Shown: piece after piece, positions 1 to 60,303 of the stretch
How positions within the stretch are numbered: position 1 is the first letter of the stretch
Layout of the letters: each line of letters begins with the position of its first letter
Made by a program: the position numbers and the translations under genes
The notes under the pieces: model-generated
What the model saw: only the letters and a program-made list of their open reading frames with translations
Told to the model about the DNA's origin: nothing
The model's database searches: none
Origin: an uncultured virus (IMG/VR IMGVR_UViG_3300013121_000043)
Lineage: Duplodnaviria; Heunggongvirae; Uroviricota; Caudoviricetes
Reading direction: 5' to 3' (one strand)
DNA: 60,303 nucleotides
Virus record (IMG/VR): IMGVR_UViG_3300013121_000043

Positions 1-44
1 CCATCTGACTGAGATAGGTGTGGATGTGATCGTCGTTGAGGAAG

Positions 45-1136
45 TCATCCGGAAGGTGGACTGGGTGGTCGTACATCCTTAGTTTGCTCCTGTTGGGAAA
101 GGCCCTGGACAGCGATTCTGCTAACCTCCTGTGAATCCCGGACAGAAAGATGGACATAGCGCTGTGCCATCGTCAGGGATGTCCAGCCACCCAGTAGCTG
201 CAGTTGTGGGCCTGTGCAACCCTCGCGTGCCGCCGCAGTCAGAATCGTGTGTCGCGTGGAGTAGGGAACAAGGTGCTCGCCGTTGCCATCCATTCCAAGA
301 CCGATCCGCTTCCTGGCCCGGCGCAGGGCGCGAGAGAGATAGGTTCGATCAAAGGGCTTATTGGTGACGTGATTGAAAAAGACATAGCGGGAATGACAGG
401 CAGGCTGACCCTGACGCCGACGCAGCAGCTCCAGCACACTGGGCGGAAACGGAATGATGCGTGGAGCCGGCTGCTTCTGCGTTTTGCGCGTCTTGTGTTC
501 ATGGTACAGCCACAGACTGCGCTCCCAGTCCACGCTCTCCCAGGTCAGCAGCCGCGCCTCGCCGGGTCGGGCCGAGGTGTGCCGACAGATGAAGAACATG
601 TCCCGCGCATCTGTAGACTTGAGCGCGGTATACAGTCGCTCAAACTCGCTCACGGTCATGACCCGCTGGCGGTTCTCCCAGGGCAGGGAGGTCAGGGCCA
701 CGAAGGGACTGGGGCCAGGAATCAGCCGCAGCTGGATCCCCCAGTTGAGCACCATGCGCAGGCTGGCCAGGATGGTGTTGACCGTGTTGTTGGTCTTCTT
801 CTCTTGCAGCAGGAAGTTCTGCCAGCGCGAGAGTTCCAGGGCGGTGATGCTGCTGACGGGAGGATTGCCAAAAAACTTGACCGCCTGGCGGAGAAACTCG
901 CGCCGACAGCGGATGGTGTAGGGAGCCAGATGCTGCTGCTTGTGCTCGGCGTAGCGGTCGATCAGTGTCTTGAGTCGGATCGTTTCCAGACTCTCGGCTT
1001 GCTGCTCCAGCTGTGGCTTCTTCCGCTTGAGTGCCTGCATCGCCTCTTGTCTGGTGGCTCCCAAAAACTGACGGCTACCGCCGGCATCCGTGTAGTAGCC
1101 ATCACGCCAGAAAAATGGCCTGGCCTTGCGTCCCAT
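45..1136 (-). CDS. int: Tyrosine recombinase / phage integrase
   Basis: 363 aa. N-terminal arm-binding/SAM-like region, then catalytic residues R (SARPGE), K (HKTR), YxxR (PYSTRHT, Y for H), W (LGGWTS) and Y (AQRYVH). Confidence 0.93.
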   Translation of the reverse strand: MGRKARPFFWRDGYYTDAGGSRQFLGATRQEAMQALKRKKPQLEQQAESLETIRLKTLIDRYAEHKQQHLAPYTIRCRREFLRQAVKFFGNPPVSSITALELSRWQNFLLQEKKTNNTVNTILASLRMVLNWGIQLRLIPGPSPFVALTSLPWENRQRVMTVSEFERLYTALKSTDARDMFFICRHTSARPGEARLLTWESVDWERSLWLYHEHKTRKTQKQPAPRIIPFPPSVLELLRRRQGQPACHSRYVFFNHVTNKPFDRTYLSRALRRARKRIGLGMDGNGEHLVPYSTRHTILTAAAREGCTGPQLQLLGGWTSLTMAQRYVHLSVRDSQEVSRIAVQGLSQQEQTKDVRPPSPPSG

Positions 1137-1272
1137 GAGTCCACTCCTTTGCAGGGAAGCACGCTCATTGTAGCGCGTGCTATCTTGTTGTCAATTCATA
1201 ACTTAAGTAAAATAGTGCCAGGGTCTCACCCCGGCAGCCAGTCTAGACAGTTGTGGGCAATTGTGTACTCTT

Positions 1273-1534
1273 TTTCCTGACAAATAACCTGACAAGCCTC
1301 TACAGTGTTTTTGTAAGTCATTGTTATGAAAAGAGTTACATCAGATAAAGCTCCTCCCTTTCAAGGAGGAGAATAGCCTGTCACACGCTGCTGTCAATAA
1401 GCACATGTTGCTAAAAACTGCTCTCAATAGCCGCTATCTGCTGCATTTCTCCTCTCTACCACCGCACTATTGTCAACAATAGGCTTGGGCAAAAACGTAC
1501 AGATTTCCACAAAATAGCCTGACATAGCCTGACA
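1273..1534. other. attP-like region with integrase arm-type repeats
   Basis: AT-rich intergenic DNA beside the integrase. 10-bp direct repeats TAGCCTGACA (1515-1524, 1525-1534) with variants at 1273-1282, 1285-1294 and 1374-1383. IHF-like TAAGTCATTGTTA at 1314-1326. Inverted repeat CTCCTCC-N7-GGAGGAG at 1351-1371. Confidence 0.6.
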
Positions 1535-1544
1535 GAGGCTAGCC

Positions 1545-1571
1545 TAAAATTTCCAGGGTTTTGCGGCAATA
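1545..1571 (+). promoter_or_regulatory. Cassette promoter motif TAAA-N16-GGCAATA (copy A)
   Basis: TAAA 1545-1548 and GGCAATA 1565-1571; same 16-nt spacing in five copies. Confidence 0.75.
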
Positions 1572-1657
1572 TCCTTTGCCGCTCCTCTAGCTCCCGGCCC
1601 TGACTCCGGGCAGGTTAAACTCAAAAGTAGATTTCTTCCTGCCCTGAGGAGACTGTC

Positions 1658-2218
1658 ATGGCCGAGGAGCAAAAATCGCTGCAGTGGTGGCGCGACCACG
1701 CTGCTGCGGCCCGCGAGATGGTGCACCAGCAACCGGAATCGCCAGAAGCATGCTGCCTTTTGGCCATGTCCCTGGGACGCTGTCGCATCATGGGAGGTGA
1801 GCTCGACTGGAAGTTTTCCGTCAAGCGTGCCATCTACGCCAGTGATGCGTTCTTCCATCTCATTGAGGAGTTGCTGGATCGGGTGATGGATGTGGCCTGG
1901 CTGCACCAGCTACTTCCTGAAGCGCTTCCCGATCTGACGGCGTTGATCATCTCCCGGCGGGTGGATGTCATGGCCGTGCAGTTGACTCTGGGCGAGGCGT
2001 TTGAACAGGCCAGCGAGCGCTGGCAGCGTCGGGTGGATAACATCCTGTCGCAGCTGGTCGACGCCCTGGCCGAACTGGATACAGAACTGTGGGCTGCCCT
2101 GCAGATCCTCCGGGATACGGGAGGACTGGTGGACGTGGCAGCCCAGCATCGTGACGAGCTGGCCAAGGGTTACCAGGAGCAGTGGTGGCTCTCGGGTCAG
2201 GAGATCGAGGGATCCTGA
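1658..2218 (+). CDS. Hypothetical helical protein (cassette A)
   Basis: 186 aa with GAGGAG RBS; followed by a hairpin plus T-run. Confidence 0.75.
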   Translation: MAEEQKSLQWWRDHAAAAREMVHQQPESPEACCLLAMSLGRCRIMGGELDWKFSVKRAIYASDAFFHLIEELLDRVMDVAWLHQLLPEALPDLTALIISRRVDVMAVQLTLGEAFEQASERWQRRVDNILSQLVDALAELDTELWAALQILRDTGGLVDVAAQHRDELAKGYQEQWWLSGQEIEGS

Positions 2219-2246
2219 TCGATCCCAATTACTTTCTGGTGTGTTA

Positions 2247-2295
2247 CCAAGACCCTGAACGATCATGGTGATCTTTCAGGGTCTTGGTGTTTTTT
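2247..2295 (+). terminator. Intrinsic terminator
   Basis: ACCAAGACCCTGAA...TTCAGGGTCTTGGT followed by GTTTTTT. Confidence 0.7.
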
Positions 2296-2302
2296 GGAGA
2301 TC

Positions 2303-2785
2303 ATGGTTCTCATGACCGAACGCATTAACAACGTGCTGACTCTGGCCCAGCGGTTCGTTCTGGTGGATCTAATCCGTCAGAACTGGGAACAGCTCAACAA
2401 GGAGCGCTGCACGGATAGGCAGGCCGCGGCCTTGCTGACCAAGGCGGCACGGGAGTATGTCTGCGCCGACGGCTCCGTCGGTGTGGACATGAAGGTGACC
2501 GCTGCCAACGTGCGGTCCCTGCTGCGGAACTGTCTGCATCACCCCAGGGTGATCAAGGACTGGGACCGCAGCATCGCGGCCGTGGGTCGGGAGTCGCAGC
2601 GGCAGCAGGCCGTCCGGGACCAGGAGCAGATCCAGCAGCTGCAGCAACTGGTTCGCAGTCTGGCGGAGCAGGTAACGCACCTGAGCCGCAACGACCAGCG
2701 GCTGACCGAGGTGTTGGACCAGCTGGTCCGACCGACGGGCAACACCCAGCCCCAGCCGACGACCGCAGGGAACGGACACGGCTGA
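2303..2785 (+). CDS. Hypothetical protein with C-terminal coiled coil (cassette A)
   Basis: Open frame with Q/L-rich heptads; start may be 2303 or 2312. Confidence 0.7.
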   Translation: MVLMTERINNVLTLAQRFVLVDLIRQNWEQLNKERCTDRQAAALLTKAAREYVCADGSVGVDMKVTAANVRSLLRNCLHHPRVIKDWDRSIAAVGRESQRQQAVRDQEQIQQLQQLVRSLAEQVTHLSRNDQRLTEVLDQLVRPTGNTQPQPTTAGNGHG

Positions 2786-2824
2786 AGCGCGCCCGGGGCA
2801 CGACCTCCGGGTCCGAAGGCCTCC

Positions 2825-3256
2825 ATGCCCCTGGACTCGTTAAGCTGGCGACAGCGTCTGGCGTTCCAGCACCCCATCCAGAGCCTGGCTGGACTGGAGC
2901 AGGATGACAAGCTCAGCTGGTCCCAGGAGGCACACTACAGGTGTGCCATGGCCATCTGGTACAACAAGGACGTGGACGGCTGGTTCTGGGTTGTCTGGGT
3001 AAAGATCCTGGGCAACAAGAAGCAGCGAAGCAACGGCCGCCGGCGACGACTGATCGCCAAGCTCACCCGCCTGGGTGAGAAGTTATTTATGCGGCCCAGC
3101 CTCCAGCTCCACGTCGGCGACGCCCGCCGACGTGAAACAGAGGTCGACCAGAGCGAGCTCTGCTACCTGGAGACCAGGCCACTCACGGAACCCGAGCTCG
3201 GGCTACTATACAGCCTCATGTTTCGAGAGGAGGCGACACCATCAGCTTCCAGGTAA
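2825..3256 (+). CDS. Hypothetical protein (cassette A)
   Basis: 143 aa, co-oriented within the operon. Confidence 0.65.
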   Translation: MPLDSLSWRQRLAFQHPIQSLAGLEQDDKLSWSQEAHYRCAMAIWYNKDVDGWFWVVWVKILGNKKQRSNGRRRRLIAKLTRLGEKLFMRPSLQLHVGDARRRETEVDQSELCYLETRPLTEPELGLLYSLMFREEATPSASR

Positions 3257-3675
3257 GATGGGCGCTGAGCCAGGATTTTCCCGGCATCCTGGAGCTACAG
3301 CGACGGCTTTACCAGCCGTGGTCCAAACACAGGCTGCGCAAGGTGATGTCCTGTCGCGACATGTTTACTCATGTCGCGATTAACCAGGCGCAGCTTGTGG
3401 TGGGCATGGTTATCTACAGGGTGCGGCCCAGGCACCTGCGTATCTTGCAGCTGGGGGTTCATCCAGACTGGCGACGCCAGGGTGTGGCCACCCAGCTCTG
3501 GCAGCGCGTGCTGTCCAAGCTGCATCCCGAGCGTCGCTCCCGACTCGTCGTCGTGGTACCCGAGCAGTGCGTGGATGTGCAGCTGTTCTTGCGACAGCAG
3601 AAGGTACGCGCCCTGGAACTGCTCTGTAACCGGGATACGGGGCAGGACGACATCTACTTCGAGTACCGGGTGTAA
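3241..3675 (+). CDS. RimI-like GNAT acetyltransferase (probable ATC start)
   Basis: GNAT motif A (LGVHPDWRRQGVATQL) plus planctomycete RimI-like segments (VRW...D, PW, VVGMVIY, SKL...RRSRL, QLFLR). GAGGAGG at 3227-3233 lies 7 nt before an in-frame ATC. Confidence 0.8.
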   Translation: MSFQVRWALSQDFPGILELQRRLYQPWSKHRLRKVMSCRDMFTHVAINQAQLVVGMVIYRVRPRHLRILQLGVHPDWRRQGVATQLWQRVLSKLHPERRSRLVVVVPEQCVDVQLFLRQQKVRALELLCNRDTGQDDIYFEYRV

Positions 3676-3684
3676 TGCCCGGGA

Positions 3685-3729
3685 GAAGAGGGAGTTCCAG
3701 ACAGAACTCCCCCTTCTTTTTTAGCTATC
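3685..3729 (+). terminator. Terminator plus cassette right-end motif (A)
   Basis: GAAGAGGGAGTTC-loop-GAACTCCCCCTTC, then TTTTTTAGCTATC. Confidence 0.8.
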
Positions 3730-3738
3730 CTGGATAGG

Positions 3739-3765
3739 TAAATTTTGGAGCCAGGGGTGGCAATA
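3739..3765 (+). promoter_or_regulatory. Cassette promoter motif (copy B)
   Basis: TAAA 3739-3742, N16, GGCAATA 3759-3765. Confidence 0.75.
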
Positions 3766-3836
3766 CAGCTTGAGAGGTGCGTTACCTCTTGTTACCGACA
3801 CCAACGGTGTGTGTCGTAACCTGGCGGAGGAGACGC

Positions 3837-4445
3837 ATGTGGCCCATGCGACGCCGCCGGCTGTTATTGACAGCCTTTGGCCTTGTAAAGGCCAAAGGCT
3901 GTCTCGATAAGCTGGCCGTAAGGCTGGCTTACGAAATGGCCGAAAAGTCAGCCGAGCAGTCGGGACTGCTCGGCTGGCTCGATCGTCTCGGCACAGACCG
4001 AGACGATCGCCTGGTTCACGAGCGGTTTACGGATGATACAAACCGCTCTTTTCTGTGGTCCGTTGAGGCCACAGACTGGCACTGGAACGTGCCGGAGTGG
4101 CTCAACAGTGCCGCTGGAAGTCTGGCACTGTCGAGCCAATGGATCCCGGCATGGATCCCGGCATGGATGCCGGGATACGCGCACGGAGGCTGGCGGCTTG
4201 AACCAAGGATGGTTCAAGATTTATTAGCTAGCCCTCCGGTAAGGACGCCGGAGCTCGTAGGCCTGGCCCGGGCGGCCTACGACGATGTCAGGGATGACTA
4301 CACCATGAACCCTGATCTTCTGGGCATCCTCGCAGATGCCCTGGAAGACCAGGACTGCTCCGGGTGGTCCGCAGCTTGTCGACTGCCCATCCCCTATTAC
4401 AGGGGGACGTGGGTGGTCGACTGGTTGCTCGGCTACCCACTGTAG
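3837..4445 (+). CDS. Planctomycete (Gemmataceae)-type family protein (cassette B)
   Basis: GGAGG RBS and ATG at 3837. The C-terminus LARAAYDD...ILADALEDQDC...CRLP.PYYRGTWVVDWLLG resembles the expanded Gemmata 'LPILADALEDAGC...RGCWVVDLLLG' domain. Confidence 0.75.
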   Translation: MWPMRRRRLLLTAFGLVKAKGCLDKLAVRLAYEMAEKSAEQSGLLGWLDRLGTDRDDRLVHERFTDDTNRSFLWSVEATDWHWNVPEWLNSAAGSLALSSQWIPAWIPAWMPGYAHGGWRLEPRMVQDLLASPPVRTPELVGLARAAYDDVRDDYTMNPDLLGILADALEDQDCSGWSAACRLPIPYYRGTWVVDWLLGYPL

Positions 4446-4452
4446 TTGTTTT

Positions 4453-4496
4453 GGTCCGGGGGTGTTCCTACCCCCGGGCCGTTTTTTTTAGCTATC
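4453..4496 (+). terminator. Terminator plus cassette right-end motif (B)
   Basis: GGTCCGGGGGT-loop-ACCCCCGGGCC, then a T-run and AGCTATC. Confidence 0.8.
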
Positions 4497-4528
4497 GGTT
4501 ATGCTGAAAACCAGAAAGGACCCGTGCC

Positions 4529-5095
4529 ATGCTTGCGCTACCGCCCTACCTTCTGGCCCAATACCGACAGTTCTGTCAGGACCAGCTTTACCACCTGGCC
4601 TACCAGCACGGCCGACCCGAGCAGCACAAGCAGGCCGCGGTTCCTGAAGCCGTTCCCGGGCTGACCGGCACGCTGTACGGCTCCCGCTCCGGCTGGTTAC
4701 TTCTGACCGTACCCAACGCCGTCGCCCGGGGCCTGTTTGATGCCCTGCACGAGCAGGGCGTGGAGCTACCCCGTAACCGGGATGGCAAGCTCAACGCGCA
4801 TATCTCGGTGATGAACCCCGGCGAGCTGGCCAGAATCGGTGGACTGGACAAGATCTCCGAGCGCGGCCACAGCTTCCGTTACAACCTGGGTGCCATCAAA
4901 ACGGTACGACCCACCACCTGGAATGGTGTCTCACGCGTCTGGTACGTCAGCATCACCAGTCCCGAGTTACAGGCGTTACGACGCTCCTACGGACTCTCCT
5001 CACTGCCCAACGAAAACAAGCACGAGTTTCACTGCACGTTTGCCATTCGCAAGCGTAAGGTGCTACACAGCAACGATGTGTGTAAGTCATGTTAG
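4529..5095 (+). CDS. 2H phosphoesterase superfamily protein
   Basis: Two HxS/T motifs (AHISV, FHCTF) about 77 aa apart; N-terminal leader ends in KQA. Confidence 0.8.
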   Translation: MLALPPYLLAQYRQFCQDQLYHLAYQHGRPEQHKQAAVPEAVPGLTGTLYGSRSGWLLLTVPNAVARGLFDALHEQGVELPRNRDGKLNAHISVMNPGELARIGGLDKISERGHSFRYNLGAIKTVRPTTWNGVSRVWYVSITSPELQALRRSYGLSSLPNENKHEFHCTFAIRKRKVLHSNDVCKSC

Positions 5096-5104
5096 ACTAC
5101 AGGT
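5091..5104 (+). promoter_or_regulatory. Putative late-type promoter GTTANACTACAG
   Basis: GTTAGACTACAGGT; near-identical copies at 44540, 54434 and 58911, and a variant at 7341. Confidence 0.55.
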
Positions 5105-5147
5105 GGATGACTCAGGTGTTTCTCTTTTCACTCGTTCGAGGTTGTGT

Positions 5148-5507
5148 ATGACCCCCTATCCCGACATCTTTCCCGTTGGTGCCATCACGGCTCTGATCAA
5201 CTTTGCTCGCGGTGGTGACAGCAAGATCAGTGACGTCATTCACGCGGCCTGGTGCGTGACCGGCTATGCGCTGAGTCAGGCCCTGCCCGTGGAGAACAAG
5301 TTCGGCGCTCTGCCCAAGGTTGAGGGTCCACTGCCACCCCTGACCGACGAGGAAAAGCACAAGCTCGCCACGGCCCTGGACCACTATCTGGCGGTTCACG
5401 AGGGACGCATGCAGGCGGGCGATTTTGAGTTTTCCTGGACTGCCTTGCTCCCCCTTCTGGCTCGCGTCCTGGATCAGCTCCTCCATCTCTATCTGGACCG
5501 GGCGTAG
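5148..5507 (+). CDS. Hypothetical protein
   Basis: 119 aa from ATG 5148 (MTPYPDIFP), downstream of the GTTANACT motif. Confidence 0.7.
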   Translation: MTPYPDIFPVGAITALINFARGGDSKISDVIHAAWCVTGYALSQALPVENKFGALPKVEGPLPPLTDEEKHKLATALDHYLAVHEGRMQAGDFEFSWTALLPLLARVLDQLLHLYLDRA

Positions 5508-5593
5508 CCTCTCCTCCCTTCCGTTTGATTCCCTTCCTGCCGGGAGGTCGTGACGTTCGCGTCCCGGCCTCCTTTCTTCTGTAGGGTACTGTT

Positions 5594-5797
5594 ATGCCTA
5601 AAACCGCCGCCCAGATCCTTGGTCTGAAGATCACGCGCGTGTCCATGACCGCCCTGCCCAAGAAAGAATCCAGGCAGGAGGATGAGGAGAAGGAAGACCA
5701 GGAAAAAGGGGACATTCCCTCCGAGGAGCTCTGGGACGATCTGCAGGAGTTACTGGCATCACTCTGCGAGGAGGGTGAGGATGAAAGAGCATCATAA
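5594..5797 (+). CDS. Small acidic hypothetical protein
   Basis: 67 aa, E/D-rich; overlaps the start of the next gene. Confidence 0.5.
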   Translation: MPKTAAQILGLKITRVSMTALPKKESRQEDEEKEDQEKGDIPSEELWDDLQELLASLCEEGEDERAS

Positions 5798-6410
5798 ACC
5801 CGTACCCTGCGTGTCCTTGCGTGATGGAGATCAGTTGATCTGTCCTCACTGCAACACGGCGCTGGCTGACAAGGATATCTACAAGGACTGCAAGGGCTGG
5901 ACTTTTTGTCGCAGCTGTTTTCGCAAGGGGCGCGGCGCTATACTATTACCCCCACGACCAGAAAAACGCGCCACGTTTTTATTCGAGCACGACTGTCCCG
6001 ATGAACCTCTGGCGAAAGAAGGACAGCGCACTCTCTGGTCACCGAACCGACCCGTGGACTTACGTTCACGTAAACCGGCGGACCGTCAGAACAAAGATAT
6101 GACGGCGTTTTACCAGGCAGGACCTGCCGGCGAGCTTTCTTCGCCCGGTGGGTTACCGCCCGAGGCCTACCTGTTGCCCGCAGGACTGGTCGGCGAGGCG
6201 GTACTGGGAGAAACGCTGCCGCGTGGGCTGCTGCGCGGTCTGCTGACAGGTGGCGGCGCAGCTGCGGGAGGCCTGCTGGCCAACCACGCCACGTCGGGCG
6301 ATATCGGTAGTCGACTGACAGGTAGTGCCACGGGCGGTGCCCTGGGTTATCTATTGTCCCGCTACCTGCTTCCCGAGGAGAAGCAAGAAGAAAAGTTACC
6401 GTTTGACTAA
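5781..6410 (+). CDS. Zn-ribbon plus glycine-zipper protein
   Basis: CPHC...CRSC, an EKRA motif, and C-terminal GxxxG hydrophobic helices. Confidence 0.7.
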   Translation: MKEHHKPVPCVSLRDGDQLICPHCNTALADKDIYKDCKGWTFCRSCFRKGRGAILLPPRPEKRATFLFEHDCPDEPLAKEGQRTLWSPNRPVDLRSRKPADRQNKDMTAFYQAGPAGELSSPGGLPPEAYLLPAGLVGEAVLGETLPRGLLRGLLTGGGAAAGGLLANHATSGDIGSRLTGSATGGALGYLLSRYLLPEEKQEEKLPFD

Positions 6411-6500
6411 ATTTGTTCAAATTCCTCTTGTAACTGTAACGAGACCATGACTACAGTAAATTAGGTTATGCCCGTCTTTTTTGTAAAAGCAAGGTGATTT

Positions 6501-6986
6501 ATGGCGGAGAAGATCCACCCGTTCGCGACGGCCAGCGCCAGTCCGTCTCTGTACAACCTCATCGATCTGTTTTTGCAGCAACACGGCACGGAGGCTGGCA
6601 CAGCCCAGTTCAAATCCTGGTTAGCTCACAACTACCCGGAGCGTCGCTTCAAGCGGGAGAGTATTCGTACCGCCATGTCGGTGCGCAAGCGTCGATTGCG
6701 CGAGTACCAGGAGATGACGCAGGAACATCCTCCCGGGCCGGCAGCAACAACCACGGTTACCGTACGCAGCCAGGATGTCTCGGAATCCGGCAACAGCGTG
6801 CCCGCGCTCTCCACCACGACCCTGACGGTGGCCGAATTGCGACAGGTCAAGGAACTGATTCCTGATGTGGCCCAGCTGGATACGCTCCAGCAGCAGGTCA
6901 CCACGGTCAGCCACATGGCCGAGCAGGTGGGTGGTCTGGACCGTCTGCGTGCTGCCGTGGCTGCACTGGTCGAATTGCGCCGCTGA
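6501..6986 (+). CDS. Hypothetical protein (planctomycete-like C-terminal motif)
   Basis: 161 aa ending ..MAEQVGGLDRLRAAVAALVELRR; AT-rich upstream region. Confidence 0.7.
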   Translation: MAEKIHPFATASASPSLYNLIDLFLQQHGTEAGTAQFKSWLAHNYPERRFKRESIRTAMSVRKRRLREYQEMTQEHPPGPAATTTVTVRSQDVSESGNSVPALSTTTLTVAELRQVKELIPDVAQLDTLQQQVTTVSHMAEQVGGLDRLRAAVAALVELRR

Positions 6987-7030
6987 TAGCTAAAGAAAAA
7001 CCCCGGGAGTAACGACTTGTTACTCCCGGG
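6985..7030 (-). terminator. Terminator plus cassette right-end motif (C, minus strand)
   Basis: Hairpin CCCGGGAGTAAC/GTTACTCCCGGG; the minus strand continues TTTTTCTTTAGCTATC. Confidence 0.7.
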
Positions 7031-7037
7031 AAAAACC

Positions 7038-7217
7038 CTAGCCGCGGAGCTCAAACTCCGCGGCTAGGGTTTTTAGTTGAAAGAGGAGCTGGTTGAGCTC
7101 AACCAGCTCCTCCTCAATCTCTTCCCGTTGTCGGCCGGTCGCGACCGACAACGAGAGGAGAGAGAGCATCCGGGCCCCTTCCAGGGCCCGGATCTCTCCG
7201 TAGATTTGAGGATCCAT
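7038..7217 (-). CDS. 59-aa protein not in the ORF track (cassette C)
   Basis: Minus-strand AGGAGG-N6-ATG. Translation MDPQIYGEIRALEGARMLSLLSLSVATGRQREEIEEELVELNQLLFQLKTLAAEFELRG*. Lies between the cassette promoter and terminator. Confidence 0.6.
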   Translation of the reverse strand: MDPQIYGEIRALEGARMLSLLSLSVATGRQREEIEEELVELNQLLFQLKTLAAEFELRG

Positions 7218-7297
7218 GATGATCCTCCTGAGGAGTCAATCCCTCGCAGGAACCCAGACACCGCGTCGGTTCCTGCAAGAGCTATGCTCCCACGCGG

Positions 7298-7324
7298 TAT
7301 TGCCCCACTTCGGTCTGTTTTTTA
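7298..7324 (-). promoter_or_regulatory. Cassette promoter motif (copy C, minus strand)
   Basis: Forward TATTGCC 7298-7304, N16, TTTA 7321-7324, which is TAAA-N16-GGCAATA on the minus strand. Confidence 0.75.
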
Positions 7325-7376
7325 GCCTGCCAAAATCACGGTTAAACTGAGGGTAGTCTTCCTTGCGAGGTAAGCC

Positions 7377-9299
7377 ATGCCCGAAGCGGTTCTCTACCAC
7401 GGCTCCGGTCAAAAAATCCGCGACCAGCTTCAGCCGCGTTCCAGCCGTGTTCTGAACGAGGAAAAGGCTGTTTTTGCCACACCTTCCCGGGATACTGCCG
7501 TGTCGTTCATCCCGCGATGGCGTGACCGTGATTTTGAACACGGGCGGATCAACGATCATCCATACATGCGTGAGCAGTACGCTGGTGCCTTTGAAAAGCT
7601 ACTGCGCAACCGTTCGGGCTATCTCTACCATCTTCCCGAGGAGTCATTCCGTTCCGATTCGCGGTTGATGTCGTCGGAACGGATTGCCGACAGCCCGGTG
7701 ACCATTCGACGGCGAGAGCGGATCAAGGACGTGCTACGCGAACTCCAGCAGGCGCGCCGGGCTCTGATAGCTGCTGATGGTCAGAGTTACGATGGGCGAC
7801 CGCTGCCCGCGGATGTACTGCAGTATCTGAAAGAACAGCAAAAACAGGCCAGTCTCAAGGACGATGTGCAGTTACAGCCCCACCAGCAGCGCATCGCCGA
7901 CGAGGCGCGCAAGGAACCGTTGCGCAAGTTACTGCTATGGGGACTGGGCTCGGGCAAGACCCTGGGCAGTCTGGCGGCGGCCGAATCGCACGGCCAGCCC
8001 TATACGGCCGTGGTGCCCGCCGCGTTACGTGGCAACTATCAGCAGGAGCTGTCGCGCTTTACGGACGGAAGGACTCCCGCCGAGGTACTCAGTTACAGTC
8101 AGCTGGCCCTGGGTCGGCAGCCACGCTACCCGGACTCCCTGGTCTTTGACGAAGCCCACCGTCTCCGTAACCCCGAGGGCCGTGCTGCCCAGGCGGCCAG
8201 CGCGCTGGCCCAGAAGGCCAGACAGGTGGTGCTACTCTCGGGCACGCCCCTGACCAACCGCCCGGGTGACCTGGCCGGGTTGATTGGCTTGCTCCAGAAA
8301 AAGTCGATAACCCCCCAGCAGTTTGAAGAACGCTACCTGGCCAAGAAGAAGGTGTATCCCTCGCTGTGGCAGAGCTGGGTTCACGGCATGACACCTGGCG
8401 AGGTGGAGGTACCGGCCAACCTGGACGAGCTACGCGCCATGCTGAAGGGCAAGGTGGATTACTACCAGCCCGAGCAGTCGGTGGTGCCTGTATCCCGGGA
8501 AGATGTTCCTGTCACCATGTCCGACGCCCAGTCGCTTCTCTACAAGAGTATGTGGCAGAAGCTACCCTACATCACGCGCTGGAAGCTCCAGCGTGACTTC
8601 CCCCTGTCCAGCGATGAGCTTCTGAAGCTCCAGGCGTTTCTCTCCGGACCCCGACAGGTATCACTGTCCACCTATCCTTACCTGGCCAAGAAGGATCCAT
8701 ACAAGGCCTACGAGCAGTCTCCCAAGCTACAGAAGGCACTGGAGCTTCTACAGAAAAAACTGCACGGAGACGAGCGTGCCAAGGCGCTGGTGTTCAGTAA
8801 CTTCATCGACGCGGGGTTACGACCCTACGCCTCCGCTCTTGAGCGTGCGGGTATTCCCCACGGACTCTTCCATGGTGGACTCAACGACAAGGAGCGTAAG
8901 CGACTGGTGGACGATTACAATAACGGTAAGCTGCGTGTAGCACTGATCGGTCCCTCTGGTATGGAGGGACTGTCGTTCAAGGGGACACAGTTGCTCCAGC
9001 AGCTGGATCCTCACTTCCATCCTGTCCGTCCGCGTCAGGCCGAGGGTCGGGCGCTACGTTACGATTCCCACGACAGCCTTCCCGAGGAGCTGCGCCACGT
9101 TCACGTCCAGCGGTTCATCTCCCGGTTACCACCCGGGCTGACTGAACGACTGAAATCACTCCTGCTGTGGCGTGACCCTCAGGATGCAGAGGCCAGCGAC
9201 GACCAGCTGCTCCGTCTCTCCCAGCAAAAAGAACAGGTCAACCAGCCGTTTCTGGAGCTACTGCGCCAGGCCGGCCAACCCTCCAGGAAGATACCATGA
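7377..9299 (+). CDS. ADP-ribosyltransferase-like domain fused to SNF2-type SF2 helicase
   Basis: N-terminal LYHGS...VFAT...GYLY...SE pattern (Arr/ART-like). Helicase motifs LQPHQ, GLGSGKT, FDEAH, LSGTP, LVFSNF, EGLSF and QAEGRALR. Confidence 0.8.
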   Translation: MPEAVLYHGSGQKIRDQLQPRSSRVLNEEKAVFATPSRDTAVSFIPRWRDRDFEHGRINDHPYMREQYAGAFEKLLRNRSGYLYHLPEESFRSDSRLMSSERIADSPVTIRRRERIKDVLRELQQARRALIAADGQSYDGRPLPADVLQYLKEQQKQASLKDDVQLQPHQQRIADEARKEPLRKLLLWGLGSGKTLGSLAAAESHGQPYTAVVPAALRGNYQQELSRFTDGRTPAEVLSYSQLALGRQPRYPDSLVFDEAHRLRNPEGRAAQAASALAQKARQVVLLSGTPLTNRPGDLAGLIGLLQKKSITPQQFEERYLAKKKVYPSLWQSWVHGMTPGEVEVPANLDELRAMLKGKVDYYQPEQSVVPVSREDVPVTMSDAQSLLYKSMWQKLPYITRWKLQRDFPLSSDELLKLQAFLSGPRQVSLSTYPYLAKKDPYKAYEQSPKLQKALELLQKKLHGDERAKALVFSNFIDAGLRPYASALERAGIPHGLFHGGLNDKERKRLVDDYNNGKLRVALIGPSGMEGLSFKGTQLLQQLDPHFHPVRPRQAEGRALRYDSHDSLPEELRHVHVQRFISRLPPGLTERLKSLLLWRDPQDAEASDDQLLRLSQQKEQVNQPFLELLRQAGQPSRKIP

Positions 9300-9733
9300 T
9301 GCTATCCTCAGTACTGCTTGAAGCGCTCGTGCTGTTTTTGCTGGGCTGTATCCATCTGTATGGCTGCTCCCGCGCGATCACACGCTGCCTGGGTGGTAGC
9401 TATCTGTCAGGGTTACTGGCCTGCCTGTTCTTTGCCTTTGCAGCGGAAGATCTGCTAGATCATCCCATGGTTACCGTCATTCGGTGCACCCTCCTGACCA
9501 CCAACCTGATTGCCACACCATTTCTTTTACAGAACATGCTATCGCGACGTTCCACGGCGGAACTACAGCGGGAGATCGTGGATTTGAAAAAACAGCTGTA
9601 TCTGCAGGGTCACGTGTGCTCTGCAGGCGACAAGGAACGGAATGTTCCCCCGCCTGTTTTACAGGATCAGCTTCAGCAGCTACGTCAGCTGGGAGACAAG
9701 TTACATGATGACAATTCTAGCCCTGCTAGCTGA
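9296..9733 (+). CDS. Membrane protein (about 3 TM) with coiled-coil tail
   Basis: Hydrophobic N-terminal 80 aa; ATGA overlap with the upstream gene. Confidence 0.6.
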   Translation: MMLSSVLLEALVLFLLGCIHLYGCSRAITRCLGGSYLSGLLACLFFAFAAEDLLDHPMVTVIRCTLLTTNLIATPFLLQNMLSRRSTAELQREIVDLKKQLYLQGHVCSAGDKERNVPPPVLQDQLQQLRQLGDKLHDDNSSPAS

Positions 9734-10079
9734 AACCGCACAGCCGGATCTGGTTGGCTGGCCTGCCGTCTTTCAACTGGGTGGCACGGTCACCGTGGCT
9801 GTCATCTTCATTTTTTACCTGACCAACCGCGACAAGGCTCAGACCGAGCACGAGCGGTCCCAGAAGCAGCAGCTGATGGATGTCTTTGATCACTGCCAGA
9901 AGCGTGTGGACGATCTCACGACCCACTACACCGAGAGCACCCGCTACGCCACGGGGCAGCTGCGCGAGTTGACTGAGGCCAACCTCCAGGTCACGCGGGA
10001 AACCGTGGTGGCGATCGGGCAGCTACGTGCCAGCGTCGAGGCCCTGCGCGAAGAGATTCGCGATCGTAAGGATGACTGA
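9705..10079 (+). CDS. Single-TM coiled-coil protein (holin-like architecture)
   Basis: TM segment VFQLGGTVTVAVIFIFYL followed by heptad repeats. Confidence 0.6.
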   Translation: MMTILALLAETAQPDLVGWPAVFQLGGTVTVAVIFIFYLTNRDKAQTEHERSQKQQLMDVFDHCQKRVDDLTTHYTESTRYATGQLRELTEANLQVTRETVVAIGQLRASVEALREEIRDRKDD

Positions 10080-10082
10080 ACC

Positions 10083-11450
10083 ATGCCCAGTACTATCGAC
10101 CTGGAAGCCGCCGCCCTGCAGAGACTGTCCCGCCAGGACATGCTGGCCGCGCTTCTGGAGGCCAAGCGGGAATCCGACCGTCGCAACTACGCGGCCAAGA
10201 CCGCCATCTTGCGCAAGCTGCTGCACAGTAACTCCGACGAGTTTCTCCTGGACTCCGAGAAGGATGGCATGGTTGGCCTGACACACCAGCCCCTCTCGTT
10301 CAAGATCCACATGCCCAGGACCGCGCTACCCGACGGCATCACGCTCAAGCAGGCCCAGGAACAGCCGGGTGTCAAAGAGCGAGAGCAGCTGTGGGAGCAG
10401 CTGGAAGATATCTACGCCCGGACGGCCCAGACCGTGTATGGGTTACGCAAGCTGGCCCAGAAGCTACCCGTTACCAGCGAACTGTGGCTGGATGCCGATG
10501 GTCCCAGGCTCTGGAGTCGACATGCAGACGATCTGCCCCTGCTGGAACAGGTAGCCCCCACCCTGACGGGAGGGGAGCAGCCGCCGGACCTGGGTCAGGC
10601 CAGCTGGCTGCGCGTCAAGAGCGCCTACTCCCCCCTGTTGCGCGGTATCACGGATTACGCGGCCCTGACCGAGGGTCCGGCCAATGCCTGGTACGGCGGC
10701 CCCCGACCGATCGCCAGCATGCTGGTGGGTGGTCTGACCGGAGCCGGACTGGGCTACCTGGGAGGACGGGTTGCCGAGGTTCTGGGGCATGGTCGCCTGC
10801 AGGGAGGACGCTTACGACGTACCCTGGCCTTGCTGGGTGGACTGGCCGGAGCCTCGCCCGGTGCCCTCTGGGGACTGTACAACGTCCACAAGCACGGTCC
10901 CAGGGGACTGTTCCTGAACACCCCGGGTCCCGTGGGTCCGGACGATCCTCCGGCAGAACCGCTGCGCAATGTTCCAGGAGCACTACCGCCGATCGGGGTG
11001 CAGGATCCACCCCCTCTGGAAAAGACCAACTGCTGCCTGCGTCAGCTGCTACCTGACTGCCCGGTGAATGAGCTGTTCGTCAAGGCAGCCTACGCCGGTG
11101 GTGGGTTCAACGATGGTCCCAGTCTACCCCCCATCGACGTGGATGCCTTCTCCCGGGTGATCTGGAGCCAGAACGATCCCTACTCCAGTCCCAACCTGCG
11201 TCTGGCCACCACGGGGTTACTGGACAGCTCGGCGCGCATGGCTCCTGGCAGTGATGCCCTGGTCGGTGTGGGAGATATCGCCCGCATGGCGGTGGGGATG
11301 GGCTCGGGCTACATGGCCGGCAGGCTGGTGGGACGCACCCTGGGAGCGCTGGCCGGTCTGGATGACGAGGCCCAGAAAACGTTACAGCAAGCCGGTACCT
11401 GGAGTGGAGTACTGAAGACGGTGATCCCCATGGCCTTCGGAGCACGCTGA
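10083..11450 (+). CDS. Glycine-zipper putative virion/internal protein
   Basis: 455 aa; several GxxxG helices; KQA, KLA, KSA and KAA motifs. Confidence 0.7.
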   Translation: MPSTIDLEAAALQRLSRQDMLAALLEAKRESDRRNYAAKTAILRKLLHSNSDEFLLDSEKDGMVGLTHQPLSFKIHMPRTALPDGITLKQAQEQPGVKEREQLWEQLEDIYARTAQTVYGLRKLAQKLPVTSELWLDADGPRLWSRHADDLPLLEQVAPTLTGGEQPPDLGQASWLRVKSAYSPLLRGITDYAALTEGPANAWYGGPRPIASMLVGGLTGAGLGYLGGRVAEVLGHGRLQGGRLRRTLALLGGLAGASPGALWGLYNVHKHGPRGLFLNTPGPVGPDDPPAEPLRNVPGALPPIGVQDPPPLEKTNCCLRQLLPDCPVNELFVKAAYAGGGFNDGPSLPPIDVDAFSRVIWSQNDPYSSPNLRLATTGLLDSSARMAPGSDALVGVGDIARMAVGMGSGYMAGRLVGRTLGALAGLDDEAQKTLQQAGTWSGVLKTVIPMAFGAR

Positions 11451-12073
11451 TGTCACCCTGGCAGAGATTACTAGCAAGCTATGAGAAGCGAGCTGAAAAA
11501 GTGCTCCCACCAGGAGTATGGTCGGAAGAGTTTTGGACGCATAACACGCCGAGCAGAACCCCGGTTATGGCGCTACCGTGGATTTTGCCCATTGTATCTA
11601 GAATTCGCGAACCTTCTATTACCCATGACACGATAGTAGAAAATAACCCTAACTCCATAACTGGAACCTCAGAGGGCAAAGGCTATACCTTCCAGATAGA
11701 TGGGAGGACCCATTCAGAAAAACCACGTCTGCTCCCGAACCCCCCCAAGTGGTCGGATGGTTATCCCCTGGCGTATGGCGACGGTATAAAGCCAGGGCAC
11801 ACGTTCGGCTCACTTGGTGCTGCCTCTGATTACAGCAAGCGGTTGCCAATCATAGCAAATTCTCACTGGACGGAAAACTATCGGCATTACCAGCGAGTCT
11901 ATGCCGAAGCCACCCAGCAGGGCGAGCAGGATGCGTATCACAAGATGAAAGAGATACTGAAACGAACCGGCATCGGTCTTGGTCTGGCTGGTCTGGGTCT
12001 GGGTGGTGGGTATCTTCTGTACGACTGGTACAGAAATAGAAAGAAGAAGCGACCACGAGATGACAGAGAGTAA
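11450..12073 (+). CDS. Hypothetical protein with C-terminal Gly-rich TM and basic tail
   Basis: N-terminal EKRA; C-terminal GLGLAGLGLGGGYLLY..YRN.KK shared with 48987..49313. Confidence 0.7.
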   Translation: MSPWQRLLASYEKRAEKVLPPGVWSEEFWTHNTPSRTPVMALPWILPIVSRIREPSITHDTIVENNPNSITGTSEGKGYTFQIDGRTHSEKPRLLPNPPKWSDGYPLAYGDGIKPGHTFGSLGAASDYSKRLPIIANSHWTENYRHYQRVYAEATQQGEQDAYHKMKEILKRTGIGLGLAGLGLGGGYLLYDWYRNRKKKRPRDDRE

Positions 12074-12076
12074 ACA

Positions 12077-12108
12077 GTAACAGCCGGAGAGCATCCTCCG
12101 GCTGTTAC
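12077..12108. terminator. Stem-loop (possible terminator)
   Basis: GTAACAGCCGGAG-N6-CTCCGGCTGTTAC immediately after the stop codon. Confidence 0.5.
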
Positions 12109-12232
12109 GAAACGACAACGTGGCAACATCGTCGTGGCTTGACACCTCCCATAGTGTAGGTGGCTCTGCTGGAGAAATCAAGACCGGGTGGCTTATCTTG
12201 ATAGATAGTCTTCCTTTCTCGCGGAGCCTACC

Positions 12233-13120
12233 ATGTCGTCCCGATCTGCTTCCCTGCTGACGTGGCTGCTGCAGTATGGACTACACACCAAGTCCGGAGC
12301 CTGGCGTAAGCAAGCCAGCCCGCCGACCGGGTTTCGGCCACCCTCTCCCCCGGGGAACCAGCTTCCCCAATCCGTGATTCAGAAGTTCCAGAAAGTCATG
12401 GCTCCTTCCGTGGCCATGCACCAGCACCAGCAGCAGGCCGCAACCGGCCAGGCTCTTGCCGTGCCACGCCCACCACAGCCCACTCCGACCAGTCCTGCCG
12501 CGATACCGCCGGCGAATGGTCGTCCTGTCCGGGGCATGCGACGTAAGTTCAAAAGAATGCGCAATCACCAGCAACAACTGGCACAGCAGCAGGGGCAGAC
12601 CCCTGCTCCCCTGGCTATCGCTCCACCCCCACCGGCACCGTATACACCACCTCCACCACCTCCTGCCGGCGTGGGGATCGGCGCGGCGTGGAACCATGCC
12701 CTGAGTATGCCAACACCACCACCGGCTCCGCCTACCCCACCGCGTCCGCCAGCTCCTGCCCCGTTCACACCCCCGTACCCCACAAGTCCATCCACACCCA
12801 GGCCGGCCCCCCAGACGGTCCAGCAGATTACCGAGCAACTGCGCAAGCGTCTGCAGCAAGGACACCAGGGACACTCTGGTTCGGGGTATATTCCATCCGG
12901 TGTTCCCGTGGCCCTACATCCCAACATTCAGGCTGCCCGGGATACTCACATGAAAAGACTGGAAGAGGTATTGAAACAGCAACAGGCCCGGCTGACGGGT
13001 CAGGCACCGCCGGCACCGGTAACGCCAAAACCGCCGGTTCCTTCTGCAGTGCCTGAGGTACCGCCGCCGGGAGGTGGTTATTTAGCCCCGACGCCATGGT
13101 ATCTTCCACCCTACTGGTAA
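12233..13120 (+). CDS. Pro/Gln-rich disordered protein
   Basis: 295 aa; short helical leader ending in RKQA, then poly-Pro tracts. Confidence 0.65.
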   Translation: MSSRSASLLTWLLQYGLHTKSGAWRKQASPPTGFRPPSPPGNQLPQSVIQKFQKVMAPSVAMHQHQQQAATGQALAVPRPPQPTPTSPAAIPPANGRPVRGMRRKFKRMRNHQQQLAQQQGQTPAPLAIAPPPPAPYTPPPPPPAGVGIGAAWNHALSMPTPPPAPPTPPRPPAPAPFTPPYPTSPSTPRPAPQTVQQITEQLRKRLQQGHQGHSGSGYIPSGVPVALHPNIQAARDTHMKRLEEVLKQQQARLTGQAPPAPVTPKPPVPSAVPEVPPPGGGYLAPTPWYLPPYW

Positions 13121-13181
13121 GCCACGATAGCATGTTGCGTTATTCTGGACGTAGAGACGTCGCCTGTCACGGATAGCCACC

Positions 13182-13562
13182 ATGCCAGAAATCCTTTCCA
13201 AGCCCGGTCGTCGCTACCGCTTTCGTAACCTGGAATTCTGGGCCGAGCGCGGGCAGATCCACATGTTTGATTTTCGGCATAACACGTACGAGCCAGATTA
13301 CACGGTGATCCCCGTACGCGAGATGCTGTTGCGCGCCGCCAGTATCAACCGCTCTCTGAATCGTTTCAAGTATGGTGACGAGCGCGAGGAGCACAACCGG
13401 TTCGTGGAGAACATCATCGCGGCCTGTCGGGAGGCGCAGCGACAGGGACGTCCGGATGATCCCAAGACGTTTGACCACATCCGGGCCATGCGCGACAAGC
13501 ATATCCTGCTACCAGGCCCCGGGATTCAGGCAGGTAACTTCCGTCAACAGGAGACGTCATGA
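13182..13562 (+). CDS. Hypothetical protein
   Basis: 126 aa; first gene of a tightly overlapping operon. Confidence 0.7.
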   Translation: MPEILSKPGRRYRFRNLEFWAERGQIHMFDFRHNTYEPDYTVIPVREMLLRAASINRSLNRFKYGDEREEHNRFVENIIAACREAQRQGRPDDPKTFDHIRAMRDKHILLPGPGIQAGNFRQQETS

Positions 13563-13906
13563 CCACGAACGAGGCGTTTCGGCTTGGCTTTTTCTATCGC
13601 TGTGCCGAGGCAGGGCTCTCCCCGGAGGAAGTCAGCCAGCTGGCCAGTCGCCTCCACGAAAAGCGTGCCGGGGACTGGACCGACACGGCAGGTATGCTGG
13701 GTGGGCTGGGTCTGGGCGTTACCCTGGCCGCACCACCCATCCTGGGTTACATGACCGGATCCGGGCTGGCCAACGCCAGTCATGAGGATGTGGATCCCGA
13801 GACACTGAAAAAGCAGGAACTGATTGCCGAGTACCGCCGCCTGGCCACGCGAGCGCGCTTCGCTGCCCTGAAGCGGCGGTTGCGGGAGGAACAGCATGGC
13901 CTCTAG
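13559..13906 (+). CDS. Small Gly-zipper putative virion protein
   Basis: Leader AFRLGFFYRCAEAGL...EKRA followed by a Gly-rich TM segment. Confidence 0.7.
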   Translation: MTTNEAFRLGFFYRCAEAGLSPEEVSQLASRLHEKRAGDWTDTAGMLGGLGLGVTLAAPPILGYMTGSGLANASHEDVDPETLKKQELIAEYRRLATRARFAALKRRLREEQHGL

Positions 13907-14279
13907 TCTGTACGACCACTTCCGGATCGATCCCGAGCACGAGGATCACGGCGGTGAGTTGATCTTTAACACCCGCCTGCTGGGCAGCATCCCGTTTCGT
14001 GGTTCCGGTCCACCTGCGCTACGTCAGGACGAGTACGACGAGCTGGAGACGCGCGGTACCGCCGAGGTACGCACCTTTGATCTGGGCCAGCCGGAAGATC
14101 TGCACGACTATAAGATCGTGCTCCACCGTATCGTAAACGGCTGGTACGTCAAGCTTTACGATCATCATCACTTTGATAGTGCCCGCCAGTGCATGATCGT
14201 GCATCTGGAGTGGTGTCAGCTCTACAAGGAAACACCCAGCCACCTGGCGCGGATGCAGCTTGAAGGAGGTCCGGTATGA
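13896..14279 (+). CDS. Hypothetical protein
   Basis: 127 aa, GGAGGA RBS, overlaps both neighbours. Confidence 0.7.
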   Translation: MASSLYDHFRIDPEHEDHGGELIFNTRLLGSIPFRGSGPPALRQDEYDELETRGTAEVRTFDLGQPEDLHDYKIVLHRIVNGWYVKLYDHHHFDSARQCMIVHLEWCQLYKETPSHLARMQLEGGPV

Positions 14280-15145
14280 GTCAGAACAGCAACAAGCCCG
14301 CTCCCGCCAAGGCTACGCCTCCGGCCAAGACGGCACCGCCGACACCTCCCAGCGTCTCCCAGCTGGCGGACCAGCAGCGCAACTACCTGATTTCGCGGCT
14401 GCTCCTGGCTGCCGGTGGCGCGGGTCTGCTGGGGATCGGTCTGGGTGCGGGCAACCAGCTCGTCCAGTACATGAAGCGTCGCGACATCAGCGAGGGTCCC
14501 ATCGACGAGACCCAGCAGGATGTGCAGTTTTACTACCCCCAGAAAAAGAAGCCCCAGCTCAAGCAGGCTAACTTTCTGGACCTGCTGGGACGCCGGGCCA
14601 CGGGCGTAGCCAACTACTTCCGGGGTATGGGCCAGGCTCTGCCCAACCTACGCAGCGTTACGGAAAACGCCCTAGAGACCACGCCTGGCAAGGAGATGTC
14701 GTTCACCCAGCTGCTCAAGGAGCATCCCTACGCCCTGCCGATCGGCCTGTCCATGGCAGGGCTGTCGGCCGTGGGTGGCTACAGCCTGGCCAACAGTGCT
14801 GGCAAGCAGCTCCGGGAGTTCGATTACGAGCGGCAGGTGGACGAGGCCCAGGATGAGTACGAGCGCGCCCTGCTGGGGCAGTATCCCCACGACAGCAACA
14901 CCAAGAAGGCCAACACGGGGCTGAGTCTGTCCGATCTCTGGAAGCTGGCTCCGCTCTACGCCATTCCAGCGTTCACCGCCGCGGGTTACTACGGCTACAC
15001 CAGCAACAAGAAGCGTCAGTCGGATACCCACGACCATATCCTGCGTCGTCGTGCCATGCTGCGTCTGCTGGAATCGCCGCCAGAGACACACTTCCTGCCC
15101 ATGGCCATGGACGACAAGGACGAAGACGGAAAGCGCCGTCGTTAA
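14276..15145 (+). CDS. Gly-zipper membrane-associated putative virion protein
   Basis: Three hydrophobic Gly-rich segments separated by KQA and KKA motifs. Confidence 0.7.
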   Translation: MSQNSNKPAPAKATPPAKTAPPTPPSVSQLADQQRNYLISRLLLAAGGAGLLGIGLGAGNQLVQYMKRRDISEGPIDETQQDVQFYYPQKKKPQLKQANFLDLLGRRATGVANYFRGMGQALPNLRSVTENALETTPGKEMSFTQLLKEHPYALPIGLSMAGLSAVGGYSLANSAGKQLREFDYERQVDEAQDEYERALLGQYPHDSNTKKANTGLSLSDLWKLAPLYAIPAFTAAGYYGYTSNKKRQSDTHDHILRRRAMLRLLESPPETHFLPMAMDDKDEDGKRRR

Positions 15146-15167
15146 CCTTCTTCCGGGAACCCGTCCC

Positions 15168-18100
15168 ATGAGTAGCTTTCTTGACGGGCTGACCCCGCCC
15201 GAACCCTCTCCGCTTCCCGAACTGGCCACGCCGCAACCCGCGGTAGTGCCCCCTGCCCCGGCGATCTCTCCCACGCCGGGTCCAGGGGTACTACCGCTGA
15301 GCCTGGCCAGCGACAGCGGCATCCCACCGCGGATGGACGATCCCGGGGCACGCAACGCCCTGGTCAACGCCCTGGCCCGGGCGCTCTCCCGCAATCCACG
15401 ACGCGGCTTCCGTCCCAGCCAGCCGCGGCCCCAGGGTGGCGGTGTTGAGAATGACGGTGCCCCGCCGGGCGTGACGCTACGCGATTTTGCCGACCCTCAT
15501 GCCGTGCGCTACGGCATCTACGACCGCGTCCTGGCCGCAGCGTTCAAGGTCCGTCCTGTGGAGAACTCGCGCTACCGACTGCAGCTGGGTGACATCTCCT
15601 GGGCCGAGCCGGCCGAGTTCAGCTACAAGCAGCAGAAAGAAGCGATCCTGGGTGGACGCTCCCTGCACCGTCGACTCAAGGGAACCTATCAGCTGGTGGA
15701 CAAGGCCACGGGCAAGACCGTGGACAGCCGCGATACCACCCTGGCCCACGTTCCCTACTACACTCACCGTGGTACCTTCATCCTCAACGGCACCGAGTAC
15801 ACCATGGGCCACCAGATGCGTCTGCGCTCGGGGGTGTACACGCGTGTCAAGGAATCGGGCGAGCTGGAGGTTCACTGGAACACCCTGCCCGGACGCGGAC
15901 TGTCCCATCGCTATCACCTGGAGCCGGAATCCGGTATCTTCAAGCTCAATATCGGCCAGGCCAACCTGCCACTGATGCCGCTGCTCAAGGCGATGGGCGT
16001 CTCGGACAAGGAGCTGCAGGCGGCCTGGGGCAAGGAGCTCTACCAGAAGAATCAGGAGCAGGATAACCCCAACCTGCTGGACAAGATCTACCAGCGTCTG
16101 GCCGGCAACCGGGGCAAGACGGGGCTGTCGCACGAGGATCGCCGCAAGTACGTGGTGGAACGGTTTCAGCAGATGGAGCTGGACCCGGAGGTGACCCAGC
16201 ACACCCTGGGGAAGCCGTTTACGCACATCACCAAGGACGCCATGCTGGCAGCGACCACCAAGCTGCTCAAGGTCTCTCGGGGCGAGGAGCGTAGCGATGA
16301 TCGCGACGATCTGACCTTCCAGCATTTTTATGGCCCCGAGGATCTCCTGGCCGAGCCGCTGGAGCGTAACGCCGTACCGCTGCAGAAGATGTTGTGGAAG
16401 GCCACCAACCATGGCAATCTGCGCTCCCTGGGCCCGGGACTGATGACCCCGGCGGTGCAGTCGGCTATCTTTGGGAGCGGACTGGCCGCGCCGGCGGAGG
16501 AGGTCAACGCCCTGGATATCTTTGATGCCCAGACCCGTGTCTCGCGCATGGGTCGTGGCTCCATTCAGGACATCGATGCCATTCCCGACAGCGCCCGACA
16601 GGTGCATCCCTCGCAGGTGGGTTTTATCGATCTGTCCCGTACCAGCGAGAGTCTGAAAATCGGCGTCGATCTGCGTCTGGCCCACCGGGCCCGGAAGGGC
16701 TCCGACGGCAAGATCTACACCCCACTTCTGGACCCCAAGACCGGGCGCGAGGTCTACCGCTCGCCCCAGGATATCGCCCGCAGCGTTCTGGCGTTTCCAG
16801 GAGAGCTGGATAGCAACCGGCCCATGGTGGTGGCCCTACAGCACGGACGCACGGTGTATGTTCCACGCAACAAGGTGGATTACGCCCTGCCCCACATGGA
16901 GAACGCCTTCTCGCCCATCACCAACCTGGTGGCGATGAAGTCGCAGGTCAACCCCCAGCGCGTCAGCATGGGCTCACGGTTTCTGATCCAGTCCCTGGCG
17001 TTGCGCGAGGCCGAGGCTCCGTTTGTCCAGCCGCGTGTGCCCGGAAGTGACAAATCGTTTTATGAGCATTACGGACGCCATGCCGGCAACGTCCACGCCC
17101 GCGAGGAGCAGGGTGGCCGCGTGGTCCGGGTCAGCCCGGAAGAGATTGTCGTTCGCTACGACGATGGCAAGGAAAAGACCCACGAGCTGTACAACCACCT
17201 GCCCTACAACCGCAAGTCGTTCATCCACAACACCCCGCTGGTGCGGCAGGGCGACCGGATCGAGCCAGGGCAGTTACTGGCCCACTCCAACTACACCGAC
17301 AAGACCGGCACCATCGCCATGGGCAAGAACCTGCGCGTGGCCTACCTGGCGTTCCCCGGTCCCGGCGGCGAGGCCAACTACGAGGACGCCTTCGTTCTCT
17401 CCGAATCGGCGGCACGCAAGCTGGAGTCAGAGCACGCCTACCAGCATGCCCAGGAGTGGGATGAGACCTACAAGCGCGGCAAGAAGAATTTCATCTCCAT
17501 CTTTCCCACCACCTTTGATCGCAAGAAGCTCGAGACCCTGGATGAGGACGGAGTGATCAAGCCCGGCACGGTGGTCAAGGAAGGGGATCCGCTGATCCTG
17601 GCGGTCAAGCAAAAGGAGCGAACCCACAAGCAGCTTCACGGCGGGCACAAGAGTGGCTGGTCGGATCACACCCAGCTGTGGGAGCATCACAGCGACGGTA
17701 TCGTCACCGACGTGTTCAAGTCCGACAAGGGGACCAACGTCGTCGTCAAGTCGTACATGCCCACCCAGGAGGCGGACAAGCTCTCGGGACGTCATGGAGA
17801 CAAGGGTGTGGTCCGTATCGTCAAGGACGACCAGATGCCCCACGACGAGAACGGTCAGCCGTTTGATATCATCGCCAACCCCCTGGGCGTGATCTCGCGA
17901 GGTAACCCCGGCCAGGTGGTGGAGGCGATTCTGGGCAAGATCACTGCCAAGACCGGGATTCCCTACAAGATCGATGACTTTGATGGGGCCAACGAGGACA
18001 TGATCGAGTGGGCGATGCGCGAGGCGGAAAAGCACGGTGTCTCCGATCTGGAGACCGTGATCGACCCCATGACCGGGCGCAAGATCCCCAACGTACTGAC

Positions 18101-19850
18101 CGGCTACCGCTACTACCTGAAACTGCACCACCTCAGCGAGTCCAAGGGCTCGGCGCGCGGCCTGGGCAGCTACACCGCCGAGGGGCTGCCGGCCCGTGGC
18201 TCCGAGGAGGGTCAGCAGGCCAAGAAGGTGGCGATGATGGACGTGTCGGCGCTGCTGTCGCACTCGGCACTGTCCGTACTGCGTGATAACAAGCTGGTGC
18301 GCGGCAACCAGAATCTCGAGTACTGGACCACGCTGATGTCGGGCAACCGCCCGGCCACGCCACCCGTACCGTTCATGTACGAGAAGTTTATCAACACCCT
18401 GCGTGGCTCGGGTATCAACGTGCAGCGCAAGGGCAATCAGCTCCATCTCATGGCTCTGAGCAACAAGCACCTGGAGGAGCTGGCCGGGGATCGTGAGCTG
18501 AAGAATGTCGAGACGGTGGACTGGAAGGATGGCATGAAGCCGATTCCCGGCGGTCTGTTTGACCCCGGTCTGACCGGCAGCCACGGAGGTAACCGCTGGG
18601 CCAAGATCACCCTGCATGAGCCGCTTCCCAACCCCGTGTTCGAGGAGCCGATTCGCCGCCTGCTCAACCTGACGCAGAAGCAGTTTGAAGCGGTCCTGGC
18701 CGGGGAGGAGAAGCTGGGCGAGCAGACCGGTCCCAGGGCGATCGCCCACGCCCTGGAAAAGATCGATCTGGACAAGGCGATCGAGCAGGCCCGGGCCGAC
18801 ATCGCCTCGGGACGCAAGACCTACCGCGATGCGGCCATCCGCCGCCTGGGCTACCTCAAAGGAGCCAAGAACACCAACACCCACCCGCGGGACTGGCTGC
18901 TCAAGGCCGTGCCCGTGCTGCCTCCCATCTTCCGACCGATCTCGATCATGCAGGGCAGTGGGGGTCAGCTGGTGGCTGATGCCAACCTGCTGTACAAGGA
19001 TCTGTTTGAAGCCAACCAGGTGCTGCGTGACATGTCCGGTCGCGTGGACGATCTGCGCGACGAGCGCCGTAACGTGTACAACGCCTTCAAGGCCGTGGTC
19101 GGCCTGGGCGACCCGGTGAACCCCAAGACCGCCGAGAAGAAGGCCCAGGGGTTACTGGCCCAGCTGCTGGGCAGCAGTCCCAAGCACTCCTGGCTACAGC
19201 AGAAGCTGATCGGCACGCCCGTCAACCTGGTCGGTCGCGCCGTGGCCACGCCGGACACCAACCTGTCGATGGACGAGCTGGGCATCCCCGAGAAGCAGGC
19301 ATGGACGGTGTACAGTCCGTTCATCGTCCGTAACCTGGTGCGCAAGGGTGTGGGTCGCACCCAGGCCCTGGAGTACGTGGAAAAGAAGCATCCCACGGCA
19401 CGCAAGGCGATGATCGAGGAGATGGAGGCCAGCCCGGTGATCATGACCCGGGCCCCGGTGCTGCACCGTTACGGTCACATGGCGTTCTGGCCCAAGCTGG
19501 TCAAGGGCGATACGCTGCGCACCAGTCCGCCGATCACCAAGGGTTATGGTCTGGACTACGACGGCGACACCATCAACTGGCATGTTCCCGTGGAGGAGGA
19601 GGCCCGACGCGAGGCCGCACTCAAGATGCTGCCCAGTCGTAACCTCTTTGCCGTGGCCGATTTCAAGTCTCCTGTCTACGCTCCAACCATGGAGTTTCTG
19701 GGTGGAGCCTACCGGCTGAGCACGGCCAAACCCAGCGGCGGTACACCCCGCGTCTTTGCCACCATGGCTGACTTCAAGCGGGCCTGGCAGGCCGGGGAAC
19801 TGGGTCCGGAGGACACCGTCCATATCGTGGATTCCTCTGCTAAAAAGTAA
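15168..19850 (+). CDS. rpoBC: Phage multisubunit RNA polymerase: beta fused to the N-terminal half of beta'
   Basis: Beta motifs GTFILNGTE, DKLSGRHGDKGV, NPLGVISRGNPGQ and YYLKLHH. Beta' motifs GGLFD, VPVLPPIFRP, TRAPVLHR and the catalytic DYDGD. Likely start is ATG 15168. Confidence 0.95.
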   Translation: MSSFLDGLTPPEPSPLPELATPQPAVVPPAPAISPTPGPGVLPLSLASDSGIPPRMDDPGARNALVNALARALSRNPRRGFRPSQPRPQGGGVENDGAPPGVTLRDFADPHAVRYGIYDRVLAAAFKVRPVENSRYRLQLGDISWAEPAEFSYKQQKEAILGGRSLHRRLKGTYQLVDKATGKTVDSRDTTLAHVPYYTHRGTFILNGTEYTMGHQMRLRSGVYTRVKESGELEVHWNTLPGRGLSHRYHLEPESGIFKLNIGQANLPLMPLLKAMGVSDKELQAAWGKELYQKNQEQDNPNLLDKIYQRLAGNRGKTGLSHEDRRKYVVERFQQMELDPEVTQHTLGKPFTHITKDAMLAATTKLLKVSRGEERSDDRDDLTFQHFYGPEDLLAEPLERNAVPLQKMLWKATNHGNLRSLGPGLMTPAVQSAIFGSGLAAPAEEVNALDIFDAQTRVSRMGRGSIQDIDAIPDSARQVHPSQVGFIDLSRTSESLKIGVDLRLAHRARKGSDGKIYTPLLDPKTGREVYRSPQDIARSVLAFPGELDSNRPMVVALQHGRTVYVPRNKVDYALPHMENAFSPITNLVAMKSQVNPQRVSMGSRFLIQSLALREAEAPFVQPRVPGSDKSFYEHYGRHAGNVHAREEQGGRVVRVSPEEIVVRYDDGKEKTHELYNHLPYNRKSFIHNTPLVRQGDRIEPGQLLAHSNYTDKTGTIAMGKNLRVAYLAFPGPGGEANYEDAFVLSESAARKLESEHAYQHAQEWDETYKRGKKNFISIFPTTFDRKKLETLDEDGVIKPGTVVKEGDPLILAVKQKERTHKQLHGGHKSGWSDHTQLWEHHSDGIVTDVFKSDKGTNVVVKSYMPTQEADKLSGRHGDKGVVRIVKDDQMPHDENGQPFDIIANPLGVISRGNPGQVVEAILGKITAKTGIPYKIDDFDGANEDMIEWAMREAEKHGVSDLETVIDPMTGRKIPNVLTGYRYYLKLHHLSESKGSARGLGSYTAEGLPARGSEEGQQAKKVAMMDVSALLSHSALSVLRDNKLVRGNQNLEYWTTLMSGNRPATPPVPFMYEKFINTLRGSGINVQRKGNQLHLMALSNKHLEELAGDRELKNVETVDWKDGMKPIPGGLFDPGLTGSHGGNRWAKITLHEPLPNPVFEEPIRRLLNLTQKQFEAVLAGEEKLGEQTGPRAIAHALEKIDLDKAIEQARADIASGRKTYRDAAIRRLGYLKGAKNTNTHPRDWLLKAVPVLPPIFRPISIMQGSGGQLVADANLLYKDLFEANQVLRDMSGRVDDLRDERRNVYNAFKAVVGLGDPVNPKTAEKKAQGLLAQLLGSSPKHSWLQQKLIGTPVNLVGRAVATPDTNLSMDELGIPEKQAWTVYSPFIVRNLVRKGVGRTQALEYVEKKHPTARKAMIEEMEASPVIMTRAPVLHRYGHMAFWPKLVKGDTLRTSPPITKGYGLDYDGDTINWHVPVEEEARREAALKMLPSRNLFAVADFKSPVYAPTMEFLGGAYRLSTAKPSGGTPRVFATMADFKRAWQAGELGPEDTVHIVDSSAKK

Positions 19851-19867
19851 GGCGAAGCCTGGCAATA
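19841..19867 (+). promoter_or_regulatory. Cassette promoter motif (copy D)
   Basis: TAAA 19841-19844, N16, GGCAATA 19861-19867; overlaps the end of the RNAP gene. Confidence 0.75.
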
Positions 19868-19903
19868 TCGGGTAGGTCCCGGGTTCCTCATTGGAGGGGG
19901 AAC

Positions 19904-20104
19904 ATGTTCCAGGAGTCGTTACAGTCTCTGCTTGAGGCGCTGTTGCCCGAAGACAGAGACTGGGCAGAGCTGTTGGTACAGTGTAATCCGCAGTCAGCCC
20001 GGGAGGAGATCCAGGAGCGACTGCGGGCCATGTACTGGCGTCCGCCCGTTTTCCAGCATGAGGATAAAAATGAGAAAAGAAACGTCGGAAGGGTCACAGC
20101 CTGA
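19904..20104 (+). CDS. Small hypothetical protein (cassette D)
   Basis: 66 aa with GGAGG RBS. Confidence 0.55.
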   Translation: MFQESLQSLLEALLPEDRDWAELLVQCNPQSAREEIQERLRAMYWRPPVFQHEDKNEKRNVGRVTA

Positions 20105-20549
20105 GCTGTGGCGTGAGGAAATGCCGTTCACGCAGGCCAACGTCTGTCTGTCGACAGAGCTGGTCGACCTTTTGCTTACTTATGGTAAGCAAATGGGACT
20201 CGATCTCACAGCCACGATGACGGTGGTGCTGAACGAGCACTACCGGGATATCCTGGGAGAGATCGTGGATCGGGTTGGCATGTTCCAGGCCGCCGGACAG
20301 ATCGCCCGGGTGCAGCTGTTCCACGAGCTGTCCCGGCAGGAGGAAGACATCCTCAATCTGGCCACGCCCGCCAGGCTGGACGAGGACGAGCCTTTTGGCA
20401 TCGAGCGGCTGAGTGAGTTCGTCCGACTCCTCGCCGACATAAAAAAAGAAAGAGACGTACCAGCGCGTCTCACGGCAAAGGCGCTACTGGCCTATGCCAT
20501 TCGCTGTCGTAGCATCGTCCACCAGCTCCTGATGTTGCAGAGAAAGTAG
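20070..20549 (+). CDS. Hypothetical protein (cassette D)
   Basis: GAGGA RBS and ATG at 20070; 159 aa. Confidence 0.65.
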   Translation: MRKETSEGSQPELWREEMPFTQANVCLSTELVDLLLTYGKQMGLDLTATMTVVLNEHYRDILGEIVDRVGMFQAAGQIARVQLFHELSRQEEDILNLATPARLDEDEPFGIERLSEFVRLLADIKKERDVPARLTAKALLAYAIRCRSIVHQLLMLQRK

Positions 20550-20554
20550 TGTTA

Positions 20555-20602
20555 CACGGCTGTTCCCGCCCAGGGGAACAGCCGTGCTCTTTTTTAGCCA
20601 TC
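20555..20602 (+). terminator. Terminator plus cassette right-end motif (D)
   Basis: CACGGCTGTTCCC/GGGAACAGCCGTG, then TTTTTTAGCCATC. Confidence 0.8.
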
Positions 20603-20659
20603 CCACCGTTGCTTTATCATGGAGGCAGAGGTTTCTACTCCGACTTTGAGGGCCGTACC

Positions 20660-21421
20660 GTGGGTCTCAACCGTACACTTTTGACGCTGGCGCAGCGGCG
20701 TTTGCAAAAACAGGCTGTCTCTCCCCCGGGCGGTGCTCCCCCCGGAGGTGCGCCTCCGATGGATCCGGCCATGATGGGCGGTGGTGGCATGCCACCCATG
20801 GATCCGGCCATGATGGGTGGCGGTGGCATGCCGCCGATGGACCCGGCCATGATGGGTGGTATGCCACCCATGGATCCAGCCATGATGGGCGGTATGCCTC
20901 CTCCTCCGCCTCCGCCACCCGCTCCGGGTGGGCCTAGTGGCGCGCCCGATATCGCCAGTATCGTCAGTCAGGCGGTCCAGCAGGCGATGCAGAACAACGG
21001 CGGTATCGCCGGGCCGGCCCAGGCCGCGGGTGGCAAGCCACCCAAGCCCGACATCAACATGGTGGCCACCGACGTCTTCCAGATCAAGAAGCTCCTGCAG
21101 GATCTGTATAACCGCAACGGCTGGCCGCTACCGGAGGGGATTCTCGACGGTCCCGGACGCGATCCCATGACCGGCATGCCCACGGCCTCCCCCATGGGCG
21201 GCTCGGATCCTGCGGGCAGTCCACCGCCCGGACCGCCTCCGGAGTCGGCCATCAGTCCGATCGGGCCCATGGAAGGAGCATTCCCGACCCCTGGTCAGGG
21301 CAAGAGCGCCCAGGCCAACCACCCTCCGGTCGGCAGTAGCTTCGCACCCACGGAAAGTTTTGCCTCGCGGGCCCAGGCCGTAGCCCGTCTGTTCCAGCGG
21401 CGTAAACAGCATGTGGCTTGA
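20660..21421 (+). CDS. Pro/Gly/Met-rich low-complexity protein
   Basis: Likely GTG start at 20660; leader ends in QKQA; tandem PPMDPAMMGG(GG)M repeats. Confidence 0.7.
   Translation: MGLNRTLLTLAQRRLQKQAVSPPGGAPPGGAPPMDPAMMGGGGMPPMDPAMMGGGGMPPMDPAMMGGMPPMDPAMMGGMPPPPPPPPAPGGPSGAPDIASIVSQAVQQAMQNNGGIAGPAQAAGGKPPKPDINMVATDVFQIKKLLQDLYNRNGWPLPEGILDGPGRDPMTGMPTASPMGGSDPAGSPPPGPPPESAISPIGPMEGAFPTPGQGKSAQANHPPVGSSFAPTESFASRAQAVARLFQRRKQHVA
20753..20900 (+). repeat. Coding tandem repeat (4 x PPMDPAMMGG[GG]M, 33-39 bp units)
   Basis: Repeated ATGGA(T/C)CC(G/A)GCCATGATGGG units. Confidence 0.9.
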
Positions 21422-21659
21422 ACTTCATGATCGGCTGACGGCACCCCTGCGCATACCCGCCACGCGTGTGGTGGTCTATGACGAGCACCAGAACCCGGTG
21501 GCGTTCCTGCTCCAGCTGGGTCCTGGGCATCTGCGCATCTGTCGGGTGGGTGAGCCAGAGTTTGACGAACTGAGGCGGCTGCACGGCATCCAGCAGACCG
21601 TGGTGGTGACTCAGCACGATCTGGCCAAGCTGCCGCCCCTGCCGGTACGGGGGAAGTAA
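21411..21659 (+). CDS. Hypothetical protein
   Basis: 82 aa; abuts the beta' C-half gene. Confidence 0.7.
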   Translation: MWLELHDRLTAPLRIPATRVVVYDEHQNPVAFLLQLGPGHLRICRVGEPEFDELRRLHGIQQTVVVTQHDLAKLPPLPVRGK

Positions 21660-23579
21660 ATGCTCAAGGGAACGGCCGGACAGCTGATCTTACAGAGTGT
21701 GCTGCCCGAGGACATGCGCCAGCCCGATCGTGTGCTGGACAAGAAGGGTATGAGCAAGCTGCTGACCGAGCTGGCCCAGAAGCATCCGGACCAGTACAGC
21801 CAGGTACTGCACCAGCTGATGCGCGTGTCCCACCAGGCGGCCTACTGGACCAACGCCCAGTCGTTTGGTCTGAAGCACTTGCGCGGCGATCCCAGCGTGC
21901 GTAAACTGCGTCAGGAGCTGCAACAGCAGACGGAAGCGATCTGGAATAACAGCCGGCTATCGGACAGGGAGAAGGAGGCCAGGATTGTTACTCTGTCCTC
22001 TGAATATCAGAGCAAGATCGAAGCCGCCACGTTTGCAGCCGCGCAGGCTGCCCAGAACCCTCTTGCCGAACAGGTCGTCTCTGGATCACGTGGTAATAAA
22101 ACCCAGCTCAATACCCTACTTGGAGCACCGGTACTTTATACCGATCATAACGGCGACCCCATCCCCTTCCCTGTATTACGGTCTTTTTCCGAAGGTCTGC
22201 GGCCATATGAGTATTATGCTAGCACCTTCGGCGCTCGCTCCGGTCTGATTGATACCAAGCTCTCCGTGGCCGACACCGGCTTTCTCAGCAAGCAGTTTGT
22301 CCAGGCGGCACACCGTCTCCTGGTCTCGGCCATTGATGCCGACAAGGAAGACGATACCGTACGCGGCTTCCCCGTGTCGGTGGACGATCCCGACAACGAG
22401 GGTGCGTACCTGGCCCAGCCCGTGGGTCCCTACAAGCGCAATACGCTCCTGACACCGGCCATTCTCAGCGATCTGCAAAAACAGGGAGTCAAGCGTCTGC
22501 TGGTACGCTCGCCCACGGTGGGTGGACCTGCCGACGGGGGTGTCTACAGCCGTGACGTGGGGATGCGCGAAAAGGGACGACCGGCTCCCCTGGGCGATTT
22601 TGTCGGCGTGGCCGCGGCCCAGGCTGCCTCGGAGGCGCTGACCCAGGGTGCCCTTAGCTCCAAGCACTCCGCCGGCGTGGCCGGAGCCAACAAGTCAATG
22701 ACCGGGTTTCATCTCATCAACCAGCTCATTCAGGTGCCCAAGACGTTCACCGGCGGGGCCAGCCACGCCCGACTGGACGGCAAGGTCGAGAAGATCGTGC
22801 CGGCTGCCCAGGGCGGTCACTACGTTCGCGTGGGTGGTGTGGAACATTACGTTGGTCAGGGGTTTGACATCACCGTCAAGCCTGGCGACGAGGTGGAGGC
22901 GGGCGACGTCCTCAGCGATGGGATTCCCAACCCTGCCGAGGTGGTGCGCTACAAGGGGATCGGCGAGGGTCGTCGCTACTTCACGCAAACAATGCTGGAT
23001 GCCTACAGGCGCTCGGGCATCACGGCGCACCGCCGTAACCTGGAGCTGATTGCGCGCGGGCTGATCAACCACGTCCGACTCAAGGATGAGTTTGATGAGT
23101 TCGTCCCCGAGGATGTCATGCAGTACAGCCACCTGGAACATCGCTGGCAGCCGCGCGAGGGACACCAGGTGGTCGATCCACGCCAGGCCCGTGGCTGGTA
23201 TCTGGAAAAGCCGGTGCTGCACTATTCGGTCGGTACGCCGATCCGTCCCAGCGTGATCAAGAACCTGCAGGAGTTCAACATCAAGCAGATCGCGGCCCAC
23301 CGCGAGCCGCCCCCGTTTGAACCCGAGATGGTCCGTGGTCTGGAAAACCTCACCCACGACCCGGACTGGCAGACACGCTTCCTGGGCAGCTACGTCAAGA
23401 AGAACCTGCTCAAGGGAGTTCATCGTGGCGATGTCTCCGACGAGCGTGGCACCAGTTATGTCCCGTCGCTGACCCGTGCCGTGGACTTCAACAAGTGGCC
23501 GCCGGTCAAGGGTTACTCGACCGAGGAGCATGGTCCGGTCAAGCGACCGATCCATCTCTCTCCGGAAGTGGACAGCTAA
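21660..23579 (+). CDS. rpoC: RNA polymerase beta' C-terminal half (bridge helix, trigger loop)
   Basis: SGSRGN; SFSEGL..YEYYASTFGARSGLIDT....DTGFLSK (bridge helix); GVAAAQAASEALTQGALSSKHSAG (trigger loop); VEAGDVLSDG. Confidence 0.93.
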   Translation: MLKGTAGQLILQSVLPEDMRQPDRVLDKKGMSKLLTELAQKHPDQYSQVLHQLMRVSHQAAYWTNAQSFGLKHLRGDPSVRKLRQELQQQTEAIWNNSRLSDREKEARIVTLSSEYQSKIEAATFAAAQAAQNPLAEQVVSGSRGNKTQLNTLLGAPVLYTDHNGDPIPFPVLRSFSEGLRPYEYYASTFGARSGLIDTKLSVADTGFLSKQFVQAAHRLLVSAIDADKEDDTVRGFPVSVDDPDNEGAYLAQPVGPYKRNTLLTPAILSDLQKQGVKRLLVRSPTVGGPADGGVYSRDVGMREKGRPAPLGDFVGVAAAQAASEALTQGALSSKHSAGVAGANKSMTGFHLINQLIQVPKTFTGGASHARLDGKVEKIVPAAQGGHYVRVGGVEHYVGQGFDITVKPGDEVEAGDVLSDGIPNPAEVVRYKGIGEGRRYFTQTMLDAYRRSGITAHRRNLELIARGLINHVRLKDEFDEFVPEDVMQYSHLEHRWQPREGHQVVDPRQARGWYLEKPVLHYSVGTPIRPSVIKNLQEFNIKQIAAHREPPPFEPEMVRGLENLTHDPDWQTRFLGSYVKKNLLKGVHRGDVSDERGTSYVPSLTRAVDFNKWPPVKGYSTEEHGPVKRPIHLSPEVDS

Positions 23580-23603
23580 AAAAACACCAGAAGTGTGGCA
23601 ATA
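23577..23603 (+). promoter_or_regulatory. Cassette promoter motif (copy E)
   Basis: TAAA 23577-23580 (includes the rpoC stop codon), N16, GGCAATA 23597-23603. Confidence 0.75.
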
Positions 23604-23607
23604 CTCT

Positions 23608-23823
23608 GTGAGGGAGTTAGCACACACCGCTCCCTCGCCCCGGTGGGATAATTATCCTGTCCCACCGGGGATTTGCCCTTCCTACTGCAGCGTCCCTCAC
23701 GGCGCAAGGCAGTAGGCGGGCAGCGGCCGGACACGACACCGTAGTCCGTAAGGACTGTGTCCGGCCGCCTATTTTCTGCAGACCAGGAGCCACCCACGGT
23801 GGTAGCTCCTGGTCTTTTTTTTT
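23608..23823 (+). ncRNA. Putative structured ncRNA of about 215 nt (cassette E)
   Basis: No ATG between promoter and terminator; five consecutive hairpins, including AGTCC-GTAA-GGACT (GNRA loop). Confidence 0.55.
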
Positions 23824-23830
23824 AGCTATC
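23781..23830 (+). terminator. Terminator plus cassette right-end motif (E)
   Basis: GACCAGGAGC...GCTCCTGGTC, then T9 and AGCTATC. Confidence 0.8.
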
Positions 23831-23898
23831 AGCCCTTTGTTTTATCATGAAGCTAGCCTGCCACTTCTGCTCCTCTCTTCTCTTCCGGAGCTTCTCGC

Positions 23899-26418
23899 AT
23901 GTCTGTTATCCGGATCCTCCCCCGTGATCGTGCCCTGGCCGAGCTGCGCGCCCTGCAGCGTCCACGCCAGTATTTTCTGGAGAAACGCTCGGCGCTGGAT
24001 GGCTCCCAGGAGACTGGTTTTGAGCAGGCGCTGTCGACCCTGGGCCATTCCTACATGGCCGAGAAGGCTCCCAAGCTTCTGCCCTACGAGCTAGGGTTCC
24101 AGCTGGTGGAGAAGAACGACGACGGTACCCGGGCCGTGGGTATCTTTGCCTTCAAGGTCGGTACACAGTTTCTCTACGCCCCGGTCTTCTATCTCAACGG
24201 CGACCTCAAGGGGCACGAACTTCTTTACATCAAGAACCAGGATCTGTTCGTACCGTTACGAGACGACTGGGTCACCTACCTGCTCGGGCGCAAGCCCCTG
24301 GACCTGGGTGATAACGTCAACCGCAACCTGGCCAGCCTGGGGGTCCAGGGTCCCAACTTCTACCAGCTGGCGCGCTCCCCGCAGAAATACGCCTCGGTAC
24401 ACGAGGACTGGAAGCAGGCAGCTCTGGCCGAGGTGGCGCACTTTGCCACCACCTCTCCCAGCGTCGCCTTTGCCGGCAAGCCGTTTGATTTGGGTCAGTT
24501 CGTCAAGACCGCGGGTAGCTGGGCCTATCGTGGTCTGCTCCAGCTCTGCCAGGCTCGACCCACCCTGGTCCAGGAGGTGGATCGCTACCATCCCGGCCTG
24601 CTGGAAGAGGGAGCACGGCTTTACGGTGCCCAGGCCAAGCAGGCGTCCGTACGCCGCTGGGACAGTGGGGCCACTCCCCGGGACGTCCTGTCGCGCGTGC
24701 GTGTGGAGAAGATCGAATCCGGCCAGGACGCCCTGGATGCCATCCCCAGCTACACCCGTAACGAGATGCCGCATCGCCGCCGGCAGCGCTCGCTGCTGGA
24801 GACCATGGAGCAGGGAGCCCAGACCAAGCAGGCGGGTAAGCGCAAGGGCAAGGTCGAAGCCTACATGGACGATGGTCCGGATGTGCGCGACCTGACCGCT
24901 CCCGAAAAAGAACAGCTGCTGCGCAAGCGCTACTACATTCGCGACAGTCGGGACGACGAGGAGATCAACAAGGCCTACGACACCACGGTACCGCTGCGGC
25001 TGCACAACCCGGATGAGACCAACCTCTACCAGGTACTGCTGGCTCCCGACCGCTTTGCCACCTGCCTGGTACTCATGCACCCCTACTCCAACCACGGGCG
25101 ACACCATCTCTGCACCGTGATCGAGCTAGAGAGCAAGCGCTGGTGCAACACCCACCCCACCAACGTCTGGGTACGTGCCAGTGGCAGCAAGGAGTCGTTC
25201 CAGAAATGGTACGACGATCTCCCCGAGCCCGATGGCGATCCCGGCGGCCTGGTGGTGCTGCTCACGGCCAACGGCGAGGGTACGGTTCCGTTTCGTCTCA
25301 GTGAGCGTCATGGCAGCGTGGTCAACGCCGAGAACAGCGGCCTCTGGGAGGTCAGCTTCCGGCACTACGCGGCCTCGGAAAGTGATGGTCTGAGCACCAT
25401 CCGGGATCATAACAGTCCCTTCTTTACCTATTCCAGCGAGCGCTACCCGAGTGCCGAGCGTGTGCGCTTCACGGGCAAGACAGGTGGGCGCATGGCCGTG
25501 CGCGGTCGGGGCGAGCTGTGGGTACCCGCCGATATCAAGATCCTGAAACTCCCGGGCAAGCCCGGTGTCTCCAGCGACGAGGACTGCTGTGCTCCCTGCG
25601 AGTACACGTCGGAGCCAGGACCCCTGGAGCCAGGTAACCTTGCCGATGTCCAGCTGCTGCTGCACGACACCACCTACCCCCTGCAGGTCACGGCGCGCAA
25701 GGAGCAGGTGACCCTGAAAAGCGGGGCGGCGCAGACTCCGGTCCTGACCCCCGAGCAGGCGATCGTTGCCCTGGTTACCCAGCACAACCTGCGCGAGAAG
25801 ACCGCTGCGGCCCTGGTGCAGCGTGCCCAGGAGCGTGGTGCGGTGTACTGCCGGGTCAAGGCGGCCAACACCACCGCCAACATGATCACGGAAGCGCCGT
25901 CGGCTCCTGGCTTTCCCGAGATGCCGGTGGGCTACGATCCCATGACTGGTGGTCGCTATCCCACCCAGGAGGCGACCAGCTGGGCCCTGCCTGTCAATGA
26001 TCTATTGACCAATCTCAACAACCGTGAAGCGTACAACCCCCTGATCCCTCCGGACCACTCGGCGCTACAGTCCGTGGAGCAGGCGGCCCAGACCGGCCAG
26101 CGCGAGATCTTTGACACCGCGGCCCTGGGTAGTCTGCTCAAGAGCGTGCGCGATGACAGTGTGATTGACCGCTATCTGCCCGAGCTCCTGAAGGGGATGA
26201 ACGCCCTGGGTCGGCTGCTGTTCTCCTTCTACTGGCACCAGGATAACTTCGCCGACCGCTACGGCAAGGCGGATCTGCGCGAGATCGAGGATGGTCTGCG
26301 TAACGCCTTTGAAAGCATTGGCGAGATTCTCCTGACCCTGAAAGCACGTACGGTCAACCCGGCCCTGGACGAGGGTCTGGGTTCGGATGACTCCCTGGAG
26401 GACGTGGCCAACGTCTGA
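23899..26418 (+). CDS. Large putative head/internal virion protein
   Basis: 839 aa in the head module; at least seven K-x-A motifs. Confidence 0.65.
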   Translation: MSVIRILPRDRALAELRALQRPRQYFLEKRSALDGSQETGFEQALSTLGHSYMAEKAPKLLPYELGFQLVEKNDDGTRAVGIFAFKVGTQFLYAPVFYLNGDLKGHELLYIKNQDLFVPLRDDWVTYLLGRKPLDLGDNVNRNLASLGVQGPNFYQLARSPQKYASVHEDWKQAALAEVAHFATTSPSVAFAGKPFDLGQFVKTAGSWAYRGLLQLCQARPTLVQEVDRYHPGLLEEGARLYGAQAKQASVRRWDSGATPRDVLSRVRVEKIESGQDALDAIPSYTRNEMPHRRRQRSLLETMEQGAQTKQAGKRKGKVEAYMDDGPDVRDLTAPEKEQLLRKRYYIRDSRDDEEINKAYDTTVPLRLHNPDETNLYQVLLAPDRFATCLVLMHPYSNHGRHHLCTVIELESKRWCNTHPTNVWVRASGSKESFQKWYDDLPEPDGDPGGLVVLLTANGEGTVPFRLSERHGSVVNAENSGLWEVSFRHYAASESDGLSTIRDHNSPFFTYSSERYPSAERVRFTGKTGGRMAVRGRGELWVPADIKILKLPGKPGVSSDEDCCAPCEYTSEPGPLEPGNLADVQLLLHDTTYPLQVTARKEQVTLKSGAAQTPVLTPEQAIVALVTQHNLREKTAAALVQRAQERGAVYCRVKAANTTANMITEAPSAPGFPEMPVGYDPMTGGRYPTQEATSWALPVNDLLTNLNNREAYNPLIPPDHSALQSVEQAAQTGQREIFDTAALGSLLKSVRDDSVIDRYLPELLKGMNALGRLLFSFYWHQDNFADRYGKADLREIEDGLRNAFESIGEILLTLKARTVNPALDEGLGSDDSLEDVANV

Positions 26419-26451
26419 GTCTGGTTTTTTGATGCCAATAACGAGGCGCAC

Positions 26452-27375
26452 ATGTTTTTCACCGAACACGATCTGTATCGACCTGCCGACTGGCGCTACC
26501 GCCGGGCGGACTGGCTGCGTGCCAACGGTCGGTACACGCGCAAGAACAAGGATGATCGTTACGTGGCGCTGGCCCGACGCTACCTGGTCCAGCGTGAGAA
26601 GTGCCAGGATGTCTACGCTGAGGAGCGTCTGGCCAACCAGATGCCCGGTCTCTACTACGCGCACAAGATCTATCTGCGTACGGAGACGGATGATCGCTGG
26701 ACCATTGAAGCACGTATCCTGGCCGACCAGCCGGTCAACCTGATCGCCCGCAAGCAGCACACCACGCCGGAGGTGATCTGGTGGTACGAGAAGCTGTTCT
26801 TCGATGTGCGCGACAAGCTGCAGTCGCGCGATTACATCATTAACCGCGTACTCGGTCCTGCCGTCCATCGTGGTATCAACGAGCGTGATTTCGATCTTCT
26901 CCTGAAGCTGTATGCCCTGCTGGGTGGACCGCTGGTGGTGGATGCCCTGGTGAGCATGTCCATGCTCACGGGAGCCAAGCCCCAGAACGAGCAGGAGCTC
27001 GAGGCGTACTTCAAGCGCGATACCGCCGACTGCGTGCGACGCAAGGCCTCGCTGGCCGCGCGCTGTGTGCCCATTAACAGCCACACGCAGATGACCCTGC
27101 TGGATACGCATCACAAGCTGCTGGCCCTGGAGCAGGCCAAGGATGATGGCATTGATGCCACCAACCAGATCATCACCAGTCTGCAGACCACCCTGGCCAA
27201 CATTCCGTTCCATGCCGCCAAGGAAAGACCATCGCTACCTGCTCTACAGGGGTACGACAAGCTGTCGGTCGAGCTGCGTGCCGATGAGTTGATTCGCGCC
27301 GGCACGGGTGAAGAGCTTAATCTGAAAGAAGAGCTGACTCTGTTCCAGTTTCCGCAAGAGGAGAGCCATGGCTGA
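26452..27375 (+). CDS. Hypothetical protein
   Basis: 307 aa with GAGG RBS; overlaps the next gene. Confidence 0.75.
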   Translation: MFFTEHDLYRPADWRYRRADWLRANGRYTRKNKDDRYVALARRYLVQREKCQDVYAEERLANQMPGLYYAHKIYLRTETDDRWTIEARILADQPVNLIARKQHTTPEVIWWYEKLFFDVRDKLQSRDYIINRVLGPAVHRGINERDFDLLLKLYALLGGPLVVDALVSMSMLTGAKPQNEQELEAYFKRDTADCVRRKASLAARCVPINSHTQMTLLDTHHKLLALEQAKDDGIDATNQIITSLQTTLANIPFHAAKERPSLPALQGYDKLSVELRADELIRAGTGEELNLKEELTLFQFPQEESHG

Positions 27376-28759
27376 AAAACTGTCGCGCCAGGATCAGAGT
27401 CGTCTACTGACTGCCCTGGATGAGATTAGCGATCTGCTGGAAAACGGCAGTAGCCCCAATGACGCCGTGGTCAAGGTGGCCCAGGAGCACAAGATCCCGG
27501 CGGGCCACGTTCGTCCGCTGATTCATGCCCTGAATACCGGTCGAGCCAACTTCCATCGCAAGACCGCCGAGTCGGTTCTGGAGAAGGCCAGCTCCATCAG
27601 CCTGGCGGATCCGGACATCATCCTGGAACGGCTCTACCCCAGCCAGCACAAGAGCGCGGCCACCTACCATCAGCAGCGTGTGATCGCCGTCGATTACGAC
27701 CTGCCGCCGCCCAGCCTGACACCCTCACCGGCCCTGTGCAAGCAGGCCAGTGACATCACGACCCAGACTCCGCCCGCCTATCCTCGGGAAGACACCCGGG
27801 ATGCCCGGCGCATCTTCAGTGCCCTCCAGGATTTCGACCGTCTGTGTACCGAGAAGGAGATCACCCTGACCGACTGCCAGCGTAAGCTGGCCAGCTGCTA
27901 CCAGGAGGTGGATGCCCTGGTCCGTCGCAATGGGCTGACCTGCTGGTCGGAGGTACGGGCCAACCTGGAAGCAGGTTTTGGCGCTCCCGCCAGAATGGTC
28001 TGTCAGCACCTGGAACGAGACTACCCCCAGCTGCAAAAGCAGGCCCAGCAGAAAAGCTATCAACCGCTCAATCCGCACCAGAGCCCCTACCGGGAGCTCT
28101 GCCAGCTTCTGGATCAACTGACCGAGTATCGGCAGCACAAGCGCGCCTACACCCAGCTACGTAACGATCCCGGTTACCACAAGCTGGCCGAGCGGTTTCG
28201 CCCCTGGACCAAGGAGGCGAAAAAAGAGGAAGACGGTGGCGGAGGAGGTGCCGGCGGGGTCGGCAAGGGCATGGGCAAGCTACTGGGTGGAGTAGTCAAG
28301 GGTACGGGTAGTCTACTGCCGTCGGGTCGCGAAGGTCTGGGTAACGCCTGGGAAACCGTGGGTCGCTCGTTTCTTGACAACCAGGTCTATCCGGACATGG
28401 AACGTAGGGAGCTGAGTGGTCTGGAAGATCTCATGGATCCCCAGCACGAGGCCATGCTCCTGCAGGCCCGCACCAAGGCGATGTTGCATGACTTTCTCGC
28501 CAACGATCCAGTCATCTCCGAGTATGATCCCGAGGAGGTGTTGCGCTCCTTTAACGAGTTACAGCAGATGGCTCCTTACGCCATCAGCCAGCCTGCCCTG
28601 GTCCGGGCGGTGCTGCGCAAGTATCTCGCCCAGGGCGGCGTGGACACCCACGAGCTCGGACAGCTGACCACGACCGAAAAGGAGCTGCAGGAGGTGCGCT
28701 CCCGACCGATGGCGGCACCGGGCACCCTGTCCCAGTTACGCAGTTCGCCGCGGCGCTAA
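27368..28759 (+). CDS. Putative head/internal virion protein
   Basis: 463 aa; KVA, KTA, KSA, KQA (x2) and KEA motifs; Gly-rich linker. Confidence 0.65.
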   Translation: MAEKLSRQDQSRLLTALDEISDLLENGSSPNDAVVKVAQEHKIPAGHVRPLIHALNTGRANFHRKTAESVLEKASSISLADPDIILERLYPSQHKSAATYHQQRVIAVDYDLPPPSLTPSPALCKQASDITTQTPPAYPREDTRDARRIFSALQDFDRLCTEKEITLTDCQRKLASCYQEVDALVRRNGLTCWSEVRANLEAGFGAPARMVCQHLERDYPQLQKQAQQKSYQPLNPHQSPYRELCQLLDQLTEYRQHKRAYTQLRNDPGYHKLAERFRPWTKEAKKEEDGGGGGAGGVGKGMGKLLGGVVKGTGSLLPSGREGLGNAWETVGRSFLDNQVYPDMERRELSGLEDLMDPQHEAMLLQARTKAMLHDFLANDPVISEYDPEEVLRSFNELQQMAPYAISQPALVRAVLRKYLAQGGVDTHELGQLTTTEKELQEVRSRPMAAPGTLSQLRSSPRR

Positions 28760-28787
28760 TCTTCTTCTCTGGCTGTGAGTCCCACCC

Positions 28788-29978
28788 ATGCTTCCCGATC
28801 TTGACTGGAATCAGGCCGATTACGCCGCGACGTTTCGCCAGGCGGTCAAGCTGGCTCAACAGAACCGGGCCATGACCAAGCAGGCCAATCCCAAGCCGGC
28901 GGCACCGCCACCGCCCACAGCACCCAAGTCCACGACACCTACCCCACCCGCGCCGACCAAGCTGGGTGTTCCTCCCACGGAACCCTGGGACCGCCACCTG
29001 GCCTGGGGCCTGATGGGAACAGGAATTGGTGCGGGAATGGGCGCGCTTCGTAACATCGGTCGCAAGCGCACCAGCTACCTCCGGGACATGCTTCTGGGTG
29101 GAGCCATGGGCGGGATGGCCGGCGGGGGTATCAGTTACGGCCTGAACGCCATGGGAGACGCGACCAAGGAGCCAGCCAGTCCGAAGGGAATGAAGCTGGT
29201 GAGTCAGCTCACCGAGGCCGTGGACAGCGCGGAAAAAGGTGGACGACTTCCCGATGCCGCCGTGGCCAAGGTCCGGGGTCTGATTGACCAGCTCTCCCCT
29301 CAGCCCGGAGAAAACGCCGGAACCTACAACACGCGGGCCCAGGGTGTCCTTGCAGAAATTAGCAAGGAGATGCGTGGCAAGACCAAGCTACCCTGGCTCA
29401 GCATGGGCACCAACGAGCTGTACGACATGTACCAGGACTGGGACGGCTATCGCCTGGGTACGGCAGGTCTGGGATTGGGCCTCGGTGCTACCCACAAGCT
29501 TCTCAACATGCGTCATCTCGGTAACCAGCAGACCCTGGCAGGCTTGCGTTCGACAACAAAAATAGACGGCCCTCTGCGGGATTACCACAGATACATGATC
29601 AACCCCAAATCGAACCCGTCGACCGGGGCGCTGGATTTTTACAAATCGTTACGTCACTCCTCCGGAACCAATACACCCACTGTTGGTTTTTGGGGTGGTA
29701 TTAACCACGAAGGTACGCTTCCCAACAAAACCGTCATGGAAGCAGCCAGGCTGCGTGGTCAGGGTATTGTCAAAAAACCGATCTCTCTCTTACGAGGCAA
29801 CGCCGCCTCCCTGGCCCTGACCGCGGCACCCCTGCTAATGGACATCATCTACCGTGGTCTATCGCGCAACACGCCTGTTGGTCCGCGAAGCCACGAGGCT
29901 TACGGGGTCGAGCAGGGCAGTAAGGCTGTACAGGACTACTACCGGGAGATTCTATCGCAGGGGAATAAAAAGCCATGA
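28788..29978 (+). CDS. Gly-zipper putative virion protein
   Basis: Leader with KLA and KQA; GLMGTGIGAGMG and GGAMGGMAGGG helices. Confidence 0.65.
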   Translation: MLPDLDWNQADYAATFRQAVKLAQQNRAMTKQANPKPAAPPPPTAPKSTTPTPPAPTKLGVPPTEPWDRHLAWGLMGTGIGAGMGALRNIGRKRTSYLRDMLLGGAMGGMAGGGISYGLNAMGDATKEPASPKGMKLVSQLTEAVDSAEKGGRLPDAAVAKVRGLIDQLSPQPGENAGTYNTRAQGVLAEISKEMRGKTKLPWLSMGTNELYDMYQDWDGYRLGTAGLGLGLGATHKLLNMRHLGNQQTLAGLRSTTKIDGPLRDYHRYMINPKSNPSTGALDFYKSLRHSSGTNTPTVGFWGGINHEGTLPNKTVMEAARLRGQGIVKKPISLLRGNAASLALTAAPLLMDIIYRGLSRNTPVGPRSHEAYGVEQGSKAVQDYYREILSQGNKKP

Positions 29979-31792
29979 GCATGATCAAGGTAATCACCAG
30001 CGATAGCTACGACTTTGGTGAGGAGCCGGCCCAGCTCATCAAGCGTGCCAGCAGCGGACTTCAGGGAGATGATCTGCGTAGCTTTATCAAGCGCGCCGGT
30101 CACTTCCTGGCCGACGAGCTACGTCGACTTGACTTTGCTCCTGGTGAGGTTCCCGTGCACCTGATCGCCCTGGGAGCCACCGAGTACTTCTCGGCCAACC
30201 GCAACGGGGATGGTTTCAAGGAGGCCAGCTGCCAGAAGTTTCATGACACCTTCGAGAAGTTTGCACGCTTCTACCGCAACCACGAGAACACCAACCCCGC
30301 ACGCAGTTACGGCATCATCAAAAAATCGTACTACAACCCGGAGATGCACCGGATCGAGCTGATCGTGGCGCTCAACGGGACCAAGGAAGCCGCGGCCAAG
30401 AACGGTGGTCTACTCGCCGACGAGGAGCTGGAACTCCTGGAAAACCATCGTCCCATGGGGGTCAGCATGTCCTGCGTGCTGGATCCCGACGCTCCGATAC
30501 GGACCCAGGACGGCTACCGTGGAATCAGCCGGCTCCAGGCCGGCGACCAGGTCTTTACTCACCTGGGAAACTGGCAAAAAGTTATCCAGCCACGCCAGCG
30601 CAGCTACACCGGCGTGGTGGTACGCCTGGTGGTCCAGGGTCTTCCCGAGCCTTTGCTGTTAACCGCCGATCACATGCTGTTTGGTCGCTGGCACAGCGGC
30701 GGTCGTCATCAGCAACCCTCCTGGCAGCACGTGGTACACCTGCAGCGTCGTGACCTCCTGCACGGCTGGGATGGTCACGAGATCGTCTACTACAAGATCA
30801 AGGAAGTCAGCACCGACTATGTCACCAACCGCACGGTGTATAACCTTGAGGTAGAAAACGACGAATCCTATCTGCTTCACGGTGTTTCCAGCCACAACTG
30901 CAAGGTGGCGCACGACGTCTGTTCCTGGTGCAAGAACAAGGCCCGGACGCGCAAGGAGTACTGCGACGAGAACAGCTGCGGTGGTGGTGGTCTCAAGCAT
31001 AACATCGGTAGTCTGCTCAAGTGCGGTCACGTCCTACATGCCGACAACCCCGAGCCTCTCTTTTTTGATATCAGCAAGGTGGTTCGTCCTGCCGATCGCA
31101 CCGCCTACGTGACCGGTGTCCTGCACAAGGCCGCAGGCGGGGCCCAGCTTGCCGAGGAGCTCCAGATCACCCTGCCCGAGGTACTTCAGCCCGTCCTGGA
31201 AAAACAGGCGCAGGAGAGGCTGCTGGAAGAGCTCACGCAGATTCAGCACGTATCTCCGCTGCTCAAGCAGGCCATGGCGGTCGTCGGCCCTGCCCTGGAA
31301 GTCAACGCCGCCGAGACGCGTCCGGCTCATCGCCTGACCGCCCTCGCCGACGCCGGGGCGATCCTGCCCTTACCTGCCTTTCTGGATGTCTTTTTGGGAG
31401 ATACCCAGAAGACTGCCAGCTGTGCCAGTCTGGTACGCGGCCAGCTTCCGGGCGTCTATCAGCGTCTTTCCAGTAACGACGAACTGGACAAGATGCTGGC
31501 TGTTTTCTCTCCAGGTAGTCCTCTTTCGGAACGTGATCGTCGCTGGGCGGCCAAGTACGCTGCGGATTACAGCTTCACGGAGGCGGGTCTGCGTCGCCGG
31601 CTGCAGCGAGCGGCATTCCAGCTTCAGCTACCACCCCGTCCCGTGCTTCTGGCCAAGCAGGCTCGCTCCGCCCAGCAGCTGGCCGACCTGTACGGAGCCT
31701 ACACGCTGGCGGCCCTGGCGCGGCTGCGGGAGCAGCACGTGTGTAGTGATTTGACAGCGCAGGCGGTCTTGGCACAGAATATGGTTAGTTAA
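29975..31792 (+). CDS. Putative prohead (capsid maturation) protease, intein-containing
   Basis: NRNGDGF, FYRNH (His), and spliced VSMS-CKVAHDVCSWC (Ser motif plus Cys cluster); located upstream of the scaffold and capsid genes. Confidence 0.7.
   Translation: MSMIKVITSDSYDFGEEPAQLIKRASSGLQGDDLRSFIKRAGHFLADELRRLDFAPGEVPVHLIALGATEYFSANRNGDGFKEASCQKFHDTFEKFARFYRNHENTNPARSYGIIKKSYYNPEMHRIELIVALNGTKEAAAKNGGLLADEELELLENHRPMGVSMSCVLDPDAPIRTQDGYRGISRLQAGDQVFTHLGNWQKVIQPRQRSYTGVVVRLVVQGLPEPLLLTADHMLFGRWHSGGRHQQPSWQHVVHLQRRDLLHGWDGHEIVYYKIKEVSTDYVTNRTVYNLEVENDESYLLHGVSSHNCKVAHDVCSWCKNKARTRKEYCDENSCGGGGLKHNIGSLLKCGHVLHADNPEPLFFDISKVVRPADRTAYVTGVLHKAAGGAQLAEELQITLPEVLQPVLEKQAQERLLEELTQIQHVSPLLKQAMAVVGPALEVNAAETRPAHRLTALADAGAILPLPAFLDVFLGDTQKTASCASLVRGQLPGVYQRLSSNDELDKMLAVFSPGSPLSERDRRWAAKYAADYSFTEAGLRRRLQRAAFQLQLPPRPVLLAKQARSAQQLADLYGAYTLAALARLREQHVCSDLTAQAVLAQNMVS
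30473..30898 (+). mobile_element. Mini-intein (142 aa, no endonuclease)
   Basis: Starts C-VLDPDAPIRTQDG; block B LTADH; ends VYNLEVENDESYLLHGVSSHN, followed by Cys at +1. Confidence 0.92.
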
Positions 31793-31905
31793 CGTTTGTA
31801 ACGTCTTGTAGTACACTAAGGTTAGGCAACGGTCACGTCTGCGCCGCCGGCACCTCTCTCTTCACCTCCTCCCGCCTGTTCTGCGAGATCAAGGGGTTTA
31901 CCAAC

Positions 31906-33201
31906 ATGAGCGCACTTGCGCAAGATACCGTCCTGGGTCGCATCAACGCCTTGCTGGCCGAGATCGACGGGGAAAAGTCCGCCAGCGAGATGGACACCAG
32001 CGGTTCGTCCAAGAAGGATCCAGGCGGCTACGACGGTCCCAGCTCTCACCCATCGGCCAAGACCGATGGTAACTGCGGTGCCGCTCCCATGGGAAGCCGG
32101 GCCAAGGAACACGAGAGCGACATCAAGGAAACTTCGCCTGCGGCCACGGACTCCACCGACGCCGGTCTGATCGGCGACCAGGAAGACGCCCAGTACAACA
32201 TTGGTGCGCAGCAGAGCGCCGTGGGTGGCGATCCCAAGGTGGAAGACAAGTACAAGGATCGCCCGGATGACCCGGGCACCAGCCATCCCGCCAATGCGGA
32301 TGATGTGGGTAGCAAATACGCCTCGCTTCGTCCCGAGATGCTGTTCAAGGAAGCGTTTAGCAAGCTCAATGACCTGCTCGCGGCCCTGGCCGACAACGAG
32401 CGCATTGAAATCAAGGTCGAGCGCGATCAGCCCCAGCAGAAGCAGGCCCAGCAGAATATCGATCCTGCCTTTGCCGCGCAGCAGGGGTATCAGCTCTCCG
32501 AGCAGCTGCTCAACGAACACGTGGCCATGCAGAAGGCGGCTCGTGCTCAGCACATGCTCAGCCAGATCATCAAGGAAGCGGAGCAGGACGCCGACAATGT
32601 TGGCCAGTACCTGCAGGCCCGCGCCCAGCTCCACCTTAACGCCATCAAGGAAGCCAACGAACTCCCACCCGAAGCCATGGCTGCAGCCGGCGGAATGCCA
32701 CCGGAAGCGATGGCGGCTGGGGGGATGCCACCCGAGGGTGCTCCCGCCCCCGCCGAGCTGCCGCCAGAAATGGGCGGGCCAGCCGGCGGGCCTGGCGGAG
32801 AACTGCCCCCGGAGATGGCTGGTGAGGGTGGCGCTCCTGGCGAGCATGAAGCCGCCCTGGAAGAGCTGGCCAACGCCCTGATTGAGATGGGTGTCTCGCC
32901 CGAGGAACTGCTGGCCGCGGCCGAGCAGGCCGGTGCTGGTGAGGGTGGCGCTCCTGCCCCTGGTCCGGAAGAGGCACCACCGAAGATGGCCAGTGCGCTG
33001 CCGCCCCGCGTGCAGCATATGGCCCACGCCCTGACCAAGCGTGCCCAGGACGCCGTGGCGCTGGGGAACCTGGCCCGCGACGTGATCACCCTGCGTGATC
33101 GTGGGCGACTCAAGATCAAGGCGGCTCGCCAGGGGACGCAGATGCGCTCCGAGCGAGATGAAATCAAGAGTTACATCCGTGAGGCCTGTGGGCTTCGCTA
33201 A
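31906..33201 (+). CDS. Scaffold/core-like acidic protein
   Basis: 431 aa between protease and capsid; acidic/helical with a G/P/E/M low-complexity tract; about ten K-x-A motifs. Confidence 0.6.
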   Translation: MSALAQDTVLGRINALLAEIDGEKSASEMDTSGSSKKDPGGYDGPSSHPSAKTDGNCGAAPMGSRAKEHESDIKETSPAATDSTDAGLIGDQEDAQYNIGAQQSAVGGDPKVEDKYKDRPDDPGTSHPANADDVGSKYASLRPEMLFKEAFSKLNDLLAALADNERIEIKVERDQPQQKQAQQNIDPAFAAQQGYQLSEQLLNEHVAMQKAARAQHMLSQIIKEAEQDADNVGQYLQARAQLHLNAIKEANELPPEAMAAAGGMPPEAMAAGGMPPEGAPAPAELPPEMGGPAGGPGGELPPEMAGEGGAPGEHEAALEELANALIEMGVSPEELLAAAEQAGAGEGGAPAPGPEEAPPKMASALPPRVQHMAHALTKRAQDAVALGNLARDVITLRDRGRLKIKAARQGTQMRSERDEIKSYIREACGLR

Positions 33202-33217
33202 GGAGGTTTTTTCGGTC

Positions 33218-33634
33218 ATGGCCATCACGCACGAACAACTGCTCGACACGGCTGCCTGCCTGGGGACTGCCCTGGAAAAGGCCGAGACGATCCGTCGCAA
33301 TGCCGAGCAGCTTCAGGAAAAGGTTGCCAGCGCGGTGCCCGACGCCAGCAAGGCGTTGCTGCAGTCTGGCCTGATCGAAGGTCACGAGAAAGAAGCGCTG
33401 GCCCGTGTTCTTGCCGATCACGAGCAGACGCTCAAGCTCATGGCCAAGATCGCGCGTCACTACCACCAGTTCAGCGCCGAGACCACTCCTCCGACCAGCA
33501 TGGGGCAGCCTGTCACCCAGGAAAAGCGTGCCGGCCAGGAAGAGTTTAACCACTACCCCGGACAGAGGACCGCCGGTATGCGCGAGTCCGATCGTCTGTG
33601 GTACAAGCTGGTCACGGGTACGGTTCCGTCCTGA
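33218..33634 (+). CDS. Helical head-module protein
   Basis: AGGAGG RBS and ATG at 33218; EKVA and EKRA motifs. Confidence 0.7.
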   Translation: MAITHEQLLDTAACLGTALEKAETIRRNAEQLQEKVASAVPDASKALLQSGLIEGHEKEALARVLADHEQTLKLMAKIARHYHQFSAETTPPTSMGQPVTQEKRAGQEEFNHYPGQRTAGMRESDRLWYKLVTGTVPS

Positions 33635-33745
33635 TTTCGGATAGCGTTGCGCTATCCGTCTGTCTTTTCCTCTCTTCCGCCTCACTTCTCGTTCTCCCTT
33701 CTGCCAAATCACGTCCTCTGTCCTGCCTGACTGGAGACACTTCCC

Positions 33746-34309
33746 ATGCCGTCTGTACCGAGCCAGACCTACTCGCATCACCTCAACCCCACCAAGGGCT
33801 GGCCGCACCCGGGGGCGATGGACTTTACGGCCAAGGTGTCGGCGAATGTCCTGTACGACATGCGTGCCGGCCAGTGTGCGCATCTGAACAGCTCCGGCCA
33901 GCTGGAACCTGGCGTGCAGCTGGCGCAGATGCCGTTGTTCCTCTTCCAGGGTGTTAACGAGCACGACACCAACAACGCCAGTGGGGATGAGTGGATCCCG
34001 GTCACGCCCTCTGGCAACATCATGTGCATCCCTGGCAAGGCTGCGGTGGAGCTCGAGACCACCGAGTTCGTGCCGTCGCTGACCTACGCGCCCAACGATC
34101 TGCTGCGCAGTCCTGTGGGCAACAGTTCGGGTGCGGAAGCACTTACGAATGACCGACCGACGACCAGCTCCTCGGGCGTGCTTCGTAACGACAGCGTAAC
34201 GCTGTACACGACCGCCGTGGTTGGCGTAGTCAGTCGCGGTGTCTTTACCAACTACTTCAAGAAACAGTTGCTGGCGTTCTGGCCTGTCTACCTGCCTGGC
34301 ACTGTGTAA
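33746..34309 (+). CDS. Putative capsid decoration/cement protein
   Basis: 187 aa, beta-rich (ELETTEF...YAPNDLL); lies immediately upstream of the capsid gene. Confidence 0.6.
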   Translation: MPSVPSQTYSHHLNPTKGWPHPGAMDFTAKVSANVLYDMRAGQCAHLNSSGQLEPGVQLAQMPLFLFQGVNEHDTNNASGDEWIPVTPSGNIMCIPGKAAVELETTEFVPSLTYAPNDLLRSPVGNSSGAEALTNDRPTTSSSGVLRNDSVTLYTTAVVGVVSRGVFTNYFKKQLLAFWPVYLPGTV

Positions 34310-34369
34310 TCACCTCCCCTCCTCCCTTCTGCCCGACGTGCCTTCTACCTACCAAGAGGATTGACAGCG

Positions 34370-35293
34370 ATGGCAACATACGCTCACGAGCGTGTCGCGA
34401 ACGAGACCGTGCTGGAGTGGCTCGGGAGCGACTCAATGGTCAAGCGCGCCGAGGATGCGATCAACGCCTTCACGCGCTTAAAAGTTCGCGAAGACGGCGT
34501 GCACCGGCGTATTCAGCCGTACCTGCAGCTGTCCAACAGCGACCTGGATCGCGACCTGTCGGACAAGCCGATGAAGATCGTGGACAAGGAACCGGATGGA
34601 CCGCCCGCCGTGTCGGTGCCGTTCGCAACCCTGCCCGCCAATGTCTACATCAAGGCTCCCCGTTACCGGGTGCTGTTTGGCCGCATTCAAACGGTCAACT
34701 TCACCAAGGACATCGACGAGCTGCGTACCTGGTACATGGATATCCGCCAGGTGCTGTCGGACAACATGATCAAGGACATGCTGTACGAGGAAGACTCCAA
34801 GTTCTTCGCGGCCGTTAACGTTTGTCTGGGTGGCACAGCCGACTCGGTCAGCCCCCTGAATGGGGTGGAGACCTGGAAGACGATCTCGGGTGGTATTACC
34901 CGCGACAGCCTGGTGGATGCCTGGAAGATCATGCCGTCCACGTTCGCACATCTGGAAACCCAGATGTTCATCATCAACAACGTCTCGGTCCTGGAACTGG
35001 CCAAGTGGGGCCGGGATGAGATGGGTGGTGACTTCTCCCAGGATGTGGCCAAGAACGGCTGGAGTGAGCAGAGCTTCATGGGCAAGAAGATGCTCATCAC
35101 CATCAAGCGTGATCTCGTGCCGGATGACTCCATCTACATGTTTGCCGATCCCAAGTTCTTCGGAAAGGCGTACCTGCTCGAAGACACCACCATGGTGGTC
35201 GAGCGTCGTGGCCCCATGATCAACTGGTGGAGCTGGGAAACGATCGGTGCCGCCATCGGTAACAGTGCCGCCGTGGCCCGCGCGGACTTCTGA
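34370..35293 (+). CDS. Major capsid protein (HK97-like fold)
   Basis: About 307 aa; F.R.K.REDG..RRI start, DMLYEEDSKFF, ITIKRDLVPD..IYMFADPKFFG and E.IG.AIGN..AVAR.DF end; position after protease, scaffold and decoration genes. Confidence 0.8.
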   Translation: MATYAHERVANETVLEWLGSDSMVKRAEDAINAFTRLKVREDGVHRRIQPYLQLSNSDLDRDLSDKPMKIVDKEPDGPPAVSVPFATLPANVYIKAPRYRVLFGRIQTVNFTKDIDELRTWYMDIRQVLSDNMIKDMLYEEDSKFFAAVNVCLGGTADSVSPLNGVETWKTISGGITRDSLVDAWKIMPSTFAHLETQMFIINNVSVLELAKWGRDEMGGDFSQDVAKNGWSEQSFMGKKMLITIKRDLVPDDSIYMFADPKFFGKAYLLEDTTMVVERRGPMINWWSWETIGAAIGNSAAVARADF

Positions 35294-35366
35294 GACAGTC
35301 GCCCGGATCTTCTAGCTTCGGTATCCCGGGCGGATCGCCCACCGCCCGGCTACCCCTTCACAAAGG

Positions 35367-35759
35367 ATGACCGTCGTGATTCCTCCGGAACTTGTCCCGT
35401 CCTACCAGAAGCTCACCGAAGAAGTGCATCGGCCTGTCTTCCTACAGAAGCTTGCCAGCGATTACGGTATCGTGCCGCAGTCCGTCGAGGAAGAGGCGGC
35501 TCTTCGCGAGCTGGCTGGAATTCTCCAGGTCCAGTACGCCCAGGAACAGATCAAGCAAGCCAGCGCGGTCAGCCCGCTGGTTGCCGCCGTGGACGAGCTC
35601 AAACAGGGGTTGCGTCAACACGGTCACAACATGCCCCTGGAAACGTCGCACGAACAGGCCATCAAGTCCGCGGCAGCCCAGCTGGCCCAGGACGAGGAGC
35701 TGGTCCAGGCGGCGGAGCTGTGGAGCCAGTACACCGCGTCTCTTGCCAACGAAGGATAA
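35367..35759 (+). CDS. Small helical head-module protein
   Basis: 130 aa; KLA, KQA and KSA motifs. Confidence 0.7.
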   Translation: MTVVIPPELVPSYQKLTEEVHRPVFLQKLASDYGIVPQSVEEEAALRELAGILQVQYAQEQIKQASAVSPLVAAVDELKQGLRQHGHNMPLETSHEQAIKSAAAQLAQDEELVQAAELWSQYTASLANEG

Positions 35760-35765
35760 CGCCCG

Positions 35766-36473
35766 ATGCCCGACACCACGGATCTGTACACCACGGTTGT
35801 GAATACTTCGGGATCGACCATGACGTTTTCCTATCTGGGAAAACACGGTCGTACCCTGGCCAATAACGCCCAGCTGACGATCTGGGGTCACATCCAGCAC
35901 AGTTTTGGCCACGGCGAGATAGGCAACCGCAAGAAGCGCGCCCTGGAGCGCGATCTGCTCAACGGTCGTCTGACCATCAAGTCGCTGCCCAAGCCCATCG
36001 TCTACGATGCCTCGGCGGACGCCATCGTCGCCAACCCGACCACCCAGGCCACGGTCAACGTCACGGGCGGCGGTGCGGGTACCACCATCCCGGCCGGGGA
36101 TTACTTTGTCGCCTACACCTTTGTCAACAGCTGGGGTGAGACGACGGTGGGCACCTCGCAGAGTGCGCAGTTCACCGCCAACGGTTCCGACCGGCCGCGC
36201 GTGACGGTGCCGGCTCTGCCGACCAACGCCACGTCGATCAACATCTACCTGACTGACACGGATGGTGCCACGGGTACAGGCAAGCTGTACAAGACCGGCG
36301 TGACCACCACCACGACCGACCTGACGACCACGACCTGGAACGGTGGTACTTACGAAGAGTCCGACGATCCGCCCACGGCAAACACCACGGAGGCGGCCAG
36401 CGTGCGCGCCCTGTCGGTGGCAGACAACACCCTCGGTACAGCGGATCCCAGCTGGGGTCGCTACACCGCCTGA
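35766..36473 (+). CDS. Virion protein with inserted Ig/Fn3-like domain
   Basis: Thr-rich beta domain of about 107 aa, nearly duplicated in the sheath gene. Confidence 0.7.
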   Translation: MPDTTDLYTTVVNTSGSTMTFSYLGKHGRTLANNAQLTIWGHIQHSFGHGEIGNRKKRALERDLLNGRLTIKSLPKPIVYDASADAIVANPTTQATVNVTGGGAGTTIPAGDYFVAYTFVNSWGETTVGTSQSAQFTANGSDRPRVTVPALPTNATSINIYLTDTDGATGTGKLYKTGVTTTTTDLTTTTWNGGTYEESDDPPTANTTEAASVRALSVADNTLGTADPSWGRYTA

Positions 36474-36492
36474 GTTCATCTCTGTTCTCCGT

Positions 36493-36537
36493 CCGGGGAG
36501 GGTGAGAGTTTGTCTCTCCCCTCCCCGGTTGTATTTC
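36493..36537 (+). terminator. Intrinsic terminator
   Basis: CCGGGGAGGG.GAGA...TCTC.CCCTCCCCGG followed by TTGTATTT. Confidence 0.6.
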
Positions 36538-36547
36538 CGGGGTGTCA

Positions 36548-39157
36548 ATGAGCTTCTGCCTGGGAATTAACCTGAGCCTGACCGGCCTGAATAACAGGCT
36601 TAGCCCGTCACTTCCCCTTCTCCTCGACGACTATAGTGGGGCGGCAGCGGCGTATTCGTTACGTAAGTTGCGAGCGGCGTACTATGGCCCGGCCATTCGC
36701 GTTCGTCGTTCAAGTGACAACGCGGAGTTAGATATAGGTTTTGTTGAGGAAGACCTCGACACGGCAACGTTGTTGGCTTACTGCGGGGCGAATAGTGGGT
36801 ATGTTGTTACTTGGTACGACCAATCGGGGAATGGTCGAAACGCTACGCAGGCATCCAGCACGTTGCAACCCAGGATTGTGAATGCTGGGAGTTTGGAGAC
36901 AAAAAACGGAAAGCCTGCTGTTTATGCGGATGGTAGCAATGACTATTGGGAATCGACTGTATCGGGAGTTAATTCGTTTGCAAACCTATCGTGGTTCGGC
37001 GTTCTTTCTCCCGTGAATGCCGCAGCAGCAGACACCACAACTTTTTACGGCTGGTGTTTGGGATACACCAACTCTCGTCATCTGGGAGTCAACGGTGCTA
37101 CCGCTGCTTTCGTCGGCGAAAAGATTACTGTTATTTTTAATAACGGTGCGTCTGGCCGACTGGGATCATCAGGTTATTCGCGAACAGCGAATACACAAGT
37201 ATTGCTGTCGTCGTTTCACCTAACTTCAGGTACGTCCATTTTTCAAAATAGTGCATCCATCACATTAGACCTGTCATCAGGGATGACGACGGCAACCAAT
37301 GCGGGACCACTAGCCGCAGGATATACGACAGATGATCTGCTGGTGATTAGTGCGCTTAGAGGGTCATTGCCCACCAACTACATTGTCAGTCCAGCCTGTT
37401 ACCGTCAAGAAGACATCTTTTGGGGTAGTGACCAATCTGCCAACCGTGTAGCTATCGAAACGGATATCAACTCCTACTGGGAAGTCTACGGTCCCTACGC
37501 TAACTCCTGGGATGGTACGCAAACCTCGCTTCTTGACACCTACACAACTGCCGCCGTAGCCTACTCCCTGCGTGCCCTGAATTCCGGGTACACAGGGCCA
37601 CTCATCCGAGTTCGTCGTAGTTCCGACAACGCGGAGCAAGACGTCTATGCTCTCGCTAATGGGGATCTAGATACAACCCGCCTACTTGCCTTCGTCGGGG
37701 CAGGAAGCGGTTACATCACCACATGGTACGACCAGTCAGGAAACACACGACATCTTCTCCAGGCCACGGCAGGCAACCAACCTCGTGTCGTCAACGCCGG
37801 CGTTTTGGAGTTATCCAATAGCAACAAGGCTGCGGTCAACTTCTATAGCACTTCCCAGGTGATGTCGGCGGCATTTACGTCCATCGCCCAACCTATTAGC
37901 GTACTTACCACCTGCCGGTCCCCCTCCACATTGGGAGCTACTTCGCAGAATATCTTCGACTCCTTGTCGGCGAGTGAGTTCTCCCTGTATGTAAATATCG
38001 GGACAACCTCTCTGTACTTGAAGTCTGGTGGCACCGCCCTTCTCAACTCCAACATGTCGGCGGGCACTCAGTTCTCGAACTTCTCCCTGTTTAATAATCC
38101 GGGAACAGAATGGCTTAGCCTTATCAACGAGGTCGAGGTTTCCACGGCGGTGAGTGCGGGTGGCAACCAACTCACTAACGGTATCACTCTTGGGAAAAAC
38201 CGTCTTGCGGCCAACCCGTGGCTAGGTAGTATTTCGGAATTTATTGCCTGGCCTAGCAACAAGTCTGCCAGCCGTTCCGCACTTATTGCCAACAGTAATA
38301 CTTACTGGGATTCCTTTGGTCCCTATGCTAACTCGTGGAATGGCACACAGACTTCCTTACTCGACACCTATACCGGGGCGGCTGCGGCTTACTCTCTACG
38401 CGCCCTCAACTCTCTGTATACAGGCCCGTTGATTCGCATCCGACGTAGTTCGGATAATGCAGAACTCGACATTTATGCCCTGGCCAATGGGGATCTAGAC
38501 ACAACGCGGTTGTTGGCTTTTGTGGGGTCTAATAGCGCCTATGTCACAAGGTGGTACGACCAGAGTGGCAACGGCAGGAATGCGGTCAACGCTACGACAA
38601 CACAACAGCCACCCATTGTCTCTAGTGGCACGTTATACACGATAAACGGTAAGCCTGCGATGTATGGCAATGGTTCTACGGCTTATGGGATAAAGGCGTC
38701 GTTTACAACCGCCAATTATCCCTTTACCGTCATAGGCGTTTGTGAACCGGCATCACTTACAAATAATTACTTGTGCGGTATAGGTCGGAGCGACACCGAT
38801 ACGACTTACCATACCTTGTATTTCGCAAGTTCCACAGCAGTTTTGCAAACGAGGACAGCGGCAGACGGTGGAGATAACGCCTCTGTGTCAGCGACGGTTT
38901 TGCAACCGTATCTGTTGTTTGGCTACGCTCCCGCCAGCAACAACCGCAACATAGCCGCGAATGGTGGAAGCGTTGGAACGAATACAGCAGACAAGGCAGG
39001 TCCAAATCCATCAGACCAATTATGGCTAGGCAGGCTACGAAACGGATCCATCTATTTCAATGGCAAATACTCGGAGATGCTACTTTGGCATTCCGACGAA
39101 TCTGCCGGCCGCACCGCCATCGAAGCGGACATCAACACTTATTGGAGTATCTACTAA
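36548..39157 (+). CDS. Spike/fibre protein with three tandem ConA-like (arabinofuranosidase-B-catalytic-like) domains
   Basis: Three copies of AAAYSLR.L...Y.GP.IRVRRSSDNAE.DI...LD...VxxWYDQSGN.R. Confidence 0.8.
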   Translation: MSFCLGINLSLTGLNNRLSPSLPLLLDDYSGAAAAYSLRKLRAAYYGPAIRVRRSSDNAELDIGFVEEDLDTATLLAYCGANSGYVVTWYDQSGNGRNATQASSTLQPRIVNAGSLETKNGKPAVYADGSNDYWESTVSGVNSFANLSWFGVLSPVNAAAADTTTFYGWCLGYTNSRHLGVNGATAAFVGEKITVIFNNGASGRLGSSGYSRTANTQVLLSSFHLTSGTSIFQNSASITLDLSSGMTTATNAGPLAAGYTTDDLLVISALRGSLPTNYIVSPACYRQEDIFWGSDQSANRVAIETDINSYWEVYGPYANSWDGTQTSLLDTYTTAAVAYSLRALNSGYTGPLIRVRRSSDNAEQDVYALANGDLDTTRLLAFVGAGSGYITTWYDQSGNTRHLLQATAGNQPRVVNAGVLELSNSNKAAVNFYSTSQVMSAAFTSIAQPISVLTTCRSPSTLGATSQNIFDSLSASEFSLYVNIGTTSLYLKSGGTALLNSNMSAGTQFSNFSLFNNPGTEWLSLINEVEVSTAVSAGGNQLTNGITLGKNRLAANPWLGSISEFIAWPSNKSASRSALIANSNTYWDSFGPYANSWNGTQTSLLDTYTGAAAAYSLRALNSLYTGPLIRIRRSSDNAELDIYALANGDLDTTRLLAFVGSNSAYVTRWYDQSGNGRNAVNATTTQQPPIVSSGTLYTINGKPAMYGNGSTAYGIKASFTTANYPFTVIGVCEPASLTNNYLCGIGRSDTDTTYHTLYFASSTAVLQTRTAADGGDNASVSATVLQPYLLFGYAPASNNRNIAANGGSVGTNTADKAGPNPSDQLWLGRLRNGSIYFNGKYSEMLLWHSDESAGRTAIEADINTYWSIY

Positions 39158-39567
39158 TGCTCTACCTTGCACTTCCAACCGTCCAGGCTCATCAACTCAC
39201 CGAGGCTCTGTGGCTTCTGACACGACCCGCTCACGTTCGTAATCCCAGCGACGTGACCAACGCCTACTGTGGCGTCCTCGATCATCCTTCCAACGGTACA
39301 TCCTGTCTTGTCCTTCCCGAGCAAGACGACGTTCCCATCCATCTCGAAGTCGCTCCCCAACGTATCGGCGAAGTTCTCGCTCCTTTCGTTGCAAGTGGCA
39401 ACCTCACCGTGGACCAACTTAACGAGATCGGGGCCAAGGTGATGGCGAAGGTGGGCCAGAGGGCCAACCTCTTTGAGTTCATGCCGGAAGCGTGGCAAGG
39501 CCAGGTCATGACAGAAGAACAAGCCAGAACGGCGGGCTACCTGCCACCTCTGGAACTGGAACCGTAA
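39157..39567 (+). CDS. Spike/fibre-associated small protein (copy 1)
   Basis: TAATG coupling to the upstream gene; 136 aa; nearly identical to 53996..54409. Confidence 0.8.
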   Translation: MLYLALPTVQAHQLTEALWLLTRPAHVRNPSDVTNAYCGVLDHPSNGTSCLVLPEQDDVPIHLEVAPQRIGEVLAPFVASGNLTVDQLNEIGAKVMAKVGQRANLFEFMPEAWQGQVMTEEQARTAGYLPPLELEP

Positions 39568-39583
39568 CCACCGTGAGGTTTAC

Positions 39584-41251
39584 GTGAGCTTCTGCCTGGC
39601 TATTAATTTGAGCCTGACAAGCCCGCAGTACGAGCTTGATCCGCCGCTGCTCCTGGATACTTACTCGGGAGCAGCGGCGGCGTATTCGTTACGTAAACTG
39701 CGGCTGGGACAGCAGTATGCCGTTCGCGTGCGTCGCTCCAGCGACAATGCCGAGCAAGATATCGGGTTTGCCAAAGAAGACCTGGATATAGCTTCTTTGA
39801 TGAACTTTGTTGGAAGCGGAAGTGGTTATGTAACAACGTGGTATGACCAGAGCGGTAACAATCGGCACCAAACACAAGCTACAGCAGGAAATCAGCTGGC
39901 AATTGTGACAGCAGGCGTCTACGAAGGCGGGCTGACAATGCCGGGCAGTATCTCCTACACGGCAAACTTCAGCCAACCCTGCTGGATGTTTATGGTGGCT
40001 ACCTGGACCGACTCCGCCCAGTCAACATTATTAAACGACAACGTCCTAGGCGGTTACATCTATCGCAGCATAGCAACCAACGAAGTAACGGGCTATTTTG
40101 GGGCTTATCTGAGTACGGCCAGGCCTCTTGGTATGGGCGCAGGGAGGCAGATTGTTACCTACCATGCTAATGGAGCCAACTCCTACGTTAAACATCAAAA
40201 TACAGGCTGGTCTACGTCCAGAAATGGAAACAGTGGAACTAATTCGTTCCGACCTTCCCTGGTAACTGGAAACGGTAAGCGCTACGAAATTGTTTATTTT
40301 CCTACAGTTACCGATCAGGATGGTATTGAAGCGAATATTAATAAATACTGGGGAGTATACGACACACCCTACGAGGATTCCTGGAATGGCACACAAAGCT
40401 CATTGTTAGATACTTACTCCAACGCGGCCGCCGCTTACTCGTTACGCGCCCTTAACTCTCAATACAAGGGTCCTTTAATCCGCGTTCGTCGTAGTTCTGA
40501 TAACTCTGAGCAAAATATTTTCGCCCTCGCCAGCGGGGATCTGGACATAGCTCGGCTGCTGACTTTTGTCGGAGCCGGTAGCGGTTATGTAACAACGTGG
40601 TACGACCAATCGGGGAATGGTCGCAACGCGACGCAGGCTACAAGCACAAAACAGTTTCGCATCGTCGATACTGGTGTGTTGGAGACATATGACGGGAAGC
40701 CGTGTCTTAGCTACGTTTCGACCGCAGAGCTGTACTACGCGGTAAACCAGGCCCAGCCTGTCTGGATGGTGGGTGTAGTTGAGGTAGACTCCGCCTCTAC
40801 CGCAGGAACTAACCGCCCTGTACTGAGTGGCCTAACGGGACTGATGGTTTACCTGGGGTCAGGAGGTGCGTCAGGCGTAACTCTCTATTCTGGCGCCAAC
40901 TATCTTGGTACAGGGGCACAGTCCTGTACAAATCAAAGACTCATTATCACAGCAATTGGGAATGCTACCTCTTCCTATATCGGCTTGCGTCGGGCTAATG
41001 GTAATAAGTTTGAAAATACGGGCAACGCTGGCACAGGGGCAGTGCGGGCCTACGGACTGGCCAGTGGGTCAAGTTCATGGCCTGCTAACAGACGCATGGA
41101 AGCAATTTTTTGGACATCTGAGGTAGACCTGATAGGAGTGGAGCTCAACATCAATTCGTACTGGAACGTCTATACCCCTGTTGTCTTAAACGCCCTTAAC
41201 TTCACAGCCTCGGCTAATTCGCAATACACTTCCCTCGGAGGTCTTCCCTGA
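39584..41251 (+). CDS. Spike/fibre protein with two ConA-like domains
   Basis: Same repeat twice; N-terminal MSFCLAINLSLT as in 36548. Confidence 0.8.
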   Translation: MSFCLAINLSLTSPQYELDPPLLLDTYSGAAAAYSLRKLRLGQQYAVRVRRSSDNAEQDIGFAKEDLDIASLMNFVGSGSGYVTTWYDQSGNNRHQTQATAGNQLAIVTAGVYEGGLTMPGSISYTANFSQPCWMFMVATWTDSAQSTLLNDNVLGGYIYRSIATNEVTGYFGAYLSTARPLGMGAGRQIVTYHANGANSYVKHQNTGWSTSRNGNSGTNSFRPSLVTGNGKRYEIVYFPTVTDQDGIEANINKYWGVYDTPYEDSWNGTQSSLLDTYSNAAAAYSLRALNSQYKGPLIRVRRSSDNSEQNIFALASGDLDIARLLTFVGAGSGYVTTWYDQSGNGRNATQATSTKQFRIVDTGVLETYDGKPCLSYVSTAELYYAVNQAQPVWMVGVVEVDSASTAGTNRPVLSGLTGLMVYLGSGGASGVTLYSGANYLGTGAQSCTNQRLIITAIGNATSSYIGLRRANGNKFENTGNAGTGAVRAYGLASGSSSWPANRRMEAIFWTSEVDLIGVELNINSYWNVYTPVVLNALNFTASANSQYTSLGGLP

Positions 41252-42549
41252 TGACAACAATCCCCATAGTAGACGGCAACAGCGCGCTGAAGTACTTCGA
41301 TACGGAGGGGTCAGGCACGTCCGGTAACCCCTATCGGAGTCGGGTTGTAGTTGCCGCCGTGGGCGACGGCGCCTCGGCTGATCCGTTTTCTCGTCTGCGT
41401 ATCGCTGGGCCGGGATATCGCTTTGACTCCCAGCTCACCTATACCGTAGACAGCGACCTGTGGGATACCTCCGCAACCGGAGCTTCCACTGTGGCCCACG
41501 ATGCTACCGAAAGACTGGCCACCCTTACCGCAGGTGGAGGTGCCACCGATACAGCTATCCTGCAGAGCCATTACCACGCTCCCTACACGCCGGGACGAGG
41601 TCAATTAGTTTTTATCACCGGCGTTTTTGGTTCCACCCCGGCGGCGGGTACAACCCGACGTATGGGTTATTTTGACGGTACGAACGGTGTCTACCTCGAA
41701 CAGACCTCTGCGGCTGTCAACCTCGTCCTCAAGAGTGGCACGGCGCTCGGTACTCAAACCGTAGCTCAGGCCAGCTGGAACATTGACCCTTTGACCGGCT
41801 CTGGGGTTAGTGGTATCACCCTGGATCTCACCAAGACGCATATTCTGGTCATTGATATGCAGGCCCTGTACGTGGGACGGGTTCGCGTGGGCTTCGACAT
41901 AGGTGGCGTCATTGTCTACGCCCACCAATTTACCCACGCCAACTCCGCCGCCGGTCCCTATATCCAGGTCGCTTCTCTTCCTGTTCGTTATGAAATCAGC
42001 AAGACTTCGGGAGCAGGTACGGCCACGCTTAAGGCGGTATGCGCCACGGTTATCTCCGAGGGCGGTGACTCGCTGTTCGATATGGATGGCCGGGTCTTCT
42101 CAGCTGGTAACGGCACTAGCTCCATCGGTGTCACCACGCGACGACCTGTCTTCTCCATCCAGGTTCGCAATCAACTCAACTCCATCAACAACGTCGGCCT
42201 TATCATCCCCAAGAGCCTGGAAGTGCTGGTACGAACGAATGATTGCTATCTGGAAATCGTTCGTAACGGTACGCTCACAGGAGCTTCCTTCGCCGCCGTC
42301 AACACGACCAGAAGTCTCGCCAATTTCGACGTGGCGGCCAACGCCATCAGTGGTGGAGATGTCATCTTCTCCACCTATGTTCCCGCCTCGGCCCAGGCCC
42401 GCACCGGAGATGCCCGTGACCTTGGCGGCAAGGTGGCCATGGCTTACTCTCACCTCCTGGGCGTCGCAGACACACTCTCCGTGGTGGCCACGTCCCGAAC
42501 TGGCACCTCGGACGTCCATGCCTCGTTGGTATGGAAAGAGATTCGCTAG
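41251..42549 (+). CDS. Beta-rich virion structural protein
   Basis: DPFSRLRI, YTPGRGQL, WNIDPLTGSG.SG.TLDLTK and VGRVRVGF motifs typical of phage structural lectin-like proteins. Confidence 0.7.
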   Translation: MTTIPIVDGNSALKYFDTEGSGTSGNPYRSRVVVAAVGDGASADPFSRLRIAGPGYRFDSQLTYTVDSDLWDTSATGASTVAHDATERLATLTAGGGATDTAILQSHYHAPYTPGRGQLVFITGVFGSTPAAGTTRRMGYFDGTNGVYLEQTSAAVNLVLKSGTALGTQTVAQASWNIDPLTGSGVSGITLDLTKTHILVIDMQALYVGRVRVGFDIGGVIVYAHQFTHANSAAGPYIQVASLPVRYEISKTSGAGTATLKAVCATVISEGGDSLFDMDGRVFSAGNGTSSIGVTTRRPVFSIQVRNQLNSINNVGLIIPKSLEVLVRTNDCYLEIVRNGTLTGASFAAVNTTRSLANFDVAANAISGGDVIFSTYVPASAQARTGDARDLGGKVAMAYSHLLGVADTLSVVATSRTGTSDVHASLVWKEIR

Positions 42550-42566
42550 TTCTAGGGAACAAGGTC

Positions 42567-42959
42567 ATGCTTTACTTACAGGTTTTCCAGGAAACAGCCC
42601 AACCCCTTGTGCAGGCCATGTACGCCCTGGGGCAGGGCCCTGTTGGACCAAATCTCAACTCCGAGATACTTGAGGTCATCAGTCATCCAACCAACGAGAC
42701 CCTGGCCTGCGTGGTCTTTCCGGATCACGGAACCAACAATCTCGCCATCCATCCTTTTCCTGACGTGGCCCCGTTTCTGTCTTTACTGGCAATCCTGGTC
42801 CAGCGTGGCAGTATCACGCAGGACGAGATGGATGCGCTGGGACAGTCCGTGACAGGGCACAGGGGCCACATGGTTGGACCTGCAAACTTTATCCCGACGA
42901 GCTGGCGGCCGTTTTTGTTAACCCTGGAACAGGCCAGAGACGCCGGCTTTGGTGTATGA
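42567..42959 (+). CDS. Diverged paralogue of the spike-associated small protein
   Basis: MLYL...AQ.L..A...HPTN.T...V.P....IH...G..T..F.P..W....T.EQAR.AG pattern. Confidence 0.7.
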   Translation: MLYLQVFQETAQPLVQAMYALGQGPVGPNLNSEILEVISHPTNETLACVVFPDHGTNNLAIHPFPDVAPFLSLLAILVQRGSITQDEMDALGQSVTGHRGHMVGPANFIPTSWRPFLLTLEQARDAGFGV

Positions 42960-43035
42960 CTAACTGCGCTTTACGTGTGAATTTTAAGCCGGCGCCCGTG
43001 GTAGAACCGAAGATCGGATACAACCGAGGTGTGGT

Positions 43036-44532
43036 ATGCCCCCACAACACGTCCTACACTATCTGCTCAAGCAGGCCCAGGGACTGCTATCGGACACTGG
43101 TAGCGGGCGGCAGCCGTTTACCACGCCAACCCGCCCCGCCTGGATGCCAGCCCCGCCCAAAGGAAACAAGCTGCTTGAGACTACCACCAGCAGCGTCGTG
43201 GGGAACATCAACCGTACCAGTAACGTGGCCGCACATACACCGCAAAACGCAACTAAACCAACCCTGCCGCAGCCCTGGTACCCCCAGACCGGCGGACGTA
43301 ACTTCTTACAGACCCTGCACTACTATACTAGCCAACGCCCGCTTGAACTATTAGGTCCCGGTGGCTACTATCCAGGAGCCAAGGTCCCGTTTGAAACACC
43401 TGCGCCACACGAGGCCGGCAAGTTTTCCTTTCTTCCTCCGCGTCCCGATGCTTCCAACAAGCCCGATCTCCTGATCAACAAGGACCGGACCTCTGGTTTT
43501 ATTCCTTACGCCAAGGAGTACGCAAAGCACGATATCCAGAACATCCAGCAAAATCTTCCCTACGACATCAACTCGCGCTCCCGTGTCGTCCCCTCTCAGT
43601 ACACGTCGACCTTTCCCTACGCCCATGAAGATCCGTTCCAGCAACAGGCGGACAAACAGCTCGTCCAGAGAATGTTTCAGCACGCGCGAAAACCACTGCT
43701 GTTTGATCCCAAAGACCATGGAGCCCAGTGGTCGGTGACCAGCGGGCGTGCCTTTTCCGACGACAATATCGATACCTACATCCACGAGCTGACGCACGGC
43801 CTGGGAGCATCCCAGGGGCTGTCTCCCAAGCCGCCTGTACCACGGGCCGACTACAAGCAGGTACGCCGCCAAGACTCGGGAGCCACGGCCCATACCTATT
43901 CTCCCCTGAGCGAGCTACCCGCCATGCTGGCAGGCAATATTACCCAGCTCAAGGCCAACGAAATGGCGGCCAACGCCCGCCAGCAGACCACCTTGCCCAT
44001 GGCCCTGATGGGCAGTCTGGGTCTTCCTGGCAACTCCATTGCCAGCACCGCCAGTACTGTGGGCTCCCTACCAGGCCAGGCGATGCTGGCCCAGCCTAAT
44101 CCCGCGCTCCTGCACGGGGACAAGATGCAGCGGCATGGTCATCACGAGCTACATCCATTACAGATTGGCGCGCCCGACTATCAAAACTATCGCTACAGAT
44201 ACTCGGAGCCCATGCTCGATACCTCGCAGTACTTTCCGCCAGAACCGTTCCCTGTGCACAAAAAACATAACAACTTTCCCACGCTGTTAAACCCTGAGGT
44301 AGCCAAGGATTACGCCATGCACGGTATTCATCGACCCCACTACGTACCCAGCTACGCGCGGGAAGATCCAGACACCGTACCTCCCTACATCCAGGCACTG
44401 CGGCATACCTACAACCAGGCACACAAGACAAACTATTTCACGCCACGAAACTACGACGATACCCTGAACATCTATCCGGCCATGCAGGGAGTTCTACCAA
44501 TCATGGCCCAGTCATCGACCTATACCCGGTAA
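43036..44532 (+). CDS. Putative virion protein with HExxH zincin motif
   Basis: Leader ends in LKQA; YIHELTHG at 43777-43800; downstream SELPA. Confidence 0.6.
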   Translation: MPPQHVLHYLLKQAQGLLSDTGSGRQPFTTPTRPAWMPAPPKGNKLLETTTSSVVGNINRTSNVAAHTPQNATKPTLPQPWYPQTGGRNFLQTLHYYTSQRPLELLGPGGYYPGAKVPFETPAPHEAGKFSFLPPRPDASNKPDLLINKDRTSGFIPYAKEYAKHDIQNIQQNLPYDINSRSRVVPSQYTSTFPYAHEDPFQQQADKQLVQRMFQHARKPLLFDPKDHGAQWSVTSGRAFSDDNIDTYIHELTHGLGASQGLSPKPPVPRADYKQVRRQDSGATAHTYSPLSELPAMLAGNITQLKANEMAANARQQTTLPMALMGSLGLPGNSIASTASTVGSLPGQAMLAQPNPALLHGDKMQRHGHHELHPLQIGAPDYQNYRYRYSEPMLDTSQYFPPEPFPVHKKHNNFPTLLNPEVAKDYAMHGIHRPHYVPSYAREDPDTVPPYIQALRHTYNQAHKTNYFTPRNYDDTLNIYPAMQGVLPIMAQSSTYTR

Positions 44533-44539
44533 CCTTCCG

Positions 44540-44553
44540 GTTATACTACAGGT
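44540..44553 (+). promoter_or_regulatory. Putative late-type promoter
   Basis: GTTATACTACAGGT. Confidence 0.55.
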
Positions 44554-44593
44554 AGACTTTCTCTCTTTCCTATCCTCCAGCCGCCAGGTTGTC

Positions 44594-45202
44594 ATGCAAG
44601 AATTGCAAACTGCACTGCTCGCAGCAGTGGTGGCTCTGGTTACTGCGCTCACACCACTATTACATCGCTGGCTCAAGAGCTGGCTGGATAGCGATACACG
44701 CAGCCTACGTCGTCATGTATGTGGTTTTGAACAGATTGCCATGCTCTATCGTCTCTTTCAGTCCCTCAGCAACCTGCCTTACGTGGGTCGAGTCCTCATC
44801 CTGGTAGGCCACAACTGCGGTGGACCACCACGACCCGACGAGCCCTACTGGGTGCGCGGCCTGCACGGTATGGCACCGGACGACAAGCCAGATCCCACGG
44901 AACGCTACGGTTTTGACATGCCCGTGGACGCTGCCTACGTCAGAACCCTGCTGCAGATGATTCAAAAAGGCAGCTACGAGTTCCACACCGAAAGTAATGT
45001 CGACAAAAACAGCAAGCTGGCGCGGCTGTACCGGGAGGAAGGGATCAAGCACAGCATCCTCTATTTTTTACAGATCAGCGAGAACAGGTTGCTCTATTTT
45101 TCCGTGGCCCGCTACGACGACCCGGCGTTTAGCGAAGACGAAAAAACGGAAATCGAACACTGGGTGGACCGGTTACGAGCCTTCTTACGTCAGAACAACT
45201 GA
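44594..45202 (+). CDS. N-terminal TM protein with globular (GAF-like?) domain
   Basis: 202 aa with one N-terminal TM helix. Confidence 0.65.
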   Translation: MQELQTALLAAVVALVTALTPLLHRWLKSWLDSDTRSLRRHVCGFEQIAMLYRLFQSLSNLPYVGRVLILVGHNCGGPPRPDEPYWVRGLHGMAPDDKPDPTERYGFDMPVDAAYVRTLLQMIQKGSYEFHTESNVDKNSKLARLYREEGIKHSILYFLQISENRLLYFSVARYDDPAFSEDEKTEIEHWVDRLRAFLRQNN

Positions 45203-45212
45203 GGAACGGTCC

Positions 45213-45368
45213 ATGAACTGGCAAGAACGACTCAAACAGTGGTGGGCAGAAAAGCTACCGTTCTGGGCTCAGGAGCTACTATCCATCCTGCTTGTCACCG
45301 TGGTCATCGGGGCCTGTCTTGCTTTTTTATACATGCTGCTGATGCCGTTTCTGAAGCTGTTGGGTTAA
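45213..45368 (+). CDS. Small membrane protein
   Basis: GAGGA RBS; 51 aa with a long hydrophobic segment. Confidence 0.6.
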   Translation: MNWQERLKQWWAEKLPFWAQELLSILLVTVVIGACLAFLYMLLMPFLKLLG

Positions 45369-45433
45369 ACCCTGGATAAACAGTGACGCCTTAGAATAAA
45401 GGCAGTTCTGCTTTTCGGAGGAGGTCGCCCATC

Positions 45434-45694
45434 ATGTCTTCACGACAGCAAACCCTGACCGGCCTGGATGCTCCTGCGCATCACGCCGCCGCCGTTACCC
45501 CCCATGACAGTAATGATCTGACCAACGACGCCCGTGGTCTGTACGTCGGCGGCGATGGCAACATCGTCCTTATCACCACCGGCGGTAACGAGGTCACTTT
45601 CTCCAACGCCAAGGCTGGAAGCATCTTGCCGATACGTACGGCCCGGGTCAAGGCCACCGGAACAACGGCCACTAACCTCGTCGCCCTGTGGTAA
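45434..45694 (+). CDS. Head-spike base protein (RcGTA Rcc01079-like)
   Basis: PA.HA.AVTP.DS.DL....RGLYVGG.GN......G..VTF....AG.ILPIR..RV.ATGTTAT.LVALW. Confidence 0.85.
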   Translation: MSSRQQTLTGLDAPAHHAAAVTPHDSNDLTNDARGLYVGGDGNIVLITTGGNEVTFSNAKAGSILPIRTARVKATGTTATNLVALW

Positions 45695-45700
45695 CCCACC

Positions 45701-45928
45701 ATGCAACTGATCCACCTCGGAACCACCCTACAGTCCGTCTTTGGTCTTCTGGATGACAGTGGCAATGTCGTCCAGCACTTCACACTGTCGCCCAACGAAG
45801 GTAAGCCGCTGACCGTGTTCTCGCCTGAAGTTGTGGGCAAGGCGTTCCAGGAACTGGTCGCCGGGAAAGAAAGGCTCGCAGAACAATGCCAGGCGCAGTT
45901 ACCGTCGTCCGTAGACTCCGCGACCTGA
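45701..45928 (+). CDS. Small hypothetical protein
   Basis: 75 aa, in operon context. Confidence 0.55.
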   Translation: MQLIHLGTTLQSVFGLLDDSGNVVQHFTLSPNEGKPLTVFSPEVVGKAFQELVAGKERLAEQCQAQLPSSVDSAT

Positions 45929-47973
45929 GCGATTTCCTCGGACCACTAACCGACAGTTACTTCATCAGCTTCGACAGCGACAGCAACAAGTTCGTGCTGT
46001 CCGCTGTCGATCTGTCTGCTTATGCCTCCACGGAGGCTGCCAACACCTTTACCGTGGGTCCACAGACGTTCACTGTGGCCAGTGCTGCGGATAAAGTGAT
46101 GATTCTGCGCGGCGCTGCCGGACAGTCGGGGAATTTCCTGGAGTGTCAAGACAGTAGCGACAACGTCATCGCCAGCATCTCCTCGTCCGGAGTCTTTACT
46201 GGCAGCGCTGCGGGTTTAACAGGTCTGCCGGCCCCAGGCGGCAGCGACGGACAGCTTCAATATAACAGTAGCGGTAGCTTTGCCGGGGCAACAGCCGTTA
46301 CCTACGCAGGGAGTGGCACCCATCTCACGGTTACAAGTCAAACGGCGACCAATATTTCACTGGTGGTCAAGGCAGCCGCCGCCCAGACAGCCAACTTGCA
46401 GGATAGTACAGGCACAGTAGGGGCTAAAGTTGATGCAAGTCAAAATTTTAGTCGTGCAAATGGTTCTAATTCAGAGCAGTACGGTCGTAGCAGCTCAGCT
46501 AGTGGCACAGATTGTGTTACTATTGGTAACACAGTCATAGGAACTGGTACAAGGTTTGTTGGGTTAGGAAGAAACATTAATTTAGGTCAGAACTATCAAT
46601 ACGACAGTATAGGTATCGGGGTAAACGTTGATTTGAGTGCTGGCAGTTTGCGTTCTATAATCATAGGTAACAGTAACACTTGTACGGGCCTTACCGACAG
46701 CATTGTAATTGGTCATTCTAATGTTTGGAGTTACCCTGGGGCACGGTACTCGTCTATAGCCATAGGCTACGCAGCCTTACTAGGTAACTCCAAGTGTATT
46801 ACAATAGGCAACAGCGCTAGAGTTTCTGTATATGGCACTGGCAATTGTATTTCAATAGGTGACAGTGCTGTTAGTGGTAATGGTAATGGTGGAAATAATT
46901 GTATAGCTATCGGGGTTAGCTCGCGTGCAGGTAATTCAGATAGTATACATAGAGCCATTGCGTTTGGTCATACGGCAACGTGTAACCATTTGGATTCTAT
47001 TGCTATAGGTTACGGGGCGACCACAACATCTGCGTCTCAATTAGTCATTGGCAATGATGCCTCTGTAATAACAACAACCTATCTCGGCAAAGGTGTTACT
47101 AGCGCCACCCCTTCCACTCTTTTGCTCACCACCACAGGTGGTTCAGGTACAGACATTGCCGGTGGTACGCTCTACCTGGCTGGTGGCAAAGGCACGGGCG
47201 CGGGTGTCGGTGGTAAAACAATCATTCAGGTAGCCTCCGCCAGTACGACAGGGTCTTCCCTGAACAGTCTTGTAGATGTACTGACGGTTGATTCTGCCAC
47301 CCAGAATGTTCTAATCCAGACAAGCGCAGCCGCCATAAAGGGTTTGGTTGTCAAAGGGGCTTCTGCTCAAACAGCCAACTTGCAGGAGTGGCAAAACTCT
47401 TCTGGCACTGTCAAAACCTACGTCAACGCTGCTGGCGCGCTACACACATCGGATGGCACCGCTAATAACTATATCGAGCTGGATGCGTCTACGGCCCACC
47501 TTGCCTACATCAAAATGAAAACCACCTCGGGTGGTCAAACAACTATTTACTCGGATAACTCCAGCAACATTGGTTTCCTGTACGGCAACTCCAAAGCCTA
47601 CATGAACGGCGCTTCCAACCCAGTTCAGTTCTGGATTGGCAACTCAGCAAGCTCCTGGGATACGATTTTTGGTAGTCTTACCGGCACTCTGACCATACGC
47701 GCTCTGGCCACCAAAACCATCATCCTTAGAGGCAGTACTGGACAGACAGAAAATATCACGGAGTGGCGAGACCCCACGGCAACCACCGTATATAACACCG
47801 TCTCCGAAAACGGTTATTTTACCACCCGCAAGACCACGGCACCCGACGACGCCGAGCTATCCGCAGGCGAGGTGTCTTTCTGGTTCGATTCTACCGACGG
47901 GGCTGCCAAGCTTAAAATCAAGGGTAAGTCCGCCGATGGCACCGTCGTGCAGGGCGAGGTAGCCCTGACGTAA
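45886..47973 (+). CDS. Tail fibre / adhesin with YadA-head-like repeats
   Basis: PGGSDGQLQYN motif; about 14-aa S/C-I-x-I-G repeats in a low-GC core; four G...Q..N..EW-type modules. Confidence 0.75.
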   Translation: MPGAVTVVRRLRDLSDFLGPLTDSYFISFDSDSNKFVLSAVDLSAYASTEAANTFTVGPQTFTVASAADKVMILRGAAGQSGNFLECQDSSDNVIASISSSGVFTGSAAGLTGLPAPGGSDGQLQYNSSGSFAGATAVTYAGSGTHLTVTSQTATNISLVVKAAAAQTANLQDSTGTVGAKVDASQNFSRANGSNSEQYGRSSSASGTDCVTIGNTVIGTGTRFVGLGRNINLGQNYQYDSIGIGVNVDLSAGSLRSIIIGNSNTCTGLTDSIVIGHSNVWSYPGARYSSIAIGYAALLGNSKCITIGNSARVSVYGTGNCISIGDSAVSGNGNGGNNCIAIGVSSRAGNSDSIHRAIAFGHTATCNHLDSIAIGYGATTTSASQLVIGNDASVITTTYLGKGVTSATPSTLLLTTTGGSGTDIAGGTLYLAGGKGTGAGVGGKTIIQVASASTTGSSLNSLVDVLTVDSATQNVLIQTSAAAIKGLVVKGASAQTANLQEWQNSSGTVKTYVNAAGALHTSDGTANNYIELDASTAHLAYIKMKTTSGGQTTIYSDNSSNIGFLYGNSKAYMNGASNPVQFWIGNSASSWDTIFGSLTGTLTIRALATKTIILRGSTGQTENITEWRDPTATTVYNTVSENGYFTTRKTTAPDDAELSAGEVSFWFDSTDGAAKLKIKGKSADGTVVQGEVALT

Positions 47974-47995
47974 TCTCTGTTCTGGAGCTTCTCTC

Positions 47996-48352
47996 ATGGC
48001 CAAGGCAATGCACTACATCGACGCGTCCGGTAACGAGGTGGCCACCTCCTACTGGCGCATCGTCCAGATCAACCTGGGGATCGCCGACCGCTCCGGTCGC
48101 GTGGTCTTCTATGGCTACAAGGACCAGGCCGCCCGGCTCTCCGGCAAGCAGCCCCTCCCCGGTGCCGTCAAGGAGTACAGCGTCTCCGGCGATACCTTTG
48201 ACGCCATGATGGCCGCCTACCTGGCGGGACAATCAGGAAACCTGATGCAGGCCTGCTACAAGCTGGCCATGGATACCAAGGACGTCGTCGTGGACCCCGA
48301 GGATCCCGAAAAGAACACCTCCTTCTTTGAGGGAGCCGAGGATCTCCTGTAA
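47996..48352 (+). CDS. Fibre-associated (chaperone-like) protein
   Basis: 118 aa directly after the fibre gene; SYWRI...Y....AR..GK.P...Y.....F.GA.D. Confidence 0.6.
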   Translation: MAKAMHYIDASGNEVATSYWRIVQINLGIADRSGRVVFYGYKDQAARLSGKQPLPGAVKEYSVSGDTFDAMMAAYLAGQSGNLMQACYKLAMDTKDVVVDPEDPEKNTSFFEGAEDLL

Positions 48353-48957
48353 TGGCCAACGAAATCCGCGCCAAGTATGACACGGGGAAGACCCTGTATG
48401 CCATCCTGATTCGCGGTAGCGACGGGCTAGTCTGGAACGGAGCTGCGTTTGAGTCGCTCAACGCAGCCAACTGGGCCAACTACGTCCTCACCATGACCGA
48501 GCAGTCCACCACCGGAATCTACTACGGCAGCATGCCTGCCGTGAACAACGGACTGTATGACGTCTGGATCTACTACCGGGAGGGAGGCTCACCCGTCCCG
48601 GCCGACCCCCTGTCCGGCCAGGCGTCCCTGGACTGGAACGGCTCCTCCGATGTCGGTCTGTCCACCATCAACATCGGCGACGGCTCCATCCAGGTGGATC
48701 ATAACTACGGCGGTACGGACACCCTGACCTACAGGACCTCGGGTGGTGCCGGCATCGACAACGCTACAGTACGCTGCTACCTGACCAGCGATTACAATAA
48801 CGGTAACACCGGTCGAAGCTATCTCCAGGGAGAGACCATGACCGATGTCAACGGTCGCTGGCAGTCTGCCTTCTTCCTGGATCCCGCCGACTACACTCTC
48901 ATCTTCTTCCGTCAGTACCAGTTCGGACCCGACCGCGTCGATATCACCGTTAGTTAG
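48352..48957 (+). CDS. Virion structural protein (Ig-like)
   Basis: 201 aa, beta-rich; TDVNGRW motif. Confidence 0.65.
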   Translation: MANEIRAKYDTGKTLYAILIRGSDGLVWNGAAFESLNAANWANYVLTMTEQSTTGIYYGSMPAVNNGLYDVWIYYREGGSPVPADPLSGQASLDWNGSSDVGLSTINIGDGSIQVDHNYGGTDTLTYRTSGGAGIDNATVRCYLTSDYNNGNTGRSYLQGETMTDVNGRWQSAFFLDPADYTLIFFRQYQFGPDRVDITVS

Positions 48958-48986
48958 CTTCTCCAACCACTTTACGGAAAATAAGT

Positions 48987-49313
48987 ATGCGTGGATACCA
49001 AGTTAACTGGGAGCTATTGCGCCAACTGGTCGCGACCAAGGCCGCGCAGATGACACCCAAGGAACAGGCAGACTACGACCTCAAAACATTTGAACAGAAT
49101 AGTCGTGAAGAACACGGCATGATCCAGGATCTCAAACGCCAGCGCGAGCAGCTGGACACCCAACAGGCCATCGACGCCCGTATCCAGCAAGAAAACGCAA
49201 TTAACTACCACCGTCTGTTTGGTGGACTTGGTCTCGCCGGTCTCGGCCTGGGCGGTGGCTATCTCCTGTACAACCACTACCGGAACAAAGACAAAAAACA
49301 AAAACGAAGGTAA
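48987..49313 (+). CDS. Small protein with C-terminal Gly-rich TM and basic tail
   Basis: TKAA leader; GLGLAGLGLGGGYLLY tail shared with 11450..12073. Confidence 0.7.
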   Translation: MRGYQVNWELLRQLVATKAAQMTPKEQADYDLKTFEQNSREEHGMIQDLKRQREQLDTQQAIDARIQQENAINYHRLFGGLGLAGLGLGGGYLLYNHYRNKDKKQKRR

Positions 49314-49316
49314 CCC

Positions 49317-50402
49317 ATGCCCGTCATCGGCACACCTGTGGTTCTGCCTGCGCCCGCGCCCCTGGAAGGAGGCGTGGTCCAGACACCGGTAACGACCCGT
49401 CTCTTCGAGGTGGCACAGCCTGCCAAGAGACGTAGCGTTACGGTGCCTCAGGGAATGTGTAGCCAGGTGCGCGTCCAGCTCCTGGATGCCCAGGGTGATC
49501 CGGTGGATCTGACGGCCTACGCCGCGGGCCCGTTTACGGTGGCCGGGGCCGTGCGTGAGACTGCCCAGTGTGAATACGACGCCCTGTACAGTGTGGGTGA
49601 GTTTGACGACGACATGACATCAGGCTGGGTGAGCATCCCCCTGCCCACCAGCACGGTGAACGCTCCGGGTATCTATCTCCTTGAGGTGGTGATTACCGAC
49701 GATACGGAATACCCCAGGGCCCTGACCGCCGGGGAGGTGGTGATCGCCAGCGCCAAACTCGACGAGCTGACCTACCGGATCAGCACCGAGGGTCCGGGTG
49801 TGGATGTCTTTCACCAGTACGACTTCGCCCTGGGGGTTCTGCCCGTCGTCGGGATCAACCAGACCCTGGTGGCGCGTCAGCAGCTGGTCAAGAACGTCTG
49901 CGTGGTCCTGCACAACCAGCTGTATCTCCTGGTCGAGCGCGGTATCCATGGACTAACCGACAATCCTCGGCTGGGCCCACCCAGCCTGGCCGAGGTGCGT
50001 CTCCATCTGCGCGACTTCCCCGAGGGCAATCTCCTGCTGGACGAGTACGAGTTCGACGCCGCCGAGATCGCCCTGTGCGCCGAGCGTGTGGTCCTTTACT
50101 TCAACGAGCTGGCTCCCGTTATTACCCAGCAGTACGACACGCGCACCTTTCCGTTCCGCTATCACTGGCTGGAGGGCATCACCTATCACCTCTACCTGAT
50201 CGCCGCTGCCTGGCACCGCCGTAACCGTCTTCCCTATAGCGCCGGTGGTCTCACCGTGGATGACACGGGCAAGGAGAAGGAGTATCTCCAGGCGGCCATG
50301 CTCCACGAGCGCAACTTCAAGGACTGGGCCCAGAAGCAAAAAGTGCGACTCAACATGGAAGATGGCTTCGGCATCTTTGGCTCGGATTACATCTATCGAT
50401 GA
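49317..50402 (+). CDS. Putative neck / head-tail adaptor
   Basis: C-terminal EVR.HLRD.P..N.LLD..EF...RN.L.YSAGG..VDD..K helical domain; position between head and tail genes. Confidence 0.6.
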   Translation: MPVIGTPVVLPAPAPLEGGVVQTPVTTRLFEVAQPAKRRSVTVPQGMCSQVRVQLLDAQGDPVDLTAYAAGPFTVAGAVRETAQCEYDALYSVGEFDDDMTSGWVSIPLPTSTVNAPGIYLLEVVITDDTEYPRALTAGEVVIASAKLDELTYRISTEGPGVDVFHQYDFALGVLPVVGINQTLVARQQLVKNVCVVLHNQLYLLVERGIHGLTDNPRLGPPSLAEVRLHLRDFPEGNLLLDEYEFDAAEIALCAERVVLYFNELAPVITQQYDTRTFPFRYHWLEGITYHLYLIAAAWHRRNRLPYSAGGLTVDDTGKEKEYLQAAMLHERNFKDWAQKQKVRLNMEDGFGIFGSDYIYR

Positions 50403-51328
50403 GCAACACCTACGACAACACCGGTTATCGTGGCACCCAGGCGTTTCAACGCGTCCTGGTCGATTACCTGTTGCAGGGTGGTGCCCGGATCAGCTGGACG
50501 ATTGCCCGACACTTTCGCGATCCCGATCCGGATACCTGGCGCTACACACTTCAGGTCAGTGAGCATCGTGGGCTGCCCAGTTACGACGCCCAGGACAGTC
50601 TACGCGACGACGACTGGCAGGACGTGGGCAGTACCGAAGTTAATGTCAACCAGCTGCTCGACTCCTCACCGCGTGCCTTTGGCAAGACCCTGCTGGTCAG
50701 CTATCGCGTTCGCCTGGAAACTGACCTGGGGCTGTACTACTCGCCCCCGGCAGTCGCCCTGGGCAAGCTCAACAAGCAGGACTGGTTACGGGCCAGGGAG
50801 ATCATCCGCAAGGAACAACTGCTGCACCGCAAGGGTACCAGCAACGAGGGCTACCTGTTACGACGCAAGCGCACAGGCACGCCCTGTACCAAGTGCCTGG
50901 ACCCGGCCACGGGAGATGTCACCCTGTCGCGCTGTGATCTCTGTCAGGGCACTCGCTACCTGGGCGGTTACTTTGCTCCTGTCAGCGCCACCTTTTGTCG
51001 GATCGAACCCAACAGTACACGAGAACACAGAAAGCCGGACAGTACGGGCACAGAGAAACAGGATGTGACCCAGGGACGTATCGTCGCCGTCCCCGGGCTG
51101 GAATCGATGGATGTCTGGGTGGATGGGGATACAGACCTGCGCTACCACGTCCACGTCGTCGGGATAGTCGCCCAGATACGTAGCGTACCCCTGGTCCTCA
51201 ACGTGGAGCTGCGTCAGGCTCCGTTTGATGACCCTGTCTATCGTATCACTTTACCCACACTCAACACGCCTGGGCTGCGTTTTAATCGTACGGACAGCTC
51301 GCAATATCTACCTCTGGGAGGTATCTGA
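50399..51328 (+). CDS. Putative neck/head-closure protein with Zn finger
   Basis: RKRTGTPCTKC...CDLCQGT.YLGGY. Confidence 0.6.
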   Translation: MSNTYDNTGYRGTQAFQRVLVDYLLQGGARISWTIARHFRDPDPDTWRYTLQVSEHRGLPSYDAQDSLRDDDWQDVGSTEVNVNQLLDSSPRAFGKTLLVSYRVRLETDLGLYYSPPAVALGKLNKQDWLRAREIIRKEQLLHRKGTSNEGYLLRRKRTGTPCTKCLDPATGDVTLSRCDLCQGTRYLGGYFAPVSATFCRIEPNSTREHRKPDSTGTEKQDVTQGRIVAVPGLESMDVWVDGDTDLRYHVHVVGIVAQIRSVPLVLNVELRQAPFDDPVYRITLPTLNTPGLRFNRTDSSQYLPLGGI

Positions 51329-52239
51329 TGCCCACATTGAAAGTGCTGGATGCCGACGGAGTAGCCAGGTACCTCAAAGTCAACGGTTCAGGCACGACGG
51401 GCAGTCCCTACGCCAGCTCCATCGTTGTGGATTCGGTCACTGGCAACATCACGGTGATCGCCAACGATCTGGACATTCGCAACCTCGACTACAGCACGGA
51501 CAATGTCACGGCGGTACAGGGCGGGGCATGGACCGTCGTAGCCAACGCTGGTACCAACCTGAATACCTCGCTTCTGGCTCTGGAGTCAGGTGGTAACCTG
51601 GCCGCCTGCGCCAGCCAACTGGGGAGTATCAGTGGCAATACGGCTACCATCGTTACCTGTATCACCGGTGGTAAGTTCCAGACAGACGTCCTTACTTTAC
51701 CGAATGTCACACTAACTGCGGGTGAACTGCATCTGGGCGCGCTGGGCGGTCACCTCAGCTCCACGGCAGTAGAGTTAACGCGACCGGCAGACACGACAGC
51801 CTACACCGCCGGAGATGTGGTTTCTAATAGTACGGTCAGCACGACACTACTTACCCTGGCCAACGCTGCTAGAGTGAGTGCCGGCTCTGGTTACATAGTT
51901 GGCTGTCGTCTGGTCACCGATAAAAAGTCCATTACACCCAGATTCCGCGTCCATCTCTTTAATGCCAATAACCCCACGGTAGCAGCGGACAATGCGGCCA
52001 TGCGTTCGCACTATACGGACGCCAGCAAGCGACTGGGCTACTTTGACCTGGCTGCCATGACCACGGCGACAGACACCGGCAACAGCGACGAGTCCCGTAC
52101 GCTGGATATGACACTGCGTATTCCGTTTGTCTGCGCCGGCGGGACAACGTCGTTATTTGCTCTGCTGGAAACTCTGGACGCCTTTACACCCAACAGCGGA
52201 CAAAAGTTTACACTGACTCTTGTGCTGGATCAAAACTAA
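51328..52239 (+). CDS. Virion structural protein
   Basis: TRPADTTAYTAGDVV jelly-roll-like C-terminus; N-terminus similar to 41251. Confidence 0.65.
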   Translation: MPTLKVLDADGVARYLKVNGSGTTGSPYASSIVVDSVTGNITVIANDLDIRNLDYSTDNVTAVQGGAWTVVANAGTNLNTSLLALESGGNLAACASQLGSISGNTATIVTCITGGKFQTDVLTLPNVTLTAGELHLGALGGHLSSTAVELTRPADTTAYTAGDVVSNSTVSTTLLTLANAARVSAGSGYIVGCRLVTDKKSITPRFRVHLFNANNPTVAADNAAMRSHYTDASKRLGYFDLAAMTTATDTGNSDESRTLDMTLRIPFVCAGGTTSLFALLETLDAFTPNSGQKFTLTLVLDQN

Positions 52240-53996
52240 TGTTCCGTCGCCGGTTACTGCTGTATCCGCGCCTGGTGACTTCGGCACCCCTCCTCCTCCT
52301 CGACACCTACACGGGAGCAGCGGCGGCGTATTCCCTTCGTAAACTCCGCACCGCCTACACAGGTGCAGCGATCCGTGTGCGTGAGTCGGGAGGGAACACG
52401 GAGCTAGACATCGGCTTCGTGGGACAGGATCTCGACACGGCGGCGTTACTCGCTCACTGCGGTGCGAATAGTGGGTATGTTGTTACCTGGTATGATCAGA
52501 GCGGCAACGCTTACAACGCAACGCAGGCGACGAGTACAGCGCAACCGAGGATCGTGAATGCGGGAAGTCTAGAAACAGAAGATGGGAAACTAACCCTGTC
52601 CTTTGATGGTACAGACGACAAGTTGGTTCCATCTTCCAGTTCTGACATTTTTAGAAACCAACAGTACGGCACCATGTTTGCCGTCTGTCGTGATACGAAC
52701 CACACCAACGGGGTAAATCACTCCGTCTATTACATCAGCACCAGCGCAAGTTCTACCCGCTTTGCTTTGTTTACAAGGGTTAGTAGTTTTGGCTATTTCT
52801 CTGCCGGTGGTCGCCGCTTAGATGGTGATTCGTTTGTGTACAGCGGTATTGCGTCGAGCAATTCCAGAGTTTTGTTGACCGGACTTGCAAAATGGGCAGA
52901 AAACAGTCTGGTTATCAGTGTAAATGGCACAGCCGGGACGCCTATAGCCTATAGCTCGGGCGCTGGTTCGACCAGTAACACGGCAAGTAATGTTGTTGTT
53001 ATTGGTGGCGACAACACTTATGTTTACTACGGGAAAATAAGTGAAATTGCTATTTACCCAATTGACCAGTCTGCTAACAAAGTTGCCATCGAATCCAACA
53101 TCAACTCGTATTGGGAAGTCTACGGTCCCTACGCCAACTCCTGGGATGGTACGCAGACCTCTCTCCTTGACACTTACACAGGTTCGGCAGCAGCGTATTC
53201 TCTACGCGCGCTTAACTCTCAGTACACCGGACCTCTCATCCGTGTAAGACGTAGTAGCGATAACGCGGAAGCGGATGTGTATGCCCTTGCCAACGGAGAT
53301 CTTGATACCACAAGGTTACTTGCTTTTGTGGGAGCGGGAAGTGGGTATGTTGTTACTTGGTACGACCAGTCCGGCAACGCTCGCAATGCTACGCAGGCGA
53401 CGAGTACGGCACAACCGAGGATTGTGAATGCGGGGGTGTTGGAGACGCAGGGCGGGAGGGCTTCTGTTAAGTTCGATGGTACAGACGATTTATTGTCTGG
53501 CAGTTTGGGCATCAATGCCACGACTCCAAATTCGTGGTTTGGGGTGGGGTCCATGTCTTCGGTATCCAACGGAACAAAAGGCATGGGTGGTCTTGGTTTT
53601 AATACATACAACTCGTCTGGCGGGGTCTGTTTTAACTTTGGTCAGATAGCTGGCGGCAATAACACTGTAGGCACTAGTAGTATTCGCAACAATCCTACAG
53701 AAGTATTGGGTTCGGTTTCATCCTCTTTATCCATCAATACGCCTTATCTCTTCGGGTGGTTATTTGAGTCGTCTCAGGTATCAGGATATGTAAACGGTTC
53801 CATAATCGGCTCCGACCCAACTTCGATAAGTTCCATCGCGGACACAAGCGGCGGTAATATTTATCTCGGTCGAGGAAGATACAGCTTCAACAGGTGGCAA
53901 GGTGGGGTAAAAGAACAGATCTTTTTCCTTTCCAACCAATCCGCCAACCGCACCGGCATCGAAGCCAACATCAACGCTTACTGGGGTATCTATTGA
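52239..53996 (+). CDS. Spike/fibre protein with two ConA-like domains
   Basis: Same repeat as 36548 and 39584, twice; N-terminal MFRRRLLL. Confidence 0.8.
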   Translation: MFRRRLLLYPRLVTSAPLLLLDTYTGAAAAYSLRKLRTAYTGAAIRVRESGGNTELDIGFVGQDLDTAALLAHCGANSGYVVTWYDQSGNAYNATQATSTAQPRIVNAGSLETEDGKLTLSFDGTDDKLVPSSSSDIFRNQQYGTMFAVCRDTNHTNGVNHSVYYISTSASSTRFALFTRVSSFGYFSAGGRRLDGDSFVYSGIASSNSRVLLTGLAKWAENSLVISVNGTAGTPIAYSSGAGSTSNTASNVVVIGGDNTYVYYGKISEIAIYPIDQSANKVAIESNINSYWEVYGPYANSWDGTQTSLLDTYTGSAAAYSLRALNSQYTGPLIRVRRSSDNAEADVYALANGDLDTTRLLAFVGAGSGYVVTWYDQSGNARNATQATSTAQPRIVNAGVLETQGGRASVKFDGTDDLLSGSLGINATTPNSWFGVGSMSSVSNGTKGMGGLGFNTYNSSGGVCFNFGQIAGGNNTVGTSSIRNNPTEVLGSVSSSLSINTPYLFGWLFESSQVSGYVNGSIIGSDPTSISSIADTSGGNIYLGRGRYSFNRWQGGVKEQIFFLSNQSANRTGIEANINAYWGIY

Positions 53997-54409
53997 TGCT
54001 CTACCTCGCACTACCCACAGCACAAGCCCATCAACTCACCGAGGCTCTGTGGCTCCTGACACGACCCGCACACGTCCGCAGTGACAGCGACGTGACACGC
54101 TCCTATTGCGGCGTCCTCGATCACCCCACGAACGGTACATCCTGCCTCGTTCTTCCCGAGCAAGACGATGTGCCGATTCACCTGGAAGTGGCTCCACAGC
54201 GAATTGGCGAGGTGCTTGGTCCGTTCGTGCAGAGTGGTAATCTCACCGTGGACCAACTCAACGAGATTGGGGCTAAGGTGATGGCGAAGGTGGGGCAGAG
54301 GGCCAACCTGTTCGAGTTTATGCCTGCGGCGTGGCAAGGACAGGTCATGACGGAAGCGCAGGCGAGAGCGGCGGGGTATCTACCACCTATCGAGGAGCTG
54401 TTACCGTAA
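53996..54409 (+). CDS. Spike/fibre-associated small protein (copy 2)
   Basis: TGATG coupling to the upstream gene; near-identical to 39157..39567. Confidence 0.8.
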   Translation: MLYLALPTAQAHQLTEALWLLTRPAHVRSDSDVTRSYCGVLDHPTNGTSCLVLPEQDDVPIHLEVAPQRIGEVLGPFVQSGNLTVDQLNEIGAKVMAKVGQRANLFEFMPAAWQGQVMTEAQARAAGYLPPIEELLP

Positions 54410-54433
54410 AACAGCGCCGGTTTTTCTCGCCAT

Positions 54434-54447
54434 GTTACACTACAGAT
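54434..54447 (+). promoter_or_regulatory. Putative late-type promoter
   Basis: GTTACACTACAGAT. Confidence 0.55.
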
Positions 54448-54464
54448 ACGCGTGAGGAGTCGCC

Positions 54465-54656
54465 ATGTCTCCGACCAGCAAAGCGAAACCACCCCGGTTT
54501 CTCTTTCCCCGTCTCAGTTTGCATAAGTACCAACCTAACCTGCCAGGCTGGTTCCGTAACAGCTCAAAATCCACGGACTTATCCCAACCCGACGACACAC
54601 CTTTCCTGGATTTTAAGTCTCCCCACCATGAGCAACTTCGCCGGTCCCAGCGTTGA
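54465..54656 (+). CDS. Small hypothetical protein
   Basis: 63 aa with GAGGAG RBS, just after the promoter motif. Confidence 0.5.
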   Translation: MSPTSKAKPPRFLFPRLSLHKYQPNLPGWFRNSSKSTDLSQPDDTPFLDFKSPHHEQLRRSQR

Positions 54657-55257
54657 TAGTCTCTGTTCCCTGGGAATGCGCCCGCTTCTGATGACGGGAG
54701 CCCTGGTGCAGTGGCTGCGTCAACACTTCAGCGCCGGCACCAACCTGGAAGATCCCGATCTCAACCAGACCGGTACCGAGTTTGTCTGGCGCTCCGATCG
54801 CCAGACCCGACAGCTCACCATTGAGAGCTACACACGCTGGGACGCTGACCTGGTAGAAAACCGCCCGGCCCTGATCGTCAAGCGTAACGCCTGGCGACAC
54901 CAGCGTACTGGTATCGAAAACCGACTGCTCGGCACCCGTCCTGATGCGCCGATGGAGTTTACCAATCTGTGGTTGGGCAGCCACACGGTCTTCGTCATTA
55001 CCGGCGAGGGAGCCGAGTGTGAAAAGCTGGCTACCGAGGTCTATCGTGAGCTCAACCAGTTTGGGCCGGTGGTGCTACGGGCCCTGGCCCTGGCCCGATT
55101 TGAAGTCAGCGAGATTGGTGCGCTGAGTCTGTTGGAAGAAGCCAGCGAAAACTTCGTCGTCCCCATCACCGTCACCTACGCCTGTTTCGAGAACTGGCAG
55201 TTGCAATCGTCCGCCGCTCCCCTGCGCGGTGTACAGGTCCAGTGGAACCTTAGTTAA
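54628..55257 (+). CDS. Putative tail terminator/completion protein
   Basis: Directly upstream of the sheath gene; RPALIVKR...E.LA.EV...F.VP.TV.Y..E.W pattern. Start uncertain. Confidence 0.55.
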   Translation: MSNFAGPSVDSLCSLGMRPLLMTGALVQWLRQHFSAGTNLEDPDLNQTGTEFVWRSDRQTRQLTIESYTRWDADLVENRPALIVKRNAWRHQRTGIENRLLGTRPDAPMEFTNLWLGSHTVFVITGEGAECEKLATEVYRELNQFGPVVLRALALARFEVSEIGALSLLEEASENFVVPITVTYACFENWQLQSSAAPLRGVQVQWNLS

Positions 55258-55273
55258 GCCGGAGACCACGCTG

Positions 55274-58200
55274 ATGGCCATCTCGCTCACGTCGCAAGCC
55301 ACCGCCTTTGCCGAGGCCAACCTGGCCATTACCTCGTCCGTCATGACGCCCCTGCGTCCTCACCTGACCGGCGGGCATGCCCGGCTGTTTCGCTACGACG
55401 ACAGCAGCGAAAAACCGCTGATCTCCCTGGGAGAGTATGACAAGGACAACGATACCACCTACGACTGGCCCAACCTACCCGCGACCGGTCTGGTGGATCT
55501 TTCCTACGTCAAGCTCTACGGGGAAAATGTCCTCCTGCGCTACTTCTCCGACGCCATCGGCGCGGGAGATACCTTTGCCAAGGTCACGGGCTACAGCAAC
55601 CGTGTCAAGGCAACCACCACGGTGTTTCAGAGCAATAGCTACGCCAGCCGTACCGCCCTGTTTTATGACCGGGATGTGGCGATCGGCGATGCCGTCTATC
55701 TGACCAACGGCTCGGTGGAGCTGTGGACCAAGGTCACCGGCCTGATCCCCAATGTCGTCGCGGCCAGCGTCGCTGCCGCCACCAGCGGTAGTGGCAACGC
55801 CGGCACCCAGAGTGCCTCCTCGTCCATCAACCAGACGGCGGGTACCAGCAACGACGTCTCGGCCAGCGCCAGCATCGCCGCCTACCGCGGTTTCAAGGAC
55901 GGTAGCATCAATGAAACCTACACGATCACCGTGACCCAGGGAGCCACCACGCCCGGGGACGCCACCTCGGCGATCCTGTCGGTCACCAGCGCCTCGGGTC
56001 TGGACAACCAGGCCAGTGTGGTTCCAGCCATCTACGGTCGACCCACGCGCATCGGGACTCGCGGAGCCACGGTCACCTTCACCCGGACCAGTGACGATCT
56101 GATCGCCGGGCAGGTGTGGACCTTGACCATTGCCCAGGCGTTCACGGCGGTCACCGGTACCTCCGGTGGGACCTTCACCGGACCTCGCGACCTGACCTAC
56201 CTGGTCACCATCACCCGCGGTGGTGTGGCCGGAGCCGCCTCGCCCCTGGCCAACCCCAGCACCCAGGCCACGGTCAATGTCACCGGCGGCGGTGCCGGTG
56301 GTAGCCTTCCCGCCGGCGATTACTACGTCAGCTACACCTGGAACAGTACCGAGGGTGAGACCACGGCCGGTACCTCCCAGAGTGCCCAGTTCACGGCCAC
56401 GGGGACCGATATCCCCCGGGTGACCATTCCCGCCCTGCCCACGGGAGCCACCTCGGCTAACATCTACCTGACCGACACGGGTGGAGCCACGGGAACAGGA
56501 CGTCTCTATCGACGTAACGTCACCACGACCACGGTGGATCTGGATCTGGCCAGCTACGACGGCGGCACCTTTGCCAACAGCATCGTGGCTCCGACCAGCA
56601 GCACGGCGACAACCCTGGCCCCACAGATCACGGCGGTGGACACCACCGGCTTTGACGCGTCAGGTCCCACCAGTGTGGGGGGTGGACTGTCGGTGAACGT
56701 CGGCAGCTACGGTGTCACCCTGACCTTCTCCGGAGCGGCCCTGCGTGCCGGCGATACCTACCAGATCGTCGCCACGGCAACCTCCGACGGGGCGGTCCAG
56801 ACCCTGGTACTCCGCGACAACCTTCCCTCGGCGCTTCTGGCCGCTGTCGATCTCACACTCAAACTGTACATCGAAACCGATCTGGTCCTGCCGGAAAAGC
56901 GGCTGGACTCTCCTCCGGATGTCAACTACGTGGCGATCCGGGAATCCCTGACCGTCAACGGTGGCATGACTGCCTTTGACAGTAGCTACACCAACGGCGG
57001 TGTCCCCGTGGCGCTGCCGGTGGAATACGCCGAGCTCTACGCCCACTACCGGGTCTGGCTGCCCGAGCATACCGGAGCCGTGACCTTCCTGGACGATGCT
57101 GCTGACATCCCGGCCCTTCTGGGCACCATCCATCCGGATAACCCCCTGGCCTATGCCGCGAGCAAGGCCCTGGCGTCCAGCAACGGCTACGGACTGTACT
57201 TCACCGCTGTGGCCGATCCGGAGAACCACGACGACTGGCTCGAGGTATTGACCATTCTCGACCGTCTGGAAGATGTCTTTGGCCTGGTCCCCCTGACCAC
57301 GGATCAAACCATCATCGATGCCTGGATCGCCCATGCGGAGGCCCAGTCCAGCGACGACATCTCCTGTCCCCGCATGGTCTGGTCGGTCCTGCCCCTGGAA
57401 GAGACCTACGTCCTGGTGGACGCCACCACGACCAGCGACGAGGAGGTGGCGGTTGCCACCCTCACCGACAACCCCGATGCCGCTGGCACCCAGTACACCC
57501 TGCTGACCTGCACCAGCGGCAACGCCAAGTTCCTGACCAACGGCATCCGTGCCGGGGACGAGGTGCGCTACCTGTACGGAATCGATGCCTTCGGCGAGAC
57601 GACCTACAGCAGCTTCCTGGTGCTACAGGTGATCAACGAGGACGAACTCCTGCTGCAGGCAGGACATACCGCAGCCGTCAACGTGGCGCAGCGGTTCGAG
57701 ATCTGGCGCAGTCACACTCGCACGGAGCTGGCCAGCTCGCTGGCTGACTTCATCACGGCGCGCAGCAGCGCCTACTGGTTGCCCCTGGCCCACGCCGAGG
57801 TGTACGACGGCGACTGGACCGTTCCTGGCTACTACCTGCTGGCCGAGCTGGCAGCCCTGGCTGGCGGCGTGGCCCCGCAGCAGACCCTGCGGCACATGGA
57901 AATCCTCGGCTTCGACGGGATCGCCTATCCGTTTAACAACGGTCAGCTCAACACCCTGGAAGCCGCCGGTGCCGTCACCCTGGCCAGTAACAGCAGCGGC
58001 CAGCTCTATGTCCGCCGGGCGCGCACCGCCGATCAGAGCAGCCCGGATACCGCCGAGGAATCGGCCATGCGCCTGCTGTCGGCCATCAAGCTCGCGGCCG
58101 CCGGCGAGATCCGTCAGCACGTCGGTCGAGCCAACGTGGCCGGCGAGGACCAGGGCGCGGTCCCCCTGCTGCGCACCCGACTGCAGTACCTGATTGAACG

Positions 58201-58375
58201 ACTGCAGCGCCTGTCGATCGATGGTCTGGGGTCGATCGTTCTGGCCGGCAGTACCGTGGACACCGTCCGTCCTGTGGTCGGCGCTCCCGACCAGGTTCTG
58301 GTTCAACTCACCATCAACCGTCCCTACGCACTGGGGAAAACCACGCTTCTCATCGTCGTCGGCGGCGGCAGCTAA
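55274..58375 (+). CDS. Contractile tail sheath protein with large beta-rich insertions
   Basis: About 1033 aa. C-terminal sheath core (HPDNPLA, GLVPLT, VPGYYL.A.LA.L.GG..PQQ.L, FN..QLN.L...G, ending in a beta hairpin); followed by a tube-like gene. Confidence 0.75.
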   Translation: MAISLTSQATAFAEANLAITSSVMTPLRPHLTGGHARLFRYDDSSEKPLISLGEYDKDNDTTYDWPNLPATGLVDLSYVKLYGENVLLRYFSDAIGAGDTFAKVTGYSNRVKATTTVFQSNSYASRTALFYDRDVAIGDAVYLTNGSVELWTKVTGLIPNVVAASVAAATSGSGNAGTQSASSSINQTAGTSNDVSASASIAAYRGFKDGSINETYTITVTQGATTPGDATSAILSVTSASGLDNQASVVPAIYGRPTRIGTRGATVTFTRTSDDLIAGQVWTLTIAQAFTAVTGTSGGTFTGPRDLTYLVTITRGGVAGAASPLANPSTQATVNVTGGGAGGSLPAGDYYVSYTWNSTEGETTAGTSQSAQFTATGTDIPRVTIPALPTGATSANIYLTDTGGATGTGRLYRRNVTTTTVDLDLASYDGGTFANSIVAPTSSTATTLAPQITAVDTTGFDASGPTSVGGGLSVNVGSYGVTLTFSGAALRAGDTYQIVATATSDGAVQTLVLRDNLPSALLAAVDLTLKLYIETDLVLPEKRLDSPPDVNYVAIRESLTVNGGMTAFDSSYTNGGVPVALPVEYAELYAHYRVWLPEHTGAVTFLDDAADIPALLGTIHPDNPLAYAASKALASSNGYGLYFTAVADPENHDDWLEVLTILDRLEDVFGLVPLTTDQTIIDAWIAHAEAQSSDDISCPRMVWSVLPLEETYVLVDATTTSDEEVAVATLTDNPDAAGTQYTLLTCTSGNAKFLTNGIRAGDEVRYLYGIDAFGETTYSSFLVLQVINEDELLLQAGHTAAVNVAQRFEIWRSHTRTELASSLADFITARSSAYWLPLAHAEVYDGDWTVPGYYLLAELAALAGGVAPQQTLRHMEILGFDGIAYPFNNGQLNTLEAAGAVTLASNSSGQLYVRRARTADQSSPDTAEESAMRLLSAIKLAAAGEIRQHVGRANVAGEDQGAVPLLRTRLQYLIERLQRLSIDGLGSIVLAGSTVDTVRPVVGAPDQVLVQLTINRPYALGKTTLLIVVGGGS

Positions 58376-58402
58376 GCCGTCGTTTTTCAGGAGACTGCGC
58401 CC

Positions 58403-58876
58403 ATGGCAGATGTATTCGGTCGTACAGAGATGGCAGTGGGTGGAGCCATGAGCTCGGACACCACCTCCGTGGCGTTCCTGAATGTGGACGACGCCGGCGT
58501 GGGGTTCGTGGACACCGGGCTTCTGGCCCAGTCCATCCAGTATGGCTATCAGCAGCCGATCAGTCGTATCTACGAGATCTCCTCCAACCTGATCTACTAC
58601 GTGGCCGGTCGGCCCCGGGGTGAGGGGACCATGCAGAGTGTGCTCGGTCCCAAGCCGACCACAGCGGCCTGGTTCCAGCGCTATGGCAACGTCTGCCTGG
58701 CCTGGTCCAACGCCTTTGTCTTCACCGGCCTGGCCGGCTGCCAGGGCGGGATCGGCGACCTGATGTACGTCCTGATCGGTGTCATCCTGCTATCGGTCAG
58801 TGACTCCGTTCAGGCCGAGCAGATGATGATCTCAGAAAACATCCAGTACATGTTTGCCTCCCTCAGCAAGACCTGA
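58403..58876 (+). CDS. Tail tube protein
   Basis: 157 aa; QSIQYGYQQPISRIYEI...YYVAGR..G motif; follows the sheath gene. Confidence 0.7.
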   Translation: MADVFGRTEMAVGGAMSSDTTSVAFLNVDDAGVGFVDTGLLAQSIQYGYQQPISRIYEISSNLIYYVAGRPRGEGTMQSVLGPKPTTAAWFQRYGNVCLAWSNAFVFTGLAGCQGGIGDLMYVLIGVILLSVSDSVQAEQMMISENIQYMFASLSKT

Positions 58877-58910
58877 GATTTCCCACGTTCCACCCTCGGC
58901 CCCGGATCGC

Positions 58911-58924
58911 GTTAAACTACAAAT
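58911..58924 (+). promoter_or_regulatory. Putative late-type promoter within a hairpin
   Basis: GTTAAACTACAAAT enclosed by CCCCGGATC...GATCCGGGG. Confidence 0.5.
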
Positions 58925-58955
58925 AACGGATCCGGGGTCACTTTTTTAGGTTGGT

Positions 58956-60303
58956 ATGGACAATCCCGTACTGGTGCAGCAGGCGCGGTTTACCGCCGCC
59001 ACCAACAGTAGCGTACCCGCCCAGCTGGGGCACGGTCAGGACACCGAGCACACGCGCGGCAGCCACATGACCGACCTGGCCGGGAACTTCTATGGGCTGG
59101 TCCAGGGACGTATTGTTGACAATACCAGCTACTACCACAACTACCGTGTCAGCCTGGACATGGGGCTGGGGATCGTCCGCGGTGTGTTGCTACATCCCAG
59201 CGCCGTCGGCATCACCGGGGCCCGCGGTAGTCACGTCCTGCCTGCCAACACCCGGGTGCTCTGTGCCTACCTCAGCGGTACCGACGAGGCGCTGATCCTG
59301 GCCACCCTGCCCGATCTGATCGTCAACCCCTACGACGGCTTCTCTGACCAGGTAGTCCCGGCCAGTCGTGTCGGGCTGAACGTCGACTGGCACCAGCAGG
59401 GACCGCTGATCCAGGATGGGGCCGGAGCCCTGGATTACTCGGCAGGACGACCTGCGGATGCCCTGGCGGGAGACGCGGGCTTTGCCACGGAGACGGGCCT
59501 GGGCTGTCATGTGGATCCGTTCCTGGTCTATCTGCGCGTCAACGAAGAGACAGGTGTTTTTGGCTTCTACCATGACTCCCTGCTTCGCGTCACTGGACAC
59601 AACCTGGAGCTGACCAGCAGCGGGGCCGAGCGCATCGACAGTAACGACTTTCTGCGCGTCAGCTCCGAGGAGGGGTTTGCCCTGTACCAGTGGGAGACGG
59701 CCGGTGTCCTCAACCCCCTGATCACACCGTTTCGTCAGCACACGCCCGAGCAGGTCCAGGGACAGGCTCCGTATTACTACTACTGGGAGCCGCTGTACGA
59801 CGATCAGCAGTCGTTTTATCGCTTTCTCCGCTACCACGGCTTCCTGGCAGGCGGGGGCCAAAAACAACTGCTCCAGAGCTGGGGCAACCAGACCGGGCCG
59901 CTGCGCTACAGCCAGGACGCGGTCCTGCCGGGACTGTTTGAGCAGCAGACCTTCCTGAGCGGCAAGCACCTGCTGCGCTCCGCCGGCGGTATCATTCTGG
60001 CCAAACAGCAGCGTCTGATCTCTCCCAAGCGTCGCCGACCGGCCCTGTCCGACCAGAAGAGTGTACCGGCCGCCACCCTGTACAAGGAGCTGGTCTTTGG
60101 CCCGCCCGGGGGTCCGGACAACATTGCGCCAGCACCGTTTTTACGCTGTGCCACCGCCCTGGACCAGCTGGTCTACCAGGCCAACTACGAGGGGCTGCAA
60201 CCGTTCTGGGAGCAGCCGACCAGCTGGTATGTGCCCGAGGAGAGCCACGCCGAGATGGCGGCCGACGAGATTCCCGACTTTACCCTGCTTGATGGTAGCT
60301 ACA
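58956..60303 (+). CDS. Partial baseplate hub/spike-like protein (runs off the window end)
   Basis: Frame opens at ATG 58956 (MDNPVLVQQ...GRIVD...YRV...LPANTRVLC, OB-fold-like). I found no stop before the end; absent from the ORF track. Confidence 0.55.
   Translation, partial: MDNPVLVQQARFTAATNSSVPAQLGHGQDTEHTRGSHMTDLAGNFYGLVQGRIVDNTSYYHNYRVSLDMGLGIVRGVLLHPSAVGITGARGSHVLPANTRVLCAYLSGTDEALILATLPDLIVNPYDGFSDQVVPASRVGLNVDWHQQGPLIQDGAGALDYSAGRPADALAGDAGFATETGLGCHVDPFLVYLRVNEETGVFGFYHDSLLRVTGHNLELTSSGAERIDSNDFLRVSSEEGFALYQWETAGVLNPLITPFRQHTPEQVQGQAPYYYYWEPLYDDQQSFYRFLRYHGFLAGGGQKQLLQSWGNQTGPLRYSQDAVLPGLFEQQTFLSGKHLLRSAGGIILAKQQRLISPKRRRPALSDQKSVPAATLYKELVFGPPGGPDNIAPAPFLRCATALDQLVYQANYEGLQPFWEQPTSWYVPEESHAEMAADEIPDFTLLDGSY

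What the first reader, a model, noticed from the sequence alone, without database searches (positions are those of the whole stretch)
1540..23830. Family of five promoter-to-terminator cassettes with inverted-repeat ends inserted in the virion backbone
Seen: five units, A 1540-3729, B 3733-4496, C 7327-6985 (minus strand), D 19839-20602 and E 23571-23830. Each opens with TAAA-N16-GGCAATA, with spacing exactly 16 in all five, and closes with a hairpin, a T-run and TAGC(T/C)ATC. The right end is the reverse complement of the left-end context (E: GACAGCTAAAAAAA vs TTTTTTTAGCTATC; B: GATAGGTAAA). Cargo is mutually unrelated: a GNAT, a host-like domain, tiny ORFs, or no ORF. Ends overlap the stop codons or last codons of neighbouring genes (6984-6986, 19841-19850, 23577-23579). 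Inference: these are self-contained, shuffled early-expression units, a moron/cassette system with defined ends, possibly mobilised by a recombinase or by recombination between ends.
Basis: partly seen in the sequence, partly recalled or inferred. Interest (0 to 1): 0.88.

Follow-up and report, generated by a model that had tools for sequence, protein, structure and literature searches.

The report
Promoter-to-terminator accessory gene cassettes in phage
A large uncultured phage that encodes its own RNA polymerase carries five small, self-contained transcription units, each opening with the same unusual promoter-like motif and closing with the same tagged terminator, which hold fast-changing accessory genes or a small RNA wedged between conserved genes, much like the known "morons" and T4 regulatory cassettes.

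Summary
TAAA-N16-GGCAATA occurs 5 times (0 expected) and TTTAGCYATC 5 times (0.13 expected). They pair as five promoter-to-terminator units on the right strands, each ending in a stable hairpin plus a T-run.

The element is a phage with an integrase and a multisubunit RNA polymerase: a beta+beta'N fusion and a separate beta'C.

Cassettes D and E sit at junctions that are compact in about half of roughly 100 relatives (47 of 97 and 59 of 101) and hold other inserts in the rest. The D cargo has no homologue in any relative.

The same architecture (CTAAA-N16-GKCAWWA, then a hairpin, a T-run and TAGCTAT) recurs as 8 ordered pairs in five related contigs, with different cargo.

Cargo is three ORFans plus a GNAT (A), a protein with a widespread C-terminal domain (B), a 59-aa ORF (C), two ORFans (D) and a 219-nt structured RNA (E, z -10.3).

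The inverted-repeat ends are only 6-9 nt, mostly an A/T run. They match as well between cassettes as within them, and there are no target duplications. Nothing supports a dedicated recombinase.

Best reading: moron/PeSL-like autonomous accessory units with lineage-specific promoter and terminator signals. This is a new variant of a known kind. The conserved box after the T-run is unexplained.

The parts
1545..1571 (+). P1-A: promoter-like motif TAAA-N16-GGCAATA opening unit A
1658..3675 (+). Cargo of A: ORFs 1658-2218, 2294-2785 and 2825-3256 (no family) and a GNAT acetyltransferase whose frame is open from 3259. An internal terminator-like hairpin lies at 2245-2295.
3684..3729 (+). T1-A: hairpin (-19 kcal/mol), T-run and TAGCTATC box
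3739..3765 (+). P1-B, 10 nt after T1-A (a composite terminator/promoter junction)
3837..4445 (+). Cargo of B: a 202-aa protein. The whole protein has no relatives, but its C-terminal ~70 aa are shared with 346 other cluster representatives.
4452..4496 (+). T1-B: hairpin (-25.6 kcal/mol), 8 T and TAGCTATC
7298..7324 (-). P1-C on the minus strand, diverging from the SNF2 helicase gene (7377-9299)
7038..7217 (-). Cargo of C: a 59-aa ORF with an AGGAGG ribosome-binding site
6985..7075 (-). Two tandem terminators of C: a bidirectional hairpin at 7028-7075, then hairpin 7001-7031 plus TTTTTCTTTAGCTATC. This second one overlaps the TGA stop (6984-6986) of the convergent gene 6501-6986.
19841..19867 (+). 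P1-D, lying in the last three codons and stop of the RNAP beta+beta'N gene (15051-19850)
19904..20549 (+). Cargo of D: overlapping ORFs 19904-20104 (66 aa) and 20070-20549 (159 aa). No homologue in 148 related loci. The 159-aa ORF was also searched against the 5.8-billion-cluster database and found only itself.
20555..20602 (+). T1-D: hairpin (-27.8 kcal/mol), T-run and TAGCCATC
20609..20624 (+). P2-D: TTGCTTTATCATGGAG, a -10-like element of the backbone upstream of conserved gene x1 (about 20660-21421)
23577..23603 (+). P1-E. Its TAA is the stop codon of the beta'C gene (21660-23579).
23604..23822 (+). Cargo of E: a 219-nt highly structured RNA made of four hairpins plus the terminator. It matches no Rfam family.
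23780..23830 (+). T1-E: hairpin (-25.2 kcal/mol), 9 T and TAGCTATC
23837..23852 (+). P2-E: TTGTTTTATCATGAAG upstream of conserved gene N (23899-26418)
1410..1439 (+). Sixth, degenerate P1-like site: GCTAAAAA-N14-CGCTATCT (3 mismatches), in the integrase/cassette A spacer
15051..23579 (+). Conserved backbone into which D and E are set: RNAP beta+beta'N, x1, x2 and beta'C

Best explanation
The five units are autonomous transcription units for accessory cargo. Each has a promoter of a phage-lineage-specific class (P1: gCTAAA-N16-GGCAATA, laid out like a -35/-10 pair). Each carries a short cargo: ORFans, a GNAT, or a ~220-nt structured RNA. Each ends in a factor-independent terminator (hairpin plus T-run) followed by a conserved box (T1: TAGCYATC, often TAGCTATCAGC).

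The units sit in the short spacers between conserved genes, so tightly that their end motifs supply or overlap the neighbour's stop codon. The terminator insulates the flanking conserved genes. Downstream of D and E a separate backbone -10-like element (P2) restarts transcription of the next core gene.

Shown here: the motifs, their pairing, the hairpins, the absence of the D cargo from relatives, the variable occupancy of the two junctions, and the recurrence of the architecture in related phages.

Inferred: that P1 fires and T1 stops transcription; that P1 is read by the phage's own polymerase or a phage factor rather than by the host sigma-70 holoenzyme; that the cargo is expressed early or independently of the surrounding genes; and that cassettes are gained and lost by recombination in these spacers.
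For: Motifs and pairing:
- Both motifs are far above chance, and all five pair in the right order and strand.
- Relaxed P1 patterns find only these five sites in 60 kb, all within the first 24 kb.
- All five hairpins are stable.
- By my own terminator finder, 5 of the 7 terminators with stems of 13 or more pairs carry the box. One search adds one more boxless terminator-like hairpin at 2245-2295.

Synteny:
- tblastn of 18 window proteins against 148 related loci finds the core genes widely: RNAP beta+beta'N in 125 loci, beta'C in 148 and N in 128. The D cargo is found in 0.
- The beta+beta'N to beta'C interval is 1150 nt or less in 47 of 97 unique relatives, against 1809 nt here.
- The beta'C to N spacer is 150 nt or less in 59 of 101, against 319 nt here. 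The other relatives carry inserts of up to 6.8 kb at this junction and up to about 7 kb at the other.

Recurrence in relatives:
- CTAAA-Nx-G[GT]CA[AT][AT] peaks at spacers 15-16 (9 and 10 hits, against 2-6 at other spacers).
- 8 of 12 such sites in relatives are followed on the same strand, within 271-3302 nt, by a T-run plus AGCYAT (L003, L071, L072, L073 four times, L122).
- L139 has a variant pair starting 13 nt after the beta'C stop.
- L001 has TAAA-N15-GGCAATA overlapping the beta'C stop.
- In L071 the same beta'C|N junction holds a 2-kb cassette with a tRNA-Asn and ORFans.

Cargo:
- The B protein and the 159-aa ORF of D find only themselves among 5.8 billion clusters.
- The E RNA folds at -128.4 kcal/mol, z -10.3.

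P1 compared with other promoters:
- P1 differs from the near-consensus sigma-70 sites next to the integrase gene (TTGACA-16-TACAAT, 11 of 12).
- In the cultured relative Arash, the polymerase subunits and a sigma factor were found in virions by mass spectrometry (passages of PMC10585845).
Against: - There is no transcript evidence. No RNA run holds the phage.
- Only D and E could be compared with relatives. The sites of A, B and C lie outside the fetched loci.
- Most inserts at the same junctions in other relatives lack a strong intrinsic terminator: 7 of 42 filled beta'C|N gaps have one, and none of those lies on the + strand within 250 nt of N. The two-ended architecture is therefore confined to a sublineage.
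- Only 7 of 138 strong terminators in relatives carry the box.
- The function of the TAGCYATC box is not explained by a plain intrinsic terminator.
- The host, and the polymerase that reads P1, are unknown. No sigma-factor domain was found in the 56 window ORFs scanned.
- GC content of D and E (57.1% and 57.5%) is only modestly below the flanking genes (61-66%) and close to the window mean of 59.3%.
Confidence: 0.7

Rival explanations
1. PeSL-type mobile regulatory cassettes. The conserved end motifs (P1 and T-run+TAGCTATCAGC) serve as short homologies, and recombination between them swaps, deletes or circularises cargo, as shown for T4-type phages. This adds a mobility mechanism to the best explanation rather than replacing it.
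For: - The A|B junction is a composite terminator/promoter: T1-A and P1-B lie 10 nt apart. The same arrangement occurs in L073 (9512/9527) and L139 (13093/13101).
- The 20-mer TTTTTCTTTAGCTATCAGCG is identical in the window (unit C) and in L073. The L073 polymerase is only about 52% identical, and the flanks are unrelated.
- Different cargo occupies the same junction in the window, L071, L139 and L001.
- PeSLs are described as promoter plus stem-loop motifs that flank ORFans and mediate indels and mini-circles (PMC2839356 abstract and section 13; PMC4122927 abstract).
Against: - The shared stretches are only 12-20 nt, and conservation by function explains them equally well.
- No pair of close genomes was available to show a crossover at the motifs.
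- The laid contigs gave only identical short fragments, with no joint across a cassette and no circular junction.
- The promoter is not sigma-70-like, unlike PeSLs.
Confidence: 0.25
2. A site-specific mobile element family (integron-cassette-like, MITE-like or IS-like) whose inverted-repeat ends are recognised by a recombinase such as the integrase at 45-1136.
For: - Short inverted matches exist at the ends: 8-9 nt in D and E, and 13 of 14 in E allowing one mismatch.
- A tyrosine recombinase is encoded nearby.
- ORF 2294-2785 has a weak partial hit to DEDD_Tnp_IS110 (E 0.0017; 18.6 bits against a cut-off of 29; only the last third of the domain).
Against: - The inverted matches are mostly homopolymer, and they are as good between different cassettes as within one.
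- There are no target-site duplications.
- The sequence before each hairpin, read by eye in the alignment, shows no inverse core complementary to the box, as an attC site would have.
- Every unit has its own promoter, unlike integron cassettes.
- Cassettes share no internal sequence.
- The integrase has only the generic phage-integrase and SAM-like domains.
- The IS110-like hit is below threshold, and the ORF is only 163 aa.
Confidence: 0.04
3. Ordinary operon punctuation. P1 and T1 are simply this phage's regular promoters and terminators, and the units are ancestral genes rather than insertions. The apparent cassettes would then reflect compact gene packing.
For: - The sites of A, B and C could not be compared with relatives.
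- T1-type boxes also follow a conserved gene in one relative: in L012 the box lies between x2 and beta'C.
- GC content of the units is close to the window mean.
Against: - The D cargo is absent from all 148 related loci, while both of its neighbours are conserved and adjacent in many of them.
- The beta'C|N spacer is 150 nt or less in 59 of 101 relatives.
- The long conserved gene arrays in the window (7377-19850 and 24-60 kb) contain no P1 or T1.
Confidence: 0.12
4. The TAGCYATC box is not part of the terminator. Instead it is a DNA site for a protein (a roadblock or regulator that makes termination efficient or conditional), or part of a restart promoter for the downstream gene.
For: - The box lies after the T-run, so it is downstream duplex DNA at the point of RNA release.
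- It is kept across diverged phages while the hairpins differ.
- In D and E a -10-like TATCAT lies exactly 16 nt after TTTAGC. TTTAGC-N16-TAAACT precedes the SNF2 gene.
- Half-site-like ATAGC/GCTAT palindromes occur in the integrase/A spacer.
Against: - After A, B and C no -10-like hexamer follows at that spacing, and C has no downstream gene on its strand.
- In L071 and L003 the TATAAT lies 3 nt after the box. In L012 and L073 the start codon follows the box within 6-11 nt.
- No candidate binding protein was identified.
Confidence: 0.2

Closest known systems
Morons of lambdoid and other temperate phages (the concept of Juhala, Hendrix and colleagues, 2000; recalled, not read here)
   Same: An extra gene with its own promoter and terminator is set between two genes that are adjacent in related phages. 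The cargo is unrelated to its neighbours and differs between phages.
   Different: - Here all units share one non-sigma-70-like promoter motif and one tagged terminator.
- One unit carries only a structured RNA.
- Two units are set inside the phage's own RNA polymerase gene cluster.
- Expression from a prophage has not been shown.
PeSL regulatory cassettes of T4-type phages (PMC2839356 abstract and section 13; PMC4122927 abstract)
   Same: Repeated promoter plus stem-loop motifs flank ORFans in plastic regions, and occasionally lie inside core modules. They insulate early ORFan expression from neighbouring genes. The A|B junction here is a composite terminator/promoter of that type.
   Different: - PeSL promoters match the host sigma-70 consensus, and the motif is a single intergenic composite.
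- Here the two motifs lie at opposite ends of each unit, and the promoter is non-canonical.
- A conserved box follows the T-run.
- Recombination between motifs and mini-circles has not been shown here.
Promoters read by phage multisubunit RNA polymerases (AR9 and phiKZ; passages of PMC5312081)
   Same: The phage encodes its own beta/beta'-type polymerase. A short, phage-specific, highly conserved motif precedes a defined class of genes.
   Different: - AR9 early promoters are one contiguous AT-rich block, AAATATATATTAT-(6N)-G, and late ones are AACA-(6N)-TA/G.
- P1 is bipartite with a 16-nt spacer, more like a sigma-type -35/-10 pair.
- Which polymerase reads P1 is unknown.
Integron gene cassettes
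   Same: Small units of unrelated cargo are arrayed next to a tyrosine recombinase, with a hairpin-forming element at the 3' end.
   Different: Integron cassettes are promoterless and end in attC sites with inverse core sequences. Here each unit has a promoter, the hairpins are plain terminators without inverse cores, and the units are scattered rather than arrayed.

Membership tests
Moron | Own promoter and own terminator bracketing the extra gene | tested here: inconclusive
   Sequence motifs with promoter-like geometry and stable hairpin/T-run terminators bracket all five units. No transcript ends are available.
Moron | Lies between genes that are adjacent in related phages | tested here: met
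   Met for D and E only. The D cargo is found in 0 of 148 loci. 47 of 97 and 59 of 101 relatives have compact junctions. A-C were not testable with the loci fetched.
Moron | Base composition distinct from the neighbours | tested here: inconclusive
   D is 57.1% and E 57.5% GC, against 61-66% in the flanking genes and a window mean of 59.3%.
Moron | Expressed independently of the phage's lytic programme (for example from the prophage) | not testable with these tools
   No RNA run holds the phage.
PeSL cassette (T4-type phages) | Host sigma-70-like early promoter | tested here: not met
   P1 is gCTAAA-N16-GGCAATA. None of the five sites appears among the sigma-70-type consensus matches.
PeSL cassette (T4-type phages) | Promoter and stem-loop combined in one intergenic motif | tested here: inconclusive
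   True only at the A|B junction in the window, and at L073 9512/9527 and L139 13093/13101. In C, D and E the two motifs lie at opposite ends of the unit.
PeSL cassette (T4-type phages) | Associated with ORFans and plastic regions | tested here: met
PeSL cassette (T4-type phages) | Recombination between motifs producing indels or mini-circles | not testable with these tools
   No close relative was found. The laid contigs gave only identical fragments with no joints at the ends.
Integron cassette | attC site with inverse core sites flanking an imperfect hairpin; promoterless cargo | tested here: not met
   Read by eye in the alignment, no conserved sequence precedes the hairpins. Every unit carries P1.
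MITE/IS-like element | Terminal inverted repeats specific to each copy, plus target-site duplication | tested here: not met
   Inverted matches are 6-9 nt and equal in cross-pairings. No significant flanking direct repeats were found.
Intrinsic (factor-independent) terminator | GC-rich hairpin directly followed by a T-run | tested here: met
   All five ends.

The most novel reading that the evidence does not exclude
P1 and the T-run+TAGCTATC box form an orthogonal transcription 'punctuation' read by the phage's own, possibly virion-delivered, multisubunit RNA polymerase and a partner factor. The box would be a sequence-specific termination or roadblock signal. Cargo that carries both marks would be instantly expressible in any phage of the lineage, so the marks double as crossover points that let cassettes move between genomes and between junctions.
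Probability: 0.2. Interest if true: 0.65.

Novelty: new variant of a known kind. Interest (0 to 1): 0.45.

Why it matters
The phage belongs to a very large family that is known almost only from metagenomes. One search found 1552 beta'C relatives, on contigs of up to about 225 kb. The family encodes a beta/beta'-type RNA polymerase, and no promoter or terminator of this family came up in my reading: the Arash paper holds neither word, and I ran no search aimed at this question.

The two motifs give concrete, testable candidates for its transcription signals. They also mark where accessory genes and a small RNA are plugged into the conserved polymerase and virion gene cluster.

If the box after the T-run proves to be functional, it would be an unusual sequence-specific addition to an intrinsic terminator. 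If it does not, the finding is a clean example of the known moron/PeSL principle in a new lineage.

Tried and rejected
- **Whole genome:** none is held for the window.
- **Close relatives by single protein:** beta'C gave nothing in viral contigs. The D cargo gave nothing, and the B cargo gave one weak 68-aa match.
- **Nucleotide searches:** blastn of E and of 1140-7400 against 50,697 phage records found no match. blastn of the five cassettes against 148 related loci found no match.
- **RNA families:** Rfam gave 0 hits at gathering thresholds over the whole window. For E, only sub-threshold chance hits appeared (best 17.5 bits against a threshold of 80). The window has no tRNA.
- **Defence families:** PADLOC gave no hit for 11 proteins, the eight cassette ORFs and three neighbouring genes.
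- **Sequencing runs:** no RNA holder was listed. Four DNA runs hold 5-10% of the sampled words. Laying them gave only short identical or unrelated fragments, with no contig bridging a cassette, no empty-site allele and no circular junction. This is no evidence on expression, habitat or mobility.
- **Host:** ten related contigs in MAG bins of various phyla give no reliable host. The ESM Atlas places the B protein near clusters named SMI1/KNR4, mostly from Planctomycetota, at score 0.91, which is a lead only. NCBIfam gave no family for B or for ten of its relatives. My recalled idea that B carries a planctomycete repeat-companion domain found no support in NCBIfam.
- **Sigma-54 reading of P1:** rejected by eye, because no GG-N10-GC register is kept in the five sites.
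- **TTTAGC as a general -35 box:** it fits D, E and the SNF2 promoter region, but not A, B, C or the relatives.
- **Exact window P1 in relatives:** one chance-like hit at N16 and one plausible hit at N15 in L001.

Full report
**1. The observation**

TAAA-N16-GGCAATA occurs five times in the 60,303-base window, at 1545+, 3739+, 7324-, 19841+ and 23577+. None of 100 dinucleotide-preserving shuffles gave a match. TTTAGCYATC also occurs five times, ending at 3729+, 4496+, 6985-, 20602+ and 23830+, against 0.13 expected.

On each strand a promoter-like site is followed by exactly one terminator site. This gives units of 2185, 758, 340, 762 and 254 nt. Each right end is a stable hairpin (-19 to -27.8 kcal/mol) followed by 6-9 T and then AGCYATC. 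Relaxed versions of the left motif find only these five sites, and none lies in the 24-60 kb part of the window. One further degenerate site lies at 1410-1439.

The inverted-repeat claim is the weak part. Exact inverted matches between the two ends of a unit are 7, 6, 6, 8 and 9 nt, mostly A/T run plus GC. Left ends match the right ends of other units just as well. There are no flanking direct repeats.

**2. What the element is**

The window is 59.3% GC and comes from a 122,303-base contig. It encodes:
- a tyrosine integrase (45-1136, minus strand);
- a 2H phosphoesterase;
- an SNF2 helicase (7377-9299);
- a multisubunit RNA polymerase made of a 1599-aa beta+beta'N fusion (15051-19850) and a 639-aa beta'C (21660-23579);
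- virion proteins further on.

The nearest cultured phages are Vibrio phages D69, D181 and D148 and Salmonella phage Arash, at about 31% identity over 88% of the fusion protein. In Arash, the beta and beta' subunits and a sigma factor were detected in virions by mass spectrometry (passages of PMC10585845).

The beta'C protein has 1552 relatives at E 0.001 or better among the 8000 candidates scored, on contigs of up to about 225 kb. I fetched 148 loci around them, 120 of them unique.

**3. Cassettes against backbone**

I ran tblastn of 18 window proteins against the 148 loci. The results were:
- RNAP beta+beta'N: 125 loci.
- The two small genes between the polymerase genes: x1 in 46 loci, x2 in 42.
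- beta'C: 148 loci.
- The next gene, N (23899-26418): 128 loci.
- The cargo of D: 0 loci.

Among unique relatives the interval from beta+beta'N to beta'C is 1150 nt or less in 47 of 97, against 1809 nt here. The beta'C-to-N spacer is 150 nt or less in 59 of 101, against 319 nt here. The remaining relatives carry inserts of up to 6.8 kb at this junction and up to about 7 kb at the other. D and E therefore occupy two hot spots for accessory DNA.

In empty-site relatives the beta'C|N spacer holds a conserved extended -10-like element (cTGyTACGATa). It is present in 28 of 101, against a shuffle mean of 8.0 and a maximum of 19. In the window, a related 16-mer (TTGYTTTATCATGRAG) follows the terminators of both D and E. 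The cassettes are thus set between the upstream gene's stop codon and the backbone's own promoter-like element.

The sites of A, B and C lie outside the fetched loci and could not be compared.

**4. The architecture recurs in relatives**

The exact window promoter motif is essentially absent from relatives. A looser form, CTAAA-Nx-G[GT]CA[AT][AT], peaks at spacers 15-16 (9 and 10 hits, against 2-6 at other spacers).

T-run+TAGCTATC after hairpins occurs in L003, L071, L011, L072, L073, L122 and L139, and after only a weak 5-bp stem in L012. TTTTAGCTATC is found 8 times in 1.97 Mb, against a median of 1 for 630 permutations of the box.

Of the 12 promoter-like sites in relatives, 8 are followed on the same strand within 271-3302 nt by the terminator box: L003, L071, L072, L073 four times, and L122. 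L139 has a variant pair that starts 13 nt after the beta'C stop, and a second promoter-like site overlaps its box. L001 has TAAA-N15-GGCAATA overlapping the beta'C stop.

Aligning 13 left ends and 16 right ends gives gCTAAA-N16-GkCAwta and TTTTTTTTAGCTATCaGc.

Cargo differs everywhere:
- a tRNA-Asn plus ORFans in L071 and L003;
- a 377-aa ORFan and short structured regions in L073 and L072 (z -5.1 and -4.3);
- in L139, a 345-aa ORFan in the P1-to-box unit, and a P-loop kinase-like protein further down the same beta'C|N gap, after the box and the second P1-like site.

One detail stands out. The 20-mer TTTTTCTTTAGCTATCAGCG at the end of unit C is identical in L073, where a minus-strand unit abuts the stop codon of the polymerase gene. 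The flanks are unrelated, and the polymerases are about 52% identical.

The architecture is nevertheless a sublineage trait. Only 7 of 138 strong terminators in relatives carry the box, and only 7 of 42 filled beta'C|N gaps hold a strong terminator at all.

**5. Cargo in the window**

- **A:** three ORFs without family and a GNAT acetyltransferase. There is also an internal terminator-like hairpin without the box at 2245-2295.
- **B:** a 202-aa protein. As a whole it has no relative other than itself. Its last ~70 residues match 346 other cluster representatives (E from 3e-8 up to the 0.001 cut-off) of unknown family. The ESM Atlas places it near clusters named SMI1/KNR4, which is a lead only.
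- **C:** a 59-aa ORF.
- **D:** two overlapping ORFans. The 159-aa one was searched and found only itself.
- **E:** no credible ORF, but a 219-nt RNA of four hairpins plus the terminator. Its minimum free energy is -128.4 kcal/mol against -78.4 for shuffles, z -10.3. It matches no Rfam family.

No defence-system family matched any cargo.

**6. Mechanism**

The simplest account is that P1 is a promoter and T1 a terminator. Each unit would then be an insulated transcription unit for accessory cargo, placed in the spacers of a conserved gene array, with a backbone promoter-like element (P2) resuming expression downstream.

P1 has the geometry of a sigma-type -35/-10 pair. It differs from the near-consensus sigma-70 sites beside the integrase gene (TTGACA-16-TACAAT). 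It also differs from the contiguous AT-rich early promoters of AR9-type phage polymerases (passages of PMC5312081). Its spacing is kept in diverged relatives while the downstream box drifts (GGCAATA, GTCATTA, GTCATAT, GGCATAA). I take this as mild evidence that a phage-encoded component reads it. This is inference, and the host is unknown.

The box after the T-run is not explained by a plain intrinsic terminator. It lies downstream of the expected release point and is conserved while the hairpins are not. Within the window it marks all five P1-unit terminators and none of the three other strong terminator-like hairpins (2245-2295, about 5573 and 7028-7075). Possible roles are a protein roadblock site, part of a restart promoter, or a crossover point. 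None was testable here.

**7. Comparison with known systems and verdict**

The units behave like morons, and most closely like the PeSL cassettes of T4-type phages: repeated promoter and stem-loop motifs that flank ORFans, insulate them, and mediate shuffling.

They differ in four ways: the non-canonical promoter, the placement of the two motifs at opposite ends of each unit, the conserved post-terminator box, and an RNA-only cargo.

They do not meet the defining features of integron cassettes or of elements with terminal inverted repeats. Recombination at the conserved ends remains possible but untested.

I rate this a real, well-defined regulatory architecture and a new variant of a known kind.

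Noticed in passing
window 3258-3675: The GNAT reading frame is open and matches the Pfam domain from 3259 (Acetyltransf_1 positions 5-91 of 116). The first ATG/GTG/TTG in that frame is at 3343, and the ATG at 3258 is one base out of frame. This could be a frameshift, an assembly slip or an unusual start codon.
   Followed up: partly
window 1282-1545: Four copies of AATAGCCTGWCA (1282, 1372, 1513, 1523) and an 11-bp palindrome, ATAGCCGCTAT (1427-1437), lie between the integrase gene and unit A. Two near-consensus sigma-70 promoters point toward the integrase (1194-1167 and 1397-1370). These may be operators or attP arm sites.
   Followed up: partly
window 15051-23579 and related loci: The phage RNA polymerase is a beta+beta'N fusion plus a separate beta'C, with two small conserved genes (x1, x2) between them. 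Many relatives carry intein or homing-endonuclease domains in beta'C (PF05203, PF01079, PF14528).
   Followed up: partly
window 20609-20624 and 23837-23852; beta'C|N spacers of relatives: A second promoter-like class was seen: an extended -10-like element upstream of conserved genes. It reads TTGYTTTATCATGRAG here and cTGyTACGATa in 28 of 101 relatives.
   Followed up: partly
window 7028-7075: A perfect 19-bp-stem bidirectional terminator (A-run, hairpin, T-run; -36.9 kcal/mol) lies between the convergent gene 6501-6986 and unit C.
   Followed up: yes
window 36542-39157, 39584-41251, 52239-53996: Three paralogous large virion proteins share an arabinofuranosidase-B-like catalytic domain and PHROG 10356.
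   Followed up: no
window 29975-31792: A 605-aa ORF has weak Hint and intein-splicing hits below the Pfam cut-offs.
   Followed up: no
window 2294-2785: The 163-aa ORF in unit A has a sub-threshold hit to the last third of the DEDD_Tnp_IS110 domain (E 0.0017; 18.6 bits against a cut-off of 29). This is probably coiled-coil similarity.
   Followed up: no
L071 12298-12370; L003 12799-12872: A tRNA-Asn (GTT) gene lies inside the cassette that fills the beta'C|N junction in two related contigs.
   Followed up: yes
window 19904-20549: Unit D holds two ORFs in different frames that overlap by 35 nt (19904-20104 and 20070-20549). The source's own gene call agrees with the 159-aa second ORF.
   Followed up: partly

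Follow-up and report, generated by a model that had tools for sequence, protein, structure and literature searches.

Bacterial coding sequences are usually protected by ribosomes and mildly structured. Why is one small gene of a tailed phage folded into hairpins from end to end? The gene, ORF B, lies in cassette B of the window, the 60,303-nucleotide stretch of uncultured viral DNA analyzed here. A sequence-only reading had described a nearly gap-free chain of local stems through this ORF, at a density that it did not see in the RNA polymerase (RNAP) or capsid genes, and both observations hold. All six stems quoted there were located (arm starts 3869/3888 for the 16-bp stem, then 3949/3964, 3981/3998, 4020/4040, 4198/4211 and 4256/4274). 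Local folding with a base-pair span of at most 70 nt resolved positions 3766–4484 into 21 hairpin domains, which cover 91% of the 719 nt and are separated by linkers of 0–11 nt. Relative to 60 dinucleotide shuffles, this segment gave z = −14.6 on the plus strand and −18.2 on the minus strand with RNA parameters, and −17.8 (+) and −16.6 (−) with DNA parameters. Controls of the same length scored +0.8 (RNAP β) and −2.7 (capsid) with RNA parameters; cassette and backbone genes do not share the same z-scores, the backbone being clearly weaker. Protein-preserving shuffles of synonymous codons, 12 for each of two start choices, placed ORF B at z = −12 and −28, and three pieces of the RNAP and capsid genes at 0 to −1.8. 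One backbone exception, the gene at 5784–6410, reached −3.3 against synonymous shuffles. Perfect stems of at least 6 bp number 20 in the 719 nt of cassette B, compared to 3.4–3.6 per kb in 47 kb of backbone, and in a 120-nt scan of 980 windows over the first 58.9 kb the deepest runs lay at 3.8–4.5 kb and 7.0–7.2 kb. The tiling covers the whole promoter-to-terminator unit, including the untranslated leader. Scans of the whole window returned no Rfam match at the gathering score and no tRNA.

Cassette B is bounded by two motifs that recur in the window (Table 1). The promoter-like motif TAAA-N16-GGCAATA has five exact matches (1545+, 3739+, 7298−, 19841+ and 23577+) where 0.28 would be expected, each of which opens a cassette, and allowing one mismatch adds no further match in the window. 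It resembles a sigma-28-type promoter, with a spacer one base longer, and no sigma-70 site was called at B. The terminator motif TTTTTAGCTAT, with one mismatch allowed, has six matches in the window vs 0.16 expected; five follow a hairpin and close the five units, and the sixth is the promoter of unit D read in reverse. Tiling is strong in units B, C and D and milder in A and E. Unit A has z of −2.2 to −4.8 against synonymous shuffles. Unit C (z = −15) is the most strongly tiled and stands at the top of 30,676 windows from 174 sequences. Unit D reaches z = −11 and is probably a non-coding RNA, because its sense strand has no ATG-started ORF of at least 20 aa; it has no Rfam match.

Table 1. 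Positions of cassette B, the other transcription units and neighboring features in the window
Feature	Position	Strand	Basis or content
Tyrosine integrase	45–1136		Domain match
Unit A	1545–3728	+	Promoter 1545–1571, four small genes, terminator 3690–3728; mildly structured
Promoter-like motif of B, TAAA-N16-GGCAATA	3739–3765	+	Exact motif match
Structured leader of B, Shine-Dalgarno-like GGAGGAG at 3826–3832	3766–3836	+	Fold and sequence
ORF B, 202 aa, hairpin-tiled	3837–4445	+	Divergent member of a Planctomycetota-type family
Long hairpin pairing RG-W-V-D codons with upstream stretch	4371–4428	+	Fold compared with alignment
Terminator of B: GC hairpin, T tract, then AGCTAT	4453–4495	+	Motif TTTTTAGCTAT
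2H phosphoesterase gene, unstructured backbone, marker of B's syntenic slot	4529–5095	+	Domain match, synteny
Unit C	6986–7324	−	Promoter 7298–7324, 59-aa ORF 7038–7217, terminator ending at 6986
Phage RNAP large subunit 1 (β and N-terminal β′ domains)	15051–19850	+	Pfam Rpb2/Rpb1
Unit E, between RNAP genes	19841–20601	+	Promoter, two small ORFs, terminator; mildly to moderately structured
Phage RNAP large subunit 2 (C-terminal part of β′), cysteine-free	21660–23579	+	Pfam Rpb2/Rpb1
Unit D, 3′ of RNAP β′	23577–23829	+	Promoter, about 220 nt of hairpins, terminator

Several smaller observations concern these units. The last gene of unit A (3343–3675, +) encodes a GNAT acetyltransferase. The ORF of unit C is made of near-perfect stems of 10–19 bp, with codon set against codon in four of five helices, and its start region is predicted to be sequestered in a stem. 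After several terminators (at about 4497, 7340, 20610, 23845 and 58912) stands a short motif like GGTTAAACT, GGTTATGCT or TTTATCAT, which is possibly a late (backbone) promoter. TTTAGC was considered as a fixed −35 box of this downstream promoter and rejected, the spacing to the next −10-like hexamer varying by eye. The exact pattern of the unit promoter has one match in viral contigs; it falls within a gene of an AT-rich phage that is unrelated, and was taken as chance.

ORF B most likely starts at 3837, judging from its place behind the GGAGGAG, and this start codon is paired in a predicted stem. The C-terminal 70 residues match 351 representatives of a protein family (best E 2.7e-8) and keep the family block LARAAYD...LADALE...RG-W-VD-LLG. 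The N-terminal R-L-L helix motif is faint, and the first N-terminal motif of the family is missing. A family HMM trained on 64 of B's own top hits scores B at 86 bits vs a median of 218, the lowest of 65, and a histidine kept in at least 90% of 87 aligned family sequences is replaced. The upstream arm of the long hairpin that pairs the RG-W-V-D codons reads ACRLPIPY, where the family consensus is HLRxPGPH. This suggests that pairing was bought with amino-acid changes, plain drift being another possible cause.

Alignment and predicted structure describe the 202-aa product as one of a soluble-looking helical family. The model of B is confident at residues 131–199, with the C-terminal domain above pLDDT 90, and poor at 54–116 (pLDDT < 50). 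ESM Atlas automatically labels the family 'SMI1/KNR4 family protein', a name that no Pfam, NCBIfam or PHROG match backs, B and eight homologues giving no domain match. The best structural match (Z 4.6, rmsd 1.9, 46 aligned residues) is to TPR-like helices. None of 48,161 chains reached Z ≥ 5 in the fold search, which does not show a new fold, and a viral structure search gave no match at E ≤ 0.001. Among 665 candidates for close homologues, only B itself was found, and domain, NCBIfam, PHROG and fold searches assigned no function. The family is expanded in two related phages: G001 carries roughly a dozen copies, spread over many places (L173–L182; 21 matches), and G009 has several at 72.7–85.3 kb (12 matches), whereas six other relatives have zero.

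The condition of this protein bears on whether the RNA itself is the product. Units of this kind could yield duplex-rich decoy or sponge RNAs, with ORF B a captured gene under conversion. The missing N-terminal motif and histidine, the poorly modeled middle and the paired start codon would fit such a fate, as would the lack of an ATG-started ORF in unit D and a unit of about 100 nt in G009 that is too short for a gene. However, B keeps an open frame of 202 codons, a Shine-Dalgarno sequence and the well-modeled C-terminal domain, and the units share no common fold, sequence or loop motif and have no Rfam match. We regard an RNA product as distinctly unlikely.

Comparison to relatives indicates what the tiling follows. 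Thirty-six homologues of ORF B elsewhere, at 26 viral loci and in 10 G001 copies, are untiled. The viral loci, 28 before one duplicate and one G001 locus were dropped, have a mean z of −0.4 and a minimum of −2.5, where B, cut in half, has −9.0 and −8.5; the G001 copies, 10 of 11 being scored, range from −2.5 to +2.9. Because ORF B belongs to a large family whose homologues are unstructured, the data support a structure superimposed on real coding sequence, which is the part of the sequence-only claim of selection over coding that stands. The complete 194-kb genome of G009 has the same promoter and terminator as the window and, within such units, tiles unrelated ORFs of 63, 208 and 247 codons. 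One unrelated tiled gene of G009 directly precedes the 2H phosphoesterase gene, the slot of B in the window; in G001 this slot holds other small genes.

Structure tracks the promoter in the window (p = 1e-4). A promoter matrix trained on 11 promoters scores four further G009 sites above 17, and these held-out sites have a mean downstream z of −2.47 vs a genome mean of −0.49 (permutation p = 1e-4). Structured segments begin behind three of them, and the fourth leads into a unit of about 100 nt. Among the merged structured segments of G009, six of ten lie behind a promoter match and four do not, and the G009 unit at 118813 has the same signals and is untiled. G008 (45% GC) has several tiled units that end in the same terminator and start from a variant promoter; the p = 0.001 obtained for this variant is circular, the motif having been taken from structured segments, and was discounted. 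In the window, G009 and G008, the sequence before the terminators is on average more structured than the sequence after them; this is not so in G001, where units with the same signals are untiled (p = 0.65). Tiled units have no common sequence beyond promoters and leaders. Seven relatives were scanned in full record: G009 and G008 are clearly tiled, G002 is partly tiled (its site set contains one hand-added site), and G001, G005, G007 and Salmonella phage Arash show little tiling; all were picked for carrying the motif or the gene family, and the counts are not those of a random sample. At 160 RNAP-centered loci and four others, there were at most four perfect 8-bp stems per 400 nt, where B has eight. 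An 8-kb stretch of G008 matches G013 at 100%, and one tiled gene of G008 has identical copies alone. What carries the tiling is the unit, from promoter to terminator, whichever gene lies within it.

Other small structured elements were seen in these genomes. At 52276–52175 (−) of G009 (locus L236), promoter and terminator enclose about 100 nt that form two hairpins and contain no gene. G001 has a small repeated hairpin, GCAGCGGGCT(G/A)AA(T/A)GCTGC, in several intergenic copies (L174, 16880–17180; L175, 19270–19290), and a related phage has a perfect 28-bp palindrome, GCGGCGACAAAATCGATTTTGTCGCCGC, between genes (L003, 1305, 6898 and 12439; L004, 5899, 11492 and 17033).

Which polymerase reads these units? 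The window, half of a 122-kb contig, comes from a tailed phage that encodes a tyrosine integrase, two large subunits of an RNAP, an SNF2 helicase and structural proteins; the integrase scores far under the curated cut-offs of its best-matching NCBIfam models. With β and β′ of a multi-subunit RNAP alongside tailed-phage structural genes, the phage fits, by gene content, the mReC phages. Its subunit split is unlike that of bacterial β/β′, the catalytic β′ domains being on the first chain, as in Arash. Subunit 1 has no cysteine past the first 16 codons of its longest ORF, and the cysteine-free state of the subunits presumably parallels that of the N4 virion RNAP. There are over 1,500 β′ homologues, and an alignment search retrieved 160 loci, where a single-sequence locus search had given none. 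The nearest RNAP homologues are on phage contigs (49–71% identity), and Arash, among the best cultured matches, has 28–30% identity. The β′ genes of several relatives contain inserts.

In Arash, β, β′ and the sigma factor gp10 were detected in purified particles, and the authors allow for co-purification instead of packaging (PMC10585845, available text). Homologues of gp10 are present in G001, G008 and G009, and a search for them found no sigma gene in the window. PMC12619734, in its accessible part, concerns another lineage. We infer that a virion RNAP with its sigma would read early units among late genes. The sequence-only view of the transcript as early mRNA gains indirect support from B's own promoter and terminator, and from virion RNAP and sigma in the cultured relative. 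Arash, whose Salmonella host is in another phylum than the Planctomycetota, also has terminators of the hairpin + TTTTTAGC type, one of which closes an island that separates the RNAP genes. In five of eight genomes, no triplet after hairpin and T tract is more frequent than AGC. The terminator motif has 23 matches in eight phage records and 0 for a reversed control, and is not enriched in two Planctomycete MAGs (31 vs 30 in the control). The strict promoter is absent from these two MAGs and from three phages. The host is probably a member of the Planctomycetota, as inferred from the ORF B family; RNAP relatives fall in Gemmataceae and Planctomycetia bins, and binning is weak host evidence because they also fall in 12 other bins of 14.

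Rho avoidance was one of the roles proposed earlier. If host RNAP transcribed the units, the hairpins could remove the unstructured, C-rich sites on which Rho loads. Rut sites are C>G, weakly structured and 60–90 nt long (PMC12360218, excerpt), and units A, B, C and E of the window are G>C on the sense strand where the backbone is C>G, with unpaired C about halved in B. However, skew and structure are uncorrelated over the ORFs of four genomes, G>C prevails among the genes of G008 and G009 in any case, unit D has the opposite skew (C>G), and the promoter was not found in two candidate host MAGs. Genome-wide base composition gives no support to this role, which we consider very improbable.

Beyond the units, the 2H phosphoesterase gene is conserved in G001, G008 and G009; some phage enzymes with such folds break down immune nucleotides. 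Three virion proteins (36542–39157, 39584–41251 and 52239–53996) have arabinofuranosidase-B-like domains (PF09206, phrog_10356). A structural-region gene at 29975–31792 (+) has weak Hint/intein matches below Pfam cut-offs, and a proline-rich gene flanked by the RNAP genes has tandem repeats encoding M-D-P-A-M-M-G-G-G at 20760–20900 (+).

Folding of single-stranded DNA was likewise among the proposed roles. An ssDNA entry intermediate is unlikely because the units lie on both strands, are dispersed, and have structure that starts and stops at transcription signals. Mobile ssDNA cassettes are a separate proposal, in which complementary ends (AGCTAAAAA...TTTTTAGCT) and a folded body would serve a recombinase, as integron attC sites do. 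Units C and D fold to one domain through end pairing, slots exchange content between relatives, C runs in the opposite orientation to a G001 unit whose promoter is similar, and the window encodes a tyrosine integrase. However, the 5′ ends keep CTAAA only, and the left end of B is a poor complement. No arrays or empty sites were identified. The end motif is assigned to terminators because a short bidirectional terminator of G008 carries it on both sides. Reading the unit ends as terminal inverted repeats was rejected, and we give the cassette proposal very little credence.

The remaining question is whether selection on the transcript or a mutational process wrote the hairpins. Strong transcription might expose ssDNA or RNA:DNA hybrids in which template switching perfects inverted repeats, leaving hairpins without function. 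This would predict the link to the promoter as well, and weakly constrained accessory genes would tolerate the changes, B being the most degraded of 65 family members. In yeast, such mutations were seen only under high transcription (PMC3820800, in part). The stems are unusually perfect, 193 of them holding 24 bridged internal mismatches. The z-scores are the same on both strands, and among 100 loops GNRA loops divide 5:5 between the strands, with no tetraloop preference.

Against template switching stands a pooled excess of G-U on the sense strand. Mismatches, flanking and internal, were counted for helices predicted on both strands without G-U pairing, and in 12 units the sense strand had 72 G-U and 39 A-C, vs 34:44 in the backbone (Fisher p = 0.005); against the ratio of 1.09 given by composition, the excess has p about 0.005. 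B alone gave 10:6, which is not significant, and a folding-free count over 15 units gave 11:5 (p = 0.14). G-T is the better mismatch in DNA as well; the bias therefore singles out the sense strand without pointing to RNA in particular. In the codon register of helices, the 3-3 class is not clearly depleted (46/162, p = 0.10), the backbone being uneven too. A cover that is 91% complete and near gap-free need not arise neutrally, all 14 tested ORFs stay open, and B keeps its C-terminal motif. No report of such saturation was found in the open-access literature searched. On the strand comparison suggested by the sequence-only reading, the pooled sense excess speaks for an asymmetry; the equal z-scores of the strands and the count for B alone do not. 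The part of its claim that names selection is weakly supported, the pooled G-U asymmetry being significant and the stricter count and B alone not. Overall, the evidence leans to selection on the transcript. Template switching stays a serious rival, which we nevertheless consider rather unlikely.

Shielding from RNases or defense is the leading family of explanations among the roles proposed earlier. Our preferred reading, held tentatively, is that B is a self-contained early transcription unit, and that early mRNAs made by a virion-packaged polymerase have been selected to fold as they are made, in place of ribosome cover. The promoter and the hairpin–U-tract–AGC terminator would be read by the phage's own virion-packaged RNAP with its sigma. 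This enzyme, injected with the DNA, would be uncoupled from host ribosomes, leaving the first transcripts naked. Selection would then have filled these transcripts with short-range hairpins, which form soonest and could close at the polymerase exit. Endonucleases would then find hardly any unpaired RNA to cut, and hardly any would be free to pair again with the template as R-loops; the price would be residue substitutions where the protein is under weak constraint. Coupled translation keeps nascent RNA safe from RNases and from R-loop formation, and T7 transcripts that outrun ribosomes are unstable (both PMC7858274, available excerpt). A counterpoint is that heavy structure should hinder translation. 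Uncoupling alone is insufficient, because units with the same signals are untiled in G001 and at one G009 unit, and Arash, G005 and G007 are little tiled. Since such untiled units exist, a host-dependent factor probably adds to folding for protection.

A separate rival is evasion of a specific weapon against single-stranded RNA, such as a host toxin RNase, an mRNA-modifying enzyme, RNA-targeting CRISPR or the phage's own shut-off nuclease, which would act in the first minutes of infection and in some hosts only. This would explain the patchiness, with clear tiling in two of seven relatives. CmdT modifies single-stranded and not double-stranded RNA (bioRxiv 10.1101/2024.02.24.581662, in the part available), and early genes are the preferred source of Type III CRISPR spacers (PMC13575424, excerpt). 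However, the backbone mRNAs would be left unprotected, and evasion of one such weapon seems quite unlikely to us. A broader extension of folding for protection is a gene-independent rule in this lineage of RNAP phages, by which genes captured behind the virion-polymerase promoter would turn into rows of hairpins, in part at the expense of their amino-acid sequence, self-armored mRNAs would grade into non-coding decoy RNAs (unit D), and the AGCTAT tail would be a sequence-specific termination or 3′-end signal of the polymerase family; this extension is possible but doubtful.

Unrelated genes in three phages are fully paired within sharply bounded units, and homologues elsewhere are not. Nature has here run a test of how much folding an mRNA tolerates and what is gained by it. 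If the structure was selected, the first transcripts would seem to be under a hitherto unrecognized pressure where a phage brings its own polymerase, and design rules for nuclease-resistant messages could follow. If it is mutational, it would represent extreme transcription-linked template switching that reshapes proteins. In either case, the motifs are candidate promoter and terminator signals for an RNAP family without mapped signals in the available text of PMC7481178 and PMC10585845.

Some elements of this arrangement have precedents. Morons are known promoter–gene–terminator cassettes of phages; B likewise has its own promoter and terminator and is replaced at the same slot in relatives. 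The units also resemble the promoter-early stem-loop (PeSL) elements of T4-type phages, in which a repeated early promoter and a stem-loop terminator bound swappable accessory genes among late genes (PMC2839356, in the part accessible). PeSL promoters match the sigma-70 consensus of the host, and their stem-loops lie between genes, within or next to the promoter (PMC2839356, same part), whereas the window motif is not a sigma-70 consensus and the whole transcript forms hairpins, coding sequence included. Recombination between motifs gives mini-circles in PeSL elements; three DNA sequencing runs examined here have hardly any coverage of the region. Similarity to mReC phages and Arash extends from β and β′ within the structural module to Arash's gene order, homologous capsid and RNAP, and hairpin + TTTTTAGC terminators; Arash differs in being untiled. 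The words 'hairpin', 'sigma' and 'Planctomycet' are absent from the accessible text of the mReC paper (PMC7481178), and 'promoter' and 'terminator' from that of the Arash paper (PMC10585845).

Type I toxin mRNAs offer another parallel: their structure is believed to make them resistant to RNases and to keep them out of R-loops as long as they are not translated (PMC7858274, excerpt). Unit C is similar to them in size and in its paired ribosome-binding region. However, ORF B encodes 202 aa and not a membrane peptide, and its structure is a row of independent local hairpins that recurs in unrelated genes. As for an antisense antitoxin unit, the opposite strand of B has neither the motif promoter nor a sigma-70 site, the two promoter types considered. 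Integron cassettes are promoterless, attC-ended and held in arrays beside IntI, whereas the units here carry promoters and are dispersed. Within the SMI1/KNR4-labeled Planctomycetota family, B shares the C-terminal block; none of the members tested diverges further, and no other is tiled. Dense, sequence-variable, ordered structure over coding sequence is known from the genomes of RNA viruses and ssRNA phages; here, the virus is a tailed phage with a DNA genome, and only individual transcription units carry the structure. Neither whole-transcript tiling of unrelated DNA-phage genes nor these motifs were found in the open-access literature searched.

Follow-up and report, generated by a model that had tools for sequence, protein, structure and literature searches.

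The uncultured virus IMGVR_UViG_3300013121_000043 (Caudoviricetes) probably encodes a virion-packaged, sigma-dependent early RNA polymerase (RNAP) that lacks alpha and is built from two cysteine-free chains. Both genes lie in the window, the 60,303-nucleotide stretch of viral DNA that we analysed, and their products contain no cysteine in 2,199 aa. Chain boundaries were set by alignment to Salmonella RpoB/RpoC, and the features of the two genes are as follows.

15168..19850, + strand: fused RNAP chain, 1560 aa, no Cys; beta at residues ~104-1089 and the N-terminal half of beta' (beta'N) at ~1090-1560 (equivalent to beta' 1-~557), with both double-psi barrels
15168..15476, + strand: N-terminal extension rich in Pro, ~103 aa, differing among family members
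18420..18450, + strand: beta/beta' junction, ...GINVQRKG-NQLHLMAL..., in the same frame without a stop and conserved across relatives
18567..18599, + strand: GLTGSHGGNRW where Salmonella beta' has its N-terminal Zn ribbon (C70/72/85/88); the 32-residue deletion is also found in phages Arash and D181
19548..19568, + strand: catalytic loop GLDYDGD; three Asp retained, N458>G, A459>L and F461>Y in Salmonella numbering
21660..23579, + strand: C-terminal half of beta' (beta'C), 639 aa, no Cys; from beta' ~575 onwards, with funnel, bridge helix, trigger loop and jaw
22503..22562, + strand: second Zn site without cysteines, VRSPTVGG...GVYSRDVG; all four ligands (C814/888/895/898) missing

Judged by their catalytic and structural motifs, the two chains are predicted to form a two-barrel DNA-dependent RNAP of the bacterial type. 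GLDYDGD and ADKLSGRHGDKG align to Salmonella NADFDGD and GDKMAGRHGNKG, so that the beta' barrel carries the DxDGD triad and the beta barrel a pair of lysines; the catalytic Asp and Lys residues are invariant in the family alignments. The bridge helix, trigger loop, clamp helices and flap can likewise be aligned to Salmonella, with Q929 and H936 kept, M932 replaced by L, R933 by S and a shorter flap tip; the large insertions of proteobacterial subunits are missing. Among solved relatives the best are bacterial beta/beta', and the match to bacterial subunits has E 1e-62. Given these aligned motifs, the trigger-loop His included, the earlier note was right in describing a streamlined bacterial-type enzyme, and the separate beta'C chain that it proposed is indeed there, as the 639-aa ORF carrying the rest of beta'. 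Two other features it had pointed out are present without being significant. GLDYDGD does stand in place of NADFDGD, and a 244-bp contig from one public run, whose source sample is possibly the same, matches positions 19420-19663 with zero differing letters. Among the best 120 relatives, however, the loop reads FGADFDGD in 62, FNADFDGD in 21, FGMDFDGD in 17 and YGLDYDGD in 2, one of which is this protein (the pattern matched nothing in 5). Because the positions around DxDGD vary so freely, we regard GLDYDGD as a local variant and not as the mark of a special enzyme. The Pro-rich extension is missing or much shorter in most relatives aligned, and the Arash protein begins almost at the conserved core.

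The claim that beta runs directly into beta' withstood comparison with relatives. A single-sequence scan of viral contigs gave no match, and an alignment-based query retrieved 1,315 matches among 8,000 candidates scored, on contigs of up to ~235 kb, the weaker of which are possibly bacterial subunits. The best 120 of these 1,315 cover 76-100% of the junction-spanning region. Of 150 cluster representatives, 146 are covered by one alignment that crosses the junction, and the same junction is present in four cultured phages. The six IMG/VR loci with markers on two ORFs do not represent unfused close relatives, as their break falls within beta, at residue ~875 or ~1015, and not at the junction. 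One could still suspect an assembly or annotation artefact, given that no read set covers the junction (two public DNA runs with small shares were checked, and no RNA run containing the phage was listed), or a decaying host-derived rpoBC. Since the junction is uninterrupted across such diverse relatives, the fusion is not an assembly error, and the invariant catalytic residues and a clade separate from 26 bacteria speak against decay; we assign both ideas a negligible probability.

The fused sequences were compared with cellular RNAPs and with phage beta' by phylogeny, as the earlier note had proposed. They formed a clade apart from the 26 bacteria, with the beta' of Rhizobium phage RHph_Y65 and Vibrio phage Va2, the only separate-beta' phages in the tree, falling outside. 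Within a quick tree with long branches, the Arash-type fused-and-split sequences made up one clade (SH-aLRT 100). In a sister family the whole beta-beta' is one chain of ~2,060 aa; the root, on which the order of the single-chain and two-chain forms depends, had a support of 36. At the point where the gene is split in our phage, 43 of 68 long-linker single-chain members carry a K-x-A motif, and such motifs are typical of the head proteins of this group. They are not enriched in the two RNAP chains of this phage (2 against 2.8 expected, and 0 against 1.0).

Alignment to Salmonella beta' also upheld the reading that GLTGSHGGNRW replaces the N-terminal Zn-binding domain, and the corresponding gap measures 9-17 aa in 131 of the 146 junction alignments, the remaining 15 not being parsed. 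The second Zn site of this phage has lost its cysteines, as had been noted, and is retained in Arash, D181 and L073. Depletion of cysteine extends through the family: the aligned parts contain 18 in 101,399 aa for the fused chain (79 loci), 6 in 40,752 for beta'C (68 loci) and 0 in 2,899 for the SNF2-family ATPase, compared with 1.0% and 2.3% in the neighbours at 23899 and 13182 and 1.2% in ORFs of at least 200 aa in genome G002. Suppressed cysteine is described as a mark of ejected proteins in the consulted parts of reports on N4-like phages (PMC11445570, PMC3915230). It is not specific to them, because the capsid and tail-tube proteins of Arash have no cysteine either; Arash beta'C keeps its four Zn cysteines.

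The cultured Salmonella phage Arash (OQ632216) encodes the same two chains between its portal and capsid genes, as gp206 (1525 aa; 30% identity to the fused chain across 1,506 alignment columns) and gp216 (606 aa; 28% identity to beta'C). In the virion table of this phage (PMC10585845 Table 2), gp206 ranks top with 3516 spectra and 128 unique peptides, and gp216 (1210/40), the sigma factor gp10 (467/24), the SNF2 protein gp217 (1148/38) and the capsid protein (1333/30) are listed as well. By our calculation from that table, spectra per 100 aa amount to 231 for gp206, 200 for gp216, 200 for gp10 and 243 for gp217. Unique peptides per 100 aa are 6.6-10.3 for these four components, 5.5-9.8 for capsid, portal and tail and 0.2-1.4 for seven replication and metabolic enzymes. 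A second sigma factor, gp196, does not appear in the table (PMC10585845). As far as the available text of the paper goes, gp206 is annotated simply as beta, with no mention of a fusion (PMC10585845). The presence of orthologous chains among the top proteins of a sucrose-gradient virion preparation (PMC10585845, available parts) indirectly supports the suggestion that this RNAP may be packaged; both chains, the sigma factor and SNF2 are documented together in such a preparation for the cultured orthologue Arash only.

The best NCBIfam match of Arash gp10 is FliA/WhiG. Orthologues, all without cysteine, lie in the baseplate module of all four other genomes searched (D181, G001, G002 and G003). 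A gp10-type sigma is absent from the contig of this phage (G000), which is ~61% complete and ends before the baseplate genes; its sole sigma match is an RpoD-like gene (E 1e-4). The complete genome G002 has no Sigma70_r2 match and no gp196 homologue. The motif TAAA-N16-GGCAATA occurs at 12 sites in G000 and at none in 20 simulated genomes, and two sites adjoin the RNAP genes.

19841..19867, + strand: TAAA-N16-GGCAATA, a candidate promoter of sigma28-like type that overlaps the fused gene at its 3' end
23577..23603, + strand: sigma28-like promoter candidate, directly after beta'C

An identically spaced motif was found at 11 sites in G002, against 2 in the control, and at 7 sites in G006, against 0. 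D181 has the pattern at no more than background level, and it is missing from Arash and from G001, G003, G004, G005 and G008; the exact string is thus not a general one. A spaced-word scan of Arash yielded nothing beyond tRNA boxes and an AT-rich element that is repeated.

No alpha subunit (PF01000) was detected in the 122-kb, ~61%-complete contig, which agrees with and extends the earlier observation. Pfam profile searches, which a divergent alpha substitute would escape, found alpha (PF01000) and omega (PF01192) in none of five genomes, with all 14 controls positive. A PF00623 locus was present exactly once in each of five genomes, and no second RNAP was found in those tested. Because there is only one RNAP gene set, the enzyme may also serve late genes.

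The RNAP genes are surrounded by the following ORFs.

7377..9299, + strand: SNF2-family ATPase, no Cys, orthologue of the Arash virion protein gp217
19932..20549, + strand: 205-aa ORF with 7 Cys, unconserved, behind the promoter candidate at 19841..19867
20549..21421, + strand: Pro/Gly/Met-rich ORF between the two RNAP genes, with homologues in 13 loci (BLAST)
21411..21659, + strand: 82-aa ORF directly before beta'C, conserved in the clade of this phage
29975..31792, + strand: homologue of Arash gp222 with a mini-intein, rich in K-x-A motifs
34361..35293, + strand: major capsid protein, orthologue of Arash gp226, with one K-x-A motif near the N-terminus

The SNF2 ATPase was detected in three of five other genomes, G001 and D181 being the exceptions. 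The 205-aa ORF has no match in the loci of relatives compared and is probably an inserted gene, not a part of the RNAP. Where the Pro/Gly/Met-rich ORF sits, other loci have Cys-free ORFs of ~240 aa. A small ORF precedes beta'C in 49 of 71 loci, most of them alignable to the 82-aa ORF, for which we found neither a usable protein-atlas match nor a family; its candidacy as a split-off Zn ribbon or omega was dropped on that ground, and that of Arash gp215 because it is unlike a Zn ribbon and not in the Arash virion table. The gp222 homologue is likely, as a lead only, a prohead protease: for an intein-free homologue, the nearest named atlas clusters are Peptidase_S77 (0.91) and S78 (0.90). A correspondence of ORF 13896 with Arash gp205/D181 0262, seen by eye and position, had no BLASTP support (E 1.2), and the idea of a Planctomycetes host, prompted by resemblances among proteins, had none from NCBIfam.

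In the reading that we consider probable, beta-beta'N and beta'C would assemble without alpha or omega, the covalent link standing in for the alpha dimer in bringing the two barrels together. Both chains would enter the head together with the SNF2 ATPase and a FliA-like sigma of the phage and be ejected with the DNA, and loss of cysteine may ease their passage through tail and periplasm. The enzyme would then transcribe early genes from TAAA-N16-GGCAATA promoters, the motif presumably being read by the phage sigma. In single-chain relatives, a head protease may cut at the same beta'N/beta'C boundary. A wider proposal, which we put forward tentatively and think rather less than even in its chances, is that this large myovirus lineage injects the smallest known sigma70-dependent bacterial-type holoenzyme, which would contain no alpha, omega or zinc and use a FliA-like sigma of its own at sigma28-like promoters, and that the boundary is a programmed cut, made by the gene split in the clade of this phage and in Arash and by the K-x-A head-protease site in single-chain relatives, whose polymerase would be cut into ejectable pieces as the head matures.

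The polymerase could instead be a non-virion enzyme made during infection for middle and late genes, with host RNAP transcribing the early ones and its presence in Arash particles due to carry-over. The single RNAP set per genome and the generally low cysteine of virion proteins would fit this, as would the preparation, which was purified by sucrose gradient only and, in the parts of the paper available, lists 116 proteins, among them replication enzymes, and whose authors allow carry-over of abundant proteins (PMC10585845). We nevertheless consider it unlikely: in that table gp206 is the top protein, all four components match structural proteins in unique-peptide density, at least five times that of replication enzymes, and the RNAP and sigma genes lie in the head and baseplate modules, respectively.

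A hybrid enzyme, in which packaged chains acquire a host alpha dimer or host sigma28/WhiG after entry, would fit the finding that the beta segments DDQMPHDENG and DPMTGRKI still align to bacterial beta. We take these to be the segments that adjoin alpha in the bacterial enzyme. The promoter also resembles E. coli FliA sites, TAAA-N15-GCCGATAA (PMC4183435); its -10 element, however, is unlike the FliA CCGATA core, and its spacer is one base longer. As the clade owns a FliA-like sigma and phiKZ-type cores are reported, in the text consulted, to function without alpha (PMC7598289), a hybrid seems to us quite improbable.

If the virion-packaged reading is true, a holoenzyme of the sigma70 type that consists of two catalytic chains and a sigma, and in this clade contains no zinc, would show directly what alpha and both Zn sites do, as well as the way in which a ~240-kDa two-chain polymerase passes through a contractile tail. 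To our knowledge, no cellular RNAP does without an alpha-type platform for its assembly, and in phiKZ and AR9, whose enzymes are known to lack alpha, no sigma is recognisable. The single-chain relatives would represent a one-gene bacterial-type polymerase, and Arash is available in culture on a laboratory strain. The layout of the family fails published screen filters (separate subunits of at least 800 aa, NADxDGD), and literature searches, which reached few subscription papers, returned no publication describing it.

Among known systems, the phage conforms to the layout of Arash and Vibrio phages D181, D148 and D69, with the same beta-beta'N junction, the same beta' split, a deleted Zn ribbon, a DYDGD loop, a site between head genes and homologous capsid, gp222 and SNF2 proteins. 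These phages are only ~30% identical to it, Arash and D181 keep four cysteines at the second Zn site, and in D181 beta is interrupted beside a homing endonuclease. Enzymes of the phiKZ/AR9 type share the absence of alpha and omega and a beta' split just after the double-psi barrel, and, according to the parts of the reports consulted, one of them is virion-packaged and a linked Swi2/Snf2 ATPase is a further likeness (PMC7598289, PMC7824862). They come as two enzymes per phage that lack any recognisable sigma, resemble bacterial subunits only weakly in sequence and have beta divided into 2-3 pieces, whereas our phage has one enzyme with a whole beta fused to beta'N and a sigma70-family factor in its relatives.

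The mReC RNAPs (PMC7481178), RHph_Y65 and Va2 are, like this enzyme, phage-encoded, alignable to cellular beta/beta' and branch apart from bacteria. The definition of mReC enzymes asks for beta and beta' as separate proteins, each at least 800 aa long, and for NADxDGD (PMC7481178); the phage falls outside it, with a fused chain of 1560 aa, a second chain of 639 aa and GLDYDGD. In RHph_Y65 and Va2, beta' is undivided (1127 and 1192 aa, respectively) and has 16-17 Cys, including Zn-ribbon cysteines. Both barrels also occur in one chain in the crAss-like and P23-45 enzymes, for which virion delivery is described in the sources consulted, as proposed here, and in the single-chain YonO; the enzymes of crAss and YonO have diverged so far that they do not match COG0085/0086. 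The N4 vRNAP is a cysteine-free ejected enzyme, but belongs to the unrelated T7-like family.

The cellular core (alpha2 beta beta' omega, both beta' Zn sites) is not what we find, with alpha and omega in none of five genomes and no cysteine in either chain. Cellular beta-beta' fusions (NCBIfam PRK09603, PRK14844) join the beta C-terminus to the beta' N-terminus as here, and the rpoC1/rpoC2 boundary of the cyanobacterial gamma/beta' split is close to the split in this phage, but its scores are far under the cut-offs of these models (278 versus 5372 bits for the fusion, 149 versus 1117 for gamma). A combination of fusion and split was not found among the models searched, and cellular enzymes, as far as is known, retain alpha and the Zn sites.

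The viral contig is 122,303 bases long and an estimated 61% complete, and the window is its right half. ORF 15168-19850 runs in a single frame for 1560 aa and carries, according to Pfam, Rpb2 domains 2, 3, and 6 and, after them, Rpb1 domains 1 and 2; ORF 21660-23579 (639 aa) carries Rpb1 domain 5. In an alignment to the RpoB and RpoC of an annotated Salmonella record, the longer chain corresponds to beta up to residue ~1089 and then to beta' from 1 to ~557, and the shorter one (beta'C) starts near beta' 575. The three catalytic aspartates, beta D814, K1065, K1073, R1106, and H1237, and beta' R352, R425, Q929, H936, the bridge helix, and the clamp helices are conserved in this alignment, with roles that we take to be those known from the E. 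coli enzyme. Large proteobacterial insertions are absent and the flap tip is short. GLTGSHGGNRW stands where the beta' Zn ribbon is deleted, and both chains are free of cysteine.

Using residues 850-1560 of the fused chain as query, we scored 8,000 candidates, of which 1,315 passed E<=1e-20. The best 120 of the 1,315 (self excluded) cover 76-100% of the query region at 53-70% identity, and their contigs reach ~235 kb. One alignment crosses the beta-beta' junction in 146/150 representatives clustered at 50% identity, and four phage-collection records, those of Salmonella phage Arash and Vibrio phages D181, D148, and D69, match across it without interruption. In Arash, the junction and split of gp206 (1525 aa) and gp216 (606 aa) are those of the window phage. 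Six IMG/VR loci with markers on two ORFs were considered as unfused relatives and rejected, as they break inside beta and not at the junction. The fused-and-split layout is a family trait, and the fusion claimed in the earlier note is borne out by the single frame and the junction-spanning alignments.

Other features described there are true of the window phage but differ among its relatives. The catalytic loop reads GLDYDGD (19548-19568), but YGLDYDGD occurs in just 2 of the best 120 of the 1,315, next to FGADFDGD (62), FNADFDGD (21), FGMDFDGD (17), and five loops outside the search pattern; the N-terminal extension is likewise variable in the alignment. Both Zn sites are lost in the window phage, all four ligands of the second being gone from its beta'C, but 3/65 full-length beta'C chains (Arash, D181, and the locus L073) keep all four. 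This distribution indicates loss of the ribbon across the family, and of the second site in the window's clade alone. Cysteine is absent from 82/92 chains of 1400-1600 aa and from 59/65 full-length beta'C chains. Inteins are frequent in the RNAP genes, giving chains of up to 3,350 aa (P0121-P0266; L059, L074-L082; L002:17213-22727). Breaks inside beta also cluster there, one adjoining a homing endonuclease in D181.

The earlier note had proposed a phylogeny with cellular, phiKZ-like, and other phage enzymes. A quick beta'N tree, built without phiKZ-type and mReC sequences and with long-branch warnings, separates 20 fused phage sequences (SH-aLRT 100) from 26 bacteria and also from the phages Y65 and Va2, which have a whole separate beta'. 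A second quick tree, also without phiKZ-type and mReC sequences, gives three lineages around a poorly supported root: the window clade, Arash/D181, and a single-chain group.

In this last group, L099:8195-14392 encodes a single chain of 2,066 aa that comprises beta, beta'N, and beta'C; this locus lies on a 162-kb phage-like contig binned, possibly wrongly, in a cyanobacterial (Leptolyngbyaceae) MAG. The single chains (L099 and P0267-P0386) measure ~2,050-2,110 aa, and the best 120 matches to the L099 beta'N/beta'C boundary cover 88-100% of it. Cysteines number exactly four in 64 of 81 intein-free chains, and five in another 14. The boundary linker, placed in 114/120 chains, is longer in 68 and short in 46. 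K-x-A occurs 16 or fewer residues from the beta'C start in 43/68 long-linker and 2/46 short-linker chains (background 6.6%), and a wider motif, chosen after viewing, in 57/68 and 5/46. The long-linker chains fall into two subclades, so these counts reflect few independent events.

K-x-A-small was first spotted by eye in head proteins of the window, with 8 copies (1.0 expected) in ORF 29975 and 7 (0.75 expected) in ORF 27368. It is enriched in Arash gp220 (9 vs 1.3 expected), gp223, gp222, and gp242; in both phages, a single copy lies near the N-terminus of the capsid protein. In the alignment, an inserted beta'N loop holds KEA in Arash gp206 and KQAS in the D181 chain. As a lead, the nearest named atlas clusters for an intein-free homologue of 29975 are prohead-protease (0.91 and 0.90). 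We infer that K-x-A may be the head-protease site and that the beta'N/beta'C boundary would be kept cuttable. Proteins rich in K-x-A-small, with probable prohead-protease sites, are encoded in the head module at window 23899-33201 and at 50728-53826 of the whole contig (G000 C1). The probable prohead protease (window 29975-31792) itself carries a mini-intein directly after GVSMS.

The Arash gp206 and gp216 genes lie between portal and capsid genes, and the window has homologues of gp217 (SNF2), gp218, gp222, gp226 (capsid), gp233, gp234, and gp236. In the available part of the Arash study, no virion protein is detected more than gp206, there named beta; the list also includes gp216, gp217, and the sigma gp10, and the authors grant that enzymes could be carry-over (PMC10585845). 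Our recount of its Table 2 gives, per 100 aa, 231, 200, 200, and 243 spectra for gp206, gp216, gp10, and gp217 (capsid 434, portal 152), and 8.4, 6.6, 10.3, and 8.1 unique peptides, compared with 0.2-1.4 for seven enzymes that we chose as non-structural. The second sigma, gp196, is absent from the virion table as available (PMC10585845). Cysteine makes up 0.018% of the fused chain and 0.015% of beta'C across the aligned loci, and 1.0-2.3% of two conserved neighbours. Cysteine scarcity is described for ejected proteins of N4-like phages in the accessible text of PMC11445570 and PMC3915230; that of PMC10654107 holds no statement on cysteine that we found. Since cysteine is equally missing from the capsid and tail-tube proteins of Arash, its scarcity supports ejection but does not prove it.

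Alpha and omega were each looked for in five genomes and found in none, each set including three records at least 90% complete and Arash (controls 14/14); the earlier note had seen no alpha subunit in the window. Five genomes have one catalytic-loop locus each. SNF2 is present in G002, G003, and Arash and was not found in G001 or D181. The gp10 orthologues of D181, G001, G002, and G003 are all cysteine-free, all in the baseplate module, and match sigma region 3 and, weakly, regions 2 and 4; the best NCBIfam match of Arash gp10 is FliA/WhiG. The window-phage contig stops before the baseplate module, so its gp10-type copy is not seen. Its other sigma genes, without counterparts in G001-G003, are:

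G000 C1:60703-62157 (-), RpoD-like sigma, gp196 homologue; the ORF extends into window 1-157
G000 C1:4797-4982, shorter sigma70-region-2 gene (Sigma70_r2 match)
G000 C1:15956-16108, shorter sigma70-region-2 gene (Sigma70_r2 match)

The candidate promoter pattern TAAA-N15-17-GGCAATA has 12 sites in the whole contig, 11 of them N16, and 0 in 20 simulated genomes. Those in the window are:

1565, TAAA-N15-17-GGCAATA
3759, TAAA-N15-17-GGCAATA
7304 (-), TAAA-N15-17-GGCAATA
19861, TAAA-N15-17-GGCAATA
23597, TAAA-N15-17-GGCAATA

A relaxed pattern of the same spacing gives 11 sites in G002 (control 2), 7 in G006 (control 0), background level in D181, and none in G001, G003, G004, G005, G008, or Arash. 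The motif resembles the E. coli FliA sites shown in the available part of PMC4183435, but its -10 is changed. The gp10-type sigma is likely its reader, because in the complete genome of G002 no sigma besides it could be detected.

A TTTTTAGCTATC-like motif occurs at window 3718, 4485, 6985(-), 20591, 23571(-), and 23819 (6 matches vs 0.06 expected); several copies lie 3' of GC-rich hairpins and are terminator-like, and others match the promoter -35 part in reverse complement. TATCAT follows 12 bases after those at 20591 and 23819, before head-module genes, as a possible late promoter. Window 23600-23830, where ~200 bases separate a promoter candidate from a terminator-like hairpin, contains several inverted repeats, lacks a long ORF, and may encode a small RNA. 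In Arash (OQ632216), an identical AT-rich element of ~100 bases at ~26700, 66470, 100200, 138550, and 173320 is a candidate promoter or origin. Elsewhere in the window, three paralogues with an alpha-L-arabinofuranosidase B-like domain (PF09206; 36542-39157, 39584-41251, 52239-53996) are probable tail or decoration adhesins. The left arm has a tandem repeat of unit GCATGGGATGCTGCACGG inside an ORF (G000 C1:20419-20630). The ORFs C1:20223-20969 and C1:37564-38319, without NCBIfam match, presumably resemble Planctomycetes repeat-companion proteins.

Most likely, the window-phage RNAP travels in the head and serves as an early polymerase that depends on sigma and works without alpha. We found no description of its layout in the literature searched. 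It falls outside the mReC group as defined in the accessible part of PMC7481178, and is a real variant of the virion-type two-barrel phage RNAP. As far as the available parts of PMC7598289 and PMC7824862 go, the phiKZ-type virion RNAP is nearest in working, being alpha-less, split after the beta' barrel, and partnered by SNF2; unlike it, the window-phage RNAP is a single enzyme with a whole beta and a real sigma.
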